Below are positions 1 to 64,000 of a DNA stretch of 64,000 bases, in pieces. The stretch covers positions 186,001-250,000 of the forward strand of contig OZ237756.1 of NCBI GenBank assembly GCA_965178125.1. The letters are read 5' to 3'. Under the pieces are notes generated by a model. The model had not been told where the DNA came from. It did not search any database and saw only the letters and a program-made list of their open reading frames with translations. The DNA comes from Bilabrum cf. latius (Eukaryota). The stretch's first letter is position 1. Each line of letters begins with the position of its first letter. The position numbers were made by a program, and so were the translations under genes.

Positions 1-1
1 C

Positions 2-3000
2 TCCGCGGAGGGGATGGAAGCTGGATTCAACAGACGCGGGAGTATCACAAAGAGGAAAAGCTCGATCGATGCAATGATACAGCCAATCAAGATCCAGATG
101 GACGGCATGTCAGGCGTATCCAAGGTGCATCCGGAGCCAACAACGGCTGGCCGGCACATCACATGGACCAAGCAAACCCCATTCGGTTCTCGCACTGGCG
201 CTTCTCTTGGGCTATAGCACGGGCAGGAAGGGGGCATTAAAGCGTTCATGGGTCCGCTTAGAAAGCAGCGCCATCCTGGAATCGTCCCTGCCGTCTCACA
301 GGAGGGCGATCAGCTCTTGCTGCTCGGTTGCTGCCAGCGAGTCTCTATCGCGGCATGTCCGGCGTTCTACGTCTTTCGGTACATGAAGCTGAGGCGACTG
401 CTGACAAGCAGTGCACCACTCATGACTGCCCGTGGAGTTGCTGGAGACCAGTCGTGTGGCGTCCAGGGCATGATGCGGCAGCGGTCAACCCTAGATAAGG
501 TACGCAGCACCAGGACCGACACGAAGCAGCCCCATGTCGACCCGATCCCGCTTCCGTCCGCTGCTCGCATGCACGGCAGTGACGCAGACCTTTTGGACCT
601 GGCCGAGCTGGAGGACCCGGTGGTCGGCGCTGATATCGGAGAGGGCGTCGCAGTGGGCATGAAATGCGAGAAATTCCATGAAAGGGAGCGTGACATGGGC
701 AAGATGTAGCGAGTCGGCGCTAAAACCGATACCTCCAGTCATGATGCTACCAGTAAAAAAAAATAGGACGATGGCGATGCATCGCGCGCGAGTGCTGATG
801 CAGGCGCCGTAGTGGCGGCGGCAATGCCCAGAACTAGACCATTGGGATTCCAAGAATCTAAGCATCAGCAATCAATCCCTTCTGACAGCTGGTAGCCGAG
901 CGCCGGCTTCTAGAATAGCGCGACCATGGATCCAGGACCACGCAGCGAGCAAAGCGCCAACATGCCCTCGGCACGCAGCATGCGAATACCCTCTGCTCGA
1001 AGCCTAGCGAGCGGTCTTCAAGCGCGGCTGGAGGGTGCTGGGGTCATGAGCCAGCCCAGTGGGACTGGATCATCCCTCACCACTCGAACACAGATCTAGC
1101 GACTCGTGAGGAGCCAGGTGGAGCCGGAGATCCGATCCATCCGGGTCATGGTGCTGGTGCTGGCGGCTGCCGTGGTGTGTCTCGGAGTGGGCGTGGTGCT
1201 GTACATACGACAAGTGACATCGAACGTCATGAACTCCTCCTCGTCGGTCTGGGTCGCGGGGCAGAGGCGCAGCGCGCTGCAGACGGGGCTGGATGCGGTG
1301 CTGTGGCTGAGTCTCCACAGCACTGCTGAGCAAGAGCGAGTATTGGCCGGTGCCAACGATCCGTCCTCGAGGCGGCTGTCCAGGATGTACCTGCCAATGA
1401 ACAGCAAGCTCGATGCCCTCGAGTCACTGCGGAATGCGGCAGGTGAACTAGATGCTGCGCAGACTAGGCTGTTTGAATTCGATGTGGATGAGTCCGTGCG
1501 CGACTTCGAGCAAGTGCAGGCGATGGAGCTGCAGCTGCCCGGACAGCCGGCGGGTGTAGTGCCAACTCGCGTGCCGCTCGCGCAGCACGTGCAGGAGGCG
1601 ATTGCCGCCATGCGGAGAATCGCTCGGGTGCCGCCTGGGAACATTACAGCGGTGCATCCCGACGTGCAGTTCCTGACTCTGAACAGCGACTTCTGGGACA
1701 TGGCCATGGGCCACTCGCTGAACCTAAGGTACTCCGAGTTCTCTGCTCTTTTCCCGCGCACTGTGCGTACCGTGATCATATTCGGGTCTGTCGCCGTGGT
1801 GCTTTACAACGTCGTGGGAGCCGTGTTCTTTGCTGCGCTCGTGCGATCCATTGGCGCGAAAGTACAGTGGTCTCTGAGCACTCTGCTCCTTCTGCCGAGA
1901 CGGTCTGCCAGAAGACTCGCGGGGCAGGCGCGAGTGCAGCTGACTCGACTAGCGAGCGAGATGCAAGGCGGGATGGATTCCGATAGCGAGCAGGATGATG
2001 ATGATGATGATGATGATGAGGCCGAGGTGATCTACAAGGAATAGGACGCTGGGTTCACCAGAAGTGCCACAGGGAGTCGGCGCAGCATGCATGGACACCC
2101 GCAGCATGCTAAGGATCTTCAAGCGAGGCATTCTCAAAGTATTGAAGTCGTCTAGGAAGATAGCGCGCGTCTGCGCACTACGTCTAGCCCAGAGTCTACC
2201 TCCAGGGCCCGAGCAGACTACCTTCTCTCCTCGGTCGATGGGATCTCCCGCGGGGATTCCATGGTGCTCGCTCCTAAAGGGGGGAGCACACCCAGACATG
2301 AATCAGATGGCGCTTCTGAGACCTTCCGGACGCTTGGCTCGCGTGGCAGTCGGGGTTTCCTAGGATCCTTTGCTTCGCGTCAGGCGAAGTACGCCGCGCT
2401 TGATTTGGCCATGAGTAACATACGGGAGTCAACAGACAGCTCGCACTTTCTGCTGCGATCAACCACCTGGCTGCTGCTGCCCATCCTCCTCGTGCTGGCG
2501 TTCATCGTGTCGGTGGTAGTGATGCAGCTGCAGATCACAGACACGATGCTCATGGCCTCCCGCAGAATCATCACCGCGGAATCGCTCGAGTCGCAGCTGG
2601 CTGGATCCACACGTGCGGCCTTGGAGCTGCAATCCGCAGCGGTGCTTTTAAGGAGTCCATCGGTCGTGTCAGGTCATGTGGATCAGGTGGATCTCCGGAT
2701 TCGCAAGGTGGGGGAGATGCAGTCACTTTTGGCCTTTGGGGGCAGCTCCGATCTCGCCAGGATGCTCATGAACAACGCCACGGATGCAGCGCTCCAACTA
2801 GGCGGCATACCAAGGCAGGGAATGCACCTCGTGCCCGTAGTTAGCAACGATGCGCCAGGCGCCGAGACGTCGTTCCGCATTCTGCATCGAGACGCCTGTG
2901 GGCCGACTGCGGCGGCCAACATCACCACAAACGACGTGCTTGGAATGGATGGATCGGATGCACTGCTTGATGCGATCAGTCTGGAGGGCAATGAGCGGCT

Positions 3001-3661
3001 CTTGTATGCCTAGGAGTGCGAGTCCGTGGCCGGAGGGGTGGTGCGAGAGGGTGTGTTGGCAGCCACGGCAAATGTGCTGTTTGACCTTAGGCAAGCGGTC
3101 TATGCAGTGCGAGTAGATCTGAACGGATCGAATATCTAGTCTCCCAGTGCACCTCCCGTCGTTGCCAATGCCAGCGGCGCGGATGCGTCGTCGCAGTGGA
3201 TGTCCTCAAGCACTCTCGGAGCGCTGGCCGACAGTAGGCAGCGTGCTAGAGCCATCGTACATCCTTACCTCCTTCGTGCCGTCGCGACGCTGCGGACGGT
3301 GTTCTTCCTGTCCACCAAGGAGGTCGCTCGGCACGAGGAGCAGCTTGTGGAGACCACGTCGTGGGTCTTCGTGGGTGTCTTCCTCCTCGCCTCTTTGCTG
3401 TACTGGCCAGCAATCGCCAGCCTGAACGAGCCGCTGGCTGCGGCGAGGCAGATCCTGGCGCTGATCCCGCAGCAAACGATCGCGAGGAATGCCGTGCTTA
3501 AGTTCGGGCTGCAGCAAATTGCCAGGCAGCAGACACGTGTGGCGATGTCGCACGGGCAGGGCCGGGGCTCCGGGGTGTCACCGAGCGAGCCGGTGCGGGA
3601 CATCGGAGGGGCGTCGGTGTCTCAGCGTGGCGGCCGTGTCAGCATATAGGAAGTCGCTTGA
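2..3661 (+). CDS. 5'-truncated multipass membrane protein resembling the C-terminal half of TmcB/TmcC-like PAS-domain membrane proteins
   Basis: ORFs 14, 248, 1106, 2261 and 3200 share one frame and are separated only by TAG (215, 707, 764, 893, 911, 1097, 2042, 2153, 3011, 3137, 3647). The first other stop is TGA 3659-3661. Paired hydrophobic helices alternate with long polar linkers. The terminal TM followed by ILALIPQQTIARN resembles the family C-terminus. The family call is an inference. Confidence 0.7.
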
Positions 3662-4069
3662 GGTTTCAGCATCGCGGTGGGGTCGTACATCCGGATCGAT
3701 CGTGCGGGATTCGTGCCCTGTTTGACCGCGTCGACAAGCTCATTTTTGGCAACAGGTGTAGTCCGACTTGTAAACCGAGTAGGTTAGTTGCCTTTTTCGT
3801 TTCGCGGTGGAAATTCATCCTGCCATTTCTGCGTTCAGGAATTGTGAGTACCTTTGTCTAGAGACAATGCATGATTTTTGACATCAATTTCCAACCATCT
3901 AATCATGGTAGCACAGCGACACGAGCGCGACGGGGTCTGCGATGCGGATCGGCAAGCCGACCCACTACACGAATCTGACCAGAAAGATTAGACTCCAGAG
4001 TCCGGACTCCGGACACCATGACAGGCTTTACAATTGGATGCGATCTATTCCACCTCATATCGCAGCCAT

Positions 4070-7000
4070 TTAAGCGGGTACACGGCTGCCGACGCTGGCA
4101 ACTAGTAACACTGTCGCACTGCCCAACCACACCACTGCCCCAGCTAGCGCAGCCACAACTAGCGCAGCAGCAGCACAGGGCGCCAATGCGGTCGCAACGC
4201 CCCACGCAATCCACTGAAGCACAAGAACCGCGACGGGCGCATCCACCTGCCTCACGTCCTGCCAGTGCCCCGCGGTGCCCGCCACGAGGCTCCAGAGCAC
4301 GGCCCCGCCCGACCACGCCCAGGCCAGCCGCACCCCGGCTACAACTATCGGTCCGAGCTCGCCAATCGGAATGGCATGCATCGCAACGCAGCTGGTTTTC
4401 GTGGGGAGGCATCCGTTGGCTTGCGGGGCACTCGCACTCGCAGGCGCATCTACTGCAATCCCCGGTGTGAGCACTCGATCGAGCTCACCACGAAGCGCCA
4501 GCTCCACCAGAACAGCAACAAATCCAGCCGCAACATGCTGCAAGCATTGTATTGCACGGTGCCTTGCACGGCCAGAGAGCTGCATGGCTGCGACAAGTGC
4601 GAACTGTCCCAGCAGCATGCCCGCGAAGAGTGCCACCAGCGCTGTCTGGGCTCCCCTGCCCGCGAACTTGGTTTGGGCAGCGCACTGAGCGATGGAGGGG
4701 ACGGGAGGTGCTGCAGCGCGCACTTGGGCAGATGGCTACGGGGACCTCTGTCGATCAACAGCGTCACCGCCACCCTCGTGCTGATCTGTGCCTCGACCTC
4801 CTCTCTGCTGCTCCGTCGCATCGGCTGCAGTGACTCCATCACCGGCATTGGCAGTTGCTGTGTCCTCGTCGTTACCGCCATCCTGATCACCGCCCCCATT
4901 TCCATCAACAGCATTCTAGCCACCGTTGGAGTCACCATCTTTTGCGCCGCCCTCTGCAAGCATTCTTGTCGGGTCGTCGCCGGCGCGGCCATCCTCGTCT
5001 GCATCACCATTCCCACCGGTGTCTGCTGGCCCAGCAGGCTATTCCAAGCCAACAGTATCGGTTTCCTGGTCCGCAGCTTGAGCATCTGAACCTCCGCTGC
5101 CAGCCCCACCCTAAACCTTTCTCGACCGCACCCTACGACTCGATCGACTCTTCAAGTGCCCCCTGCGCCGCTTATCACCTGCCCGACCACCACCATCACG
5201 ACCTTGGCCACGCCTGCGGCTGGCTCGGCGCACCACGGGGCTAGGCTCCTCCTCCTCGTCCTCATCTCCATCTCCCTACATGCCGTCGCTGTCCTCTTCA
5301 CGATGCCTCCTGCCACCACCCTGCGCCTTGCCAGCCTGCACTTCCTCCTCCTCCTCCTCCTAAGTGTCCTCGTTCGCAGATTCGTCCTGCTTCTCGCCAT
5401 ATTCTGCTCCGGACGATCCGGACGGGGGACTGCCGTTCTGCTCAGCTACCAGCGCTCCCACCACCAGCACGTTCGTGGGCTGCACCTGCTCCGGATCATT
5501 GGCAGCCGAGTTGCCGGAAGCGAGGCCAGCTGCCGCAGCGGGAGCCACGCCATCACTCGGGCTTCTGCGGCGCCGTGTCCCTGAAGCAACGGCAGGATCA
5601 TCACCTCGCCCAGTCAGTGGATCGGTTGCACCAGTACCGGAGCCTGTTTTATCACCAGGCAGCAGAGCGCGCTTGGCAGTGCTTCCACCACCGCTTGCGA
5701 CACCCTCTCTCATCCGAATCCCGAGTATCTGCACGCTGGCATGCAGCACAAGGGCCAGCCATCCGCCCAGCACGATACACGTCAGCAGCTGACTCCAACC
5801 GGGTTCAGACACGACGGACAAAGTCCACGTGACAAACTACCACAGGGTGCCAGTCACTGACATGATGAACTTCCACTAAGACAGGGCCCAACCTGTCCAC
5901 GATCGAGCCAACGAGCCCGAAATGACCCGAGCAGATCGCGCGGCTGCGTCACCATCCCGCCGTTCGCCTGATTCCGCAAGCTGCATTGCACTGCTCTGGT
6001 CGTTTTGCACCGCTACAACTACCGCCCACGCGCATATGACCGAAGCGCAGAGCCATGCCAGCCGGCGTGTCACCTAAGCTACGCCGCCAGCAACAGTCAC
6101 GATCACGGCGATACACCGTGCAAACCAGCCTCCACCCTGCTCAGGTGCAGCGGCTGCACCGTCCTATGCTGCATTTCCGGCAGCGTTCTGTCCATCGCCA
6201 TTGCCTTGTCCCTGCCCACGTCGGCAGCAGCACGCCGCAGCACGCAACAGACGGGTGACCCAGCCGGCCGCGTCCGACGCATACCGCACCACCAGAATGC
6301 AAGCGCCTCCAGCAGCACCGCAGGCCCACGCAATCCACCCGAGCAAGCCCAGCCCGAGCCCCGCGAGGAGGTCGGCCCAGCTGCTCGCACCCAGCAGTCG
6401 CAACAGCAAGCGCTGCGCGTTCCATAGAACCATGACCAGGAGCAAGCTCGTCACATTCAGCAGCATCGCACGGAGCGTGCTACCGCTGGACGCGCCAGCG
6501 CTGCCCAAGTGCTCCTCTTGCTCGTCTCCTTCCACTTGCTCTAGCGATGGCTGCATCATAGAAGATGGCAAGCCACTGAATAACAGCCCACCCCCTCGCA
6601 ATCTTCCACCAGCAATCGACAGCCCGTCATCCCCCTCCTCCTATTCTAAATCAGCTGATACCGGCAAGACACTGCCCACCTACTGCCACCGCGCTAGCCT
6701 CACGAGCGAACTGAGCACCAGCAGCAGCACGCCAATCGAGAAGCTTGGGCGCACGGCGCTTGGGCTGTACGGGTATCCCACCGCCCTCCTAATGTGTTCC
6801 CTAATTCCGAATTGCCGCCGCTCGGCACCAACGGGGTGCAGAGACCAGGTGCTGCTGGCCCGCCCCAGCACGTCTGCCTCAGCAGAAGCGAGGCAGGCCC
6901 TCCCGGCGCTGGCCAGCTCCGGGTCCAGGACGCACAGTGCACTGCATGCAACCTGCAGGGCCACGCCGGGTAGGGTAGTGCAGGACCTGTCCGCGACTCC

Positions 7001-9952
7001 GATCGACGACGAGGCATCGTCCCCGGGCGAGCTGCTGGGCTCAGCCAGCCCGATCTGCTGCAGCACGCCGATGCCCCCGTCAGTGCCCCTGCCTCCCCCA
7101 TCATTACCACCATCACCCTACCCTGCTTCCTGCACGACACCAGGGGGCGGGACAGGCGGTCCCTCCTCCTCCTGCTCTGGATCTGGCTGGGGCATGGGCG
7201 GGAGATCGGCGGTCTTCTCCGGCATCATGGGCGAGAGGACCTGCTGCCACCCCTCCTGCAACACGAAGGGGGGCGAGAGCACGCGATGGGCGCGGAACTC
7301 ATCCGGGTAGGACACGACCACGTCACCGTGTCCGATGGAAGTCGAGTATCCCATGGCGGACCGCAGGCACTGCATCCAGAGGGCGTGCTCCTGATCTTTG
7401 TATCCATCCTGGATCAGCTTGGCCCAAGTGGGCAGCGGCAGCGGCCAGGCAGCCTCCTGCAGCACCTCCCTGCGGCGAGATGCCCTGTCCTCCAGCGAGG
7501 TCTTGTCCTTGCCCTTGCGACCCGTGGCACCCAGCTCTGCTCCCAGAGTCCACGCCATGCTGAAGAAGATCACGCGGTCGCTGACGCCCTCATCCGGCTG
7601 GTACTCGGCCCCATCCGCCTTGCTCCTGCCTCGCTTGGCGGCCGGCCCGTGTTCCCGAGACCCGTGGTAGGCGGCAAACTGCCCCCGCTGCCACACCAAG
7701 AACTCGTCCTACGCTAGGAGAGGCGTGTCGGCTGCCTCACTGCCACTTTTTCTGTTGCTGCCGGCGGATGCATCCCCTGACGAAGCCGCTCCATGGGTGT
7801 GCCAGCGGAATGCAGACTCCAGGTAGAGTGCGGCCACCTGCAGCGATAGACACAGTGCCGTGCAGGCTGCAACCGCCGCGGGAAGAAGCAGTGCCTCATT
7901 CAGAGGCATGGGAGTTCCCGACATCCAAGTGGCCAGCACGAGGCTTGGTGACTCGGACCACATCGAGCCCGAAGCAACTGGGCGTGCTTGGGCCAGGAAG
8001 ACTGCTGGAAGAGGCAAGAAGCAGTCCACAGCAATGCCCAACAGCACCCCAATCCCAGCAGCAGGAGCAGCCCCTCTCACGCCAACTGGAATCAGGCGGG
8101 TAGTTCCTTCAACATGCCCCGTCCTGCGCCACCTGGCCACCGCCTGCAGCGACACCCATGCGAGGCCCATCGACACCCCGAGGGCTGCGAGGACACCGGC
8201 GTGCCGGTGCCCCACCTCGCCCTCGATCGCCCACAAGGACCCTGCACCCAGCCCAGCAACCGTCCCTGCCACCACGACCCCAGGAAGCAGCCCAGTACCC
8301 ACGAGCACGGGCCTCCAAGTGTACCACACGACCGACAAAGAGGCACCTGTGAGCGCCCAACCAAGTGCCCCACCTGCAGCACTTGCCATGAACCACGAGC
8401 CACTGGAAGAAGACTGGCCTGCATCTTCCTCGCCCATGCTTGTACTTACAGTCCCAAACCCCTTCTAATCACCACCTAGATCATCACCTAGATCGCCGCC
8501 GAGGCCCCAGGGCAGCCTGGCGCACACCAGCACGTCCCAGGCAGGCCACAGCAGGAGCAGCCCGAGCAACGCCCCGATGGCTGCCGCAAGCGGAACCACT
8601 ACAATGCCGCGGCGCCGCGCAGCCCTGTGCATGACCTCCCCTAGAAACCTCCTGGAGTGGAACCACACCGATGCGAGCGGGAAGTGGTGCTGCAGCCTCA
8701 GCTCCATGCACCAGTGCACCGGGGACAATGCGTGCCACACGGAGCACAGGGAGGTCCACGAGCCGATGGCCAGCAGCACGTTCAGCAGCAGCGGAGCAAC
8801 GGCCCATGGGTCATCACGCGCATCCTCCCACGTGCTGGGGAACACACTGCGACCGGTTGCAACCTGCGGGATACCAATGGCCGCCCCCCTCCACAGGGTG
8901 CCCCACAGAGCAGTCAGCTGGTGGTCCATGCGCTGCTCTTCCGGAGCCAAGCATGCTCGCAGGAGCAGCAGCAGGATGATGACGGCAGGGATGTGCCAGA
9001 ACAGCATTGCCCCGGTGCTGGTGGACACCTGCACGAAGGCTGCGGAGTAGGCAGGCGAGCAATAGAGCCGAAGGACGGTTTGGGATTGGGATTGGGATGA
9101 GACACGGCTTGTCAAGGGGAGACTCAACCGATGACCGCAAAGAGAGCACACAAAAACACAGAGCGAGCAAAAAATAAATAAAGGAAAGCATCGTGCCTCA
9201 CGCCGCATCCTGGGTCCCTCGTCGGGGTCGTCAGCATCGTGGAGCTTGTCAGCGGGTATCGCCAGCAGGCGGGGGATAGCCCTGGTTCCCTGACGAACGT
9301 TCGCTGCGGGAGGGCACGCGCGCTGGCAGAATACCTGTGAGGGGACCACCACGTCTCCTCTCGGCGTGAGCAGGAGGTGGCTTGCGACCAGCCCGCTGGC
9401 CTGGTATCCCATGGGCGGAGCGCTGCAGGTCACGGAGCGGATAGCGACCTCCACGTTCTGCCGGGCGCGGCCGTCGCTTGCGTTGAATCTGATACGATCA
9501 GGTGCAGTTCTCCAGAACATGGGGACGAGGAGCGTGTCCACAAGCTCGGCTGGGAGCAAATGCCTGATCCAGCCGATGCTCGCCTGCACGGCTCCTGCGA
9601 TGCCGCTGCGGCGGCGGATCGAGGTGCGCAGCTCCAATTCACAAACGTCCTGGGCTGCACCCCCGGCAGAACCGCCTGATTTCTCCCACCTAACGTTCGG
9701 CGGGGGAGGTTTCTTGCTATCTTCAAGGGAGAGGTGATCCAGATCGACTCCATCCATGACTAGGCGAGCGAGCTGTGCCATGAGTTCATCATTCCAGGCC
9801 TATCCCCTTCCGATAACGTACCGATGGTACAAGTTTAATGCCATGTTGCTGCCGATTTCATCGGGAATCTCGTTCATCACGCCCATCTCGCGGAATGCCA
9901 AGTACGGTTCCTTGCTAACCTCGTAAACCTTTCCATCTCCAACAGCAGCCAT
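4070..9952 (-). CDS. Large (~1900 aa) multipass membrane protein of unknown function
   Basis: Minus-strand ORFs ending at 8465, 7709, 7118, 6680, 6164, 5876, 5360 and 4070 are all in one frame and joined by ~16 TAGs. The gene ends at TAA 4072-4070. Probable 162-nt intron 9201-9040 (GTGAG...CTCCGCAG, T-rich). Many TM segments with acidic, Gly-rich linkers. The start (ATG 9952) is uncertain. Confidence 0.7.
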
Positions 9953-10165
9953 AGCTCCGTATACGTACGGTAAATCCACCCAGAATAATTGTGCGTATTT
10001 GAAGCCCTGCCGCGGCTGTCGGCTAGTAGATTCGATTGATCAAGCACCACTGGCAACGGTTGGCAGACAAACCGGAACCGACCCAGAGCAGGCCGCCAAA
10101 TAGACTAGTAGTCCATGTACACGCCGGCGGATTGCGCCCCGTCATACTTCGTGCTAGCCACAGCT

Positions 10166-12756
10166 TTACAGCTTACCACCACCTGCCCCAGCTACTGCTT
10201 CCATCCTCATCACCACCAGTTGCTTCAGCCCCAGGTACCGCTTCAGCGCCCGCAGGAAAGTGGGCCTCTGCATCAGGTCCGGCCACACCGACGACGACAG
10301 CCTCACGAGGAACAGCGGAGCCACGGTGAGAGGAGGCAGCTCCCCGTGCTCCACCACGGCCTGGCTCTGGCTCGAGCTGGATCGCTTCGAGTCGCTGCCG
10401 TTGGTAGTGCTGGTCTCCCAGGCGATGCCCCCGCCACCAGAAGATCTGGCACCAGTCGTGGATGTAGTCTTCACCCCGGTACCATCCGCGCCAGCTGCTT
10501 GCTCGTGGTCGCTGCTGTGGTTGTTTGCTCGAGCCTCCCTTCCTGTTGTATGCCTCTCTCCCTCAGCTTCCGACTAGCTTGACCTAATCGCACGCCCCTT
10601 GCTCACAAAGATAGCGTCCACGGGCTCCAGTCTCACCAGGTCCAGCAGCTTGCGCATGTGGGCGGCCTTCCGAGACTACCCTGCCACATTGGCTGGGTCG
10701 TTCTAGGCATCCGGATGATCAGTGCGCCCCCTGCCTTTTCCTCGTTCGGCCCTGGACCGGTTGGCCTCCGGCTCCGTGCTGTCTGCTTCCGGATCCTCAC
10801 GACCAGACACCTCGCCTGCCTTTGGCGCCTTATCACCCATGCGAAGGCCGGGCGTGAGACCGCCACCGGTACGGGCACCCGCGCCAGCGCCCCTGCTGGA
10901 AGTGCTTGGGGCTGCCAACCATTGAGCATGCAGCTTCACGCCCGATTGAGAATTAATTGCGTTTGCCGAACCATCATGCCGCTCTACTTTTCCCTACACA
11001 TACGACCTGGCGAGTCCAGTGGCCACAGACGAGGCAGCTTGCGCGCACTCATCACCCACAGCGGCAGGAAGGGTCTCCGTTATACAAGCAGGCGCGCTTG
11101 AGGCAGCTTGCGGCTCCGTGAATGGTCTGCAACTGGCAGTTTCCGCCGCTCGGGGCGGGCTCGCTGCTGCAATCGCCTCAGATTGTGTTGCTTTTGTACG
11201 TGGGAAGGCCCAGCTTCCCATTGGTTTCTCACGCTTTCCAAGCCTCACATGACTTGAACTTTCTTCGACCTTCGAGCGAGTCAAATTGACTACATCCACA
11301 AGCGGCTCGCTATGCACCCTGGGCTGTGGCCTATCTTGCTGCTTCTTTGCTATCGGATTGGTAGGGCCCGGCGAGAGCAAAGACCTCGACACTGCCACTC
11401 GGTGCTTCCAACTGCTGCCGCCGAGCAAGCCAGAGCCAGTCCCACCTTCTTGTGATTCGATTGTCTTCGAAGCCCGAATCTGTGAAAGAGCTATACTGGG
11501 GAATTTGGGCGGTTGCCTCGGGAACTCGTACCCGAAGCTGCCGTGGTCGTCAGCAATCTCCCAGTTACTCTACTAGTATCGGTTGGTTCCGTGCATGCTG
11601 GCCGACGCTGAGGCCCTGCTTCCCTTTAAGCAAGAACGGGGCAGTCCGTGCAGCTCAGAGAGCTCCCTAGTGTATGAAAAACCGGCGAGCGAATCCAAGG
11701 TGCTGGCGTCTGGGGCCGTGGACACACGGTTCGCACTTGGCCTTGTGCTTCCCGGAGGAGCCTCGGCGATCATCATAGAGCCCTCACTCGTCTTGGACAG
11801 ACTGAAGTGCATGTTCTGATTCCTGACTCGTGCGATGCGAGCTCCCTAGCATGCCATGCATGCATGCCCAGCTCCGCCAACGCCTCCACTCTCCGTCTCT
11901 ACCTAGGACAGGTTCAGGAACGGTCCAGCCGCCGACATACTGCCGAACGACGAGCCCAAGCTCCTCAGAATCGAGTCAACTGCTACGATGAGAAATTTGG
12001 CAGATCCTCTTGGTATCTCAGCCCCGCGTGGTTCAGTCCGGGGTGGGTCGCCACCGTTCAAGCTTAGCATCGACACCTGGCTCGGTAGCGAAGCAGCTGG
12101 ACCCTAGTTCCAGCCGTCAATATCTCCCAAACCATCACGCAAAATACATGGGGCAGTTACTTGGAGCCGCGATGCAATGCTGCGTAGCTGGTCTAGGCAT
12201 ACGTGGTGAACACGGTTCTCAGTTGTCCCATCGTGTGCTCCACCGAGCTGAACCCGGAGCTGATCCGCCGCAGCCCTGGCGTTTCGAGAGATATGCCAAT
12301 TGACACTATCGAACCATTTCTGCATGGTTTCCTGCTCGCGTTGCCGGGGAGCGAACAACACCGAACGACTACTGTCCGCAACCGGGACCGCGAGTACCCA
12401 GAAGCACACGCCTGGGTCTAATTCCGTCCAGGATGGATGCACATCGTATTTAATTGCAGTTGCTTTTGATATATTGGGCCTGCAAAGAAATATGTTAGCG
12501 GCCATAAAGCTGGATCTTCGAGCGAAGTACTTCTGCTCGGTTGGGGCTTGCTTGGCAATCAGTATCCGCCAGTGAACGTTTGCGAGCTTACCCATTTGTA
12601 CCAGGCTTGGGTGACTAAATATTGTACTTGAGCTCCTACGAAATGAAGACATAGCCGAGAACGGGAAAGCGTTGGTTGGCGAGAGCGGACAGCTGGAGAG
12701 TGAGAAGGCACAGACAGGCTTACCCCGGCATCCATGGAGGAGCTACAACATCCCAT
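10166..12756 (-). CDS. ~796-aa hypothetical protein with N-terminal MGCC myristoylation/palmitoylation signal
   Basis: Exons 12756-12724 (MGCCSSSMDAG), 12635-12592 (ELKYNI*SPKPGTNG) and 12479-10166. Both donors are GTAAG, and intron 2 ends GCTAAC...TTTCTTTGCAG. The splice phases join into the long frame. About 10 internal TAGs; ends at TAA. Confidence 0.65.
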
Positions 12757-13059
12757 CCCGAGCCAGGATCAGTAAAATATAGGCAACCACTTCTTTATTG
12801 CGACCTTAGCCAGGTACGGATGTGGGGCAGTGGCCGTAGTCACTATCGGCGCGATGTGACCTGTCGCGCCGACCACCTAGAGCGCTTTTGGGGGCTTCAT
12901 CTTCATATTTAGAGACTACACAAGTTGTGTTATAATGGTTAGCGTGGCTTGATTGTGAAGCAATTGCATACCCTCAATTGTAAAATGAATCAATTGGATG
13001 TCCTTTTATCTGCCTGCACTTTTGCGTCATGCGCTGATGACCCAGTGGCAGCCAGGCCA

Positions 13060-16000
13060 TCAAAGCAGCTCCCAGCCATCTGGAGGATCCACCGTGGACG
13101 CATCTCTTATTTTCCCAGAACTTCTCAATGTAGCGCGGGCCCTGCCTCCAAGCCCGCCCATGCCCAGCACAACTTCGTCTCCCGCAGTCACCCGCCGCTG
13201 GGATCCTCCCATCGACCGCAGCCTCTGCAGCGGGCCCCCATCCATGGGCATGCTATCGTCCATACCCTGGGTCGTTCCATGGGTCGCATCTGCGCCATCC
13301 GGAGAGCGAGCAAGCATTCCGTCCGATTGATCCGATCCTTCATCCAAGCGTTGCCACTGGGACCGAAGAACAGCGGGAGACGCACCACTGGCAGCAGAAG
13401 ACCTGTCCTGGCTTGCATCACTACTATGCACTGCACCCATGCACGCCTGCACCTGTACCCTTCGCCTGACCTGCTCTGCAAGCGCCTGCAGGCCAGCAGA
13501 CGGCACGGTCTGGCTGCCATTGCCACTGCCAGAGCCGCGCTGCTGCTGCTTGTCCATCAGGCCGCCCAGTCCCGGTGCCCTTCGCCTGCCCCTGGCAATG
13601 GCACTGGCACCAGGGGAGGAGGAAGCCGCCGCGTCATCAGCGCTGCCCCTGCGCCCCTTGCGACCGGTTGCAACCCGTGGCAGGCGAGGGGGAGCCTGTG
13701 ACGAGTGGATAGGCATGCCGCCCGCACCCGCGCCAGCGCCTGTGCCAGTGCCTGTACTTCTACTACCACCTTGTCCCAATGCATGGGATCCGGCTCTATC
13801 GGTGGTGCTGCCGACAGCAACAGAGCCGAGGGAGGCAGGCCCGATGGAGGCAAACTCGCCGCCCTCACCCTCGCCCTGCCCCCGGCTCACTCTTCCATCG
13901 CTTGCGGCGGGCCGGGCCTGCATGGAAACCTGGGCGGTCGCACCGCCATGGAATGCACCCACGATGGGCAGCCCAAACGCCTCCGCGGCGGTGTCAGGCC
14001 TCTCTCCCCTCGGGATATGCTCCCAGTGGAAGTGCGCGGGTGTGTTCCCCACGATCTCGAATAAGGGGGCTCGCTCTCCCCCCACCCTGGGGGCTCGCTC
14101 AGCCTCCTCTGACTCTCCCGACGCAGCGCGCAGGGCGTCGTTCATCCGGGAGGAACAGCCGTTTGTAGGCGCTGCGCCGTGGGTCATAGGAACACTCTGC
14201 GCGCTCGACCGCCGGGTGCATCGCACTGTGGCGATCCCGGCCCTCGCGAGCCTCCGGCACAGGTCGACAAAGTCCCTGCGGTCCCTCGCGTAGAAACCGA
14301 CGGCCAGGGATGGTGATAGCGTGCGAAATCTGGTATATTGAGGCACCCCCGTGTAGGTCAGCGTCCGCAGGTACGAGGCATCCAGCAGCTGAGAAGGGTG
14401 CACCGCCAGCCGGGCCTACGCACTCGTCACACTGCTATCGAGACCGGCACCTCCCCGTTGTGACCCAGCGGCATGCTACGCGCGTCCGCCCCGAGGGGTA
14501 TTCCCGCTGCCCTAGCCACAGCCACAGCCCTAGCCCTGGCCCTGGTTCTGGCCCAAGCACTAGCCCGCCTCGATGCCCCAGCCGGCGCGCCCACCCCTGC
14601 TCTCGCCATGCCCCTCCCCAGACCCAGTGCTCTCGATCGGGCCCGGCACTTGCGCGGCGCCCCCTACCAGCGGAACCTCAACCGAAGCCCCACTGGCCTG
14701 CGTGTCTCTGCTCTCAAAGCGACTCACGAATGGAGGCAGCTCCCCGCTCGCACCATCGTGCAGTGCACCCGGCGGGGCCTCCCCAGCCAGCCCGCCAGAC
14801 CCGATCTGAGTCCCAGGTCCCGATCTAGGGCTTGTCCTTGGGCTTCGTGGTGCTGTTCGCCTGCTCGGACTATCTTTGCTCGATGGCTGCTACCCTCGGC
14901 TGGCTGCCTCTCCCGATCCACTGCTTGCCCGGGAAGCGGCCCTGCGAGCTGTCCATCGTGCGGCTGCCCTGTCGCAGGCCTCCAGTGCTCCTCGCGGCAG
15001 CTGCGGCACTTCCTGCACCGTGTGGGGGTCCAGGAACAGACCCCTCGAGTACTTGAACGGGTGGTACCCAGGTAGCGGGGCGGGGTGCACTGCATGGTGC
15101 TGCACAGGCTGCAGGGAAGCACGAGCAGTGCCCATGCTACCTTGTTCCCCGGCGATTGCGCCAGGGACGAGTCTTGGGGCTGTCGTCGTGTGTCTGGCAC
15201 CGCTCGATGATGGATGGGAGGCGCTTCCTGACCTTCCACTGCCACTGCTGCCGCTCCGTCTTCCGCTGGTCCTGGTGCCCAGTGATCCCCTGGAACCTTG
15301 ACTCTCCTCCCAGTCATCCACATCCACGTGGTCGGCCCCCACCAGGTATAGCGAGTGCCCAGGTGTGCCCCCCACCACGCCGATGCACTGGGGCACCCGA
15401 AACAGCTCGGCCAGGGGCGCGACGAACCTGCGCTCCACCTGCGTGCCCGGGCCCAGCCGCAGGGGCACGATCAGCAGCAGGGAGGACCGCCACTCCGGGT
15501 CCTCTCCTTGTTCTCTGGAGTCACCGCGTTCCTCTGATGGAGCTGATGAGGCACCCGTGGGCCCACCCCGATATCCCATGGGGAGGGCCGTGCTTGGTTT
15601 GCCCGGGCTGCGAGGGCCACCATACGCAGGCGGGCGGAGGTGCCAATCCGGAGAGGCCGCAGGGCCGGTGTGGCCATCCTTGGGTGGTACGTCCACCACG
15701 TCCCAGCTGTCGTTCGATCCGGCGCGTCGAACCGATGGAAGCAATGGTGGCAGGTCCGGTGACCTCGGCAGCGGTGCTCTCTGGGTGGAATCCGTGCCTG
15801 GGAGGCTTCTTTCAGTGGTGTTGTCATGCTACTAGTCTTGAGTCTCCACCACGGTCCATCCGCCGGAGAGCTGTCTCTCTGCGGCCGGCGGCCCCACAGC
15901 CGAAGTGCCCTCGCCCTCGCTCGTCCCCTGAGATCCACGAGCCTCGGTTGCAGCTGCAGCTGCATCCTCGGGCAATAAAGGTGCTGCCATCGGTGCCGAC

Positions 16001-17562
16001 GTCGCATCACAGGCACTCGGTAGTGCATCGCTCGCCTCCTGGATGCCCCCCTGCCCGCTCATCTGTTCGCCATCGTGTCCAAGCAGCTCCCATCCAGCCA
16101 GCAGCAGAGGCCCTGGGCTCGCTGCGGAGCCAGCATCCGCGCTGCGTCGCCTTGCGCACTGCCTAGATCCGCGGTGCATGCGACCAGCCAGATCTGCAGA
16201 AGGAGTGTCCGCAATCTCCGGCGAGCTTGCGCGCGGCAGCATGTCTCCATGGGCGCTCTGGCCCGCTCCAGGTCGCAGCTTGCCTCGCCTGCGGCTGGCT
16301 GATTGGCTGCTCTGCGATTTCACGATCCCACCGCTGGAGTCTGGCACATGTCTGCTCGCAGATTGCTACGCAGCAGCGGGAGCCCCTTCTTCGTCCTGCT
16401 CCTGCCTCTCTACTTCTCCTTTCGTCCGATGCCGTCCTACAGCCCCAGCTGCCGCACCCCTCGAAGCCGAGATCGGTGGATCGCCGCTCCGTCCAGTTGT
16501 GCTCATCGAGGACGATTCCGCGTGGCACTCGTCACACCTGCACACCTACGAGTGCCTGCAGCACAAATCGTCCGCCTAGTCTGCACACACCACTCCCCCA
16601 TCGCCCGCCACCATGACGCGCAGGCCCGGTCCGTAGGGGCCGCCAGACCCGGCACCGTCTCCTAACAGCAGACCGCCCCCCCCTTGCCCCCCCTCGGCAG
16701 CAGGCTGCAGCTCCTCCCACTTTGCGAAGCACTCCCTGAGCACGCAAGCCGCCGCTCGCGGCCCGTACCACTCGCCCACCTTCTTCCCCTGCAGCGCGCC
16801 CGCCGCGCACAGCGCGTGCATGGAGAAGGTGCAATCCGCCCTCGGCAGGTCCGCGAAGAGCCAGGCCAGCCGCTTCTTGAGAGACACGGGGAGACCTCCA
16901 TGTCGGTGTGACGAGTTGGGTGATCCGCCTCTTCCCTTGTCTCCCGCGGCCGCCGCTGTTCCCGCCCTCCACCCCTCTTTGCCCCAGTGCACCTGCACTG
17001 CCTGGCAGGCCAGCATCTGCGTGGTCCGGAGCATGCAACCCCACCCCGCGTCCGTTGTCACGCCGCGCCCTCCCACCGCCGACTCCCCGAACGTTCGCCG
17101 CATGGCAGACCAGGTGGAGCTGCCGTCGGAGAGAACGGTGGATGAATCGGGAATGGCCCGGCTCGGGCTGCCGCTCCCCTCGCTCGATCCGGGCGAGGGG
17201 CCCGAGGTACAGCCTGCGGCAGGAGCCTGGAAATATTCACCGGCAAGTCCTGCCTTTGCAGCTGCTTGTAGGCTTGCCATCCCTCTGCGGTACGTGATCC
17301 ACGGCAGTCCTTGCAGCGCCAGTTGCAGCTGGGCAGAGGGCAACGCCACCGGTCGCGGGCGCCACTGGTGATGCGACGGAGGGGAGGACGAGCCGTGCTA
17401 GTCAGATTTGTCTGCACCGTACAAGCCACCGCGCTTGTCCCCTTCGAGGCGCCGCTCTGCCGTGGTGCTGGCTGCGTATAAAAGGCCGAGCACCCACACC
17501 TGCCCGCTGGGTGGATCCGTAGCATCCACCATGCCCATCCATCTCCGGAAGGTATCAACCAT
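13060..17562 (-). CDS. ATG4: Autophagy cysteine protease ATG4 (peptidase C54), ~1500 aa with low-complexity insertions
   Basis: Motifs occur in order in one frame: VWVLGLLY, PWITYRRG, TDAGWGCMLRTTQML (catalytic Cys), KKVGEWYGP, LLLIVPLRLG, QCIGVVGGTPGHSLYLVG, FLDPHTVQ (Asp/His), LSPSLAVGFY. The C-terminal DGWELL is LIR-like. About 12 internal TAGs; ends TGA 13062-13060. Confidence 0.92.
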
Positions 17563-17788
17563 CGCAACGTGAGGAACGATTCATCGTTCGCGGATTGAGC
17601 GTGTCCTGGCTTGGACGTTTCTACTCCACTTCAAGTTGCTTCGCTTTGCGATCGACAGGTTCATCATTAGTTCGCTCATGATCCAGCGAACTTCGCGTCA
17701 ACGGCTCGGTTCGCAAGCTTTTGGAAGTGCAGCATTCGAAGGCCGGCACCTGAGTTGAATTTTTCTGTCTTGGCTAGATACAAGTACT

Positions 17789-19222
17789 ATGGAGCCATAT
17801 AATATTAGGCGGAGAAAAGCGGAGGAAGCACGGTTGGAGACGGCCATGGCGGCAATCAGCCAGCGCGAAGAGGCATAGAAAATGACTCGGTTTGAGAACA
17901 GGACAAGCGCCAAAGCGGGGGCTCGGATGGCTCGAGAGGAAATGAAAAGGGCCGAGCAAGAATTGAAGCAGTCCCTGCTGCACCGGAGGGCCCGGCTGGC
18001 CCAGCTGCTTGAGCGCGAACGCGAGGATTTGGAACGGCTGATCGAAGCATCCTTCGATCCGCCAGAGGTAGTCAAAGCAAAGATGTTCGCGAAAGCGCGT
18101 GCTTTGCAGGAGCGAAGGGAAGAGGAGAGGAGGAAGAAAGCCGCCGAGCTGGACGCTCTCCGTTTCAAGCAGGGCTCCGACCTGCTCCGCGCAAGAAACT
18201 CCATGATCACGGCGCATCGCGCCGCGGACGAGCGAGCCCGGCAAATCGCCGAGCACCAGAAGCGCCTGCACGAAGAGCGCGAGTGGGAAGCCGAGCAGGA
18301 CCGGCAGATGGCAGAGCGCCTCAAGGTCTCGGACGAGCGCGAGGAGCGGGAGGCGAGGGAGCGAGCGAGGAGGAACGCGGAGATGAAGGCGGAGCTGGAC
18401 GCCCAGATCGGCGTGAAGGAGTCCCTCGGTCGGCGCGGCAGGGAACACGAGTCGCAGGTGGACCGCCACTTCCTGGGGCTGTGGGACAAAGAGGCCAGGG
18501 AGCTGGAGGAGAAGGAGAGGCAGAGGAAGGCGAGGGCCAGGGCGGAGATGAAGAGGACCATGGCGGAGAACGAGCAGTTCCGGGGGAAGGAGGCCAAGGC
18601 AGCGGCGAGAGAATTCGCGGAGGACAGAGCGAGGCTGCAGGCGGTGCTTGACCGGGAGGCAGAGGAGGACAGGAGGGAGCGGGAGGGACTGGAGGGCCGG
18701 AGGGCGGAGATGATGAGGCACCAGAGGGAGCTGGAGGCGCAGATGGCCCTCGAGGCGGAGGCAGGTGACAAGTACGACGCGTATTTCCAGGAGTACCAGG
18801 CCAAGCAGTGGGCCAAGCGGGACGCCGAGTGGGGCAAGGTGGCCGACCAGAGGCGCAAGCTGGACGAGGAGGTGCAGAGGGTGAGGCAGTGGCAGAAAGA
18901 GGAAAAGGCGGCGAGGTCCAAGTGGGAGGCGGCGGAGGACGCGCGGGTGGCAGCAGAGGCCAGGCGCCGCACGAAGCAGATCGAGGAGGAGGAGCGCAAG
19001 GAGGCGGAGGAGGCCAGGGCCCGGGCGGCCGCCCTCAAGACGCAGCAGGTCCGCCAGATGGACAGGAGGAAGGCCATGCGGCAGCGTGAGGAGCAGATCG
19101 CGTACCTTGAAAGGAAAATGGCGGAAAGGGACGAGAGGCGGTATCAGGACCGGGTGCGCGAGATCCTGCAGGCGCCGCCGGAGGAAGGGGTGCATCGACG
19201 CAAGAAGCTCGAATGGACGTGA
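17789..19222 (+). CDS. CFAP53: Cilia- and flagella-associated coiled-coil protein 53 (trichohyalin-plectin homology domain), 477 aa
   Basis: E/R/K/A-rich coiled coil. RRARLAQLLERE...KMFAKARALQERREEERRK...RFKQGSDLLR matches the recalled CFAP53 pattern. The frame extends upstream through TAG 17876 to ATG 17789; ends TGA. Confidence 0.75.
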
Positions 19223-19409
19223 GTTACTTGAGACGGTTGGTGGCTCTATTTGTAGGAACATCTATCGCAGCTATACCATACATTCATGTCGCCTGGCTGG
19301 ATGCAAAAAATCAGACACAGCTAGCACTGCATACCAACGGGTTCGGACCAACTGGAACAAAGAGCTGGCTACAACTTCAAGCAATCAAACAGCATTATTA
19401 CGAAATATT

Positions 19410-22400
19410 TTAGCGAGAATGGTCGTGCCCTCCCCTGCCAAAAAGAAAGCTGCGCTTGCCTTTGCCCTTGCCGCCGCCGCCGCGTACCTGCCTGTTCAGG
19501 ACGTACACGCCGCCGAGCACGAGCGCCACGATTCCCACCATGCCCAGCATGCCGAGCAGCTGAGTTTCCTTGTTGCTCCACGACGAAGAGCCCGCCATGG
19601 GCGCCTGATCATCGTTCAGCACCTCCACCCCGGACAGATCAAACCCGCCGTTGGGCAGGCTCCCGCCGCCGCCGCCTCCTCCCCGCAGCCCGGCACCGGT
19701 GCCGTCACCAGCTTCCGATGGCTCGCCGGTCCCCGCCCCGCCGCCGCCACCGCCGCCGTACTTGTTGGCCCAGTAGGCCGCAGTGGCCGCTAGGTCTTCC
19801 CCCGCGGCCATCCTCCTCTTCTTGGAGGTGCCGTCCTTGAGCTCACCCAGCCCATCTGTGGGGGGAGGCAGCGGGGGCACGGCCCGCTGCCTGACCTCCG
19901 CGAAGGCCTTCAAATCGGCGTACTCCGGGTCCTTGCTGTGCCCCGCGGGGGGTCGCACTAGCCGGCCGTACCTGTCCGAGAGCGACACGGGGTCCACGGG
20001 GGCGGGGGTGGGCCTCGGTGCCAGCGGCATGTTGACGACCGGGCTGAGGACGTGCTTGGGGTCCTCCACCGCCAGCTGCAGGTCCGAGGGTCTTGCGTTC
20101 TCCGTGACGGAGATGCGGAACCCGCACTGCCGGATGTCCTTGCTGCCCTGGGGCGGGCTTCCTGACCTGGAGTTGCACTGGATGTTGGTAGTCAGCGACA
20201 CCGGCAGGTGGAACCAGAAAGAGGGGACGTACAGAACATCGCCCGCCTCGATCACGACCTGGGTGGCCTTGGCGTGCGTGTAGTGCTTGCGGTACTGCTC
20301 CGGGTCCGTCCAGTCGTGCTCCGAATGCCTTGCGGAGGGCCCCTTCTGCAGCAGGTCCATGTTGGGGCACTCGGAGGGTGGGGCCAGGATGTACCTCTTC
20401 TTGCCTCGCACCATCGAGATGAAGTTGCGGCCACCGTCGTAATGATTCTCCGCGATGATGCCGGCCATGCCAAACCTGCAGTGGATGCCCCGCTGCTGGG
20501 AGGGGTCCACGATGAAGAACTTGTTCTCTGGGCGGAAGATGTCCATGTCGTCGGCCACGAAGGTGTTATCCCTTCCTGGGTCGGCCGAGGTGCCTTTCTT
20601 CAGGGACTTCTGCTTGGAAGAGGCCCTAAAGTACCAGTGCCGAGTCTCGGTGTTGCTCGCCTTGCCCGACATGATCTCCGCCTCGCCCTCCTCGGCTTTC
20701 TGGATCCAGTCCGAGTACGTCAGCTTGATGTCCTTGGTGGGCTGCTCCCAACCCGTGCGCGACTTGCCCCCCTGCTTGACAGCATCTCTCGCGTCCTTGG
20801 CCCCTCGGTTCCAGTACATGAAGTGGTTGCCCACGTTGGTCTCCGTCTGCTTGGGGTGGTCCCCCATGATCTGGGACAGGTGCGGGTTGGTCCACCTGCG
20901 GTTCACCTCTAGCAGCTCGGGCACGCCCCTCACGACAAAGGGCAGCTCGGCGTCTCTCAGCCTCTCGGCTTCCTTCCTCTGCGAGGGGTCGTTCCAGTCC
21001 AGCACTCTGACAGAGGCGTAGGCGCCTTGCTCGTGGTAGGACCTGGGCACGCGGACGTCGTCGGGGTTCCAGTGGTCCAGCATGTCCACGAGCGGGTACA
21101 GCTTGGGGTAGGGCTCCAGGGCCTCCGGCTCGGGCTCCGCCGCGGGGTCGTACCACCCCTTCTGCGCGAGCGTGATGGGGGGCAGGGGCGCGCCCTCGGG
21201 CACATCTAGCCGCTGGGCGTATCCCCCCCGAATGGCATCGAGCCCCGGGGGTGCCTAAGGCAGCTCCTCCTCGGGGGTAAGCAGCGACCTGGATCCGGAC
21301 GAGGCCGAACTGGAGCCGACCGAGGCGGTGGGGGCAGCGGACACCAACCTCGCTCCAGAGGCGGACGCGCCTCCAGACCCTGATTCTTCCTGCTCCTTAA
21401 CCGGGTCCTGCGGGGTGGGCAGCGCCCTGGCAGCCTCCTGCACCTTGTTCTCCGGATCACCCCTGGCCTTGACCGCCCTCGCCAGGTCGTATGCGAAGAG
21501 CTTCAGCTGGAAGGGGTGGTAAATCTCCCGTGCCGCGTCCTTCATCTCCTTGGGAGCCGTGGCGCGCTTGAATGCGTTGTCGCTGGTAAATGTCTTGGCC
21601 TTGTCCTTGCGCCCGATGGCCGCCTTGGAGTAGAACTTGGTCACGGCGATCATGCGCTCCTCCTCCTCCGCCGTCAGGTCCTGCCCGAACAGGTACCTCA
21701 CGATGGGAACGACAGCCTCTGGCATTGTGTGGTAGGCCAGGCCTACACCCACGGCTTTGTGCGTCCCCTTCTTGGCCTCTTCCTCGAACTGGGCCATGTA
21801 GCCCAGTGCCTCGTCTGCGAGGTAGGCGATCTGCGCGGCGCAAAACACGAGGGGGTGTGTCCTGCGGGCGTCCTTGGAGCTATCCACGCCTGGCAGCAGC
21901 TTGAGCATCCCGGGCGGGGTTTGTCTCTGCCACCTGAGGCAGGGGGAGCTCTTGGCCCCGTTGATGCGGCCCCTGAGGCTGTTCTTCTCGGCCGACTCGG
22001 CGGTGATCTCCAGGCCGTTCTTGTTGGCGGTCCTCTCAGCGTCCGCCGCGGTCCTCAGCAGGCTGGACATGACCTCCGTGCCGTCTCTGTGCACGAACGC
22101 GAAGGGGGTATCGGGGAATGCCGCGTGGAAGAGGTCCAGGGAGGCTGCCATCTGGGACTGGAACTTGAAGTACATGTGGGTGGTGCCGGGCACGCGGGAC
22201 ATGGCCTGCATGGTGGTGCGCAGGACTCGAACCCTGCGGTGAATGGATGGATGGGCGGATATGCGGAGGAATAGAAGGGTGGGGGGCGCGGGGGGGCATT
22301 CGAATCCGACGTGCGAGGGGCCCGAGGGGCGCGGCTAGCTCCCCCACAGACAGGGGGCAATGAGCTGAGCCCGGACCTGTGAGGACATGCGGGGGGTCAT

Positions 22401-22995
22401 TTTCTCTCTCTCACTTGAAGTCAAAGCTACCCGGTCCCTTGATCACGTTCGGCGGCGGCGCCGACTCGCTGTACACGACGTTCTGGGGCCCGATCGAAGC
22501 GAGCATGTTGGCCACGAGGGTCGAACCGCAGCGCGCTAGGTGGAAGACGAAACCCTTGGGGGTCTGGCGGTCAGCAACAGCGCCGCCTTGCTTGCGTTCG
22601 TTCTCCAACACAGCTTCGACCTGTTCCAGCGTCCTTCGGATGCGCCGGTTGCCTTCACACTTGGAAGCATCCACGAGGAATCGAAACATGGGGTACGACT
22701 GCGGGTCTGTCACCCGCAGCTCGTTGCGCAGAGGGCACAATATCAAGTGAGTGCCGTCTTTGTTTCCGTTTGAACGCACCTCAATCGGAACGTATCCCTC
22801 TGGGATATCACTTTCATCAGACGGTGACGGGGGGTTGACCGGTGCGACATCTAGCAGCCGTCTTGCCGGCTCGTGCCCCATCCATCCGGCTGGTACCAAT
22901 GAGCTGGCAGCTTCTTGGAAAGAGAATGATCCAAATACAAGCTGAGAATGCAGCAGGGCGAACCCAATCGTCAAAACAGCACGCATCCCAACCAT
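19410..22995 (-). CDS. Type-I membrane protein (~1134 aa): signal peptide, P-loop sulfotransferase-like domain, JmjC/cupin_8 2OG-Fe(II) oxygenase, C-terminal TM
   Basis: Exons 22995-22415 and 22233-19410, with intron GTGAG...CCGCAG in a consistent phase. Motifs GFVFHLARCGSTLVANML, FVHRDGTEVMSSL, IAENHYDGGRNF (HxD) and GDVLYVPSFWFH; TM LLGMLGMVGIVALVLGGVYVL. One TAG (21257-21255) lies in the interdomain linker. Ends TAA, with two more in-frame TAAs in the AT-rich 3' flank. Confidence 0.85.
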
Positions 22996-23348
22996 TCTCA
23001 AGATGGAAACCTGCTGCAACTGGTTCAAACTATCAGGCTTAGGCAAAAACACGAGGGCGAGCACTGGGATTTGCCACTATTATCAAGCTTCCGAACGCTA
23101 ACAGGGGCCTGCAATACCAATTGAATGGAAGCACAGTGTGAAACCACAGTGATTAGGGCCTGATGACCACAGAAATACAGAAATATATTGTTGGGTTAAG
23201 TTACCGAACCCGCCACAGATGCACCATATCTCAGGTGATCACCTGCAGCGGTAGGAGCCCTCATAAGAGGACTACAAGACCCCCGACCCTTTCAGACCAA
23301 AGGCCCCCCATGTACCGGCCCTGATGTTGGGACCTCCCTTTGTCGCCT

Positions 23349-24236
23349 TCAAGCCCTCCTTCGCAGCAGTCCCGGAGCCTTTATTTCGGATATCCGTAGA
23401 CACACAGGCATACTGCGTGGACCCGGCATTATGCGCGGTCCAGACCCACCACGGAGTGCCCCTCCAGCCTCCGACGTCACTTCCAGGATCGTCCGCGATC
23501 CCTCTGAGGGTCGAGCACGCACACAATCATGCTCGTCTCTGGAACTGTCAGCGTAAATATGTGAATAGTTCCGAGGCTCCCCCTCCTGGGAGTCTTCCCG
23601 AGCTCGGTGTCCCCGGGCCCGGCTGATATAGGTGGCACCAACGGTGCAGAAACCAATCGCCCTGCTCTCCGGCAGGTAGACCGGCGCCAAAGCATTAGAT
23701 GCTAAGACTAGGGCTTCAAAGAACCCATTTTCTCCACAAGGGGAGAAATCCCGTGCTGAAATGACAGTACGGGCGTCGGAATAGGTGGCACCAACGGTGC
23801 AGAAACCAATCGCCCTGCTCTCCGGCAGGTAGACCGGCGCCAAAGCATTAGATGCTAAGACTAGGGCTTCAAAGAACCCATTTTCTCCACAAGGGAAGAT
23901 ATCCCGTGCTGAAATGACAGTACGGGCGTCGGAGGCGGTAAACACCTTCCCGACCGTTTGGTCGTAGACCTTCCCGCGCACATCGGCGAACGGGCCATAA
24001 CCACTTCGCAGCCCCCACAGGGATCTCGAGTGGAATCGAGAGCTATTTAGCTCTTCTTCCGCTGCGCAGACGACACTCCAGGACGCCTGAACAGGGCTGT
24101 GCTGCTCAACCAGCACAGGCACCGAACCCGGTGCAGCCGACAATGCCAATCCAGGCGTCGGCTTCTCCCATCCCATAGGAAGGAAGAATATAGCCAAAGC
24201 ACTATGTGCTAAGGCTAGGGCCCATAAAGGGTCCAT
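23349..24236 (-). CDS. Hypothetical protein with signal-peptide-like N-terminus and an internal 51-aa duplication
   Basis: Open frame starting MDPLWALALAHSALAIFFL and ending TGA. No recognisable domain. Confidence 0.4.
   Translation of the reverse strand: MDPLWALALAHSALAIFFLPMGWEKPTPGLALSAAPGSVPVLVEQHSPVQASWSVVCAAEEELNSSRFHSRSLWGLRSGYGPFADVRGKVYDQTVGKVFTASDARTVISARDIFPCGENGFFEALVLASNALAPVYLPESRAIGFCTVGATYSDARTVISARDFSPCGENGFFEALVLASNALAPVYLPESRAIGFCTVGATYISRARGHRAREDSQEGEPRNYSHIYADSSRDEHDCVRARPSEGSRTILEVTSEAGGALRGGSGPRIMPGPRSMPVCLRISEIKAPGLLRRRA
23628..23933. repeat. Near-perfect direct tandem duplication, 2 x 153 bp
   Basis: 23628-23780 and 23781-23933 both start ATAGGTGGCACCAACGG. They differ visibly only around AAGGGGAGAAATCCC versus AAGGGAAGATATCCC. 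Confidence 0.95.
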
Positions 24237-24469
24237 CTCCCCCACCAGGAGATTTTTTTTGTAAAAAAACCACGTTTTCTGATGTTGTTGCGTGCCATTA
24301 TATCATCGATATCGGATTCGGACGCGTGCACGCCGGCGGGGCGCTCAGCTCGAGAGAGACGTGGCCAGTTTCCACAGCCATTCCTAGCACCGGGCTCAAG
24401 AATAACACCCGGAATAGATTGACTGGATTAATATATTGATTAAGAAACTATTCCTCTGATCACTGAGCC

Positions 24470-27400
24470 ATGAGAGGGCTTCAGCGCCCAACGATTGCAT
24501 TAGCAGGAGCGCTATTCGCCGCAACTCAAGTTGCTGTTGCCTTGGATCCCGCCCAGCAGCTGTCGTGCACCCAAACATACAAAGACGAGGACGCTCTTAA
24601 AGATTTAGCCATCGGAGAGTCTATCTGGATTCGATGCCCTACGGCTGGGGCCGCCTGCGAGTCTGGTGACTACGATAGCACGAGTGTGTTCGGCTGCGGG
24701 TGGTACGCCGACACGTCATCTGTGTGTGGCGCTGCCGTGCATGCCCTAGGCGAAGGGTACATGTCACTAGGACGCAGGGTAAAAGTGACAGCGATTGCGG
24801 CGCAACCAGTTCGAGCATGCGAAGCCAATGGGTTTGAATCCGGACCTATGCCTGCGCCAGCCGGTCTGTTTCGGATCGAGCCTGAAGGGAGTGAGAACAA
24901 TAGCGTTAAAGGCCATACTTAGTATGGAAATTTAACGAACATGTCTATGGTGCTGTGTATCCCTCCTTATCCTCTGTATTACATGGTCCGCCTCCCCCGT
25001 GTATTGCAGTGCGTCAGGCAACGTGCCAGCACAGCATGGATGACCTGTTCCCAGACATCGAAGCCGGAGACGACCGCCTGGTATTTTGTCCAGCATACCA
25101 AACATGCGAGGCCAGCGCCCTGCAGAACGCCACGTCCTTCGTGGAGGGCGGCTGCTCAACCAGCTCGCCCTACTCGTCCCGCTCCTCGGTCTGCCTCGCG
25201 GCGGCAAAGTCCACGCAGTCGGACTTCGCAGGTGTGATGCGCGTCACCGCCACGCAGGGCTCCTCCACGCAGCCGTACTCGGCGTGCAGCGCCAACGGAA
25301 TAGAGGGCCGGTCAGGCCTTCCCTCCGCGCTGGGCTTCACGGCCAGCAACAGCTTCGCCGTCCCGCAGCAGGTGACCGTGACCCAGCGCAGGCTCATCAA
25401 CAGCAACTTGGACATCGAGGTGACCTGGAACAAGGCCCAGAGTGCGGGCACAAGCACGGCCGGACAGCCCATCGCGTACGCCGTCCGAGCCGCCCCCCTC
25501 TGCCTCGAGGAGCGGTTCGAATCCCAGGCCCGCTTCGACGACATGGAGGGCACGGGGGCCTACCAGTTCCAGAGGATCAACGGCCTGTCTGCCGCATCGA
25601 CCATGTCGCTCTCGGACACGCCCGGCAAGATGCTCATCGAGTCGGGCGGGGGCATGGCTGTTCCCGTCAACGGGGGTTGGAGCACCCCCACGATCCCCGC
25701 CCTCGTGTCCAACATGCGGGTGGACCATCACTCTGACTGGTCCGTGGAGACCGTGGTGGACCTCAAGTCACCCAACGGGGGGGAGTTCACGTATGGCATG
25801 CGTGGTGGCATCATGTTCCACAGGGACAACGGCCTGGGCTGGTACATGTGGTGCGCGGTGGTGACCTGGTCTGGCAACCAGGGCAAGTCCCTCATCGAAT
25901 GCAAGCAGGACAGGTCTCACGGTGCGCTTGCCTCTGCGACCCCTGTTCTTTCCGGAAAGGCGGGGCTGCGGATCGTGTACATGTCGGCAGCCAACGAGTT
26001 CGAAGCTTTCGTCAAGCCGGACAACCAAGGGGAGTGGGTCAAGTTCGGAACCATCCAGGTGCGAAGGCTCAGGCAGTCGAGGTACATCGGCCTCACCCGG
26101 GTGAGCGTTTTCATGAACGGACCCGCGAACACAAAGGTTCTCTTCGACGACTTCAGGATCCAGGCGGGCTCCAAGGACATCGGTTGGGCTCCGGGGACAG
26201 GGTACGAGGACGAGAGCAAGGGGTGCGCCGCTGCCCTGAGGGGCGCTGTGGGCGACTTGTACGCAAATGGCCAAGCGGTCGTCACGTACGTGGAGCACGA
26301 CTCGTCCGCCTCTACGACTCAGTCTGCCGTGGTGCCCGGCATACCCGATGTACCCAACGTCGTGACCGTGGTGGCTATCGGAGAGCACGGTCCGGGCCAG
26401 CCCTCCAAGATCGGGCCCTCGCTGTTCCTCAGACACGACCAGTTCGGGACGGATCCTGCGATCCTAGACCGAGGCAACATGCGGCTGAGCTTCGCCAACA
26501 ACCGCAACTTCGGCATCGACGTGCTCTACGACTTCACTCGATTCCCCGCCAAGCGAGGACCCGTGGGGTGGTGGTACCGCCAGGGCGGCCTGCACGACGC
26601 CAGGCAGGACACTGCCAGCAGGAGGCCCATCCTGCAACCGGGGTACAGGGGCGATCTGCCCGCCCTCGTGCTGGACGGGACGGCGGACCTGCGGGTGCCT
26701 GCAAGCGACCACGTGCGAATCACGTCGAATCAGAACGGAGTCGCGTTCGTGGGGCGGTTCGATCGCGTCACCGGTCAGACGTGGGCGCTGTCCCAAGGCA
26801 ACGAGGGCGACGCCGATGAGGGATATTCCATGCGCATCGGTGCGAACAACCGGCTGGATGCAGTGCTAAGGGGCAAGCAGGATGCGCTCATGCGGTCCAG
26901 GGGCACGCCCAACCTGGCCCGCAGGACGGACAACTGGAGGTGGTCGGAGCGGGGATCCAACACGATCATCATGACCAGCACCTACGGGGGCGGAGTCCAC
27001 GCGAGAAACCTGCAGATTGGCTCTGGGACGGTGAAAGCTGGCTCCGGCGGGCAGTCGTTCGTGGGTCCGGTTGGCACGGAGCGCGAGCCGGGGTACATCT
27101 GGTACGCCCGCTACCTGCTGGACGGATCGTGGACGAGCAGTGGGACATACAGCGGCGACTTGAGGCCCCGCTCCAGCAAGCCGCTCGTTTGGGGCGGGCG
27201 GCCCGACGGCACAAGCCGGGTCAAGGGTGAGATTTACGCCTTCTTCAAGTTCAAGTCCACCCCTTGGAACCGCGGATTCAACGACGCGGATCGGAGGCAG
27301 CTCTCGGATGGCATGGACGCCAAGTTCTACCAGAAGTGCCCCGCGATCATGGACACGCTGGCAGGCAGGTCCTCCGAGCCCAAGGCAGGCAACTCGCCCG

Positions 27401-30400
27401 ACAGCAAGAACAACCGCGTCAACTGCGAGTCGGGCCACGGCGTGCAGGCCACGCGCCAGTGCCAGATGCAGTGCAAGGACACCAACCACGTCCGCGTGCT
27501 GGGTCCTCCCGTCAGCGAGGCAATGCAGTGCATGAACGGAGGATGGTCCAAGCTGCCTGCCGTGTGCGGCGCAAAGTGCAGCGCGCTGCAGCGCCCGACC
27601 AACGTGCGCTCCTGCATGGTGGACATGCTCTTTGAAGACTTCTCACTTCCATTCCGTGGAGCTGTGAACGACCATTCTGGCTCCGGATGGATCATGGACG
27701 GGTACCGCATGCTGCCCGAGGGCCCCACGGATTTCTTCAAGAAGGCGGTTGCCATCCGGGAGGTGGGCACCGGTCATCCCGACTACGGGACAGCGGACCA
27801 GGCGGCCCTGCAGGTCGATTCCTACCGACGCATCCACTCGTACCAATCCCCTGGTGTGCTCCAGATCATCGCGGAGAACCCTGCCTGGCAGCAGGCAGCA
27901 GGCGTGCAGGAAACTGTCACCGTCTCGGCCCGCGTCAAGATCACGCACGGCCGCTTCGGGCTTCTGGCTCGTTACATTGACGAGGACAACTACATCGAGG
28001 CGGTGGTGGACCCCGCCTTGGACCAGGGGTACCCCCACGAGATCGCCGCCGTGGTGAGGGGAACTCGCACGGTGCTGGCCTCGAGCGAGGTGGCGGGCGT
28101 GTTCCCGCAGCAGTGGATCCACGTGGAGCTTGAGGTGGATGGACCGGGGAACAAACTCACGCTACGGGTGGACGGGCGAGCCATCGTGACGTACAGCGGC
28201 ACCATCCCGGTGGTCGCCGGCACGTTTGGGTTCACCAGCATCATGGGCTCCGCCAGGGTGCGCACCTTCGCGACCAGCCGCCCCTGCGACAACTTTGGCG
28301 GGGCGGCCATGCGGGAGGGCCTGCCGCTCATGAAGGTTCGCTTCGAGTGCAAGACGGGGTACGCCCCCGTGGTGGCCGGCTCCGAGAACAGGGACTGCGA
28401 TGGCGGCAGCTGGTCCGGGTCCGACCTTCAGTGCGCCCCGCAGCCGCCCCTGATCGCGAACCAGAGGAGGAACGTGGACGAGCACAGCCCTGTGGGTACC
28501 ATGATCGGGGAGCCCATCCTGGCAGTGAGCCCTCTCACCCTCATCTTCAGCATCGAGCGCGGCAACGAGGCGGGCCTGTTCGCCATCGACGCGTGCACGG
28601 GCCAGCTGACGGTGGACGCCGAGGGCATCGACTACCTCGTGGAGCAGCAGTACGAGCTCGGCGTGCAGGTCATGGCGGACGGCGACCAGCAGGCCGTGGC
28701 GAGCGCAAACGTGACCATTGACATCAACGACATCAACGTGGCCCCGCAGCTAACCACGTACGGCACACTGGCTCTAGAGGAGAACAGCCCGGTCGGTACC
28801 GTGGCGGATGGGTTCGTGGTAGCCAAGGACCCGGAAGGCGACCGCCAAGTGTGGAACGTGACCCGCGTGGATCCTCCTACCCTCAACGGGGCGTTCGTGC
28901 TGGAGCCAGCCACTCCCGGAAACCTGACCCACGCGGTGTTGAAGGTGGCCAAGGACCTGGGCAGCGGCTTCTATGGGCTGCTCAACTTCGAGAGCAACCC
29001 CAGCGTGAGGATCGTGGTGGAGGCAATCGACTCGATGGAGGAAGATATCCGCGCCTACGCAGTCTTCGATCTGGTCGTGTCGAACGGGGAGGACGCACCC
29101 GCCATCATCGCGGACCAGGTGCTCTTCATCGACGAGAAGGCCGTCACGCAGGCTGCCTTTGTGGGAGCGCCGGTCGGCCCTCAGATCCAGGTGCTGGACG
29201 AGGACGAGGGCGACTCCGTCTCTCTGACGCTGACCAGCGGGACGTTCGCCCTGTCCGCATTGGGCGGGCTGGGCACGGATGGCAGCGCGGGCACTCCTGG
29301 TGCCAATGACCTCCAGCTGAGCGTGGGCAGCCCCATCAATGGTAGCGTGTACTTCTAGCTGGACCGGGTGCTGACCCTGCAAGGATCCCCTGTTCGTACC
29401 GCGGTCCAAGGGCGGCTGACCCTGGCCGTGTACGCCGTGGATCTCACAGTGACGGACTCGTCCTCGAAGACCGGGACTGGCACGGTCCTAGTGGCCATCT
29501 CGCTGAACCCCGACTCGATCGCGTCCGGGGTGATGCAGAGCGTGGAGGTGCTGACGGTCGCTGCTGCGGGTGGGGACGACTCCTCGGTGGGCGACGGCAA
29601 GATGTCTACAACAGGTGGGGAAATCATCCGCATGCGCGGCACGTCCCAGCTGACAGACAGCACCACGAGCGCCTCGGTCAAACTGGGCGGCACGAGGACC
29701 AGTGATGGGGCCGTGTTCGAGTCCACTGACTGCTCCATCGTGGTGCTGCCCGACGGCACTGACCCGGACGACGGATCTGCTGTGGAAGGGGACAAGTATA
29801 TTGACTGCGTGGCGCCGGCCGGTATCGGGCAGGAGCTGCCTGTCGAGCTGCATGTGGACGGCATCCGCATCGAGACGACCCAGGTCCTGACCGTGTCCTA
29901 TCGGCAGCCTCTGGTGCAGGACGTGGTGGGAACCAACCCGGCGAGTCCCTCGGACGAGGGAATCGACGCGAGCAGCCTGCCTACGGAAGGAGGGGACAGG
30001 CTGTACGTCGTGGGCGAAGACTGGGGCAGCAACGCCACGGCACTGTCCGTGACCATGGGCCCGGCCTACCCCTACTATGACGCCGGGGCACCTGACGGTC
30101 TCGCGACGAATCCTACCCACATGTTCGGCTTCATGGAAGTGCAGGTGGTCTCGGCCAACCACAGCTTCGTGGAGCTGAGGACGCCGGCTGGAGTGGGGGC
30201 GGGCCACGCTCTGCGGATCTGCCTGCTGCGCGGGTGCTACTCGACCGCTGCCGTCGCCACGGTATCATTTGCGGGCCCCACGCTCAACTCGCTGAGCCCC
30301 GCAGGAGCCCTGTCGGCGCTCGACGAGCTCCCCACCGTGCACACGGACGCGCAGGGCGCGCCGATTCCCGACCTGCCGCAAGCCGACGTGCGCGGCACCA

Positions 30401-33400
30401 ACTTTGGGCCGGCCACGGCGCCTGATGAGGCCAAGATCGCGGTCGCACTGGAGATCCAGGTGCAGGCCAACCGGGCCAGCCTGGGCGAGAATCCTTCGGA
30501 TGAGGCGCTGGCAGCAGCGGAAGAGACCGTGGTGCAGACCGTGACGAACGCCGCCTCCCAGCCCCAGAACCAGCGAGACGTGGAGGTCACCCTGACGTAC
30601 GGCCAGGTGGACGAAGACGGGAGCACCGGGCTCATGTACACCACCGTGCCGTGCACCCGCGCGGGAGGCTCTTCCCTCAACGCCCACCGCCTGGCGACGT
30701 GTTCCCTGGTGGAGGGCGTGGGCGCAGGCCTCGCCCCCGCCGTGTCGCGCGATGATGCCCAAGGCCGATTCAACGTCGGCGGGTCGGTGGACGACGGCAC
30801 CGCGCTGTCGTACATCCGCCCCACGCTGGAGAGCGTCTCTGGCGAGGGCGCGCAGGGCGGTGCCACGGAAGGTGCGCAGCTGCTGGTGCTGACTGGGTCT
30901 GGCTTCGGTGCCGCCGGGCTCGAGTCGTCCCAACCTGACGGAGCCACGGTCGTGGACTACGTGCGGTACGGGCCTCTGGGCCAGTTCGCGGGAGACGATT
31001 CCGGGTTTGCGACCCCCGAGCTGGGCGCGGTTGCATTCGGCAACCTGACGGACGGGGATGGAGTTCGCTCCGCGACGAGCGCGTGGTACGGCGCCAGGTC
31101 CTGCAACGTAATCTCTGACACCGAGATGCATTGCCTGACGGCCGCTGGCACCGGTGCCCTCCACAGCGTGGTGGCAGCAGTGGGCGGTCAGCCCTCTAAC
31201 GCGCTTGTGCCCCTGGAAGGGGGCTCGGCGGGGCCTGCCGCGCCTGGCGTGTCGGACGACTCCCTCGCAGCCGAAGGGAGCGTGTCGTACGCGCCCCCCA
31301 CCCTCTCATTCTTCGAGGGACCGGGGTCCAGCGACGCTCTAGGCGTGGGTGGCCAGTCCGTGGAGATCAACGGGAGGAACCTGGGGCCATCCCTGGTCCC
31401 GGGCGGCAGGACCACGATCGTGTATACGCTCGAGTACACACCCGACGGGCAGCCCTCGTGGCAGGGGCCCGTCATCGAGACCTTTGCTCCGGAGAACTGC
31501 GCCATGACCGTGCCACACAAGCAGATTACCTGCGAGACGGACGCGGGTGCCGGCGAGGACCTCGTGTGGACAGTCACTGTGGACGGCCAGGCGTCAGCCA
31601 CGCCCACCACCGCGTATGCCCAGCCTGTCGTCACGAGCGTGCGGGGAGGCTTGAACCAGATCATCTCGTCCGCGCCTGTGGAGGGAGGCACGGAGCTGTT
31701 CATCCGGGGGAGGAACTTCGGGCCCCCAGGCACGAGACTGCTGGATGCCGTGCGGTACGGCTCCTATGCTGGCTTGACCGGGTCTGGATTCGGAGCCGCG
31801 TACCTGTACGAGTGCGCGAGGGCCACCGTGGTGTCGGACGACCTGATCACGTGCACGACCGTGGCCGGGCTGGGTCAGTTCCTACGCTTTGAGGTGGTGG
31901 TTGCGGGCCAGAAGAGCTCCATCTCGGGGTCCTACATGAGCTACGAGAGACCCACAGTGCACCACATCGAGCCGGCCACGTGGACCACGGACGCCGACGC
32001 AAACCCACTCCGCGTGCGAGTGTACGGCCAGTCCTTCTACGCCGGCTCCCAGTTCACGGCGGCCATCCAGTTCGGCAACTTTGGGGACCGCAGCCGCATC
32101 AACGACCTCCTGCCCATCATCGGAGGCGTGACTCGCGGCGTGCAGGACGGCGATTGGGCCGGCGGCATGATCGACACGAGCAGCTCGGAGACGTACCAGT
32201 ACGTCGAGTTCCAGCTGCCGTCCGGCTGGGGCGTGGACCGCGAGATCAATGTCGGCGTATATCCGGCCGAACTGGACTTGGCGACTGCTCGGTACTCGGC
32301 CAGCTTCTCCGATTCTTCAATCACGTGCATGGGAGAGGCCGACGGCCTCGAGTGCCTCTTCAGCTACGGTGACCCGGTGATCGACGCCGTGTCGGTGGCC
32401 GAGCCCACGAGGCAGGACGTGCTCGGTTTCATCAACTCGACCGAGGCGCTCAACTGCCCGGACCCTCTCAACGCGGACGTGCCGTACTGCGGGTTGTACT
32501 ACCTCGAGATCTTCGGGTCCAACCTCTGGGCGGGCGAGGACTCGAGGTGGGGCGACCTCGTCTTCACCGAGGTGGGGCAGCCCGGGGCCGTGCGGGCTGA
32601 GCCGTACTACGTGATGGAATGGTCTCACGGGGCCATCCGGGTGGTGCAGCCGCACACCCGCATGCAGGTCAAGGTGGACATCACCAGCTACTCGCCAAAC
32701 TACCAGGTCGAGGTGCGATCGACGGAATTCTTCGTGTTCGAGGACCTGGCTCCATCCATCGACGGCCTGCAGGGGCAGGGCACGCTCTTCCCCACGGCGG
32801 GCGGGGACCGGGCCAACGCCATCACGCTGCAGCTGGCCCACATGAAGGTGGGCAGGGAGGTGCGGGTGCTCATCGGTGGCACCGAGTGTGACGAGTACCT
32901 GGACGTGGGGGCCGACACGGTCAGGACGGGCCAGGCGCTGGGCGCCGCGGTGGCTCCAGGCACCGGGCTCCTGTCCCTCCGATGCGTAGTGCCCGAGGGC
33001 CAGGGCGCCGACAATCCCATCAGCATCCAGCAGTACGACTCTGCGAATGACGAGTGGATCCGCTCCGTGGACGACGGGTCCTCCATCGGCTACCTGCCCC
33101 CATCTCTCAGCGGGTTCGGCACGAGGGAGGCTTCGACCCCGCCGGCCGCCTTGCTGGAGGACACTGCCTTCGATTTCGCGCCGGGGTCGGGAGGTGCAGC
33201 GTCGGCCGAGATCGAGGCCAACACGGACGGGACGACCCTGGTCAAGATCGCCGGGAGCAACCTGGGCAAGTGCCCCGAGGTGCAGGTGGGCTCGCACCAG
33301 GCCATCTACTTCTGCGAGAGGCTCATCCGGTACACGGACTCGAACGGGAACAACATCGTGCAGCCGATCCCACCGGACGAGGGCGCGTTTGCGACCCACG

Positions 33401-36400
33401 GAGCCATCCAGTTCCTTGTTCCCCCGGGGCACGGTCGCTTCCTGCAGGTTCAGGTGTCGGTGGGCGGGCAGACGCCCACCACCGCGCCCCTGTTCTACAC
33501 TGCCAACTACAAGGCACCCGCGGTTACCTCCGTGCAGGGGGACACCTCCATCGACGCGGGGGTGGAAGGGCTCCGTGGATTCCCCACGCGGGGTGGGGTG
33601 AGCATCCAGCTGCTGGGCCGGCACTTCGGGCAACCCGAGGGCATGGGCGGGTATCCCGGGGAGGCCGACGATCTGCAGGCCATGACCCCCGTGCGGCGGG
33701 TCATGGTGGGCAGGCCAGGGGACTGGGTCGCGTGCCCCAACGTGACTCTCATCTCGGATCGCGAGATCGAGTGCACGCTGCCAGAGGGCACCGGTCGACT
33801 GATGGACGTCCAGGTGACCGTGGGGAACACGCCACCTGCAGACTCCCAGCAGGTTCTCTCCTACGATGCGCCCACCACCGTGCGGGCTGCTTCCAACCAC
33901 ACGGCCAAGGCTCTCCTCGAGTATGAGAGGGCACTCACTCGCTTCCAGTTCTTCGCCGGTGCGGACAGCCCCGTGACAGGGCAGCCCGCCCAGACCGCCC
34001 CGGAGTACCCCACCCTGCCCGACCCTCGCGACCAGGACTTGGACCTGACGTCTAATCTGGTGGTGGGCAGCCCCACCATGCGGGTGATCGACGCAAACCT
34101 GGCTGTCATCGAGGCAGACACGGACGGTGGGATGCTCCTCCGCGTCGAGGGCTCCAACTTCGGACCCGTGTCGCACCTGGACGCGGGCCGGTCCTGCGTG
34201 GCTCTGTCATGGCTGGGCCGCGCGCAGGCGGAAGAGCCCGTGTTCTGCGACGGCAAGGAGACGTACCACGGCGAGGGCGAGGTGGCCCGCTCCATGGTGC
34301 TGAGCTGGTCCCACGAGGTGATCGTCCTGAAGGTGCCCCAGGGAACAGGGGTGAGGCAGGTGAGGGTCATGGTCGACGGGAACGAGCTGAAGGGGGACCA
34401 CCGGAGGTTGTTCCCTGGAGGAGTCGCGAGTGCGAGCGTGACGAGCGACGCCCCCGCGGCCGACGTGGCCCAGGTGCCTCTGGTCCGATACCGGGCTCCG
34501 GCGCCCGAGTCCCTGACGCCGCTGTCGGGCCCGACCACCGGCGGCACCCGGCTCCAGCTCACCGGCCGCAATTTTGGCCCCTCCGTGCTGGACACCACTA
34601 CGAGCAACCTGACCTTTAGGGCAGGCCGCATGCCCGGCGCAGAGAGCGCCTTCGAGATCCCCACGACCGACTTGCGGCTGGACTTCCACACGAGGTGCCT
34701 CACCGCATCCAGGACACTCGAGGGGTCCGTGCCCAGGTACCTGTCCGGCTGCGAGTACTCGGTCGAGTCCCAGACCCACACCCGCATCGTGTTTTCCTCG
34801 CCCTCGGGCATCGGCGTGGATCGGACCATCAACGTGACGAGGATCGACTCGGGCGAGGTGGTCGCAGAGGCGCTGCGGAGATTCGGCTCCGGAGCCATGG
34901 GGTCGTTCCGGGAGGCGCTCGACCAGGCACAGTCCGTTGTCCCCCAGGGAACAAAGAGCGGGCAGGCCGAGGTCAGCGCAACGCTTGCCGATCGGTTCAG
35001 CTACGACCCCCCGACGGTGGCCTACACCACCCCGAGGATCGTGCTGCTGGAGGGCGAGACCGACGGCAAGCGGCTGACGGTCGCGGGCGACAACTACGGG
35101 AACGGCGCAAACGCCGAAAGGGACGCGTGGACGGAGGACGAGAGGGCGGTAGGGGTGCGTATCGGAGGGTTCGACTGCGGGAGCCCCAGGCGGATCGTGG
35201 AGGACGGCGAGACGCTGCTCTCGTGCGAAGTGCTGCCACAGAGCGTGGGGTACAAGAACGTGTCCATCCAGGTGGCGGGGCAGGGTGCGCTCGTCAGGGC
35301 CAACCGCACCTCCAAGGCCGTGCTCATGGCATGTGCCGCGGGCTACTACGGCCGCACTGGCGAGGAGTGCATCGAGTGCCCCAACGGCGCAGACTGCGGT
35401 GGGTACAGGGCGGAGGCAGTGGACGAGGTCAGCGATCGGCTGGGACTCGCTGTTGACCTGGGCAACAGCAGCAGCAGCGCCGTGGGCGAAGACGACGAGG
35501 ACAGGAATGCCGTGGTGGACCTGGTGCTGGACCGAATCGGCTACGACCCGAGGCACTCGTACCCGCGCCCGCTGGAGGGATTCTACGACCTCAACGGCAC
35601 CGACAGGGTCACGAGGGGTGTGGACGCGTGCCCTCCCAACTCGCGAGTGGACGGCAGGGACGTCTGTATCGCGCCGTGCATGCCGGACTGGGCCTGCGTG
35701 GGCGACAACTTCTGCGCCGTGGGGTACACGAGCAAGGCCCCGGCCTTCCGGTGCGCGAGCTGCGACACGGGCTACTACCGCAGGTCGGGCGAGTGCGTCA
35801 AGTGCCCCGACCAGCCGGCCGTGCTTCTTGCCGCGTTTGTGTTCATGGCCATCATGGGCGCCTCCATGGGATACTGGCTGAACCAGAAAGACATCAACGT
35901 CGCTCTCGTGTCGGTGGGTGTAGACTACCTGCAGGTGCTGGCAATCTTCGCCAACGCCCGCATCAGCTGGCCCCCGCTGATCCGCGACGTCCTATCGATC
36001 ATGTCCGCCTTCAACCTCAACCTGCAGATCACGGCACCCGAGTGCCTGGTGCCGGAAACCACCTACAAGACCAAGTGGATGATCATGATCTTCATGCCGC
36101 TGGGCATTTTCGCCGTGGTATTCGTGGCGCACACGGTTGCCATGTGCTACAAGCTGTGCTGCAAGGGCGAGAGGCGACTCAAGAACCTGTGCGACCACTG
36201 GCCCAAGCTCATCGCCGGTTCCATCGTGACGCTCTACTTCCTCTACCTGCACTTCACCTCCATGGTGTTCGAGGTCTTCGCGTGCATCCCGGCCTCCCCG
36301 CCCGACGGAAACCTCTACATGGTCGGCCTGTTCGAGAGGTGTGACGAGCCCGGTGGGACCCGCTCTCAACTCATGCCCTTCGCCATCATCGGCATGCTGG

Positions 36401-38016
36401 CGTACACCCTGGGCTTCCCCGCCTTCGTGTGGTGGCGCGTGTGGGTTTCGCAGGAGGTGGTTCAGTTCGACCAGCTGCTTCGGGCGGCCAGGCTGGGCTT
36501 CGAGAAGCCGCCAGAGGGCAAGGTGGAGGCCATCCAGGCGTGGAACTTCAGGGAGGCATACAAGCGGCTGACCTACCAGTTCAAGCCGGAGTTCTGCTTC
36601 TACATGCTGGTGCAGATCACGCGTAAGGCACTCATCGCACTGGCCGGCCTCATCCTGGCTGACAACGCGGGCTTCTAGATGGCCTTCGTCGTCCTCGTCC
36701 TCTTCATCTCGTACGCGGTGCACGTCCGCATCATGCCCTTCATGCCGCCCTCCGAGTTCGAGTCGGTGCTCATGGACTACAGCGACGGGTCGGACAAGGC
36801 CACCAAGATGGAGATGTACCTCGCCAACAGGCAGATCACCCCGGTGTCTGCGCCCTCCGGCACGGCGGCCTGCCTGACCTCCGTGTGCGGGGGGGCTGGG
36901 TCGGACGGTGCTCGCGGCGGTCCCTCCATCCCCTACGAGCTGGCCTTCCGCAAGAAGATGTACGGCAAGCTGACCAAGGTGCTGCAGGACAGGGGCAACA
37001 TGCTGACCGTGAACGCTCTGTACGGGGGCATGACGCGCACCGTCTCCGAGAGGCTCGGCTTCCTGCAGTACTACGCGCTCAACTGGAACGTGGTGGAGGG
37101 CACTCTGCTCTTCAGCGCGATCCTCGTGGTGCTCTCCGGTCTCATGTTCGAGAGCGGCAAGCTGGAGACGCAGGAGTACGAGTCGTCGAGGGATGCCCTG
37201 ACCTACCTCGTGCTCTTCGTCATCTTTGCCTCTCTGACCTACTACGTGTGCGTGTTCGCCCTCGAGATGTACCAGATGATCAACAGCCCAGATTCCATCA
37301 AACGTGGGGCGGCCATCAAGAACGCCAAGGGGGGAGGCAAGGGACACGCGGGCAAGGGCAAGGGCGCTCCGGTCAGCGCCTCGGAGATGCAGGCCGACGT
37401 GGAGAGGGGCCTGGGCGCCGGCATGGGCGCCGTGGAGCAGACCCTGGCCAAGCAGCAGGCGGCCCGGGAGGCGAGCACCAAGGACAGCGTGACCCGCAAC
37501 CCGCTGCTCCTCAAGAAGGCCGCCAGCAAGGCCAGGGCTGCGGCGGGTCAGTCCCAGCAGAGGGAGGAGGACGAGTTCGTCCGCAACCTGCAGCAGCGCA
37601 CGGGCGGCCTGGGTCCTGAAGAGTTCAGCGTGTTCCGTGAGGAGTACATCCGCACGCAGAAGGGGCTCCGGGACATGGCCAAGGAGAACCAGGAGCTGGT
37701 CAAGAAGCTGGCTAGGGCCGAAACGGTGGGAGCTGCGGGTCCAGGTGCTGGGGCTGGAGGGGCTGGTGTGAGCGCTCTGGAGGCAGGCGCGGCGGGAGCT
37801 AGTCTGATGCGGGCGGGGAGCCGCCGCGAAGGCGTGGGTGCGGTTGGCAGGAAGAAGGCGTTCGGGGCGGGCCTGTCGAGCTTCGGGAAGAAGCAGTCGT
37901 TGCGGAGCGGCATCGCGCCAAGAAGCAGGCTGACCAAGGGGGGCATGGGCGGCGTGGCGTCGGGCAAGCCGACGACTAAGAGTGGGCCTGGCGGTAGCGA
38001 CGGGCAGGCGAGCTGA
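24470..38016 (+). CDS. Giant (~4475 aa) cell-surface protein: signal peptide, 2 LCCL-like, FN3/ConA-LamG-like, sushi-like, cadherin repeats, many IPT/TIG repeats, Cys-rich region, multi-TM domain, coiled-coil tail
   Basis: Exon 24470-24890, intron 24891-25009 (GTGAG...TTGCAG, phase 1), exon 25010-38016. ORFs 24955, 29368 and 36679 are in frame and joined by TAG 29356 and 36676. Motifs: YADTSSVCGAAVHA (LCCL), DEHSPVGT, IDINDINVAP and LNFE (cadherin), repeated T.GG...G.NFG (IPT/TIG), VDYLQVLAIF followed by several TM helices. Ends TGA. Confidence 0.9.
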
Positions 38017-38831
38017 GCGTCGCTGAGCAGGAGCCCGGCGGTCTCGGCTTCGACGCCAGGAAAGGTGCGTGTGCTGAGTTTGCGTTTGCGTGTTGATGCC
38101 TGTTCATCAAGGCGGCGAGTGGAGACCAGAGGAGCACCTCATCGGGTCCAGGCTAGCTCCCCGTTCAATCGAGGACTAGGCCACACCAGGGCGCCGAGGT
38201 CGATCCACTGGATGGTTGTTTGCTTTTGCTATTGCTTTGTATCACCGATACATGTATCCCAAGTATGACATACCCCTCTGCCGAACAAAATTCAGCGAGA
38301 GCTAAGCCACCCCGCGGTATTCCACTTTTCAGTCCGTCTGCTAAGCCGCTACTGGTACACGCTGCATCCATCCGGATATGGATTCTGGATCAGAATCCTC
38401 CGATAAGTCGCGTGGCTGAGAGTCCAGCCTGGGGCATGCGTCCGAATCACTGGCTGGCCAACAGAAAGGGTGCCAGAGCTGCAAAATTGCTTTCTAGACA
38501 TCCACGGGGTTTTTCCAATGCTGCTTGGTTGCTAGGGCAGTGTTGGCCGAGGGGCCGGTGCCGAGATTCTCGGAGTCCGACGAGTCGGCGATGACTTCAG
38601 CAGCCCTCTCGGCACCTGTCCCTCGGCCATACACTGGCAGCGGCACAATGCACGGGCAATGACCATACACCAACGACCCCAACGAGATGCGCAAATCGAG
38701 AACTTCCTGCAGCTCGAACGATACCAGGCACAATCCTCAGTTGAATCGAAAAGCGAGCCGCCGACCGCCCATTGAGCACTATCCACACAAATGCTCCCGC
38801 CGGCACTCGTCTATTCACTAGCAAGGCATCA

Positions 38832-39590
38832 TCATGAGCGGGGCCCCGAGCCCGCTGGGTCTAGCTGAGAGCGGCTGGATGGCGCCGACCTCCCTCCACC
38901 GCCTTGCGCGTGTGCAAGAGCAAGCATTCCGTCCAACCCCGCCGCTTCTTCCTCCGCTCGGCGGCTTGAAGGCCCCACACTGTGCTAATCCATTGTCATT
39001 GAATGTGATGGTTGCAGTGAACTGTCCATAGAGGCCACGGAAGGCTCCGCAAGAGGCAATGATTCGGCTGCGTGGCTCGACTGACAGCGCGCTTGATGTG
39101 CCGGTGACAGTGCAGCTCCTACAGTCCAGCCTGCTATCCTATCGCCAGATGGTTTGCCCGTTTGGCTTTCCACATGTCTATAACAATGATAACTGCCACC
39201 ACCTGACTTGCTTGCACCTACTGAGGTGAGGCCAGAAGCGGCCAGCAGCATGGGTTCTGCTCCACGGTCAATCGCATGTCTCTCTCCTGCCAGCGGTGCA
39301 GAGGGGGCCGAGTGGGCATTGTCGACTTGCACGCGCTGCAGTACCTCGCGGATTGATGCATTGAGCCCACGAACAGCACGCCTTGCTTCTTGAATTCGCC
39401 TCGAAACGTACCGCATGTCCTTTAGCGAGGCAGAGTCCTCGCCCGCAAGCTTTGCATCGCGTATGCTGGCCTGAAGCTCTTCTGAAATCGATAAAACACG
39501 ATCCCACGACGCATTATTCACATCTTTCGTTGTGCTGATGCTTACATCTTTGGCCAAAACACGTTCTAATGGGCTTGATTTCGCGTCCAT
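38832..39590 (-). CDS. Hypothetical protein (~250 aa) with a helical N-terminal half
   Basis: ORF 39590-38985 extends through TAG 38987-38985 to TGA 38834-38832. No recognisable domain, and upstream exons are possible. Confidence 0.4.
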
Positions 39591-40939
39591 GTCTCCAGGT
39601 GGTGATCGGCGATGCCCAGATCCTGCCCCCTGCCAGTTGCAGGGGCCTCCGACTGCTTCTGAGTGATGTATTCCTCTTTTTAGCGGAACCAGCTCTTGTT
39701 CTATTGATATAACGGAAAGCTGCGTCTGATGTAGTCCAGTCAGGCTCGTCGGCGCAATTCACCGATTCGCGACCATTTTGCCCGACGTTCTGAATACCAG
39801 ATTGCGAACCCCCATCCGAATCAAGTATTATTAATACGAATTGGCAGGACTACCTCCGTTGAATGTCCGGGTCGCACGCAACTTGTTTTGTATCCGTTTG
39901 GAGGCATATAAGCCTTGCCAATCACAGCACCCGACACCAAGAAATGAACACATGTTCAAAGTACTGTCTGGAGCAAACAATCTATCGATCTGCATGGTAT
40001 CAAAGCCAGCATTTCTGCATCCGGAGCATCTGATGGCTACGGCCGTCTCGACAATCATCGCCCCGGCACACTACTGCCACACACCACTGCACTGGCGACA
40101 TCGTTAGAGACTCCGGGAAACATGTGCGCATACAATACAATGGTTTGGAAACCCTCTCATTATGAAATATTGACCTGGCCACCGATCATCCAAGGTTGGT
40201 GTGCCATTTGGGGCCCCTGCAACTGGATCCCAATGGTGCTGCGACAGCTGCTTCACGCCCTGCAGACTCGTCAACAGGTTGCGGGACCCGTAGCAACTGC
40301 CAAATCGCGAAACTTGCATGGCTGCCTACAATTAAGACACAGCTTTTCAGCTTGCGAGCGGTTACTGTATACTATGGGTAGGAATGCTCAAGAACAGCTC
40401 TTCAAAGCTGCCCTGCGGCAGGGCTTGGTTGCAGCTCAATATAAATGCAAACTTCACATAGAGTCTACATCATACGTACTTGATATGCTACGGCAAAATG
40501 CAGCACGGAATTGTGACACGTAAGACAAAAATATGTGCAACGAGACATGTACGTACCCACCAAGACGCGAGCTACGACGCGTACACCCATGATTCATTTG
40601 CCCATGGATTTTGCGTGGATAATATCCACTACGGATTTGGCTTTTATTCAGCGAATCTAACGAGGAGTGTGTCACAGTATGTATAAATATTATCCTCCGG
40701 ATCCCCGAAGTAGGTGCGCCCCAGTGCAGTGCACTATACTTTCTTGCCCATGATGGTGCTTTTGGTTATATTGTAGCTATTTGTTGCATGGCACTGACTA
40801 TGTTTCTACCGATGTATACAGTTTGTTGAAGTGCCCAGTACGAGCTCACATGGATGCGCCAAGTAGCCGGGACGAGCGTGGATACCGTGCAGTTTAGGCT
40901 GCTACGAAATCCATGTAGTCGAAGTGGAACCAGAATGTC

Positions 40940-43411
40940 ATGCATACCGCAACTAGGAGGCTTTCCATGTCCAAATCTAAACGGCGGCGCCTGGTGGAAG
41001 GAGCTGGGCCCAAACAGGTACTCCGCTCTGTTGAGTCTGTCCCATCCAGCTCTATCGTGAGCTTGTCAAGCAACTTTTAGGCCCAATGCATGGGCATTAT
41101 TCGTGATGTAAGCAGCATTAGCGGCGTTATAGTAGTTGATCCGCGAGTGCCAGCAATTGAGCAATCAAAACATGTCCAATCAGCGTGGAAACACTCGCCT
41201 TGCGGGCTCGCGCTGTGGCCCGCCGATCAGCCGGGCATAGTGGTGCTTCCGGGTTTCTTGTCTCTAAAGGAGAGGATTCAAATGTGCGTGCGAGCATCCA
41301 CTCAGTGGTTGGGACCCCCGTTTTAGACCAATCTCACTGAAATGTCGAGGCTGCAGAGAGCCCCTGCCCCTGCTCGCCGTGGCGAGGCTGGCTCGGACAA
41401 GGCAGCCGAAGGAGCAGCTACTGCTACCAGTAGTGGCGGCACCAGTCGCACTAGGGATACAGAGCAGCATGCACATGGTGACCCGTGGGCTGAGTACGTC
41501 TCCTGGATCGGGACCTGGAACAGGGAGACTGCCAAGTGTGGGCCTGGGCTCTGGGCACCAGGTGCTGCCACCATGGAAGCTTCGAGTCGGAGTGGCAGTG
41601 GCAGTGGCAGTGGCAGTGGCAGTGGCAGCGGCAGTGGCAGCGGCAGTGGCAGTGGCAGTGGCAGTGGCAGTGGCAGTGGCAGTGGCAGTGGCAGTGGCAG
41701 TGGCAGTGGCAGTGGCAATGATGGGGCGATGGGCCATGCAGAGCTCCAGACTGGTCAGTCGGTCCCATCGGGCCCTGACTTGGCACGAGCCCACGCATCG
41801 TCTTCGTCCTCGTCGTCCTACGCGAGTCCACCAGCTCTCAGAAAGGACCAAATGTCCCAGCCAGTCCCGCCGGGTCCGAGTGACGGAGACTCGGCTGGTG
41901 AGGCAAAGCCGAAGCCTACGCTTGGGGGCAGTGAAGCTATCACGAAACATGCCGCATCAGTCAAGGGAGTGTATTCGTCACAGCTGGCTGGCATCAAGCG
42001 CCCCGCGGCTGGTCCATGCCTAGAGGACGAGGACGCACCAGTCGGCTCATCCACAGCGTGCACGGATCTGTCACCGCTGCCGCCCAGTGTCAGCCTCAAG
42101 ACCAGGATGCATCGCACTGCATGGTCCACTCTTGGATTTCACTACGCGTGGGGAGCAAGGCAGTACGTGGATGGGGCGGGGTATCCAGAGCTGCATGCTC
42201 AGCTCGCGACAGGAGCGGATGGACATGGTGCTGGTGCTGGTGCTGGTGCTGGTGCTGGTGCTGGTGCTGGTGCTGGTGCTGGTGCTGGTGCTGGTGCTGG
42301 TGCTGGTGCTGGTGCTGGTGCTGGTGCTGGTGCTGGTGCTGGTGCTGGAGCTGGGATCGGAGAAGCCCCAAAGGACCCCAAGGGTAGCTAGGCACCGTCC
42401 TGCGATGCACCTAGCACAACCCCTACCGTTGTCACGGCTTCCGGTTCCACGGCTCCCGCCTCGAATCCCTTGGGTCTACCTCCCCCCCCTTTCCCCGCCT
42501 GGCTGCACACCAAAGGCAAGGAGCTCTGGAGGAGGGCGGCGGATCTGCTTGGACCAGAGCATGCTGCCCTTCTGATGACACCACCGGTGGAGAGACATAG
42601 CTAGACATAGAAGACAGGGAATGTGAAGGGCAGCGGTGCTCCCTAGCCCCAGGCAGCATCGGGTCATGCGGCAAGCCAAGCTGCACGGGCAGGCCAACCA
42701 CCCGTGGTACCACGACATGCCGTCCCTCAGTTCCACCCTGAGGCCGCGATCGTGAACCTATACAAACCAGGGGCTGCAATGGGACCGCACAGAGACGATG
42801 CCGAGCCATACCGAGGTGCCCCTGTGGTATCAGTGTCCCTGGGCTGCCACGCGGTATTCCTGATCGGCGGTGAGGAGGAGAGGGATGGGGCGAGAGCGGT
42901 CCTGCTGCGGGCCGGTGATGTCGTGCTGATGGGGGGTCAGGAGAGGCTGGCGCTGCACGGGGTGGGCGCTGTGTTCCCTGGGACCGGGGATGTTGAGATG
43001 CACGAGGCCCTGGGTAGGATGTCAGAGGGAGAGGGGTCACCTGGAAGTGGAAGCCCAGCTGACTCTAGACCAAGGAGACCAGGGGTGCAATCGACAGGCG
43101 CTGTGCCTGCAACAGCTCCAGGTGCCGCAGGACTGCACGCATCCAGCAGTGATACTGCACCAACAACAACAAGAGTGTGGCTTGTGGAAAAACTGCACCG
43201 TGCCTCAGAAACTGCGCGTTTGAGTCCTTCGCGCAAATAGGACGGCGCGGAATGCAGCAGGGACCATGCAGGAGGCAGCCGGGATGTTTGCCAAGAGCTC
43301 GAGGTCGATGCGGAGACCACTGCGGCCGTGAGCAGGTTGCTGTTCTGCCGCCGGCTCAACATCAATCTCAGGCAGGTGTTCCCGCCTGCAGGGGGAGCAC
43401 CAAGCAGGTGA
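40940..43411 (+). CDS. ALKBH1: AlkB-family 2OG-Fe(II) nucleic-acid dioxygenase, ALKBH1-like (~823 aa)
   Basis: One frame carries PGIVVLPGFLS, TNL, WSTLGFHYAW, PPPFPAWL, EAAIVNLY, GPHRDDAE (HxD), PVVSVSLG, LRAGDVVLMGG, LALHGV and RRLNINLRQV. Seven internal TAGs (41078, 41324, 42389, 42602, 42608, 42644, 43238); ends TGA 43409-43411. Confidence 0.88.
41591..41716 (+). repeat. Coding hexamer microsatellite (AGTGGC) x ~21, encoding (Ser-Gly)n
   Basis: Directly visible, with two AGCGGC variants, in frame within the ALKBH1-like gene. Confidence 0.95.
42227..42346 (+). repeat. Coding hexamer microsatellite (GGTGCT) x 20, encoding (Gly-Ala)n
   Basis: Directly visible perfect array, in frame within the ALKBH1-like gene. 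Confidence 0.95.
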
Positions 43412-43644
43412 TCAAGGATGCTTGTACATCCAGGATCCTATTTTTTTGGATCTTACAGGATCGTGTCAGCAGCAGTCCTGGTCAGCAGCCATGATTGCTG
43501 TAAGCGATCCAGGATTCCAGATCTAACATAAGGTTATAAATCGCATTCAACTTGATTAAACAATCCAAAATGTTCCTGCCTGTCGGGTATGACCACAAAC
43601 AAACCTCCGGGCTCCACAGGCACCAGCAGCCCACCCGCTGCCCC

Positions 43645-45483
43645 TCACCTGCCGGCATCCCCAGCCCCCCCTGTCGCCATTCCCGGGTCTCCACCGCCCT
43701 CCGAGTCGCTGGGGTCAGACGAGGAGGATCCGGACGATGAGGACGACGACTTGCTGTCTGAAGACGAGATTGAAGTCACCGAACTATCCGTTGAGCTCTC
43801 CTCGGGCTCGCTGGGAATCTCCTCCCCCTTGGCCCTGGCAGCCTCCACCTTCTTGGCGTGCTCCTCCAGCTCCTTGGCACGTTTCCTCGCCCTCCTCCTC
43901 ACCTTGCGCCTGAGTTTCTCCCTCTCCTTCTCAGTCGCCACCATGCTCCACCCATCCCTCCTATTGATCTCATCAGCAACCGCAGCAATGGCTGGCCGCT
44001 TGGCCCTGAGAGCCGCAAGCCACCGCCGCGACATGGCACGCCGGTCCGTCCTCGTCCTGACCCACACCCTGGGGAACAACGCCGGGGTGCAGAAATTCTG
44101 AGTCACCGCGATTGTGTCGTCCAAATTCAGCACAGCATGCCACCACCCGCTCGGGACGTACATGGTCTCCCCCGGCCGTTGCACGTACAGGACCACGCCC
44201 AGCTGCTTGGCGCCGCGCACTGCAAGTTCCGCTAACCCCTCGGACGTGCGTGGAATATCCTGATCAGTGGTTGTACCGGCAGCAGGTGACGCGCCTGCAC
44301 CCGCGCCAGAACCGCTGGCAGGAGCAGCCGCCTCTGCGGATGCTGCTGCTGACGAGGCAGAGGCAGAGGCAGAGGCAGAGGATGGTGAGGATGATGATGA
44401 TGATGATGATGAGGCACCAGGGGCCGGTCGCTTCGATTTACCGGGCGAAATGCCCCCCTTGCTCTTGTCCTTTGCCTTTGGCTTGCCGGTCCTGGGATCG
44501 ATTCCCGCCGCCTCCATACGGTCGCATGTGACTGCCACAGCTGCACAGGCCCTCGGCAAAATGGAGGTAAAGTAGTCGATCGCCTCGTCGTCCTGGCTCC
44601 CATCCTTGTCCTGGAACCGTCTCGATTTGACGACTTCCTTCGGCAGGATCGGGGGCATGAGCACCCACAGCTTCCGGCCGCGGATGGCTGCGTTCCAGGC
44701 AGACGTACCCAAGGGGTCCAGGTGCACGCAGCTGCCAGACCTCCGGGGGCCGAACAGGACCCAGCGGTACGGCGGGCGGCGGTCATATCCAGCAAACCGA
44801 AACAAATCGTCCGCAAAGTACTCGGGCGGTCTGTAATCGTCGAGCATGGAGCCTGCGCGCCGCTTGGAATCGAAGCCGGAATCGAACACGTACAGGGGGC
44901 TGTCGTCCTCCTGTGCGCCAATGTACCGGAAAAAGTGCTTCAATTTGACTTTGATGGGGAAGCCATCGTCATCTTCTCCGCACTTGAATGGCACGTTCTT
45001 GTACTTGCTGTACAGTTTGGTCGGCGTCCAGTCGCTCGATGCCGCCCACTTCTCGACGACCCCTTCAATCACGCACGGACGGCACTTCCTCTCGAATTCT
45101 GCCTCGAACTCCTCCTTAGACATAGAGTCTACGTGAACCCGGGCTATCTTACCGATGGGAAGCGGCTCATCAAGCAATCTTGGTTTGTCGCAGTGCTTCG
45201 CTTGGGTCCATTCTTCAATTTCAAGGTCCGTGCGCTGCTTCTTTCTAGCATCAAGCATTGTTTTTGTTCCCTTTTTATCCAATTTCCCTGCGACATCTCG
45301 AAATTCATCCGTGGAACATGCGCCCAAGCCTGCCGTTGCAGTTGTCGGGAATCGCGCCCCGTACACGTCAGCCAGCGAGGGTGGAGTGATCCCTCGCCGC
45401 TTTGTGCCGGAAGAGGACTTTGAACTCATTTTAGACCCATCACTCTTGTGCGGAGGAGGTGCTGTCGAGCCGCACGTGGGCAT
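43645..45483 (-). CDS. JMJD6: JmjC lysyl-hydroxylase/arginine demethylase JMJD6
   Basis: Motifs FKCGEDDDG, DDSPLYVFDSGF, RPPYRWVLFGPRRSGSCVHLDPLGTSAWN and QRPGETMYVPSGWWHAVLNLDDTIAVTQNF, plus a Ser-rich tail. No internal TAG; ends TGA. The start may be 45483 or 45430. Confidence 0.93.
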   Translation of the reverse strand: MPTCGSTAPPPHKSDGSKMSSKSSSGTKRRGITPPSLADVYGARFPTTATAGLGACSTDEFRDVAGKLDKKGTKTMLDARKKQRTDLEIEEWTQAKHCDKPRLLDEPLPIGKIARVHVDSMSKEEFEAEFERKCRPCVIEGVVEKWAASSDWTPTKLYSKYKNVPFKCGEDDDGFPIKVKLKHFFRYIGAQEDDSPLYVFDSGFDSKRRAGSMLDDYRPPEYFADDLFRFAGYDRRPPYRWVLFGPRRSGSCVHLDPLGTSAWNAAIRGRKLWVLMPPILPKEVVKSRRFQDKDGSQDDEAIDYFTSILPRACAAVAVTCDRMEAAGIDPRTGKPKAKDKSKGGISPGKSKRPAPGASSSSSSSSSPSSASASASASSAAASAEAAAPASGSGAGAGASPAAGTTTDQDIPRTSEGLAELAVRGAKQLGVVLYVQRPGETMYVPSGWWHAVLNLDDTIAVTQNFCTPALFPRVWVRTRTDRRAMSRRWLAALRAKRPAIAAVADEINRRDGWSMVATEKEREKLRRKVRRRARKRAKELEEHAKKVEAARAKGEEIPSEPEESSTDSSVTSISSSDSKSSSSSSGSSSSDPSDSEGGGDPGMATGGAGDAGR

Positions 45484-45687
45484 GTAGGTCGCCAGATGGG
45501 CGAGCGATGGGTCCCGCCGCTGGGCCAACACCGGTTCCGCAAAAGTTGGCCGCGCGCCGTGCCTTTTCAAAAGCAGTCAAGAGTACAAATCCAGCTCATT
45601 CTACACAAAACAAAGTCGACAAGCATCGCCAGCAGCAGCCAAAGCAGTCCCGTTCCATTCCATTCCTCCCTCCCTCCCCGCGCGCGG

Positions 45688-48600
45688 TTACTCCTCATAG
45701 ACAGCGCCGGCAGCCCCGCCCAGCCGCAGCTGCACCGCAACCCCGAGGGCCGCAGGGGCACCCAGGGAACACACGCCCCTCTCGTGCACCATGCAGAGCC
45801 CCTGCAGCCCGCCCCTAGAACTCTAACGGCTGCCCACATTGGCGCCCACTCCACCTGGGGAGGTGGCGGCCCACGCCCGCACCCGCACCAGGCCGCGGGA
45901 CAGCACAGGCACCTCCTGCAGCACCTGCACCGCTGACGCCGCCACGCCCACGCTCGTCACACCGCATCGACCCGCCGCCACTCCGTCTTCCCTCCTCTTC
46001 AGCCTGGCCGCCATCTCACCCAGCGCCTCGGAGGTTGCAACCGGCTGCAGGCTCACCCTGAGCGTGGCCTGCTTGCGCCAGGCCAGGGGCATGTAGTCAG
46101 ACCCTGCAGGCACCGAGGCGAAGCCGGCTGGGCCTACGGGTGACGAGTGCGGAGATGCATACCCCCGGGGAGGTGGCGATCCTGCACCGCTGGCGCCTGC
46201 GTGCATGGAGCCAGGGGTCTGTGGCTGCTGGTGCTGTTGCTGGTGCTGATGAGCATGAGCCGAAGTGGCCGCAGCAGCCGTCGCGCCATTTTGCCCCGCC
46301 AGAGACAGGGGCGACTTGACGGCGATCACGTGGCACCCCGTTGCTGCCCTGAGTCGGGTCAGCGCCCCGAGGCACCTCGCCATGAGTGCCTGTCCGCGGT
46401 GTGGTTCCAGCCCCGCGCACTGCCGGTAGAAAGGGGCCAGGGAATCCAGGACCACGAGGCCCGCGGGCCGGGTACACGCGTCCGGGGTCGTGCCGGAGAA
46501 CAACGGAGAGGGGGGGCTGTCAGCGCTCGGGGAGCTCCTGGCGTGTGTTCCCTGGCCCGTGGTGGGTGTCCTTGGCATGCTGGGGCCTCTAGATCGCTTG
46601 GAGGGGGGCTCGGGGTCGAGGGCTGCTGCTTGCCCTGCAGGTGGTATGCGTGAAGTTGCGCCGCTCATGGAGCCTGGCACCATTGCATCATCATCGTCGT
46701 CGTCATCGTCATCATCGTCTCCGCTCTCATCCACCATGCCAGTCTGCCCAGCGTTGTCCTGCGGCCGAGCACTCGAAGCTGAAAGCTGTCCATCAGCTGC
46801 CGTGTGCCTCGACTTTTCCTCCACCTCTTTCCCACCTCCCACTTGGTGCATCCGAGCGTCTGCATGTCTTCCTCCTCCTCTTCTTCCCTTCCTGCTCGAC
46901 AGGGCGGCCATGGCGGCAGGCCGCATCAGCTTGGGGGGCGCCATCACAATCTTCTCCGACACCGTCAGGGCGGTCTCAACATCGAAGGGGGTGGCACATC
47001 GCGAGAGCAGCACCCTGCCCATGCACGCCCGCACCACTGCGTTGATCCTCGCGTTGATCTCAGCACGGGCGAAAGGTTCCAGCTCCTGCAGAGCCAAGGC
47101 CACCTGGGTCCCTAGCGAGACGGCTGCAAGGGCGGGGAACTCGGGAAGGAGGGCGTGGGCGTCCCGGCCCAGCCCGTGAAGGTGCATCGCACTACCTTGC
47201 ATGTGCTCCCCGAGCGCAGCGGCTGTACATGAGGAGGCAGAGGCCATGGCAGAGGAAGAGGAGGATGATGCTCCTACCCGCGACTGTTCCTCTGAAACGT
47301 TGCCCGCTCCTCCCTGGGTGCCCATGCACCCTTGCAGCATCAGCCTCTCTCGGTCAACCCCCGGCTGTTTCTCCCCCACTGATTCACCGCGCCTTGCATG
47401 GAAACGCCCAGCTTCCAGCGATGCCCCCTGGGAATAACCCCTGCTGCCGCCCGCTGTGAGAGACACCTGGGTGGCTCCAACCAGCGCCTGGGATAGTGCC
47501 CCGCGCCTCAGGTGCCGAGCGCTGGCCTAACGCATGCGTGCAACTTGTCCATGTCCGTGCTAGATGTGAAGCCCTGCCTGGGTCAGAGAGGGTCCTCCGT
47601 TCGATCCACCGGTGGATTGCGCCGCGTGCCTCCTCTGCGACAGGGACTGCACTAGGTCACCCTAGGACTGCGTGAGTGCCATGCCGGCTGCGATCGCCCT
47701 AAGGACAGGGGGAGGGCCGGGTGACCCTTCGGTTTTGGACGGGGGGCTGCTGGCGATACTACTGCCCATCCTTGGCTGTGCGCCTGTTGCACCAGCACCA
47801 GCTCCAGCACCAGCTGCAGCTCGGTTGGAGAGCAGCGCGCCCAACTTTCCTTTGTTCAGGAAGTGTGCGAGGCCGAGCGGGAGCGGAAGATCGTTTGCCG
47901 CGCTTGCAAGTGAGTCCTCGCTGGCATATATCTCGCTCGCGTGGCTGTCAGTGGACGATTCCCCCTCGCCCCTGCCCCTGCCCCGCTTCCTGCTCCTTCT
48001 CGGGCCAGTTCCCTTCGCCCCTGCCCCCCTCTCCTTCGGTGGAGTCGTGTCAAGACCTGCGGGCTCGCCCAGCGCTGTGGCAGCACCCTGAGGATGGAGA
48101 GTGAATGAATCGTCGGCTGCTCCCCTCGTGGCTGGATCGGTACTGTAAGGAGCCTGCGATCCTGGAAGGACGGTCGCCTGGGGTGGACTGCCCATTTCAT
48201 CGGCACGCCGGTCTCCGTAACGCCTCCTTCGCAATGATTTGAGACTACCACCACGCGCACCAAAACCCTTTGTTGCAGTTGCGTTATATTGATCGAGGCC
48301 GTGATCCATGAGCAAGGCACATTCCCGCGACATGGCTTCCGAAGCAAGTGCTCGGGCCAACCGAGCAGCGCTCCAGCGCTGGTCGCAATCGACCACGAGG
48401 GCGAGCGACTCGCAGCCGCCGAGCGACCTTGGCAACACGCATTGCACTACTGCATTCAATGCGACCGTGCTCTTGCCGGTCCGGCGCCCACCGTACAGCT
48501 CGGTCCAGCCCATTTTAGGAAGTCCCGGTGATGATCCCGGTCGATGCTTGCCGCAGCGATCAATCACGCCAATCCCGGTTGATTGATGTACTGCCTCACC

Positions 48601-48750
48601 AAACTCGCTTCCAAATCCAGATGGCGACGGTACAGTGCTGTGCTGTGAGCCACTGTCCGGTTGTCGAAATGGAAGGTTCCCGCCTGCCGCAAGGATAGCA
48701 CGCCGCTCTAAGATAAGCTCACCAAGGTTGGCCTCTGTCACAGAAACCAT
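45688..48750 (-). CDS. XRCC2: RAD51 paralogue XRCC2-like (~1020 aa with long insertions)
   Basis: Walker A region ELYGGRRTGKS followed by QCVLPRSLGG and VVDCDQRW; Walker B LVVLDSLAPFY; late motif DYMPLAWRKQ. The two halves are in frame across TAGs (47662, 47560, 47527, 45823). Ends TAA 45690-45688. Confidence 0.8.
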
Positions 48751-49089
48751 TTTCAGTCCTTGGAAATTGCTAGTTCTTGGGAATTGGGTGGTGTCGCCCG
48801 CAAAAAGAATGCAACAAGACGAATTCAAGCAGGCGAGCACGTAATCATCGTTCAAACTGTGATACTCGGCAGCAGAAGTTTCCACTAATTCCAGTCAGCC
48901 GGTAGACAGCTGTACGCAACAAGCAATGCTTGGAGGCGCGGCAAGCAGCTTGGCCGCAGAAAAATAGGTGCTGAGGCTTGCGACAACTTGAAGCCAACAC
49001 AGTTGCGACCGCTGCTGGCGAGGGCCGTTCGGCAACGCGGTAACTCCTGCCATCTACAGGTTCAAAGTCCTGTGCACCATGATTTGACC

Positions 49090-52000
49090 ATGAGTTCCGA
49101 GTCCCAAACAATGCCAGCAGGCATGTTGGAAAAGTTTCGCAGGTCTTCTCTCCCTAGGCTACCTTCTTCTTTGGCTCACTTGGACGATTCGGATGAAGAC
49201 AGCGAAGGCGGTCCTGAAGTCCACAGACAACCATCCGATAATACGTATGGGTCTGCAGACGATCAATCTGCTGGTGCAGCTAGCACGGATGACGAAGGCC
49301 CTGTGCTTCCGCGGTCACCTGGGAATGGACCTGTAGTTGCACCAACCAAGGCTGACCGCGTGTCGCGTAGCAGGCATGGAGCACGCACCAAGCGGCGGAT
49401 GCGCACTGGATTTTCATTTCGAGACATGCAGTTCGATGCCACACCTGGCAGCGACCCGTTCGCTGGCCTTGCACTAGAGCAGGTGACGGATGTTACCGCA
49501 GGCTCATCCGGCGCTACGGCACACAAGCACGATCCGTCCCATGCCCTGCATGCAGACGGGAGCTCATCAACCGCAGGCAAGCCAATCAACGATACACCAG
49601 TGGAGCTGCACCGGCTAGGCACGCGAAGGCGAGGCCCTCGCCGTGGGAGCGCCCCCGCCCCGCAATCGGACTGGTTCGCGCAGCTGGCCTTTGGGATGGG
49701 GGCCCACGTGGTCGCGTCTCCGGCGGGGGGCATGTCGGTGGCGAGCAGCACCCCAACAGGGGCGGGGAATTCCCCTCGACGCCACGGCGGGGGGGGTGCC
49801 GCGTCCTCCGAGCTCGTCACACCCCATGCACCGGGCAGCACATCCGCCTCGCCTACGCAGCCTGCTACTAGTACACCCAGGGGGTACTTCCGGTTCTCCG
49901 ACAAACCAAGCGGCCAGGCCGCGCCCGGAGGCAGGAGCGCGCGAAAGCGCGGCCACGTCCGTGTGACGAGTGGACCCGGAGCCAGTTCCGCAAGCACCGG
50001 GTCCTCGGTGGGCGGGCTTGCGGCCCTGCCCTCGACCCCCCTGCGGCGGGCCCTGGCGAAGCGGCTGGAGCAAGCGAGGGGCAGATTGGCGGTGCAGCGG
50101 GGTGGCACGGGTGACGGCGATGATGCTGTTAGTGGTGATCTTGGGGGCGGGTCTAGAGGCGGAGGAAGGCGCGGGGTTGGGGGCGATGATGCTGGCAGCG
50201 AGTCGCCTCGGAGGCGAGTAGGATTCTCCGCCGGTCAACTGCACTCGCCTCCGAGTCCCAGCACACCCGCTGGAGGTGCTGGCGGTGACGCGGCATACTA
50301 TGATGGTGCTGCTGCGGCTGTGCTGGACCGCATGAGGGAAGCAAGGGGGGTATATGTCAGCATCAGCAGCAGCAGCAGAGGCAGCCGGAGCCATGGTGAT
50401 GCCAGTCGTGCTGATACAGGTGTGGGGGAGGCGCATGGGAGCAGGCAGAGCGCCTCTGTGATGGCTTATGCCAGTGGGTAGGAGGCAGTGCGGGGGAGCC
50501 ATGCCAGTGGGTAGGATACGGTGAAGGTATTTTCAGCCGGCGTGGACATGGACATGGGCATGGGCATAGACTAGGCTGAGAACTAGGACAAGAATACAGG
50601 GGAGGATGGAGAAGAGGACGGGGTGGAGGATGGGGTGCTGTATCGAGTGGACACCTGGGGTCACAACGTGTTCGACCAGAGTGCATCGCACGGTGGTGCG
50701 TGGAGCCCTAGGGCCGGATCCTCCCGCCGAAGGCACAGGCGACGAGGAACTCCCAGGGGCGGGGGCGCTGCCCCAGGGAGCAAGCGATCCAGACAGAGGC
50801 AGAGGCAGAGGCAGAGGCTCCGGATCAATACGGATGGGCTTGATAGTGACGATGGAAGCACCACCGGCGAGTTTGGTCGGTTCGGAAGAAGCACTCGGGG
50901 AACAGCGAATAGGAGGGGTCAGGCCGGCAACAGCACCAGGGGTAGGGGGGGAAGGCCGCATTCCGCACGGTATTCGAAGGGGGACAGCGGCGGGCTGACC
51001 CGCAAGGCGATGCACCTTGTAGGCTACGGGGAGTTCGGCCAGGGACTTTGGGCCCGAGATACTTGTAGCAGTGCCAATCGCAGGAAGAAGAAGACGACGA
51101 CAAAAATGCATGGCATTGCGGTGCAGACAGTGCGGGGAGGTGGCCGCACCTCACGAGGAGCAGGGGGGAAAAAGCGGCGCTCGCCACGAGGCGCTGCCAG
51201 CCCGACTCATCATCGTCAAAGGCCACGCACAGCCCGGAGCCGGAAATCCCCTCGGCGGCCCGTATCTGGGAAACGATCAAGCCCCCGCACTCGCGTGGCC
51301 AGCAGAAACAAGACACCAAGGCACCCCGCAGCAGCAGCGGCATCCAAGACCATATGGGGCGAGCATGGAGCAACTGCTCGAGCGGGAGTCGGTCGCAAAC
51401 TTCCCAACCGGCCAGGCACAGGCCCCGACTCCAGCACTGGCACCCTCGTGCAGTGCACCTAGTCCGTCACGTCCTCCGGTAGCGGCCCAGTGTCGAGACG
51501 CCCGGTTCCGCCAGCATCGCGGCGCCACGCATCCCCTCGAGGCACTGGGCTGCTGCTCAAAAGGGGCAGGAGCAGAAGGAGCTCACTAGCCGTTGAGCTG
51601 CCCCGCCTGGCATACGGCGCCGAGGCACGTCTCAGAGCCGAGTCGGAGTTTTTCAGGGGGGCGCAGGTGGTCGCAAGCAGCACGCGGGACCGGGCGCAGG
51701 CTCGGATCCTGGCGCGCGGCGCCGCGCGGGTGAGCCGTGCGGAACATCAAGCGAGGCTTGCGTCGCCTCGAGTCGACCTAGGGAATCAGGCATCGGGGGG
51801 TAGGCGGGATCCCGGCGCTGAGGATGGGGCGGGGCCCAGACCGCCGGAGGTGAGCAGGGGGGCCAGCCGAGCAGGTGCTCCGGGGAGGGCGAGCACGCAT
51901 CGCCGAGTGAGCATGCAAGGAGCATCCAGGGAGTAGGGGCCGAGTGGGCCTGTTCGAGCTGCGACCATCGACCTCGGAGCACTTGCTTCTGGTGAGGGCG

Positions 52001-52275
52001 AGCACGATGGTATCGATGGTCGCAAGGGCACAGTGGCTGGCCCCCGGGCTTTCCCAGTGGTCCACCGGCAGCTTGAGTCGCTCAGGTGGCTGCTGCCTCC
52101 CGATGCGGCCAGCAGGCAGCCTGATGTGGACGTGGTGCTGGGGCTCAGGGACCTGCAAGGGGAAGGGGCGGCTCCTCCCGATGCGGGTGATTTTGAGGGC
52201 CGGCCTGCTGCTGCTGCCAGTGCTGGCAGGTAGTACACGGGGAGAAGGCGAAGCATGGTGGGGCGGCCGCGCTGA
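49090..52275 (+). CDS. ~1060-aa low-complexity, probably disordered G/S/R-rich hypothetical protein
   Basis: ORFs 48988, 50623, 51490 and 52033 are in one frame, joined by 7 TAGs (50479, 50512, 50572, 50584, 51460, 51934, 52231). Ends TGA 52273-52275. Confidence 0.65.
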
Positions 52276-52462
52276 ATGATTCGCAGGGAGACGGATCGAC
52301 GGAGGTTATTGGCAGTGCGTATGAGCGGCGTGTTGAAGTCTAGGTATGGAACTGTCTCGACTGCCGGTCCTGCCTGCCGACGAGCAAGATTTCTAGTTGC
52401 GTGCAGTTTTGAGCGCAATCGCGTTCGGGGGCTTCAGAGACCACTCAGAACACTGAGATAAG

Positions 52463-53369
52463 ATGCGCGCGGTTGCCAGTGCACGAAAGGCTATGCGATC
52501 TGCCGCTAGGACGAGCTCTCGGCTCAGACCCAGCGTTTGTGCGATGCCGGCGCTCTCTCAAGCAGCGGCAACTGGAAGCTCAGGTTTGACAGGTGTTTCA
52601 AAGGCATGGAAGTCTTCCTCTGTTATGAACACAGCGTTGGACCAGTCTAGTCTTGTGTTCGCAAATTTGTTTGTCGCAAGCGACAATGGATGCTTTGTGG
52701 TGAGAGCAGCATGCACCGTTCAAGCGGATTCGACTTTTCCTTTGGAAGTCCATGTCCTACACTTTGGAGTTCAGGTTTACTCGAGGCTTTATTGATCGCA
52801 ACGGTAGATCGACAGCTATATAATATTTCATACTATCGCAGTTTCGCCCCCAGCCGGCTGCTCTGAGGCGAGTGATGAGCGATGGGCCATTCTTCCTCCA
52901 CTCCCCTGGTAGCATTCTGGTCGACATCGTTCAGCGAAAGGAAACCGGCGGCGAGCTGGACTTTGCTGGGAAGACCAAGTTTTCGATCAGGGTTGCAGAC
53001 ATCGGTCGGTTCGCCACGACCCCGCTTGGATCCAACATCACGCTCTCTCGCACAGTGGACCGAGGCCAGGAAGGCGAGCACGAGGAGACCATGACGTTCC
53101 GTCAAAACGAGGACGCCTCCGCCACCGTGGAATTCAGAAAGGGCCTCGACCCCCCGATCGTCACCGCGATGATCCCCGCCCCCCGCTACTTTGTGCTCAA
53201 GAGCCTCATGTTTTCCTCCCTGCCTGGCCTCAGCGCGTGGGACGTGGGCTCCAGCCCCAGCCTGTTCTCGCCGGAGAAATACTCCATGAGGGGCCCTGCC
53301 AATGCGAGCGCAGCAGAGGGAGGAGCGGATTCGGCTGCCACCGAGGCGGGCAGCGGCGAGGGGCAGTGA
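52463..53369 (+). CDS. Whirly-fold single-stranded nucleic-acid-binding protein with mitochondrial-type presequence (254 aa)
   Basis: Exons 52463-52699 and 52842-53369 (intron GTGAG...TCGCAG, phase 0). The N-terminus is R/S/A-rich and lacks acidic residues. The core VFANLFV...FRPQP...GSILVDI...LDFAGKTKFSIRVADIG...YFVLKSLMFSSLPGLSAWD parallels the recalled Whirly pattern. Confidence 0.6.
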
Positions 53370-53635
53370 GGCGCTTTCCTCTCCTCGGGGTTGGGGAGGG
53401 GGGCGAGTCGAGCCGGTTGGGCGGAAGGGGGCGTAGCATTTGGGGAGGGCATTCCCTTGGTGTGTGAACGGATGAACAGACATATATTAGTCGTGATGAG
53501 GCTACATTCAAAGCGCATTTGTAGTTAGTTTATCAGTGGAGGCCAAGTGGAGGCCCTTTCGCCATTTGTACCGTGTACTTAATAAATCAAATCATTGCGA
53601 AAACAAGCTCGGCTGGAACGCACACGTTTGCAATC

Positions 53636-54827
53636 ATGGTGAGTCTCTTGAGGCACTAATAATCGTGGCATATATTCACACGTACGGCCGTGGATCGCTT
53701 TGACTGGTTTCTCAGCGCTAATGTGCGAGCATCGGGATGGTCTCCATTTGCTCGCTTTTTTGAGTGATCTCATCGCAGTCGGCAATGGAATACAATGGGG
53801 CCGCAGTCATCGCCATGGTTGGCAAAGACTGTGTTGGTATTGCAAGGTGAGTAGCTGCGCATTATTTGACGTGGACTGTGCACCAGCTTCGATCAGCCAA
53901 GCACAAACTCAGCGACGTATCCACTCGGCCCAGCTTCCATTTCGCAGCGATCTGAGATTGGGGCAGCAGGCTCTGACGGTAGATTGCAACTTCAGCAAGA
54001 TTTTCAAGTATAACGACAAAATGCTGTGTGGGTACGCCGGTCTGGCTACGGACGTGACGACATTGCACGAGACCATGGAATTCAAGCACAACATGTATTC
54101 GCTCAAGGAAGAGAGAGATATGAAGCCTAGCACATTCACCGGTCTATTGACGCACACGCTGTACGAGAGGCGGTGAGTTTGCCGTCCAGTTTAGGTTGCA
54201 GGCGCATCATCATCAGCACAGGATGGCATATGCTCCAAATCGCTCGTGTCCTCTTCATGCATGCGTTCTCTCCTGCACGACAACAAGCTCTTCATGCACC
54301 GCAGATTTGCCCCGTACTTTTGCGAGCCCGTGGTGGCAGGCCTGGAGGGCAAGGAGGGCACCCCCTACATCTCGGGGATGGACCTCGTGGGCGCTCCCGT
54401 CAGGACGGAGGACTTCATCGTCAGCGGGACCTGCACGGAGAACTGCTACGGAATGTGCGAGAGCCTGTGGCACAAGGATATGGTGAGGAAAGCGAGTGGC
54501 CTTGTAGGGTGTATGCCGCAGTGTTGACGGATCGGTTTCACGTTCCACAGTGGTTCCTTGGATCTGATCACGATGTATCCTCCCATGCCTTCGGGTCACC
54601 ATCTCCTAATGCAAGCATCGTCACCCCGCTTCATCGTTACACTCGTCCCATATCCTACCCTTGCGTGTTCCTACCGTTCGCAGGACGAGGACGAGCTCTT
54701 TGAGACCCTCGGTCAGTCGCTGCTTGCCGCAGTGGACAGGGATGCAATCAGCGGGTGGGGGGCCGTGGTGCACATCCTGAACAAGAAGGGACTCACGACC
54801 AAGTACCTCAAGTCCAGGAAGGACTGA
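53636..54827 (+). CDS. PSMB3: 20S proteasome subunit beta type-3 (205 aa)
   Basis: Five exons (53636-53638, 53779-53846, 53948-54172, 54305-54482, 54684-54827) with GTGAG...CAG introns. Spliced product MSAMEYNGAAVIAMVGKDCVGIASDLRLG...GLATDV...YERRFAPYF...CESLW...AVDRDAISGWG...RKD. Ends TGA. Confidence 0.97.
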
Positions 54828-55107
54828 TCGATGGTGGGATGGACAGCAAGCAACCTTGTGGGGGGGTTGTAGCGGCATGCCGACGGGAGTTCGTTTTGTA
54901 CGACCTTGATGCACACAATTGATACCAATTCCAGTCGCGCACGTGGTACGCAGCGAGACGCTCACCCGATTGCTTGTATGTGGCTGCGCACTCATCCGCT
55001 AACCCCGCCAGCTGCGCCCGCCGCCGGGCAGCCAAACACCAAAGCCGGAACCACAACAGCACAACGGATCGAAATCTATCAAATCGTACCTGTAGGCTTT
55101 GAGAGAT

Positions 55108-57398
55108 ATGCCTTCTAAAAAGAAAAGCGATAGCTCAGCGCCGGAACTAAAGCCCTTGCCCAAACCGTCAACACTACCGGATTGGAGGGAATCATAGGAG
55201 CCAGGGGATTCAGATACTGAGGGTGAGCCAAACGCATTTTTTCGTGTTTGTGAGCCTGCTACCCCGTGCAAGTATACCGTTTGCCAATTTAAAGATTTAG
55301 CTCCATGCAGATTACTAGTACTATGGAAAGTTTCGACGAGACTATGTGCATCTGTGCGAGGTGCTTTCAATTGGACCACATCAACAGCTTGTAGGCAGAA
55401 TCAAGCGACCAATGAGTGAGAATGCCATGTTAGTAGCATCACACCGTATCCAAATGCAGAGTAGAGCGATTCACGCAAGCGCCGCACGACTATGTTATTG
55501 CCGCAGCGACGATCGAGCTCCGAGCCGCGAGCGAGCAGGCCCAGGCCGGCGACGGCAGCATCGACCGGCAGGCCAGCGCCGAGGTGACCGCCGCCCTCGA
55601 GGCGATGTCCGCATCCAACGACCGAACGCTTCCAATCGAGCTGCGTCCGAAAACCGCAATCGATGCCTTCGACGTGAGCGACGAGCTCGCCTGTCTTCAG
55701 CTCAGGGGCACCCGCCTCGACCCAGGCACCTGCGCCGCACTGTGCCTTGCGCTGCCGAGGTGTCCCGAGGTGAAGGAGATTTCGTTCTGGCAGGTTGCAA
55801 CCACGCCTGATCTGATCCGATCGCTGGCGGAGGCCCTGCGGAGCGAAGGTTCGGCGGTTCGCAGGGTGGCCATCGACTACTCCCCGCTGGTGCCCCCGAA
55901 CATTACCAATGGCTCTGATACCAGTGGTAGTGGTAGCAGCGATGTTGCTATTGGAAAACAGGAGCACTGGCAGCAGGAAGGCGGGGATGACGATGTGGAC
56001 GTGACGAGTGCTGCCGCATCGTCAGGAGCAGGTGGCGGTCCTGCTCCTACGGGCCCTTCAGACGACGAGCAAGAGGGAGGCAGCAGCCCAGGGAACAAGG
56101 AGAGCCCCACGGCTGCCTTCTTCGATCTGCTGCGGCCCGAGGCACGGCTCGAGTGCCTGTCGCTGCGTGGGAACAGGATCTGCGACGATGACGTGGGGCA
56201 CTTGTGCACTGCACTGCTGCGCACGCGGTACCTCAAGGTGCTCAACCTGTCGCGGAACAGGCTGACTGCGCGCGGCGCCGCGCAGTTGCTGGGCGCCGTC
56301 CGGGACTGTCGTGGGCTCGAAGGTCTGTCGCTGTCCCACAACTAGATAGAGGAGGAAGATTCGACGAAAACCAGGCCGGTAAGGGAGTGCGAGGGCGAGG
56401 GCGAGGGCGACGCTGGCTTGGAATCTGAGGCCGGGGACACGATGAAAGATGAAGATGATGAATAGACCGAGTCGGATCTGCAGCAGTTTGCCAAGGAGTT
56501 AGGACGGGCGGTTTCGCGGAGGTACTTGCTCGGGGAGAGCGAGTGGGTGGCCCGGCAGCGGCTGGGCATTGCCGCTGGGCTGTTGGAGGAGGGAGAAGAC
56601 GAGGTGCCCTAGTCACAGGGGCAGGATACGGGGGGCAAGGGCGGGAAGGGTAAAGGCGGCAAGGGGAAGGATAAAGGGAAGGGCAAGGACAAGGGAGGCA
56701 AGAAGGGGGGCAAGGGCAAGGGTGGTGGGGAAGACGTCATCGAAGCCGAGATGCCCGAGGTGGATGAGCTGCTGGATGATGACGAGTGCTCATTGGCGCC
56801 GCGGCAATGGTGCGGAACCGGGTGCATTTCCCTCAGGTACGTCGATCTGGGCCGTAATCCCATTGGTGTGGATGGCGCTTGCTCGCTGCTGGATGCAGTG
56901 CTGCCTGCCCTGCCCGAGCCAGCTGATGGTGAGACAGCTATGGGCGGGGATGGGGAGAGAGATGGGCTCGGGGCAGCAGGGGTGTGTACTGGCGAGGGCA
57001 GTCCCAGGAGTGCCAGCGGGACATCGAGCAAGGCCGGGTCGGGCAAGGGCAGTTCCAGGAGTGCCAGCGGGACATCGAGCAAGGCAGGGTCGGGCAAGGG
57101 CAGTTCCAGGAGTGCCAGCGGGACATCGAGCAAGGCAGGGTCGGGCAAGGCTAGCCCGCGAGGTGGCGGGAAGAGCAAGAGCAAGGGCAAAGGGAAAGGG
57201 AAGGGGCATGCTGATGTCGAGGAAGGTGACCAGCGGGAGTGCTTCTTGGAGTGCATTGCACTGTAGGCGTGCGGTGTGGCCGGGCTGGGTGACGATGTCG
57301 GAGCGGCATCGGACGAGTTGGCCAGCAGGCTCGCTGGAGACGGGCTTGTGGAGAGGGCTGGGGCGAGCGGTGTGGAGGTGCAAGTGAGCACGAGCTGA
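55108..57398 (+). CDS. RNI-type leucine-rich-repeat protein, LRRC71-like (~703 aa)
   Basis: Exons 55108-55222, 55311-55415 and 55507-57398 with phase-consistent GT-AG introns. LRRs LECLSLRGNRI, LKVLNLSRNRL, LEGLSLSHN*I and LRYVDLGRNPI, plus K/G-rich linkers. Six internal TAGs; ends TGA. The LRRC71 resemblance is from recollection. Confidence 0.75.
56996..57148 (+). repeat. Coding minisatellite, 3 x 51 bp (GSxRSASGTSSKAGSGK)
   Basis: Three near-identical units here; the downstream duplicate (~59780-59830) has one unit. Confidence 0.9.
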
Positions 57399-57636
57399 GG
57401 CTATTGGAATGCATACATATCTACACGAACAATCAATGTGTATCACTTTATTTCCCAAGCATTCAGCTTGATTCAGGCCAAAGACGGTCCGAGTGGTTCT
57501 CACTCTCGTCATCCGCCGGCTTGTTCTGAATTCTGTCAAGAAAGCCAGGCGACTGTGTCCCTTGTGCCCCGGGGGCTTGCATATTGGTGCTGATTGAGTA
57601 CGTTGACAGCAGAAAGCCTTCAATCGAAGTTCCAGC

Positions 57637-59214
57637 ATGTCTCTTGGACTCGCGGAGGAGGCCGAATATGTCCAGCCCAATCTCGACTTTCACTTTCTCG
57701 TATGTTCTGAAGTGTTCGTTGTCCACCTGCTGCCAGCGGCTATTGATTTACTGGGTGTATGGCTTGGTTCACTTACATTTTTCCTGCTACCTGCTCGCCA
57801 TCTTGTTTCGCAGGCGCCGTACACTGGGATACACAACTACAAGACTCTGGATTATACCAGAAGCCTTAAGCAGGTTGATAAGGCAGTAGAAGCAGTCAGA
57901 CAAGGGCGATCGAAGATCAGCATGCCGGGAAAGACTTCAAAGAGGGCCATTGAGGAAGTGGCAGTGGTACTGTCCGAGGATGGCGTCCGGCTGCGATCCT
58001 TGCAAGTAAGTCAATCAGAGCGAGAAGGATTTGATGCAGGCGTGGGATCTGCGCTTTGCTCAGCAGTGTGTGTGGACACGATTGACGGCTTCCCGCATCT
58101 GCAGTGCTTGATCTCATAGTGGGCGAAGTGGAGGCTGGACTGCATGGCTGCCCTTGCACCTGCCATGCTGCACGCGGGCGGCAAGAACCGGCTTCGAGTC
58201 CTGGTGCTGAAAGGGTTGACGCACATGTCATTGGAGTGCGTGCAGGTCTTCCAGAAAGTGCTGGCCGACTCGCAGTGCAGTCTGGAGGTGCTGAAGATCC
58301 GCGATATGCTAGGCAGCCTCCGCTGTATCCCCCCCCGGAAGCCGGAAGTCATTGAGGAACTATACAAGATGAATCGTCTCATGGCCGACGGCATCCGATG
58401 CAACCGGAGCATTCGGTATTGTCACCTGGGTCCGTGCAACTTGGATCTTGACACAATGCTGGCATGGACAGAGGCACTCAGCAGCAACAGCTCGTTGGTG
58501 CAGTTGGAAACGAGCTGGATCCTTCTGCCGGGATGCGGTTTGGCCCCACATAATGCGATGGGGGAGTGCGCGGCCCGCATTGTGAGGGAGAATGCTAGCA
58601 TCCAGCACCTCGCCTTCAAATACGACATGAATCCAGCCCGGAAATCTACCCCGTGCCGAGTGGGTCCGCTGTGTGATGCGGTACGGCAAAACGAATCGCT
58701 ACGGTCGCTCGTGATCGGACCAACAGGTCATCCCGACTTCCGGGGCCAGCATGAAGAAGCAGCCAGGCAGTGCGGCAGAATGCTGGATGCTGTGCTGGCC
58801 AACCCACGGATCGTGTTCTTCCAGTGGCAACGTGCGTGTGGTACTTACCACGAGGATCACATAATCCCTGCCATGCTGCCCCGGTTGCGGGCCTTCAACA
58901 GCCGTCGCAGGCGCATCGGTGCACTGCTGCATCACCGTGTGGCGAGCCAGGCCCGGCGGGATGCGGGGCTGGTGTGGCGGGCCGCATCCGAGGGCAGGCC
59001 TCTGGAGCTGGCCAGGAGGCTGAGGCTGGGTGTGATGGCAGGCGGGGCTGAGCTTAAGGTGGATGTGGGCGGGGTGATGCAGGACGCGATGGAGGCAGCG
59101 ATGGCGAATGGACACGAGGAGTGCGGCGTGCTAGTGCGTCGGTCGCTGGCGAGGGAGGTGCGGAGGCGAGCGATCTATGGCGTGGGTGGGGGGAGCGTGA
59201 AGGTTGTCTCGTGA
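57637..59214 (+). CDS. RNI-like LRR protein with ankyrin-like C-terminal helices, copy A
   Basis: ORFs 57637 and 58144 are joined through TAG 58117. Probable 114-nt intron 57700-57813 (GTATGT...TCGCAG). Repeats of the type ALSSNSSLVQL, NASIQHL and NESLRSL; EAAMANGHEECGVLV is ankyrin-like. Ends TGA. Confidence 0.7.
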
Positions 59215-59534
59215 CCGGGTGATATGTAATAATGAGGTGTTGTCTCATTGGCAATGATGCCGCTACGATGCCACTGGCATTGCCTCTAGCGTGTGTTCTC
59301 GCACCCTGGTTATCCACTGGATCGTGCGATCAGTGCGCCTGTGAATGTGGGTGCTGGCGGAGCTGACCAGTTCGGCGCATCGCCCGCTGGTGCTTAGGCC
59401 ACCATGCTGCGGGCATATGCTTGGCTGTGTGAAGCCTAGGGTATGACTGTCTGAGTCATTCAAGCGTGTTTGGTTACCACAAGGAAGGTCTCGTGCTGCT
59501 TACTCCCATCACATGGCCGCAGAGTGCAGCCCAC

Positions 59535-60080
59535 ATGCCCGAGGTGGATGAGCTGCTGGATGGTGACGAGTGCTCATTGGCGCCGCGGCAATGGTGCGGA
59601 ACCGGGTGCAATTCCCTCAGGTACGTCGATCTGGGCCGTAATCCCATTGGTGTGGATGGCGCTTGCTCGCTGCTGGATGCAGTGCTGCCTGCCCTGCCCG
59701 AGCCAGCTGATGGTGAGACAGCTATGGGCGGGGATGGGGAGAGAGATGGGCTCGGGGCAGCAGGGGTGTGTACTGGCGAGGGCAGTCCCAGGAGTGCCAG
59801 CGGGACATCGAGCAAGGCAGGGTCGGGCAAGGCTAGCCCGCGAGGTGGCGGGAAGGGCAAGAGCAAGGGCAAAGGGAAAGGGAAGGGGCATGCTGATGTC
59901 GAGGAAGGTGACCAGCGGGAGTGCTTCTTGGAGTGCATTGCACTGCAGGCGTGCGGTGTGGCCGGGCTGGGTGACGACGTGGGAGCGGCATCGGATGAGC
60001 TGGCCAGCAGGCTCGCTGGAGACGGGCTTGTGGAGAGGGCTGGGGCGAGCGGTGTGGTGGTGCAAGTGAGCACGAGCTGA
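59535..60080 (+). pseudogene. Duplicated 3' fragment of the LRRC71-like gene, open from an internal Met
   Basis: Matches 56751-57398 but lacks all upstream exons. The frame is intact and has CAG where the parent has TAG. Confidence 0.6.
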
Positions 60081-60315
60081 GGCTGTTGGAATGCATACAT
60101 ATCTACACGAACAATCAATGTGTATCACTTTACTTTCCCCAGCATTCAGCTTTACCCAGGCCAAATCCTCCGAGTGGTTCTCACTCTCGTCATCCGCTGG
60201 CTTGTTCTGAATTCTGTCAAGAAAGCCAGGCGACTGTGTCCCTTGTGCTCCAGGGGCTTGCATAGGTGCTGATCAAGTACGTTGACGGCAAAAAGCCTGC
60301 AATCGAAGTTCCAGC

Positions 60316-61911
60316 ATGTCTCTTGGACTCGCGGAGGAGGCCGAATATGTCCAGCCCAGTCTCGACTTTCACTTTCTCGTATGTTCTGAAGTGTTCGTTG
60401 TCCACCTGCTGCCAGCGGCTATTGATTTACTGGGTATCTGGCTTGGTTTACTAACGTTTCTCTTGTTACCTGCTCGCCGTCTTGTTTCGCAGGCGCCGTA
60501 CACTGGGATACACAACTACAGGACCCTGGATTATACTAGATACCTCAAGCAGGTTGACAAGGCAGTGGAAGCAGTCAGACAAGGGAGATCAAAAACCAGC
60601 ATGCCTAGAAAGACTTCATAGAGGGGCATTGAGGAACTGGCATCGGTACTGTCCGAGGATGGCGTCCGGCTGCGATCCTTGCAAGTAAGTCAATCAGAGC
60701 GAGAAGGATTTGATGCAGGCGTAGGATCTGCGCTTTGCTCAGCAGTGTGCATGGACACGATTGACGGCTTCCCGCGTCTGCAGTGCCTGGTGTCATAGTG
60801 GGCGAAGTGGAGGCTGGACTGCATGGCTGCCCTTGCACCTGCCATGCTGCACGCGGGCGGCAAGAACCGGCTTCGAGTCCTGGTGCTGAAAGGGTTGACA
60901 CATATGTCATTGGAGTGCGTGCAGGTCTTGCATGCAGTGCTGTCCGACTCGCAGTGCAGTTTGGAGGTACTCAAGATCCGCGATATGCTAGGCAGCCTTC
61001 CCTGTATCCCCACCCGGAAGCCGGAAGTCATTGAGGAACTATACAAGATGAATCGTCTCATGGCCGACGGCATCCGATGCAACCGGAGCATTCGGTACTG
61101 CCACCTGGGTCCGTGCAACTTGGATCTTGACGCGATGCTGGCATGGACAGAGGCACTCAGCAGCAACAGCACGTTGGTGCAGGTGGAAACGAGCTGGATC
61201 CTTCTGCCGGGATGCGGTTTGGCCCCATACAATGCGATGGGGGAGTGTGCGGCCCGCATCGTGAGGGAGAACACCAGCATCCGGCACCTCACCTTCAGAT
61301 ACAACATGACTACAGGCCGTAAATCTACCCCGTGCCGATTGGGTCCGCTGTGTGATGCGGTACGGCAAAACAAATCGCTACGGTCGCTTGTGATCGGATC
61401 AACAGGCCTTCCCGACTTCCGGGGCTAGCCTGAAGAAGCAGCCAGACAGTGCGGCAGAATGCTGGAGGCTGTGCTGGCCAACCCGCGGATCGTGTTCCTC
61501 TGGTGGCAACGTGTGTGTGGTACCCACCACGAGGACCACACCATTCCTGCCATGCTGCCCCGGCTGCGGGCCTTCAACAGCCGTCGCAGGCGCATCGGTG
61601 CACTGCTGCATCACCGTGTGGCGAGCCAGGCCCGGCGGGATGCGGGGCTGGTGTGGCGGGCCGCATCCGAGGGCAGGCCTCTGGAGCTGGCCAGGAGGCT
61701 GAGGCTGGGTGTGATGGCGGGCGGGGCTGAGCTTAAGGTGGATGTGGGTGGGGTGAAGCAGAACGCGATGGAGGCAGCGATGGCAAATGGACACGATGAG
61801 TGCGGCGTGCTAGTGTGTCGGTCGCTGGCGAGGGAGGTGCGGAGGCGAGCGATCTACGGCCTAAATGCGGTTGCTGAAGTAGTGGTAAGTGATCAAACGT
61901 GTTTGCGTTGA
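60316..61911 (+). CDS. RNI-like LRR protein, copy B
   Basis: ORFs 60316, 60823 and 61459 are in one frame, joined by TAG 60619, 60796 and 61426. Probable intron 60379-60492. No frameshift; new C-terminus ending TGA. Confidence 0.7.
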
Positions 61912-62264
61912 TACGAAGCTGTAAGAATGTGCCGTGCTCCAAAAATTAAATTCAAAAATGGATCAAAAGGTGTTGGTTTGGGTACCTGGTGGGTACACGC
62001 AAGCATCCAGCATCTAGTATCGGCGCTTCCATCAGAGCAGCCAGCTGTCTTTCGGGCCAGTCTTTTTACGGCGTGGACCCCATCCGAATGGATGACATGG
62101 ACTTTTCTTTCTTCCAGTCCGCACTATCGCCGCTTGTTCCGGCGTCCCCATCTGGATATTGATTTTTAGCACCACCATACTCCTTATGGCTTCAACACCT
62201 GGTGTCCCCGTACGCTCGGATCTAGATGTACCAGGGTCGGACAGAATGACGCGAGTTCGAGGTT

Positions 62265-64000
62265 TCACCTATCTCGAAACCGAACCGATACATCTACACT
62301 GAGTGGTACATCCTCGAGACGCTCATTCTTAGAGTGTACATGCACATACAGAGAGGGCTCTTGCACCGTGACCCCGACGTGCCATTGGAGCGGCTCCTCT
62401 GACTCGGTCTCACCATCCATGGGTTGGCACGATTGTGCCCGGGACTGCCCACCAGCGCCGTGCGGGTCCAAAAACACCATGACGTTGATCGTTTCCGCCG
62501 CAGCCTCAGTGCCGCAGCGCGGTACACGTCTAGCAAGCACCGCAAATCGGCCCATGGTATTCGAATACAGCGTCCACGGACAGCCATCCAGGACATCGAT
62601 CAGCACGTCGGTTTCCTCGATCTCTGCTTCAGCGTCGGCCGAATCAGAGCCGAAACACATGCCAGAAAGCGTGAATAATGCAAATGAGAGCCCTGGATCT
62701 GCGGGTGCATCGCATTTGACTCGACTTGGGAATGCCTCATTCCGGGAGGTATCTTCTGCCGGCACGCTCTCTCTGTCGACAGAGCCAGCAGCACCACCGG
62801 CCACGCCACCCGCACTAGCCCCAGCAGACTTGACACCAGTTCTAGCCCCAGCACCATCGTCGCCAGTACTAGCCTTCTCACCCTTGCTGCCTGCCCTTGC
62901 CTCCGCACCGTCGCTACTAGCTCTAGTAGCTGCAGCGGCTTTAGCTTCATCCTCACGATCACGCCTGATGCCAGAGATATCTGCATCGATGCGAAGCAGC
63001 GAATCAAATGCAGGCTCACCGCCGGGCTCTGCGTGAATAACCAGCCTAGTCATTGTGCTACAACTCGCATCTGTACAAATAGTTTCGCGTAGCTCATCTT
63101 TCAGCTGGTAAGGGCCACCGCCGGCAGCCTGATGTATCGCAACGTGCACACCGGGGAATCGGCTCGTTGATTGACACTCGCTGCCTTCTGGTTCAATTTT
63201 TTTGAAGCAGCCACACCGGTACGTAAGCAGCACAGGGTCACACGCATCCTCACTGGGGTCGCATAGGGCTGGAAGCAGATCCGCACGCGGTACTTTCCAC
63301 GATTCAAGGTCGGTCGAGGCCATGTCCCTCATCACCAATCTCTAGTCCTCCCGACCTGCCATAGTATCTGCGAGCTGTGCCTCCAGCCATCCCTCACCAA
63401 CACCAAAAGGGGCGGACGCTGCTATCGCCAGCTCCACATCCTTGTTGTTGGCTTGCAGCAGATGGAAACCCTTGGTCACGTCGACGATCTGCAGCGTACT
63501 GGCCATGGTGATCAGCGATCTGGTCACACGAGGCGCCGAAAATGAAGTACCCCGCGTGGTTTCACGTCCCTAGACGAGTGTCTCAAAATCAACTTTGTTG
63601 ATTCCCTCACCCTAGGCGAATACATCGACAGCACGGCCGTAGTGAGAAAACCCGGACATGCGCACAAAAGGCTCTGCTGCTCGGCCAGCATGGGATGCAG
63701 CATATTGATCAGAAGCATCCGGCACTGGGACAGCGTGGGATCCCACGCAAATCACACCCTTGGCATTGCAAGGGTAGGAGTCGGCGGCATTCATGTGATT
63801 GTTGCCAGCTGCGGCCACAAGAAGGAAGCCCAGGTTGTGCAGCACATCGGAAAAGTGATCCAGCTCCTCTGAGATCCTGATCATAGTCTCCGCTCTGATG
63901 GGAGGCCTCTTGGTTCCGACCGCCTGCTTTCTTCCGTCCCAGTTCGTAATGGCCATATTCACCACCCCTAGGACGGTCCCATCACGAAAAGAGGCGCCCA
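62265..64000 (-). CDS. Subtilisin-like (S8) serine protease with long C-terminal extension, 5' end outside the window
   Basis: VVNMAI, LLVAAAGNN (oxyanion Asn), VICVGS, FSHYGRAVDVFA*G and then GTSFSAPRV (catalytic Ser), all in one frame across TAGs 63612, 63570 and 63342. The frame ends at TGA 62267-62265, which might overlap a splice donor. Confidence 0.82.

Follow-up and report, generated by a model that had tools for sequence, protein, structure and literature searches.

Introduction

The change of UAG from a stop codon to glutamine is a rare genetic-code change. Codes in which both UAA and UAG are read as glutamine (table 6) are found in many ciliates, hexamitid diplomonads, some Ulvophyceae, Streblomastix and Amoeboaphelidium. 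Other lineages are already known to read UAG as glutamine while retaining UAA as a terminator (PMC5304391, PMC11687900). In Iotanema spirale (Fornicata), UAG encodes glutamine and accounts for approximately 8% of the glutamine codons, while UAA is the main stop (Panek et al. 2017, PMC5304391). Among the ciliates, Protocruzia tuzeti and some phyllopharyngeans use UAG alone as an additional glutamine codon (PMC11687900). The rhizarian exLh uses UAG least in its ribosomal protein genes and only rarely in highly expressed genes (PMC5304391).

Here, we analysed a stretch of 64,000 nt (the window; GC content 61%) in which the reassignment of UAG is real. The window probably belongs to the nuclear genome of a flagellated protist, rich in GC, poor in introns and likely to be a stramenopile, with UAG as a sense codon, most likely for glutamine, and UAA and UGA still as stops, the pattern of NCBI table 15.

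Results

Reading frames and stop codons

Fifteen trimmed gene models (17,186 codons) contained 83 TAG, 0 TAA and 0 TGA in frame, in line with a sequence-only reading of the window that had claimed 80–85 TAGs in 15 genes, no internal TAA or TGA and no frameshifts; none of the latter was detected between conserved blocks. The other two frames of the same gene models, summed, held 185 TAG, 67 TAA and 595 TGA. TAG was approximately as frequent in frame as out of frame, whereas TAA and TGA, at out-of-frame densities of approximately 34 and 298 per frame, were missing from the reading frame. The zero counts of TAA and TGA were partly built in because the frames had been defined as free of both, and the absence of TAG terminators is partly circular in the same way. 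Independent support for a sense TAG is provided by homologous sequence and codon usage that continue past the TAGs.

Reading TAG as sense increased the stop-to-stop frames of at least 500 codons in the window from 9 to 24 and those of at least 800 codons from 2 to 12. With TAA read as sense, there were 10 and 2 such frames, respectively. In 100 simulated windows (first-order Markov), the mean was 0.22 TAG-sense frames of at least 500 codons and the longest had 700 codons, compared with 24 frames and a longest of 4,368 codons in the actual window. Of 53 TAG-bounded segments with a length of at least 50 codons, 41 had the best codon-usage score of all six frames in the expected one. A sense UAG in nuclear genes, as claimed by the sequence-only reading, is supported by these frame statistics, by one-frame homology across TAGs, by the codon-usage frame test and by spliced, transcript-like contigs that retained TAG.

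The 15 gene models terminated with TGA (11) or TAA (4). If TAA were to CAA as TAG is to CAG, approximately 21 in-frame TAA would be expected (136 × 83/528), but none was observed. TAG made up 11% of the glutamine-type codons (TAG, CAG and CAA) and was approximately tenfold rarer in three high-GC3 genes, which suggests that it is more poorly decoded than CAG or that near-neutral transitions from CAG to TAG brought it into coding sequence under weak constraint. Most TAGs were located in low-complexity, poorly conserved inserts.

Genes containing in-frame TAGs

The five proteins that the sequence-only reading had restored by reading through TAG were confirmed with Pfam and PDB as Peptidase_C54 (ATG4), a Rad51/XRCC2-like protein (XRCC2), an AlkB/ALKBH 2OG-Fe(II) oxygenase (ALKBH1-like), a subtilase (S8 protease) and CFAP53. 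The ATG4 cysteine protease gene (13060–17562, minus strand; 1,500 codons, stop TGA; Pfam E 2.1e-43) had long low-complexity inserts and 12 in-frame TAG. Residues 139–285, 689–742 and 1073–1105 matched human ATG4A/B without a change of frame, and the stretches between these blocks held 11 TAGs. CFAP53, a FAP53-like coiled-coil flagellar protein (17789–19222, plus strand; 477 codons, stop TGA), contained one in-frame TAG at 17876–17878. Residues 7–476 aligned with FAP53 in the PDB (E 1.3e-12), and the alignment reached the last residue of Chlamydomonas FAP53. The AlkB/ALKBH-type 2OG-Fe(II) dioxygenase gene (40781–43411, plus strand; 876 codons, 9 in-frame TAG, stop TGA; Pfam E 4.6e-28, PDB AlkB E 1.4e-18) carried GS and GA repeat inserts, and another frame scored higher over residues 183–536. 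The Rad51-paralogue/XRCC2-like gene (45688–48885, minus strand; 1,065 codons, 4 in-frame TAG, stop TAA) had Pfam Rad51 and AAA_25 matches at residues 121–178 and 807–856, with three TAGs between them, and a PDB match to XRCC2 (E 0.006–0.008). The subtilase S8 gene (62265–63998, minus strand; 577 codons, stop TGA; Pfam E 1.4e-08) was open at the window end, and two of its three in-frame TAGs were located within the catalytic domain.

A giant surface protein (24955–38016, plus strand; 4,353 codons, stop TGA) combined cadherin-like and IPT/TIG repeats with a multi-pass membrane region that was conserved and C-terminal. Its gene contained 2 in-frame TAG at a GC3 of 0.86, and representative homologues of its C-terminal part numbered 2,543 (E ≤ 0.001). 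The JMJD6-like JmjC gene (43645–45570, minus strand; 641 codons, stop TGA) was without TAG. A leucine-rich-repeat (LRR) gene (55452–57398, plus strand; 648 codons counted, stop TGA) contained 4 in-frame TAG, one of which occupied an LRR "N-x-I" position. Two tandem paralogues on the plus strand (paralogue 1, 57637–59214, 525 codons; paralogue 2, 60316–61911, 531 codons) had a nucleotide identity of 92% and differed in 98 codons, 41 synonymously and 57 not. They had one TAG in common (58117–58119 in paralogue 1, its only one; 60796–60798 in paralogue 2, which had three).

Pfam matches were absent for g1, a membrane protein open at the window start (2–3661, plus strand; 1,219 codons, 11 in-frame TAG, stop TGA), for g2, a multi-pass membrane protein (4070–9979, minus strand; 1,969 codons, 16 in-frame TAG, stop TAA), for the downstream exon of g3 (10166–12478, minus strand; 770 codons, 9 in-frame TAG, stop TAA), of which the coding start was unresolved, and for g49, a basic low-complexity protein (48988–52275, plus strand; 1,095 codons, 7 in-frame TAG, stop TGA). 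In g1, the expected frame scored best in five of six TAG-bounded segments.

Introns and assembled contigs

The genome is poor in introns but not free of them. The proteasome beta subunit gene alone (53785–54827, plus strand; six-frame read; stop TGA; Pfam Proteasome E 1.6e-22) had three GT–AG introns between four exons without TAG. Another gene, sulfotransferase-like with a Cupin_8/JmjC domain (Pfam), consisted of exon 1 (22415–23064, minus strand; 217 codons from an ATG at 23064), a 181-nt GT–AG intron (22234–22414, minus strand; ends GTGAGA and CCGCAG) and exon 2 (19410–22232, minus strand; 940 codons, stop TAA), with an in-frame join by frame arithmetic from the coordinates. Its one in-frame TAG (21255–21257) was located upstream of the cupin domain. 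In g3, a 112-nt GT–AG intron (12480–12591, minus strand; ends GTAAGC and TTTGCAG) was seen as a joint in one X7 contig at a depth of 3. No intron other than these two gave a contig joint within the 19 kb compared; the three proteasome introns were outside that 19 kb.

Most, but not all, of the TAGs previously counted as coding could be retained. The TAG at 22335–22337 was located in the 181-nt intron, two TAGs (55429–55434) preceded the first ATG of the LRR gene, and one (12743–12745) was upstream of the g3 intron in an uncertain frame.

The joint 22232/22414 across the 181-nt intron was present in contigs of X5, X6 and X7, three runs from two further studies, whereas X1, a DNA-like run, read straight through. 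The spliced contigs of all three runs retained the TAG at 21255–21257 with 0 differences. Transcript-sized CFAP53 contigs (X5, 17728–19252; X6, 17750–19255; X7, 17731–19191) also kept their TAG with 0 differences. X5 contigs covered four TAGs of g2 (4390–5261) and all nine of g3 (10018–12363) with 0 differences, and all 12 ATG4 TAGs were unchanged in contigs of this run. Contigs of the four runs from three studies were concordant at every covered TAG and unbroken through the TAG-bearing inserts. The sole base difference listed in the 19 kb compared was A>G at 12738 in one contig, and none was at any TAG. TAG was unchanged in GT–AG-spliced contigs; therefore, most TAGs are neither introns nor errors, nor are they edited. 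The RNA label of X5–X7 was a software guess, with X5 flagged as "probably DNA", and RNA origin was shown only by the spliced contig, which holds only one coding TAG. Since contigs drop rare variants, partial editing is not excluded.

Residue at UAG and taxonomic placement

At the giant-protein TAG 36676–36678 (plus strand; residue 3908), the aligned column was Q in 124 of 141 homologues. The other rows had L (13), M (2), I (1) and G (1), with no K, E, S, Y or W, and the adjoining columns were F in 113 and A in 112 of the 141. In ATG4, the TAG at residue 329 (16576–16578, minus strand) faced Q in P0272, a protein of a relative with 79% identity (146/185), within a fully identical 27-residue stretch. 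Under NCBI table 15, the translation of the ATG4 stretch agreed with P0272, which was called under the standard code and ended exactly before the TAG at residue 339 (16546–16548, minus strand). In paralogue 2, the TAG at 61426–61428 was opposite CAG (Q) of paralogue 1 and that at 60619–60621 opposite AAG (K). The S8 TAG at 63612–63614 was opposite the conserved P of an A-P-G motif in both PDB alignments, which were weak (E 0.003–0.007). The evidence for glutamine comprises only three sites, and the AAG and Pro sites do not speak for it. As judged from these alignments, glutamine is the most likely residue.

The best named matches were stramenopiles. In a JMJD6 tree, the window was placed inside a clade with all 14 named stramenopiles, with Cafeteria as the nearest named row (SH-aLRT 81–90). 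This tree represents a single gene with only top matches sampled, and it weakly suggests a putative position among stramenopiles near Cafeteria. The bicosoecid-like stramenopile proposed from sequence agrees with this one tree. Full-text literature searches, with subscription journals outside their scope, did not turn up a nuclear reassignment of UAG in any stramenopile. Calling the code undescribed in stramenopiles fits this negative result but cannot be proven, and this kind of code is known in other lineages.

Discussion

Most of the TAG stretches being untranslated, as introns, decaying pseudogenes (e.g., by C-to-T decay of CAG) or assembly or sequencing errors, is scarcely credible. One TAG does fall within a demonstrated intron and another three probably do not belong to coding sequence, most TAGs sit in poorly conserved low-complexity inserts, and ALKBH residues 183–536 score better in another frame. 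However, introns or decay would have added TGA and TAA, which were frequent out of frame and absent in frame. Conserved blocks were not separated by frameshifts, contig joints revealed only the two introns in the 19 kb compared, and contigs crossed the inserts unbroken with agreement among runs and studies. Moreover, ATG4 of the relative still has a stop at the corresponding position. We regard U-to-C editing of UAG to CAG in mRNA under a standard code as highly improbable, too. It would account for TAG facing glutamine at informative sites, with CAG one transition away, and stop-removing U-to-C editing exists in plant organelles (PMC12548569). Against it, TAG was unchanged in spliced and transcript-sized contigs of X5–X7, in which minority editing would be missed but not majority editing, and the only difference in 19 kb was the A>G at 12738.

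Another residue at a sense UAG is unlikely, whether leucine (as in exLh), Lys, Glu, Ser or Tyr, each with a codon that differs from TAG by a single base. The 13 homologues with L, the paralogue site with AAG and several g2 TAGs beside or within hydrophobic stretches would fit it, and nuclear codes with UAG as Leu and as Ser exist (PMC11687900); the 124 Q without K, E, S, Y or W in the giant-protein column, the Q of the close relative in an identical stretch of ATG4 and the paralogue site with CAG argue for glutamine. There is also a small chance that UAG has two meanings, glutamine within genes and terminator towards the 3′ end of some mRNAs, comparable to Condylostoma, karyorelict ciliates and Blastocrithidia (UAA); context-dependent codes are already published. 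TAGs occurred a few codons before the assigned TGA or TAA in g1 (residue 1216 of 1,219) and g49 (residue 1082 of 1,095), and TAG was disfavoured in high-GC3 genes. No gene among the 15 requires TAG for termination, although the window is no proper test of a double meaning. CFAP53, aligned to the end of its homologue, stops with TGA, and the 15 genes have 11 TGA and 4 TAA as terminators. Termination at UAG could still take place in some contexts.

For a UAG dedicated to glutamine, the mechanism can only be inferred from other UAG-only reassignments (PMC5304391). UAG but not UAA would be read by a tRNA-Gln whose anticodon, CUA, differs by one base from that of tRNA-Gln(CUG), and eRF1 would have lost recognition of UAG while keeping UAA and UGA. 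Neither the tRNA nor eRF1 was seen, and no tRNA genes were found in the 64,000-nt window.

One of the closest counterparts is Iotanema spirale, in which UAG alone is likewise reassigned to glutamine as a minor codon (approximately 8% there, 11% here), UAA and UGA are kept as stops and tRNA-Gln(CUA) is the predicted mechanism. In contrast, our organism was placed, if weakly, among stramenopiles rather than metamonads by the JMJD6 tree, and the evidence here is genomic DNA with a GC content of 61%, whereas the Iotanema paper rests on transcriptome data only (PMC5304391). NCBI table 15 (Blepharisma nuclear) and the ciliates with only UAG as glutamine share TAG as Q with TAA and TGA as stops. Unlike these, the window is not from a ciliate; it has spliceosomal GT–AG introns, long multi-gene GC-rich DNA and stramenopiles as the best named matches. 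As in exLh (UAG as Leu) and Scotinosphaera (UAG as Ser), the nuclear code treats UAG separately from UAA, and the rarity of UAG in highly expressed exLh genes (PMC5304391) parallels that of TAG in high-GC3 genes here. The residue differs, with Q predominant over L and no S in the best column, and Q in the relative. The codes with both UAA and UAG as glutamine also read a stop as glutamine, presumably via an anticodon-mutated tRNA-Gln. Unlike in those codes, TAA is not sense here: it was absent from 17,186 codons, compared with the approximately 21 expected, and ends four of the 15 genes.

Gene content of the window

The families that the sequence-only reading had named were verified with Pfam and PDB searches. 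ATG4 (Peptidase_C54, E = 2.1e-43), an AlkB/ALKBH 2OG-Fe(II) dioxygenase (40781–43411, plus strand; E = 4.6e-28), a Rad51-paralogue/XRCC2-like protein and a subtilase S8 were encoded in the window, and Chlamydomonas FAP53 aligned end to end with the window CFAP53 (E = 1.3e-12). Also present were an LRR gene, two tandem genes of unknown family, a gene combining sulfotransferase-like and Cupin_8 parts, a JMJD6-like gene that lacked TAG, and a surface protein of 4,353 codons with cadherin-like and IPT/TIG repeats (24955–38016, plus strand; hereafter the giant protein). A six-frame Pfam scan of 38017–40784 gave no match. The proteasome beta subunit gene (53785–54827, plus strand) consisted of four exons separated by three short GT–AG introns with GTGAG-type 5′ ends, had no TAG in its exons and ended in TGA. 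As this gene shows, the genome is intron-poor but not intron-free.

An LCCL-domain frame (24470–25237) was located just upstream of the giant protein, in another frame, and may be its first exon. Many of the 2,543 representative homologues of the giant protein's C-terminal multi-pass membrane region were likewise 3,000–7,000 residues long. At 23352–24245 (minus strand), a unit of about 50 residues in the translated frame was repeated twice almost exactly, and this stretch was therefore interpreted as intergenic tandem repeat DNA. Upstream of the intron of g3, a gene model without a Pfam match, a short frame (12592–12760, minus strand) began with Met-Gly-Cys-Cys, an acylation-like N-terminus. 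The low-depth splice observed between exons 1 and 2 of g3 failed to join this frame to the long g3 frame. CFAP53 (plus strand) and the Cupin_8 gene (minus strand) were convergent at 19222–19410, and their transcript-like contigs stopped at approximately 19252 and 19346, less than 100 nt apart. The TAA stop of the Cupin_8 gene was followed by two more TAA and one TGA within 11 codons.

In-frame TAG codons

The GC content of the 64-kb window was 0.57–0.67 per 4 kb, and both strands carried genes. Long frames were broken under the standard code. When TAG was read through, 24 stop-to-stop frames of at least 500 codons were present instead of 9, and 12 of at least 800 codons instead of 2. TAG-sense frames of at least 500 codons averaged only 0.22 over 100 first-order Markov simulations of the window, and the longest had 700 codons, compared with 4,368 codons for the longest real frame.

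Trimmed to 15 gene models with 17,186 codons in total, and without the TAGs in two small frames (24920 and 38987), the set contained 83 TAG, no TAA and no TGA in frame. Out of frame, these stretches contained 185 TAG, 67 TAA and 595 TGA, summed over both other frames. TAG was thus about equally frequent in and out of frame, whereas TAA and TGA were excluded in frame. Because the way in which the frames were delimited partly dictates the zero counts, independent evidence was needed. All three ATG4 blocks that aligned to human ATG4A/B (residues 139–285, 689–742 and 1073–1105) were in the same frame across 11 intervening TAGs, and in the XRCC2-like gene, Rad51 and AAA_25 matches were found on either side of three TAGs. 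A codon-usage score was trained on the four TAG-poorest genes and tested on TAG-bounded segments of at least 50 codons in the other genes. The expected frame scored best of six in 41 of 53 segments; among the 12 that failed was one long segment (ALKBH residues 183–536).

The ALKBH gene carried long, microsatellite-like GS and GA dipeptide runs at 41.5–42.4 kb, which separated the two halves of the dioxygenase. The segment with these runs, 354 codons in length, had a higher codon-usage score in another frame.

UAG is read through in frame in this genome, and the proposal of the sequence-only reading that UAG is a sense codon in conserved genes, with the frame kept, was upheld by the TAG counts, the ATG4 alignment and the codon-usage test. 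Its count of about 80–85 TAGs in 15 genes was right, with corrections for individual TAGs. One (22335–22337) was located in a 181-nt intron, two (55429–55434) lay ahead of the LRR gene's first ATG, and one (12743–12745) lay upstream of a 112-nt intron where the frame remained unresolved.

Transcripts and independent sequence

Contigs of four sequencing runs (X1, X5, X6 and X7) were compared with the window over 4001–23000. X1, a DNA-like run from the likely source sample, was one unbroken piece across this region. In one contig each of X5, X6 and X7, which came from two studies, 22232 was joined to 22414, and the skipped 181 nt had GT..AG ends on the minus strand. This splice connected a 217-codon first exon (22415–23064, minus strand) in frame with the Cupin_8 exon (19410–22232, minus strand). 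The TAG at 21255–21257, upstream of the cupin domain, was unchanged in the spliced contigs (0 differences). The CFAP53 gene, including its TAG, was matched without differences by a contig of about 1.5 kb in each of X5, X6 and X7. The X5 contigs listed covered 27 TAGs in g2 and g3 (both without a Pfam match), ATG4, CFAP53 and the Cupin_8 gene, again without differences. One contig had A>G at 12738, which was the sole base difference listed in 19 kb.

The transcript evidence was obtained from contigs only. No run was recorded as RNA, the "RNA?" label of X5–X7 was a guess, and X5 was flagged as possibly DNA; RNA origin was therefore proven only by the spliced contig. Stretches without cover in X6 and X7 were uninformative, and contig depth was not usable to rank genes. 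Within these limits, the persistence of UAG in mature mRNA, for which the sequence-only reading had looked to RNA data, was found at the spliced Cupin_8 TAG and, on the guessed label, at the CFAP53 TAG. Together, the contig agreement and the splice establish that the TAGs are not assembly errors, that most of them lie outside introns and that they are unedited in the majority of transcripts.

Four runs from a single sample (the likely source) contained the region 10001–20000 whole, and runs of three other studies contained part of it. In these three studies, its DNA occurred at full identity in runs under three other coded organism labels. The organism may be a cohabitant or a contaminant of other cultures or samples.

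UAA and UGA as stops and alternative codes

The 15 genes were terminated by TGA (11) or TAA (4). That these two codons are not sense and end genes agrees with their absence in frame, although this agreement is partly circular. A code in which both UAA and UAG are Gln (table 6) was rejected. Had the TAA:CAA ratio equalled that of TAG:CAG (83:528), approximately 21 in-frame TAA would have been expected among 136 CAA, and none was seen in the 17,186 codons. Reading through TAA also lengthened hardly any frame, giving only 10 frames of at least 500 codons (vs. 9) and 2 of at least 800 (vs. 2). Read-through of TGA likewise gave long frames, 36 of at least 500 codons and 9 of at least 800. The simulations produced a mean of 6.25 TGA-sense frames of at least 500 codons by chance, so composition accounts for most of the TGA effect but not for the TAG effect. 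TGA as sense was also without homology support, and we read its long frames as a product of GC-rich composition and antisense frames. The code pattern is that of NCBI table 15, with UAG as sense and UAA and UGA as stops.

TAG was not needed as a terminator in any of the 15 genes, but the frames had been extended through TAG by construction. Some TAGs were only 4–14 codons ahead of the assigned stop. Sense UAG was demonstrated only inside genes, and termination at UAG in some mRNAs, at TAGs near the assigned stops, is not excluded.

Residue inserted at UAG

Few sites were informative, because most TAGs lie in variable inserts. One exception was residue 3908 of the giant protein, a TAG within the conserved membrane region. 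Of the 2,543 representative homologues recovered by a full HMMER search (E ≤ 0.001), the best 150 were used to read the column. The 141 sequences covering it had Q (124), L (13), M (2), I (1) or G (1), and the adjoining columns were well conserved (F in 113 and A in 112 of 141). The second site was the TAG at residue 329 of ATG4. P0272, a protein of 185 residues from a public assembly, was 79% identical to the window ATG4 (146/185) and had Q at this position within an otherwise identical 27-residue stretch. P0272 terminated directly before the next TAG of the window ATG4 (residue 339), as a standard-code gene call would if the relative has a stop codon there too, and it seems to be a fragment from such a call.

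The tandem paralogues (57637–59214 and 60316–61911, plus strand; 92% nucleotide identity) had 98 differing codons. One TAG was common to both, and two differed, as TAG/CAG (Gln) and TAG/AAG (Lys). Of the codon differences, 41 were synonymous vs. 57 non-synonymous, which suggests weak constraint on the pair.

UAG positions therefore matched Gln at three sites, namely the giant-protein column, P0272 and the paralogue CAG. Against Gln stood the AAG opposite the other paralogue TAG and the S8 TAG at 63612–63614, which was opposite Pro of an A-P-G motif in only two, weak PDB alignments (E = 0.003 and 0.007). A code with UAG as Leu, of the rhizarian exLh type, was not supported, with L in 13 and Q in 124 of the 141 sequences and Q in P0272. 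Judged from the alignments, Leu, Lys and Glu are a poor fit or no fit to the two strongest sites. Gln is the best-fitting residue, consistent with both of these sites, and most likely the one inserted, although the sites are few and no residue fits all of them.

The CFAP53 TAG occupied a variable column, and the 11 rows that matched the giant protein around its TAG at residue 1468 all left this TAG uncovered. A homologue search with S8 residues 1–260 retained none of 8,000 candidates at E ≤ 1e-5, so the two TAG columns of S8 were visible only in the two weak PDB alignments. The N-terminal part of ALKBH had no PDB match even at E = 10, and the PDB alignments of the ATG4 sub-region ended short of the TAGs.

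TAG usage across genes

The share of TAG in TAG+CAG+CAA was 11.1%. In the 5,770 codons of the three genes with a GC3 of 0.84–0.87 there were 4 TAG, compared with 79 in the 11,416 codons of the other twelve. TAG density decreased with GC3 (Spearman rho −0.58, p = 0.024, n = 15).

Placement of the organism

The best named matches of the JMJD6-like protein were from stramenopiles (Cafeteria, Hondaea, Aplanochytrium, oomycetes and Nannochloropsis; 45–53% identity), with animals ranking just below. A quick maximum-likelihood tree was constructed from 40 rows chosen by hand from 120 listed matches (81 omitted), comprising all assignable rows with a readable organism name and 15 unnamed top matches. 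The window sequence was placed inside a clade containing all 14 named stramenopiles, in a subgroup with unnamed environmental sequences and Cafeteria, the nearest named row. Support was limited (SH-aLRT 81–90, with 90 and 86 for the subgroup placement; none starred), and the end branch was 0.89. The tree agrees with the earlier guess of a bicosoecid-like stramenopile, but it rests on a single gene for which only top matches were sampled. A metagenome scan with JMJD6 returned 17 loci, the best with 44% identity (one short piece 62%), and no close relative.

Proposed mechanism and significance

Following the reasoning in PMC5304391, a Gln-charged tRNA with anticodon CUA, pairing with UAG but not UAA, would be inferred, together with an eRF1 that would lack UAG recognition. 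No tRNA gene and no eRF1 gene was found in the 64-kb window; an Rfam scan of the window gave no match, and it contained no rRNA. Genomic DNA and apparently RNA data exist, so the tRNA and eRF1 predictions are directly testable. If this genome or its relatives are annotated with the standard code, most long genes will be split into fragments.

The stop-codon reassignment is real. In the most likely code, UAG encodes Gln while UAA and UGA terminate translation, and the organism is probably a stramenopile flagellate. The suggestion that the reassignment is undescribed held in our literature search, which found no nuclear UAG reassignment in stramenopiles, with subscription journals and supplements outside its reach. 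On a broader reading, stramenopiles would have here their first nuclear stop-codon reassignment: UAG would have changed to Gln independently in a lineage of bicosoecid-related flagellates that keeps UAA and UGA as stops. The change would be common to at least one further species (the source of P0272), and the genome is apparently present in culture or repeated samples. On this reading, TAG is still disfavoured and is avoided in strongly biased genes, so the reassignment would be young or inefficient. We consider the case for this broader reading to be evenly balanced.

Nuclear code changes are few, and those in which UAG and UAA differ in meaning are fewer still; passages of PMC11687900 and PMC5304391 name Iotanema, Scotinosphaera, one rhizarian and some ciliates. 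If another supergroup lineage adds an independent case, it would inform how UAG becomes uncoupled from UAA through tRNA-Gln(CUA) capture and eRF1 narrowing. UAG-only cases are already listed in the Discussion of PMC11687900 for an uncultured rhizarian (Leu), Iotanema (Gln), Scotinosphaera (Ser), Protocruzia (Gln) and phyllopharyngean ciliates, so there is precedent for this kind of code, here in what appears to be a new lineage. Its TAG usage also resembles that of known systems in PMC5304391: a like tendency is described for the rhizarian exLh, where UAG is rarest in ribosomal protein genes, and the UAG share of about 8% in Iotanema is similar to that in the window.

Follow-up and report, generated by a model that had tools for sequence, protein, structure and literature searches.

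Apparent reassignment of UAG alone, most probably to glutamine, with UAA kept as a stop in 64 kb of GC-rich DNA from Bilabrum cf. latius

Can a nuclear genome give UAG a meaning as a sense codon while UAA goes on terminating translation? The question is raised by a 64-kb stretch of DNA from Bilabrum cf. latius (the window, which is the whole of the DNA analysed), in which a preliminary description had noticed that UAG and UAA seem to be uncoupled. The analysis supports the reassignment of UAG alone, with UAA kept as a terminator beside UGA, on the basis of codon statistics, the loss of coding signal after TAA, RNA-like contigs and homology across TAGs. Very probably, the window is of nuclear origin, from a GC-rich protist whose cytoplasmic translation treats UAG as a sense codon, most probably for glutamine, and UAA and UGA as the sole terminators, equivalent to NCBI table 15. 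The UAG-only type of code is rare and has already been described; that UAG and UAA are uncoupled in this window is confirmed, as no TAA stands within the frames and the coding signal ends at TAA.

The window holds 16 genes, of which 15 are long open reading frames delimited with TGA and TAA as the only stops and one is a spliced proteasome gene (Table 1). Counted from the first ATG, the 15 frames contain 85 TAGs and no TAA in 16,953 codons; TGA is also missing from them (0/16,953), partly by construction. Before intron correction there were 87 raw in-frame TAGs, 38 of them within the eight TAG-bearing frames that have Pfam support (Atg4, CFAP53-like, JmjC, TIG, AlkB, Rad51-like, LRR and subtilase). 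The genome has GT-AG introns, and one raw TAG (22335-22337) sits in an intron that is spliced out in RNA-like contigs. A second intron shifts the frame, and a further raw TAG (12743-12745) is located upstream of it. TGA ends 12 of the 16 genes (11 long frames and the proteasome gene) and TAA ends four. The preliminary description had put the TGA ends at about 16, of which 12 can be supported; TGA is the main stop. Termination at TGA is supported by the proteasome beta-3 gene, whose 202-aa product aligns over its full length and which has neither TAG nor TAA in frame, and by the homologue of CFAP53, a protein of the ciliary microtubule lumen (residues 7-476 of 477 aligned with 13-482 of 482). 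Both end at TGA exactly where their homologues have their C-terminus.

Table 1. Genes of the 64-kb window, with in-frame TAG counts and terminal codons.
Gene	Product	Coordinates	Strand	In-frame TAG	End	Remarks
G1	orphan membrane protein	2..3661	+	11	TGA	5' end cut by window; coordinates stop to stop
G2	orphan, 1,989-codon frame	4070..10039	-	16	TAA 4070-4072	next in-frame TGA 5 codons on
G3	orphan	10166..12478	-	9 in exon	TAA 10166-10168	intron 12479-12590
G4	Atg4 cysteine protease, large inserts	13060..17580	-	12	TGA	Pfam Peptidase_C54 E = 8.6e-44
G5	CFAP53/FAP53 homologue	17759..19222	+	1	TGA	stop at homologous C-terminus
G6	sulfotransferase-like + JmjC/cupin, C-terminal membrane segment	19410..23079	-	one exonic, 21255-21257	TAA 19410-19412	exon 2 19410-22232; intron 22233-22413; exon 1 from 22414 upward
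G7	TIG/cadherin-like membrane protein, 4,368 codons	24910..38016	+	2	TGA	strong codon bias
G8	AlkB/ALKBH1-like dioxygenase	40754..43411	+	9, last 43238-43240	TGA	Pfam 2OG-FeII_Oxy_2 E = 1.2e-28
G9	JMJD6-like JmjC protein	43645..45576	-	none	TGA	
G10	XRCC2/Rad51-paralogue-like, long inserts	45688..48894	-	4	TAA 45688-45690	next in-frame TGA 37 codons on
G11	orphan low-complexity protein	48889..52275	+	7	TGA	
	proteasome beta-3	53785..54827	+	none	TGA	exons 53785-53846, 53948-54172, 54305-54482, 54684-54827; three GT..AG introns
G12	leucine-rich-repeat protein	55416..57398	+	6	TGA	
G13	orphan, paralogue of G14	57607..59214	+	1	TGA	
G14	paralogue of G13, 93% nucleotide identity	60286..61911	+	3		
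G15	subtilase-like	62265..63998	-	3	TGA	5' end cut by window; Pfam Peptidase_S8 E = 3e-9

The earlier statement that no gene ends in TAG holds only by construction, and the orphan genes G1 and G11 could conceivably do so. Their last TAGs stand 4 and 14 codons before TGA, respectively, and both ends are ambiguous because a chance TGA or TAA is expected within about 70 codons past a real TAG stop (an estimate from frame counts). TAG could then be dual, being sense inside genes and still a stop for some genes near the 3' end of the mRNA; a position-dependent meaning of this kind has been described in those ciliates and trypanosomatids that lack a dedicated stop codon. However, one to two TAGs within 15 codons of the end are expected by chance among 15 genes at the density found (85/16,953), and all the conserved genes whose ends can be checked terminate in TGA. 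In addition, the last TAG of the AlkB-like gene, 57 codons before its TGA, has to be translated if the protein is to include the invariant motif R-x-N-x-N-x-R-Q of the C-terminus, which is encoded downstream of it (R307, N309, N311, R313 and Q314 in alignment A1, in a frame that also matches AlkB structures in PDB). A dual TAG is therefore regarded as unlikely.

As a sense codon, UAG most probably specifies glutamine, judging from one strongly conserved site and from differences between paralogues. The TIG/cadherin-like protein has 2,745 homologues at E <= 0.001, and among 150 examined, 137 align across its TAG at 36676-36678 (+), which falls on a conserved 'F-Q-M/L-A' column occupied by Q in 121, L in 10, M in 4, I in 1 and G in 1. 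Between duplicated copies (n = 3 differences), the TAG at 57264 in the leucine-rich-repeat gene is CAG at 59946, and of the three TAGs of G14 one is also TAG in G13 and the other two are CAG and AAG there, so that TAG is exchanged with CAG twice and with AAG once. The change between TAG and CAG is also the commonest type of mutation. An assignment to Lys, to Glu, or to Leu or Ser (the meanings of UAG in the rhizarian exLh and in Scotinosphaera, respectively) would draw on the fact that a single conserved column speaks for Gln and has Leu in 10 of its 137 sequences, on the TAG/AAG difference, and on the TAG at 63612-63614, which lies opposite the conserved Pro of the subtilase 'A-P-G' motif in a pair of weak PDB alignments (E = 0.003 and E = 0.007). 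Set against this are Q in 121 of the 137 at the FQ(M/L)A site and two of the three paralogue differences; the TAGs of Atg4 at 'G-Q-G'-like repeat positions and a TAG at the 'N-x-I' position of a leucine-rich-repeat unit point the same way and are suggestive only. An amino acid other than glutamine seems improbable. The second TAG of the TIG/cadherin-like gene (29356-29358) falls on a variable column, and a likelihood test of dipeptide context, which proved uninformative, did not favour Gln.

Does UAA share the new meaning of UAG? The count of zero TAAs is partly circular because TAA was itself used to delimit the open reading frames, and the frames were re-read with stops at TGA alone. The claim that TAA never occurs inside a coding frame was borne out in this reading as well: the in-frame TAAs of the 15 genes are confined to the last 5, 8, 11 or 37 codons of the four genes whose minus-strand TAA ends the preliminary description had placed correctly, or to 5' leaders upstream of the first ATG (G3, G7 and G11). 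If TAA were synonymous with TAG, 11.7-24.6 TAAs would be expected over all genes (P(0) 8e-6 to 2e-11) and 13-35 in the weakly biased genes, from A:G ratios at third positions (P 2e-6 to 5e-16); none is observed in either set. The ratio of TAA to TAG is 0:85 in frame versus 65:181 off frame in the same genes (Fisher P = 5e-10). The absence of TAA in frame is more than chance. A code in which UAG and UAA both specify Gln, with TAA escaping notice through its rarity in GC-rich DNA, would fit the low abundance of the triplet (46-56 TAAs per frame, the rarest of the three in every frame, versus 112-161 TAGs) and the expectation of fewer than one TAA in the three strongly biased genes; Amoeboaphelidium, of unknown GC content, has been reported with such a code (PMC6299283). 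This reading is nevertheless very improbable given the weakly biased genes, the clustering of TAAs at gene ends and in leaders, and the fact that codon bias stops at TAA.

The loss of coding signal is best seen in the Rad51-like gene, the only TAA-ended gene with a long enough tail. GC3 is 0.81 before its TAA and 0.49 after it, the codon score goes from +0.22 to -0.13, and the 37-codon tail scores below 99.7% of in-gene windows. The codon score also drops past the other three TAAs, as it does past most TGAs. The tails from TAA to the next TGA, at 5-37 codons, are too short for homology to speak on read-through. The base following TAA is A in three of four cases. At 19410, where a membrane segment with a short tail and two further TAAs in AT-rich DNA had been described, the TAA is indeed preceded by a hydrophobic segment and a basic tail of 29 residues, and two more TAAs come in frame 4 and 5 codons further on, where the DNA has 43% GC. 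Two of the four TAA-ended genes, G2 and G3, are orphans without homologues.

In-frame TAGs lie within bona fide coding regions and are kept in RNA-like contigs. The RNA status of these runs is guessed from their behaviour, X6 being labelled 'probably DNA', and their contigs show neither strand nor true 3' ends. Contigs of run X6 cover 27 TAGs with zero differing letters, and over 20 kb the contigs differ from the window in one letter in all. The 181-nt GT..AG intron of the sulfotransferase-like gene is spliced out (joint 22232/22414) in contigs of X6, X7 and X8 that reach 19346, 19450 and 19395, respectively, and its JmjC domain follows in frame downstream of the single exonic TAG in one continuous contig. 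Because the 27 TAGs are unchanged in X6, which also has the intron in spliced form, neither splicing nor editing takes these TAGs out. Further X6 contigs include all 12 TAGs of Atg4, whose frame aligns with ATG4A/B in PDB in three blocks, four TAGs of G2 (4390-5261), and G3 without differences (10018-12363). The G3 joint 12478/12591, with CT..AC ends, is seen in X7 only, at depth 3; the CFAP53 homologue is covered by RNA-like contigs at 17728-19252, 17731-19191 and 17750-19255. Past TAA, X6 contigs continue unspliced for 148 nt in G3 and 64 nt in G6. That the TAG-bearing frames are untranslated (antisense of biased genes, or pseudogenes) or lose their TAGs to splicing or editing is hardly conceivable: a minus-strand frame opposite the TIG/cadherin-like gene (33450-36365) does run for 971 codons with 18 TAGs and no TGA or TAA, and one raw TAG does sit in an intron, but homology in Pfam or PDB supports eight TAG-bearing frames as read, no frame opposite the orphans G1, G2, G3 and G11 exceeds 438 codons (the longest opposite G2), and the TAGs stay unchanged in the contigs.

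The host appears as an intron-poor, flagellated, single-celled eukaryote with a GC content of about 61%. Its best named protein matches are stramenopiles, at no more than 65% identity, and neither metamonads nor alveolates; the analysis did not assign it to any lineage with a previously described UAG-only code. DNA and RNA-like data for Bilabrum cf. latius are already public.

By established decoding rules, a tRNA-Gln with the anticodon CUA, one base from the normal CUG, would read UAG, and UAA would be out of its reach, since C34 and A form no pair. The release factor eRF1 would have lost or weakened its recognition of UAG only. This mechanism, tRNA-Gln(CUA) together with an altered eRF1, is in essence that of the preliminary description and is the standard inference, also drawn in section 9 of PMC5304391, which names the GTS, NIKS and YxCxxxF regions of the eRF1 N-domain. 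In the 64-kb window, ARAGORN detected no tRNA gene, there was no Rfam match, and eRF1 is not among the genes. TAG makes up 16.5% of the putative Gln codons in weakly biased genes and 1.6% in the three strongly biased ones, and its positions are mostly within poorly conserved inserts. This split and location fit a minor codon that would arise when CAG mutates from C to T at sites under weak constraint, and that would be disfavoured wherever translation needs speed or accuracy. Tentatively, the window may represent an independent origin of a code with UAG as Gln and UAA as stop, at an early stage of codon capture, in a flagellated lineage with no published code change. The near exclusion of TAG from highly biased genes and the use of TGA, not TAA, as the main stop would be signs of an early stage of capture. 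If true, the organism could offer a genome-level model for an eRF1 that loses UAG alone in a GC-rich background.

Codes in which UAA and UAG both specify Gln (NCBI table 6) are used by many ciliates, hexamitin diplomonads and some ulvophytes. They share with the window the reassignment of a stop codon to glutamine, but UAA is sense there, whereas TAA in the window ends four genes and is found 0 times in 16,953 codons inside them. Some of these organisms have a documented tRNA-Gln(CUA) (PMC5304391, section 9). A context-dependent code without a dedicated stop, of the Condylostoma/Blastocrithidia type, was considered and rejected, as TAG alone of the three triplets is found inside the 15 gene frames, which are free of TGA and TAA. 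UAG-only reassignments have been reported in an uncultured rhizarian, Iotanema, Scotinosphaera, Protocruzia and several phyllopharyngean ciliates (PMC11687900), and the preliminary placing of this code among the rarest variants needs updating to that extent. In the rhizarian exLh UAG encodes Leu and in Scotinosphaera Ser, with UAA kept as a stop in both (PMC5304391, PMC11687900). The window resembles them in the uncoupling of UAG from UAA and in the use of UAA and UGA as stops; unlike them, it has Gln in 121, Leu in 10 and Ser in 0 of 137 sequences at its conserved site. In phyllopharyngean ciliates and Protocruzia tuzeti, UAG but not UAA was reassigned to Gln, with more than one independent origin (McGowan et al., 2024; PMC11687900). 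The window likewise has UAG alone reassigned to Gln, most probably, but is a 64-kb multigene stretch of 61% GC with GT-AG introns of 100-200 nt and best matches that are not alveolate, and nothing in it points to a ciliate host. The other counterpart is Iotanema spirale (Fornicata), in which UAG encodes Gln and translation stops at UAA and UGA (Panek et al., 2017; PMC5304391). It is known from the transcriptome of an anaerobic metamonad, whereas the window comes from a GC-rich chromosome and carries ciliary and proteasome genes, the kinship being judged from best matches only. UAA is the predominant stop in Iotanema, as opposed to TGA in 12 of 16 genes and TAA in four of 16 here. The two systems are alike in a sense UAG that is inferred to be Gln, in UAA and UGA as terminators, and in the predicted tRNA-Gln(CUA) and altered eRF1.

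The reading put forward in the preliminary description, in which UAG alone has become a sense codon and UAA has been kept as a stop, is supported within one window. Under the standard code the genes of this window are split into many fragments, and reading through TAG restores long single frames that end in TGA or TAA. Homology searches of the window's frames recovered typical eukaryotic nuclear genes (see table), and GC content varies from 55 to 68% along the 64 kb (61% overall). At least one in-frame TAG occurs in 14 of the 16 genes, namely 15 long genes (G1–G15) and a spliced proteasome beta-3 gene. Intron density depends strongly on the gene: proteasome beta-3 has three introns, and most long genes are apparently intron-free. 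An in-frame TGA was suspected from three same-frame ORFs at 53652-54827; these are the exons and introns of proteasome beta-3.

Genes recognized in the window, with selected coordinates
Feature	Position	Strand	Basis or structure
Atg4 protease			homology
Two JmjC proteins, one JMJD6-like			homology
AlkB/ALKBH1-like dioxygenase			homology
XRCC2/Rad51-like protein			homology
CFAP53 ciliary protein			homology
Subtilase and LRR proteins			homology
TIG/cadherin-like membrane protein (G7), 4,368 codons	24910-38016	+	homology
Proteasome beta-3 gene	53785-54827	+	three GT-AG introns of 101, 132 and 201 nt (GTGAGT/GTGAGG ... CAG)

Several of these genes have unusual structures. The G7 protein has a multi-pass membrane C-terminus and a region rich in cysteine; its family comprises 2,745 matches at E <= 0.001, many of them 3,000-7,000 residues long, and shares a conserved 'F-Q-M/L-A' membrane motif. 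A name or function for this family was looked for and none was found. A single spliced transcript of G6 (19410-23079, minus strand) encodes a sulfotransferase-like part at the N-terminus, a JmjC/cupin domain and, at the C-terminus, a membrane segment. In the AlkB gene (plus strand), long in-frame (Gly-Ser)n and (Gly-Ala)n tracts, which are hexanucleotide microsatellites at the DNA level, lie between conserved dioxygenase blocks at about 41600-41700 and 42200-42300, and the Atg4 and XRCC2-like genes likewise carry large low-complexity inserts. Within a 317-codon frame at 23349-24302 (minus strand), a segment of about 45 residues is duplicated in tandem ('DARTVISARD...GFCTVGATY' twice); the frame had no match in a Pfam search, its codon score is near zero, and it is probably non-coding repeat DNA.

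The coding role of TAG can be followed in homology and in contigs from public sequencing runs. The raw count of in-frame TAGs is 87; 38 of them fall within the eight frames where a Pfam match supports the same reading frame. The invariant R-x-N-x-N-x-R-Q at the C-terminus of the AlkB gene product, common to all six homologues found, lies downstream of the gene's last TAG, and in G6 the JmjC domain follows in frame after the sole exonic TAG. The tails that follow the last TAG in the AlkB-like (G8), XRCC2-like (G10) and LRR (G12) genes were also compared with Pfam and PDB; they are too short as queries and gave no match, so the AlkB alignment was used instead. None of the runs listed as matching the window is recorded as RNA. 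Three of them, X6, X7 and X8 (two studies), are presumed to be RNA and treated as RNA-like because their contigs lack a 181-nt stretch bounded by GT..AG (22233-22413) and end at gene borders; the RNA type is only a guess. X6 contigs span 27 TAGs with zero differing letters, and thus these TAGs are not taken out by splicing or editing. By contig comparison, one raw TAG (22335-22337) is intronic, and a 112-nt intron lies upstream of the counted part of the orphan gene G3. Joints at about 19450-19760, which are many and lie in GGC-rich low-complexity sequence, were disregarded.

Long frames with TAG can also arise as a by-product of codon bias. Antisense to G7, 971 codons on the minus strand (33450-36365) are free of TGA and TAA and contain 18 TAGs. 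This frame is such a by-product and no gene, and it illustrates that inferring a code from ORFs alone can mislead in GC-rich DNA. Opposite the four orphan genes (G1, G2, G3 and G11), the longest frame is at most 438 codons.

Part of the evidence that TAA still terminates is its absence inside genes. With two intron-affected stretches excluded and counting begun at the first ATG, the 15 long genes comprise 16,953 codons, among which are 85 in-frame TAGs, no TAA and no TGA, in agreement with the earlier claim that TAA never occurs within a coding frame. Because the frames had initially been delimited by TAA, the listing was repeated with TGA as the sole stop. TAA was again absent from gene bodies: among the 15 gene frames, TAAs occur within 5 codons of the end in G2, 8 in G3, 11 in G6 (three TAAs) and 37 in G10, and the remaining ones lie upstream of the first ATG (G3, G7 and G11). 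The four minus-strand genes described as ending in TAA do so at 4070, 10166, 19410 and 45688, and the number of TGA ends, put at about 16 in the preliminary description, comes down to 12 that are supported.

TAA is the least frequent stop triplet in all frames of the window, so mere rarity had to be tested as the explanation for its absence. The third-position A:G ratios are 0.25 for CAA/CAG, 0.27 for GAA/GAG, 0.29 for AAA/AAG and 0.14 for TTA/TTG. From these two-fold pairs, 11.7-24.6 in-frame TAAs would be expected if TAA were synonymous with TAG. For the weakly biased genes alone, where 81 of the TAGs are found, the expectation is 13-35; none is observed in either case, with a probability of 8e-6 to 5e-16. 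The TAA:TAG ratio is 0:85 in frame, and the two other frames of these genes give 65:181 (Fisher test, 5e-10). Coding character also falls across the TAAs. In G10 the codon-usage score is +0.22 before the TAA and -0.13 after it, GC3 declines likewise (0.81 to 0.49), and only 0.3% of in-gene 37-codon windows match or undercut the score of its tail. The score also drops after the three other TAAs, as it does after most TGAs. X6 contigs continue unspliced past the TAA for 148 nt in G3 and 64 nt in G6; no contig from the public runs crosses the TAA ends of G2 and G10. The base after TAA is A in three of four cases, and G6 has two more in-frame TAAs within five codons. The preliminary description had proposed looking for homology past the TAAs, a test without power here since the next TGA is only 5-37 codons away.

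The amino acid inserted at TAG is quite probably glutamine. Informative sites are few, as most TAGs lie inside poorly conserved inserts. The best is the G7 TAG at 36676-36678, where 137 homologues aligning across the site, from the best 150 of 2,745 HMMER homologues, carry Q in 121 cases, L in 10, M in 4, I in 1 and G in 1; the query itself carried Q at this site, and a single residue cannot make the column. Less in favour of glutamine, the other G7 TAG, at 29356, sits where the homologues vary: 11 alignments reach it, 9 of them place a residue there, and no consensus emerges. The window also holds a recent segmental duplication (56744-59181 and 59528-61860, about 2.4 kb, 94-98% identity) that copied all of G13, producing the paralogue G14, together with a 3' stretch of the LRR gene G12, now present as a partial copy at 59433-60080. 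The copies differ at three coding-frame TAGs, two opposite CAG and one opposite AAG, and share one TAG. In two weak PDB matches, the subtilase TAG at 63612-63614 (minus strand) stands opposite the Pro of 'A-P-G', just before the catalytic serine region. This alignment counts against glutamine; if TAG does encode glutamine, the subtilase-like protease has an unusual residue at that position. A dipeptide-context likelihood is uninformative: it ranked Asp and Gly highest and Gln low, and over its 80 sites the scores lay a few log units apart. Two AlkB TAGs apparently opposite W and R/E of 'QYDWTRK' were set aside; the true counterpart of this motif, RTAWSTLGFHYAWGARQY, lies further upstream in the protein.

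The usage of TAG fits that of a minor codon. In weakly biased genes, TAG accounts for 81 of 490 putative Gln codons (16.5%); the share is 4 of 248 (1.6%) in G5–G7 (17759-38016), the three genes with strong bias, which are also highest in contig depth. Its density differs about ten-fold between these three (4 in 5,736 codons) and the other twelve (81 in 11,217). For a code with sense UAG and terminating UAA, CUA is given as the sole possible anticodon in one report (PMC5304391). UAG would then be read by a tRNA with a CUA anticodon, whose simplest origin may be a mutated copy of tRNA-Gln(CUG), and eRF1 would be expected to have lost or weakened its recognition of UAG. A search for tRNA genes within the 64-kb window by ARAGORN found none, and Rfam gave no match.

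The affinity of the organism was sought in its proteins. No best match exceeds 65% identity. Most of those with a name are stramenopiles, and the proteasome subunit adds fungi. Proteasome beta-3 shares 65% identity with that of Chrysoparadoxa and 53-59% with the remaining homologues in the comparison, including those of fungi and a green alga. For JMJD6, identity reaches about 48% at most where at least 40% of the query is covered, and the named best matches are stramenopiles (Cafeteria, Hondaea, Aplanochytrium and oomycetes) and a red alga. In a JMJD6 tree of 42 rows (41 chosen among the 120 matches listed and the window's own protein), the window protein has a long branch arising from a polytomy without support. 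Public runs under four different organism labels contain 25-100% of the words sampled from 40001-50000, so that this organism must occur in material filed under another name, possibly as an associate or contaminant.

Lineages in which UAG and UAA are uncoupled have a eukaryotic release factor and a tRNA pool able to distinguish the two codons, which is relevant to code evolution and to amber-codon engineering in eukaryotes. The rest of this genome could directly reveal the predicted tRNA-Gln(CUA) and eRF1 changes; standard-code gene callers would shatter most genes of the organism. UAG and UAA are nearly always reassigned jointly, and most known uncoupled cases come from transcriptomes or ciliate mini-chromosomes. 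Reassignment of UAG alone, with UAA still a terminator, was first reported in 2017, as Leu in a rhizarian and Gln in Iotanema (PMC5304391), and further cases are described in a later paper for Scotinosphaera (Ser), Protocruzia (Gln) and several phyllopharyngean ciliates (PMC11687900). The observation made in the preliminary description is confirmed with minor corrections, and the UAG-sense, UAA-stop feature of the window is real; the type of code was previously known. A search of the openly accessible literature, main texts only, found no paper linking a stramenopile, a labyrinthulomycete or a GC-rich non-ciliate genome to a code with UAG as Gln and UAA as stop. Amoeboaphelidium, the sole fungus-related case, is reported to read UAR as Gln (PMC6299283), which fits poorly with the TAA result. 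For this GC-rich non-ciliate, the window supplies chromosomal sequence that holds 16 genes and introns, together with matching RNA-like data. With 64 kb of multigene sequence, 61% GC and GT-AG introns of 100-200 nt, it resembles none of the rhizarian, Iotanema, Scotinosphaera, Protocruzia and phyllopharyngean cases.

Follow-up and report, generated by a model that had tools for sequence, protein, structure and literature searches.

In-frame TAG as a sense codon, most likely glutamine, in a G+C-rich multi-gene stretch of DNA

TAG is an ordinary sense codon inside the genes of the GC-rich DNA analysed here, a stretch of 64 kb (the window) whose features are listed in Table 1, and judging from homologous sequences and domain models it most likely stands for glutamine. 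The reading that we favour, and regard as likely, is that UAG has a sense meaning throughout the nuclear genes, most probably glutamine, and that UGA, the main stop, and UAA still terminate translation. The 14 long open reading frames (ORFs) hold 86 in-frame TAG codons among 17,008 codons, against 96 predicted from the off-frame rate; these ORFs were taken from stop to stop, and some of the 86 may fall in 5' leaders or unrecognised introns. In-frame TAG is also present within evidently functional conserved genes, namely the ATG4-like protease, the S8 domain of the subtilase and the large TIG protein. The 14 ORFs end in TGA (10) or TAA (4), and with a CFAP53-like and a proteasome gene included the stops of 16 genes comprise 12 TGA, 4 TAA and no TAG. 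The stop is anchored by a conserved C-terminus only for the proteasome and CFAP53-like genes.

A non-circular check on the sense meaning of TAG was provided by the distance to the next TGA or TAA after ORFs called with the standard code. For ORFs of at least 300 aa, the median distance is 350 codons when the ORF ends in TAG (n = 19) and 36 codons when it ends in TGA or TAA (n = 17; Mann-Whitney p = 0.006), while for ORFs of at least 200 aa the medians are 183 and 58 codons, respectively (p = 5e-4). An initial variant, in which the distance ran to whichever stop came next, fell short of significance (p = 0.097) and was replaced by the TGA/TAA version. This independent test also supports the retention of TGA and TAA as stops. 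TAA is not a sense codon here: the 14 ORFs contain no in-frame TAA, compared with 35 expected from the off-frame rate, a zero that arises partly by construction, as the ORFs are cut at TAA, and no in-frame TGA, compared with 293 expected (off-frame TGA 1.7%), again partly by construction. If TAA were synonymous with TAG, about 23-27 in-frame TAA codons would be expected, as calculated from the A-ending share of CAA, AAA and GAA (21-24%).

Table 1. Features of the 64-kb window, with positions counted from its first nucleotide
Feature	Position	Strand	Remarks
Large ORF, 4368 codons, 2 TAG	24910..38016	+	IPT/TIG and cadherin-like domains, C-terminal membrane region
TAG at residue 3923 of large TIG protein	36676..36678	+	Near-invariant Gln column
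Second TAG of large TIG protein, residue 1483	29356..29358	+	Unconserved column, 10 homologues: G3, N2, A2, S1, V1, L1
ATG4-like cysteine protease ORF, 1506 codons, 12 TAG	13060..17580	-	Pfam Peptidase_C54, E=2e-43
Subtilase-like ORF, 3 TAG	62265..63998	-	Pfam Peptidase_S8; cut by window end
ORF of 1989 codons, 16 TAG	4070..10039	-	TAA end; no family found
AlkB-like dioxygenase ORF, 9 TAG	40754..43411	+	All TAG outside conserved core; Pfam, PDB alignment
Rad51/AAA_25-like ORF, 4 TAG	45688..48894	-	Three TAG between two matched blocks; Pfam
Proteasome beta-3-like gene	53760..54827	+	GT-AG introns; no exonic TAG; TGA at conserved C-terminus
LRR protein ORF, 660 codons stop to stop, 6 TAG	55416..57398	+	TGA end; Pfam LRR_6, LRR_1, LRR_4, LRR_8
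Copy A of tandem duplication	56744..59181	+	3' end of LRR gene, intergenic stretch, second gene; alignment with copy B, repeat families D3-D5, D7
Copy B of tandem duplication	59528..61860	+	First gene as 3' fragment only; local alignment, repeat families
Second gene, copy A	57607..59214	+	ATG 57637; probable introns 57700-57813 and 58006-58104, predicted from sequence
Second gene, copy B, 3 TAG	60286..61911	+	C-terminus departs from copy A after 61860
In-frame TAG, full-length LRR gene, copy A	57264..57266	+	CTG-TAG-GCG; copy B CTG-CAG-GCG, CAG 59946-59948
In-frame TAG, second gene, copy B	61426..61428	+	GGC-TAG; copy A GGC-CAG, CAG 58747-58749
TAG common to both copies	58117..58119 (A), 60796-60798 (B)	+	Codon 5 of third exon, or in-frame intron acceptor
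In-frame TAG, copy B	60619..60621	+	Aligned to AAG (Lys) 57940-57942 in copy A

The large TIG protein has 2692 homologues at E<=0.001, and TAG 36676 is crossed by homologues in one continuous alignment. Eight of the homologues, looked up in clusters, yielded neither names nor taxa, and ESM Atlas returned broad clusters of eukaryotic sequences only. Its column contains 124 Q, 10 L, 4 M, 1 I and 1 G among 140 homologues, and when the query carries X there and gaps are filtered, Q is found in 123 of 139. Columns with Gln at 80% or more are only 4 of the 462 well-aligned columns of this protein, and at the other conserved columns the query agrees with the consensus in 87 cases out of 96. When the TAG is read as each residue in a family HMM (136 homologues), Q scores 530.1, followed by K with 527.7, and X scores 527.0. 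We also summed Pfam bit scores with TAG read as each of the 20 residues, over three domains that together hold five TAGs (Peptidase_S8, Peptidase_C54 and LRR_6). Glutamine ranks first of the 20 (155.4), followed by E (154.6), N (154.1), P (153.7) and K (153.4), with S at 150.6 and L last (144.0), and the margins behind Q among polar residues are small: 0.8 bits for E, 1.3 for N, 1.7 for P and 2.0 for K.

Peptidase_S8 taken alone prefers Pro (41.2, compared with 39.8 for Q), and, against glutamine, the two PDB subtilases that align at TAG 63612 both have the Pro of their APG motif there. Two of the subtilase TAGs (codons from 63612 and 63570) are inside the S8 domain, between the oxyanion Asn and the catalytic Ser motifs; a 41-nt intron between them was considered and rejected, as the frame would break ahead of the catalytic Ser motif. 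In the ATG4-like ORF, ATG4A/B from the PDB align at residues 145-291, 695-748 and 1079-1111, and 11 of the 12 TAGs lie between these blocks. No TAG was found in conserved columns of the ATG4, AlkB and CFAP53 PDB alignments, and since TAGs keep clear of conserved blocks in ATG4 and AlkB, a residue cannot be assigned to the majority of the 86. A strongly conserved orthologue column lies under only one TAG (36676), and informative columns are few. A protein search (word index; lengths 0.55-1.75x that of the query) gave no match at E<=0.001 for the subtilase ORF, the 1989-aa ORF or the second gene of the tandem duplication, and this second gene matched no Pfam family even at E<=5.

The tandem duplication has a unit of about 2.3 kb, with a breakpoint at 56744 inside the first (LRR) gene. 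Copies A (56744-59181) and B (59528-61860) are 94.6% identical in a local alignment, with 126 mismatches in 2332 ungapped columns, and the single 102-nt gap between them sits in a 51-nt tandem repeat. Direct reading of the sequence and the local alignment bear out all four TAG positions, with their partners, to which an earlier note on this DNA had drawn attention, two of them as reciprocal CAG/TAG swaps. All four sites are in the frame of long ORFs (57264 in 55416-57398, the others in 57607-59214 or 60286-61911), and the frames 3' of the TAGs are open until TGA at 57396-57398, 59212-59214 and 61909-61911. The downstream frames are therefore intact, as had been claimed, yet this says little, because it is expected by descent in copies so similar, at 5-7% divergence. 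Among about 100 codon differences between the copies, only three in-frame differences involve TAG (two TAG/CAG and one TAG/AAG). By themselves, the swaps would be thin evidence, within what chance and transition bias may produce, and we agree with the earlier note that they count only together with the window-wide pattern, which does exceed chance and transition bias. Its proposal that TAG acts as a synonym of CAG is supported, chiefly by evidence from beyond the swaps: the 86 in-frame TAGs, the Gln column and the Pfam sums. No further paralogue pairs were found in the 64-kb window.

The TAG shared by the two copies (58117/60796) is not certainly a codon. The motif GTAAGT at 58006, together with either CAG at 58102-58104 or TAG at 58117-58119, suggests splicing at this place, and an in-frame 114-nt intron (58006-58119) could have the shared TAG as its acceptor; the possible 3' splice site CAG lies 13 nt before it.

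For TAG 61426, dN/dS between the copies of the second gene is 0.37 downstream and 0.41 upstream. The relaxed selection 3' of the TAG that the earlier note had named as evidence against its proposal is thus absent, and the other contrary pattern it named, TAG aligning mainly to Leu, Glu, Tyr or Lys, was not observed either. Downstream of TAG 61426 there are 11 synonymous and 12 non-synonymous differences (binomial p=0.02 against neutrality), and over the whole second gene the changes number 45.5 synonymous and 53.5 non-synonymous (p=2e-6, again against neutrality). The 37 codons downstream of TAG 57264 show four synonymous differences and one non-synonymous, and the stretch of gene 1 upstream of it none and five, respectively, which is not a purifying pattern and counts on the other side.

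These values bear on the explanation that the code is standard and that decaying paralogues or pseudogenes have acquired the TAGs as nonsense mutations. CAG to TAG is a common nonsense transition, the second gene carries three TAGs in copy B compared with one in copy A, and the first gene is cut short in copy B, all of which would fit with decay. However, decay should also yield TGA, TAA and frameshifts, and none is present in the 17,008 codons despite the abundance of off-frame TGA; moreover, TAG 57264 sits in the full-length copy, dN/dS stays under 1 both upstream and downstream of a TAG, and genes that are conserved and single-copy, ATG4 and the large TIG protein, contain TAGs as well, so that we find decay hardly credible. 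It is very improbable, too, that the code is standard and U-to-C editing turns the genomic TAG into CAG in the mRNA. An edited TAG would mimic CAG exactly and would fit the conserved Gln column, but 86 specific sites would be required in 64 kb, and we know of no nuclear U-to-C editing system of this kind.

With UAG as a sense codon, another residue (Glu, Lys, Asn, Leu or Ser) is unlikely. E, N, P and K do come within 2 bits of Q in the Pfam sums, Leu is second at the conserved column, one paralogue TAG is opposite Lys, and codes with UAG as Leu or Ser in which UAA is kept as a stop have been reported (PMC5304391; PMC8271138). At the conserved column, however, E, K, N, S and P are each found in 0 of 140 homologues and L in 10, against 124 for Q; in the Pfam sum L falls 11.4 bits and S 4.8 bits under Q, and CAG is the partner at two of the three paralogue sites. 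A dual stop and sense role of UAG, or inefficient decoding of it because eRF1 competes, seems quite unlikely to us. Ciliates, Blastocrithidia and Amoebophrya sp. Kv do have ambiguous codes, and such a role would agree with the approximately tenfold depletion of TAG in three high-GC3 genes (4/6021 codons, compared with 82/10,987 in the other ORFs) and with the two ORFs that have a TAG 3 and 13 codons ahead of their TGA. Against it, all 16 genes end in TGA or TAA, chance alone would by our estimate place about 1-2 TAGs at 15 codons or less from an end, given 14 ORFs and the observed TAG rate, and a full-length protein would not be attainable from ORFs with 10-16 TAGs if decoding were inefficient. 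The base following TAG is also like the background (G 39, C 18, T 15 and A 14 of 86). Given only 16 genes, and two ORFs with a TAG this near their end, TAG may nevertheless serve as a stop in some contexts.

If UAG is read as glutamine, the CAG/TAG differences between the paralogues would be synonymous C-T transitions of an ordinary sort, with a Lys/Gln replacement at the AAG/TAG site. Decoding would probably involve a tRNA-Gln with anticodon CUA, one base from the normal CUG, which would pair with UAG and not with UAA, alongside an eRF1 whose recognition of UAG would be lost or weakened, presumably by changes in the motifs that recognise stop codons (GTS, NIKS, YxCxxxF); this reasoning follows the discussion of molecular mechanisms in PMC5304391. 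Neither tRNA genes (ARAGORN; Rfam) nor other Rfam families were found in the 64-kb window, and Pfam scans found no eRF1 gene among its ORFs. TAG is used like a non-preferred codon: its frequency is near background in ORFs with weak bias and poor conservation, and roughly tenfold lower in the conserved genes of high GC3. The G+C content of the window is 62%.

Reassignment of UAG alone to glutamine has been described before, although code changes of this kind are rare. It is possible, although on balance we doubt it, that the present case represents a lineage without a known variant code, a G+C-rich (62%) flagellate outside ciliates and fornicates in which UAG alone is read as Gln, UGA is the main stop and decoding of UAG is still costly. 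If true, this would be an independent origin, in a base composition opposite to that of the A+T-rich genomes hosting most known stop reassignments; the depletion of TAG in the high-GC3 conserved genes would imply costly UAG decoding with residual eRF1 competition, and the reassignment would have been caught with a measurable fitness gradient. In practice, standard-code gene prediction on this genome errs: 19 of 36 ORFs of at least 300 aa end in TAG, and the 4368-aa protein is cut into three pieces of 1482, 2439 and 445 aa. Few codes separate UAG from UAA, and PMC5304391 and PMC11687900 take new cases as evidence that a tRNA with a CUA anticodon can uncouple the two. A case in G+C-rich DNA, where most genes stop at TGA, would extend the range of conditions known for this uncoupling, and would supply a natural eRF1 reading UAA and UGA but not UAG.

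Translation of UAG as Gln with UAA and UGA as stops is reported for Iotanema spirale (Fornicata; PMC5304391) and for the ciliates Hartmannula sinica, Trochilia petrani and Protocruzia tuzeti (PMC11687900). As in the Iotanema type described there, which has the same table as NCBI 15, UAG alone is reassigned in the DNA studied here, is found at a conserved Gln and never as a terminator, and UAA and UGA are the stops. For I. spirale, PMC5304391 gives UAA 104 times and UGA 15 times in 119 complete 3' ends (126 genes scrutinised), and for phyllopharyngeans PMC11687900 gives UAA in 87-98% of genes at 27-54% G+C; unlike both, the present DNA has 62% G+C and TGA as its main stop (12/16). It also differs from the Iotanema-type data in covering 64 kb with several genes, whose ORFs are long and rich in inserts.

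The code in which both UAR codons are Gln (NCBI table 6) is used by many ciliates, hexamitin diplomonads, Dasycladales and other ulvophytes, Streblomastix and Amoeboaphelidium. The likeness to it lies in a stop codon read as Gln, here presumably also through a near-cognate derivative of tRNA-Gln, whereas sense use of TAA is absent from our data (0/17,008 codons) and four ORFs end in TAA. In Scotinosphaera (Ulvophyceae), UAG alone is likewise reassigned, to Ser, with TAA and TGA as reported stops (PMC8271138), but here Ser is found in 0/140 homologues at the conserved column and is 4.8 bits below Gln in the Pfam sum. The UAG to Leu codes reported for rhizarian exLh and for uncultivated (TARA) phyllopharyngean ciliates also change UAG alone and retain UAA (PMC5304391; PMC11687900); by comparison, Leu is seen here in 10/140 homologues, against 124 for Gln, and ranks below the 19 other residues in the Pfam sum. 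In the ambiguous codes (Condylostoma, karyorelicts, Blastocrithidia and Amoebophrya sp. Kv) the same codon is, according to its context, both stop and sense, and most of the lineages use all three stops in this way. Here TGA and TAA are never in frame and no gene ends in TAG (16 genes), but UAG may still have a dual role. In Amoebophrya sp. Kv, all three stops are found in frame in an A+T-rich genome, unlike the present window with its 62% G+C.

With TAG left open, the 14 long stop-to-stop open reading frames (17,008 codons) hold 86 in-frame TAG codons, against 96 predicted from the off-frame rate. In-frame TGA and TAA are absent, against 293 and 35 predicted in the same way, zeros that are partly built in because these ORFs were delimited by TGA and TAA. 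Ten of the ORFs end in TGA and four in TAA, and TAG is the terminator of none of the 16 genes. As an independent check, we compared how far the frame continues beyond each type of stop under the standard code. ORFs of at least 300 aa ending in TAG (n = 19) reach the next TGA or TAA after a median of 350 codons, whereas those ending in TGA or TAA (n = 17) do so after 36 (p = 0.006); lowering the threshold to 200 aa gives medians of 183 and 58 (p = 5e-4). In an earlier version, where distance was taken to whichever stop came next, TAG included, the difference did not reach significance (p = 0.097). In the ATG4-like protease, 11 TAGs lie between three blocks that align with the human ATG4A/B structures, and the subtilase domain has two internal TAGs, both before the catalytic Ser motif. 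The standard code would divide the 4368-aa ORF into 1482 + 2439 + 445 aa, and homologues nonetheless align over the break. That TAG is a sense codon is, in our judgment, practically certain.

Features of the window
Feature	Position	Strand	Detail
TAG-TAG doublet	11570-11575	-	in frame
ATG4-like protease ORF	13060-17580	-	Pfam-identified; 1506 codons
TAG-TAG doublet	15829-15834	-	in frame
Antisense ORFs over CFAP53-like gene	17555-19384		609 and 481 codons; CFAP53-like gene on plus strand
CFAP53-like flagellar protein			top PDB match 6u42
153-nt unit, tandem duplicate	23628-23933		98-99% identity
LCCL-domain ORF	24467-25234	+	signal-peptide-like start
Large IPT/TIG protein ORF	24910-38016	+	Pfam-identified; TAGs at 29356 and 36676 (residue 3923)
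AlkB-like dioxygenase ORF	40754-43411	+	Pfam-identified
Perfect hexanucleotide array	41591-41717	+	about 21 copies
Perfect hexanucleotide array	42226-42354	+	about 21 copies
Head-to-head ORF	45688-48894	-	
Head-to-head ORF	48889-52275	+	stop-to-stop frames overlap 6 nt (48889-48894)
LRR gene ORF	55416-57398	+	Pfam-identified
TAG-TAG doublet	55431-55436	+	in frame
Duplication, copy A	56744-59181		
Coding 51-nt tandem repeat	56991-57150		3.1 units in copy A, two of which (102 nt) are missing from copy B
TAG (A) / CAG (B)	57264 / 59946		in frame
Second gene (A / B)	57607-59214 / 60286-61911		
AAG (A) / TAG (B)	57940 / 60619		in frame
TAG common to both copies	58117 / 60796		in frame
CAG (A) / TAG (B)	58747 / 61426		in frame
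Duplication, copy B	59528-61860		
Subtilase ORF	62265-63998	-	Pfam-identified
TAG at Pro of APG motif	63610-63612	-	
Two JmjC/cupin proteins			Pfam-identified
Rad51-like ATPase			Pfam-identified
Proteasome beta-3 gene			divided by GT-AG introns

The catalytic blocks of the ATG4-like protease are separated by low-complexity inserts of ~400 and ~330 aa, all in frame and without TGA or TAA. The three TAG-TAG doublets compare with ~0.7 expected from per-ORF TAG rates, and CAT follows in two of them; the real start of the LRR gene may come only after the doublet at 55431.

To identify the amino acid, the last 969 residues of the large protein were searched against 1.84 billion representatives, and the best 150 of the 2692 homologues found were aligned locally with X at TAG. 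In these best 150, the column of residue 3923 contains 124 Gln, 10 Leu, 4 Met, 1 Ile and 1 Gly among 140 residues (123 Gln of 139 with a gap filter). Columns with at least 80% Gln are only 4 of the 462 well-aligned ones, and the large protein carries the consensus at 87 of 96 other conserved columns. Its second TAG falls in an unconserved column. An HMM built from 136 family members scores the protein at 530.1 with TAG read as Gln, 527.7 as Lys and 527.0 as X.

We also put each of the 20 residues in turn at TAG when translating three Pfam domain segments, and compared the scores. Peptidase_S8 (two TAG sites) gives 41.2 bits for Pro, 40.2 for Asn, 39.9 for Glu, 39.8 for Gln and 35.3 for Leu; Peptidase_C54 (two sites) gives 93.3 for Asp, 93.1 for Gln, 93.0 for Glu and 90.9 for Trp; and LRR_6 (one site) gives 22.5 for Gln, 22.0 for Asp, 21.9 for Lys and 17.7 for Leu. 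Summed over the five sites, Gln ranks first (155.4), followed by Glu (154.6), Asn (154.1), Pro (153.7), Lys (153.4) and Ser (150.6), with Leu last (144.0). One site, the TAG at 63612, is discordant: both PDB alignments covering it match it to the Pro in the APG motif of the subtilase. In Iotanema spirale, according to PMC5304391, Gln dominates at only 41% of conserved UAG columns, no differently from columns of the canonical codons CAG/CAA (44%), so a single miss is unsurprising; either this protein has a residue other than Pro there, or the gene is degenerating. Overall, we consider it likely that TAG is a sense codon read as Gln.

The earlier note had proposed that TAG is a synonym of CAG from reciprocal swaps between the two copies of a tandem duplication, each made up of the 3' end of the LRR gene followed by intergenic sequence and a second gene, for which the Pfam scan gave no family. 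Its codons were all recovered, in frame, in the sequence and in a local alignment of the copies (2332 bases aligned, 126 mismatches, 94.6% identity). The proposal is supported, chiefly by the window-wide and orthologue evidence and less by the swaps. The swaps are limited evidence: a C-T transition is the commonest expected change, and only three of ~100 codon differences between the copies involve TAG. The open downstream frames are likewise present, but say little, since descent at such divergence predicts them. The LRR gene in copy B is only a fragment; it is the full-length copy that carries TAG 57264, which is evidence against a lesion in a dead copy.

For the second gene, comparison of the copies gives a dN/dS of 0.41 at 58120-58746 and 0.37 at 58750-59181, downstream of TAG 61426, where 11 synonymous and 12 non-synonymous changes were counted (binomial p = 0.02 against neutrality; p = 2e-6 for the whole gene). 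The downstream-upstream comparison suggested in the earlier note thus reveals no relaxation of selection past this TAG. The LRR gene tail has 4 synonymous changes and 1 non-synonymous in the 37 codons that follow TAG 57264, against 0 and 5 before it, a small sample with a mixed result. The TAG common to both copies is situated just past a likely 3' splice site and might serve as the acceptor itself. Divergence along the duplication is uneven, the LRR tail and intergenic part being 97-98% identical and the second gene ~92-93%, a pattern that points either to gene conversion in the former or to a second gene that changes faster.

TAG accounts for 86 of the 732 putative Gln codons in the 14 ORFs. 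The three high-GC3 genes have few (4 in 6021 codons) and the other ORFs many (82 in 10,987); TAG is also avoided in the conserved blocks of ATG4 and AlkB, and is absent from the proteasome gene; the base after it matches the background. This is the behaviour of a non-preferred synonymous codon, though the pattern could also reflect a cost attached to UAG decoding. TAA is retained as a stop: it ends four ORFs and never occurs in frame, against ~23-27 expected if it shared the meaning of TAG, taking the A-ending share of CAA, AAA and GAA (21-24%).

The window is 61.7% G+C and looks like eukaryotic nuclear DNA, with long ORFs carrying Pfam domains mostly without interruption. The antisense ORFs over the CFAP53-like gene are an artefact commonly seen where coding DNA is G+C-rich, and show that ORF length by itself is no proof of a gene here. 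The overlap of the head-to-head ORFs suggests a very short upstream region common to both. The LCCL-domain ORF, just upstream of the 4368-aa ORF and in a different frame, may be the first exon of that gene. On the minus strand, the duplicated 153-nt unit codes for a 51-aa segment that recurs within an ORF without family. The hexanucleotide arrays of the AlkB-like ORF code for Ser-Gly and Gly-Ala runs, and this ORF and the subtilase ORF have the joint lowest GC3 (0.56).

A tRNA with anticodon CUA pairs with UAG and not UAA, and a single mutation separates it from tRNA-Gln(CUG), as described in PMC5304391 and PMC11687900. UAG would be decoded here by such a tRNA, derived from tRNA-Gln(CUG), and eRF1 would have lost recognition of UAG while keeping that of UAA and UGA (compare PMC5304391, PMC11687900). 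For Iotanema, PMC5304391 reports an eRF1 change, T32G, of the sort expected here, at a residue in contact with the G in third position. Neither the tRNA gene nor the eRF1 gene was detected in the 64-kb window by tRNA, Rfam and Pfam scans.

Published cases in which UAG alone has come to be read as Gln include Iotanema spirale, Hartmannula sinica, Trochilia petrani and Protocruzia tuzeti (PMC5304391; PMC11687900). Other accounts describe UAG as Leu in a rhizarian (PMC5304391) and some ciliates (PMC11687900), and as Ser in Scotinosphaera (PMC8271138). The window is unlike table 6 and the Leu and Ser codes, the tests for each having failed. It differs from the known UAG-only Gln systems in base composition and in TGA as the main stop, and the literature searched, of incomplete coverage, yielded no G+C-rich organism with such a code. 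The kind of code is already known, and the window fits the UAG-only Gln systems of the Iotanema type.
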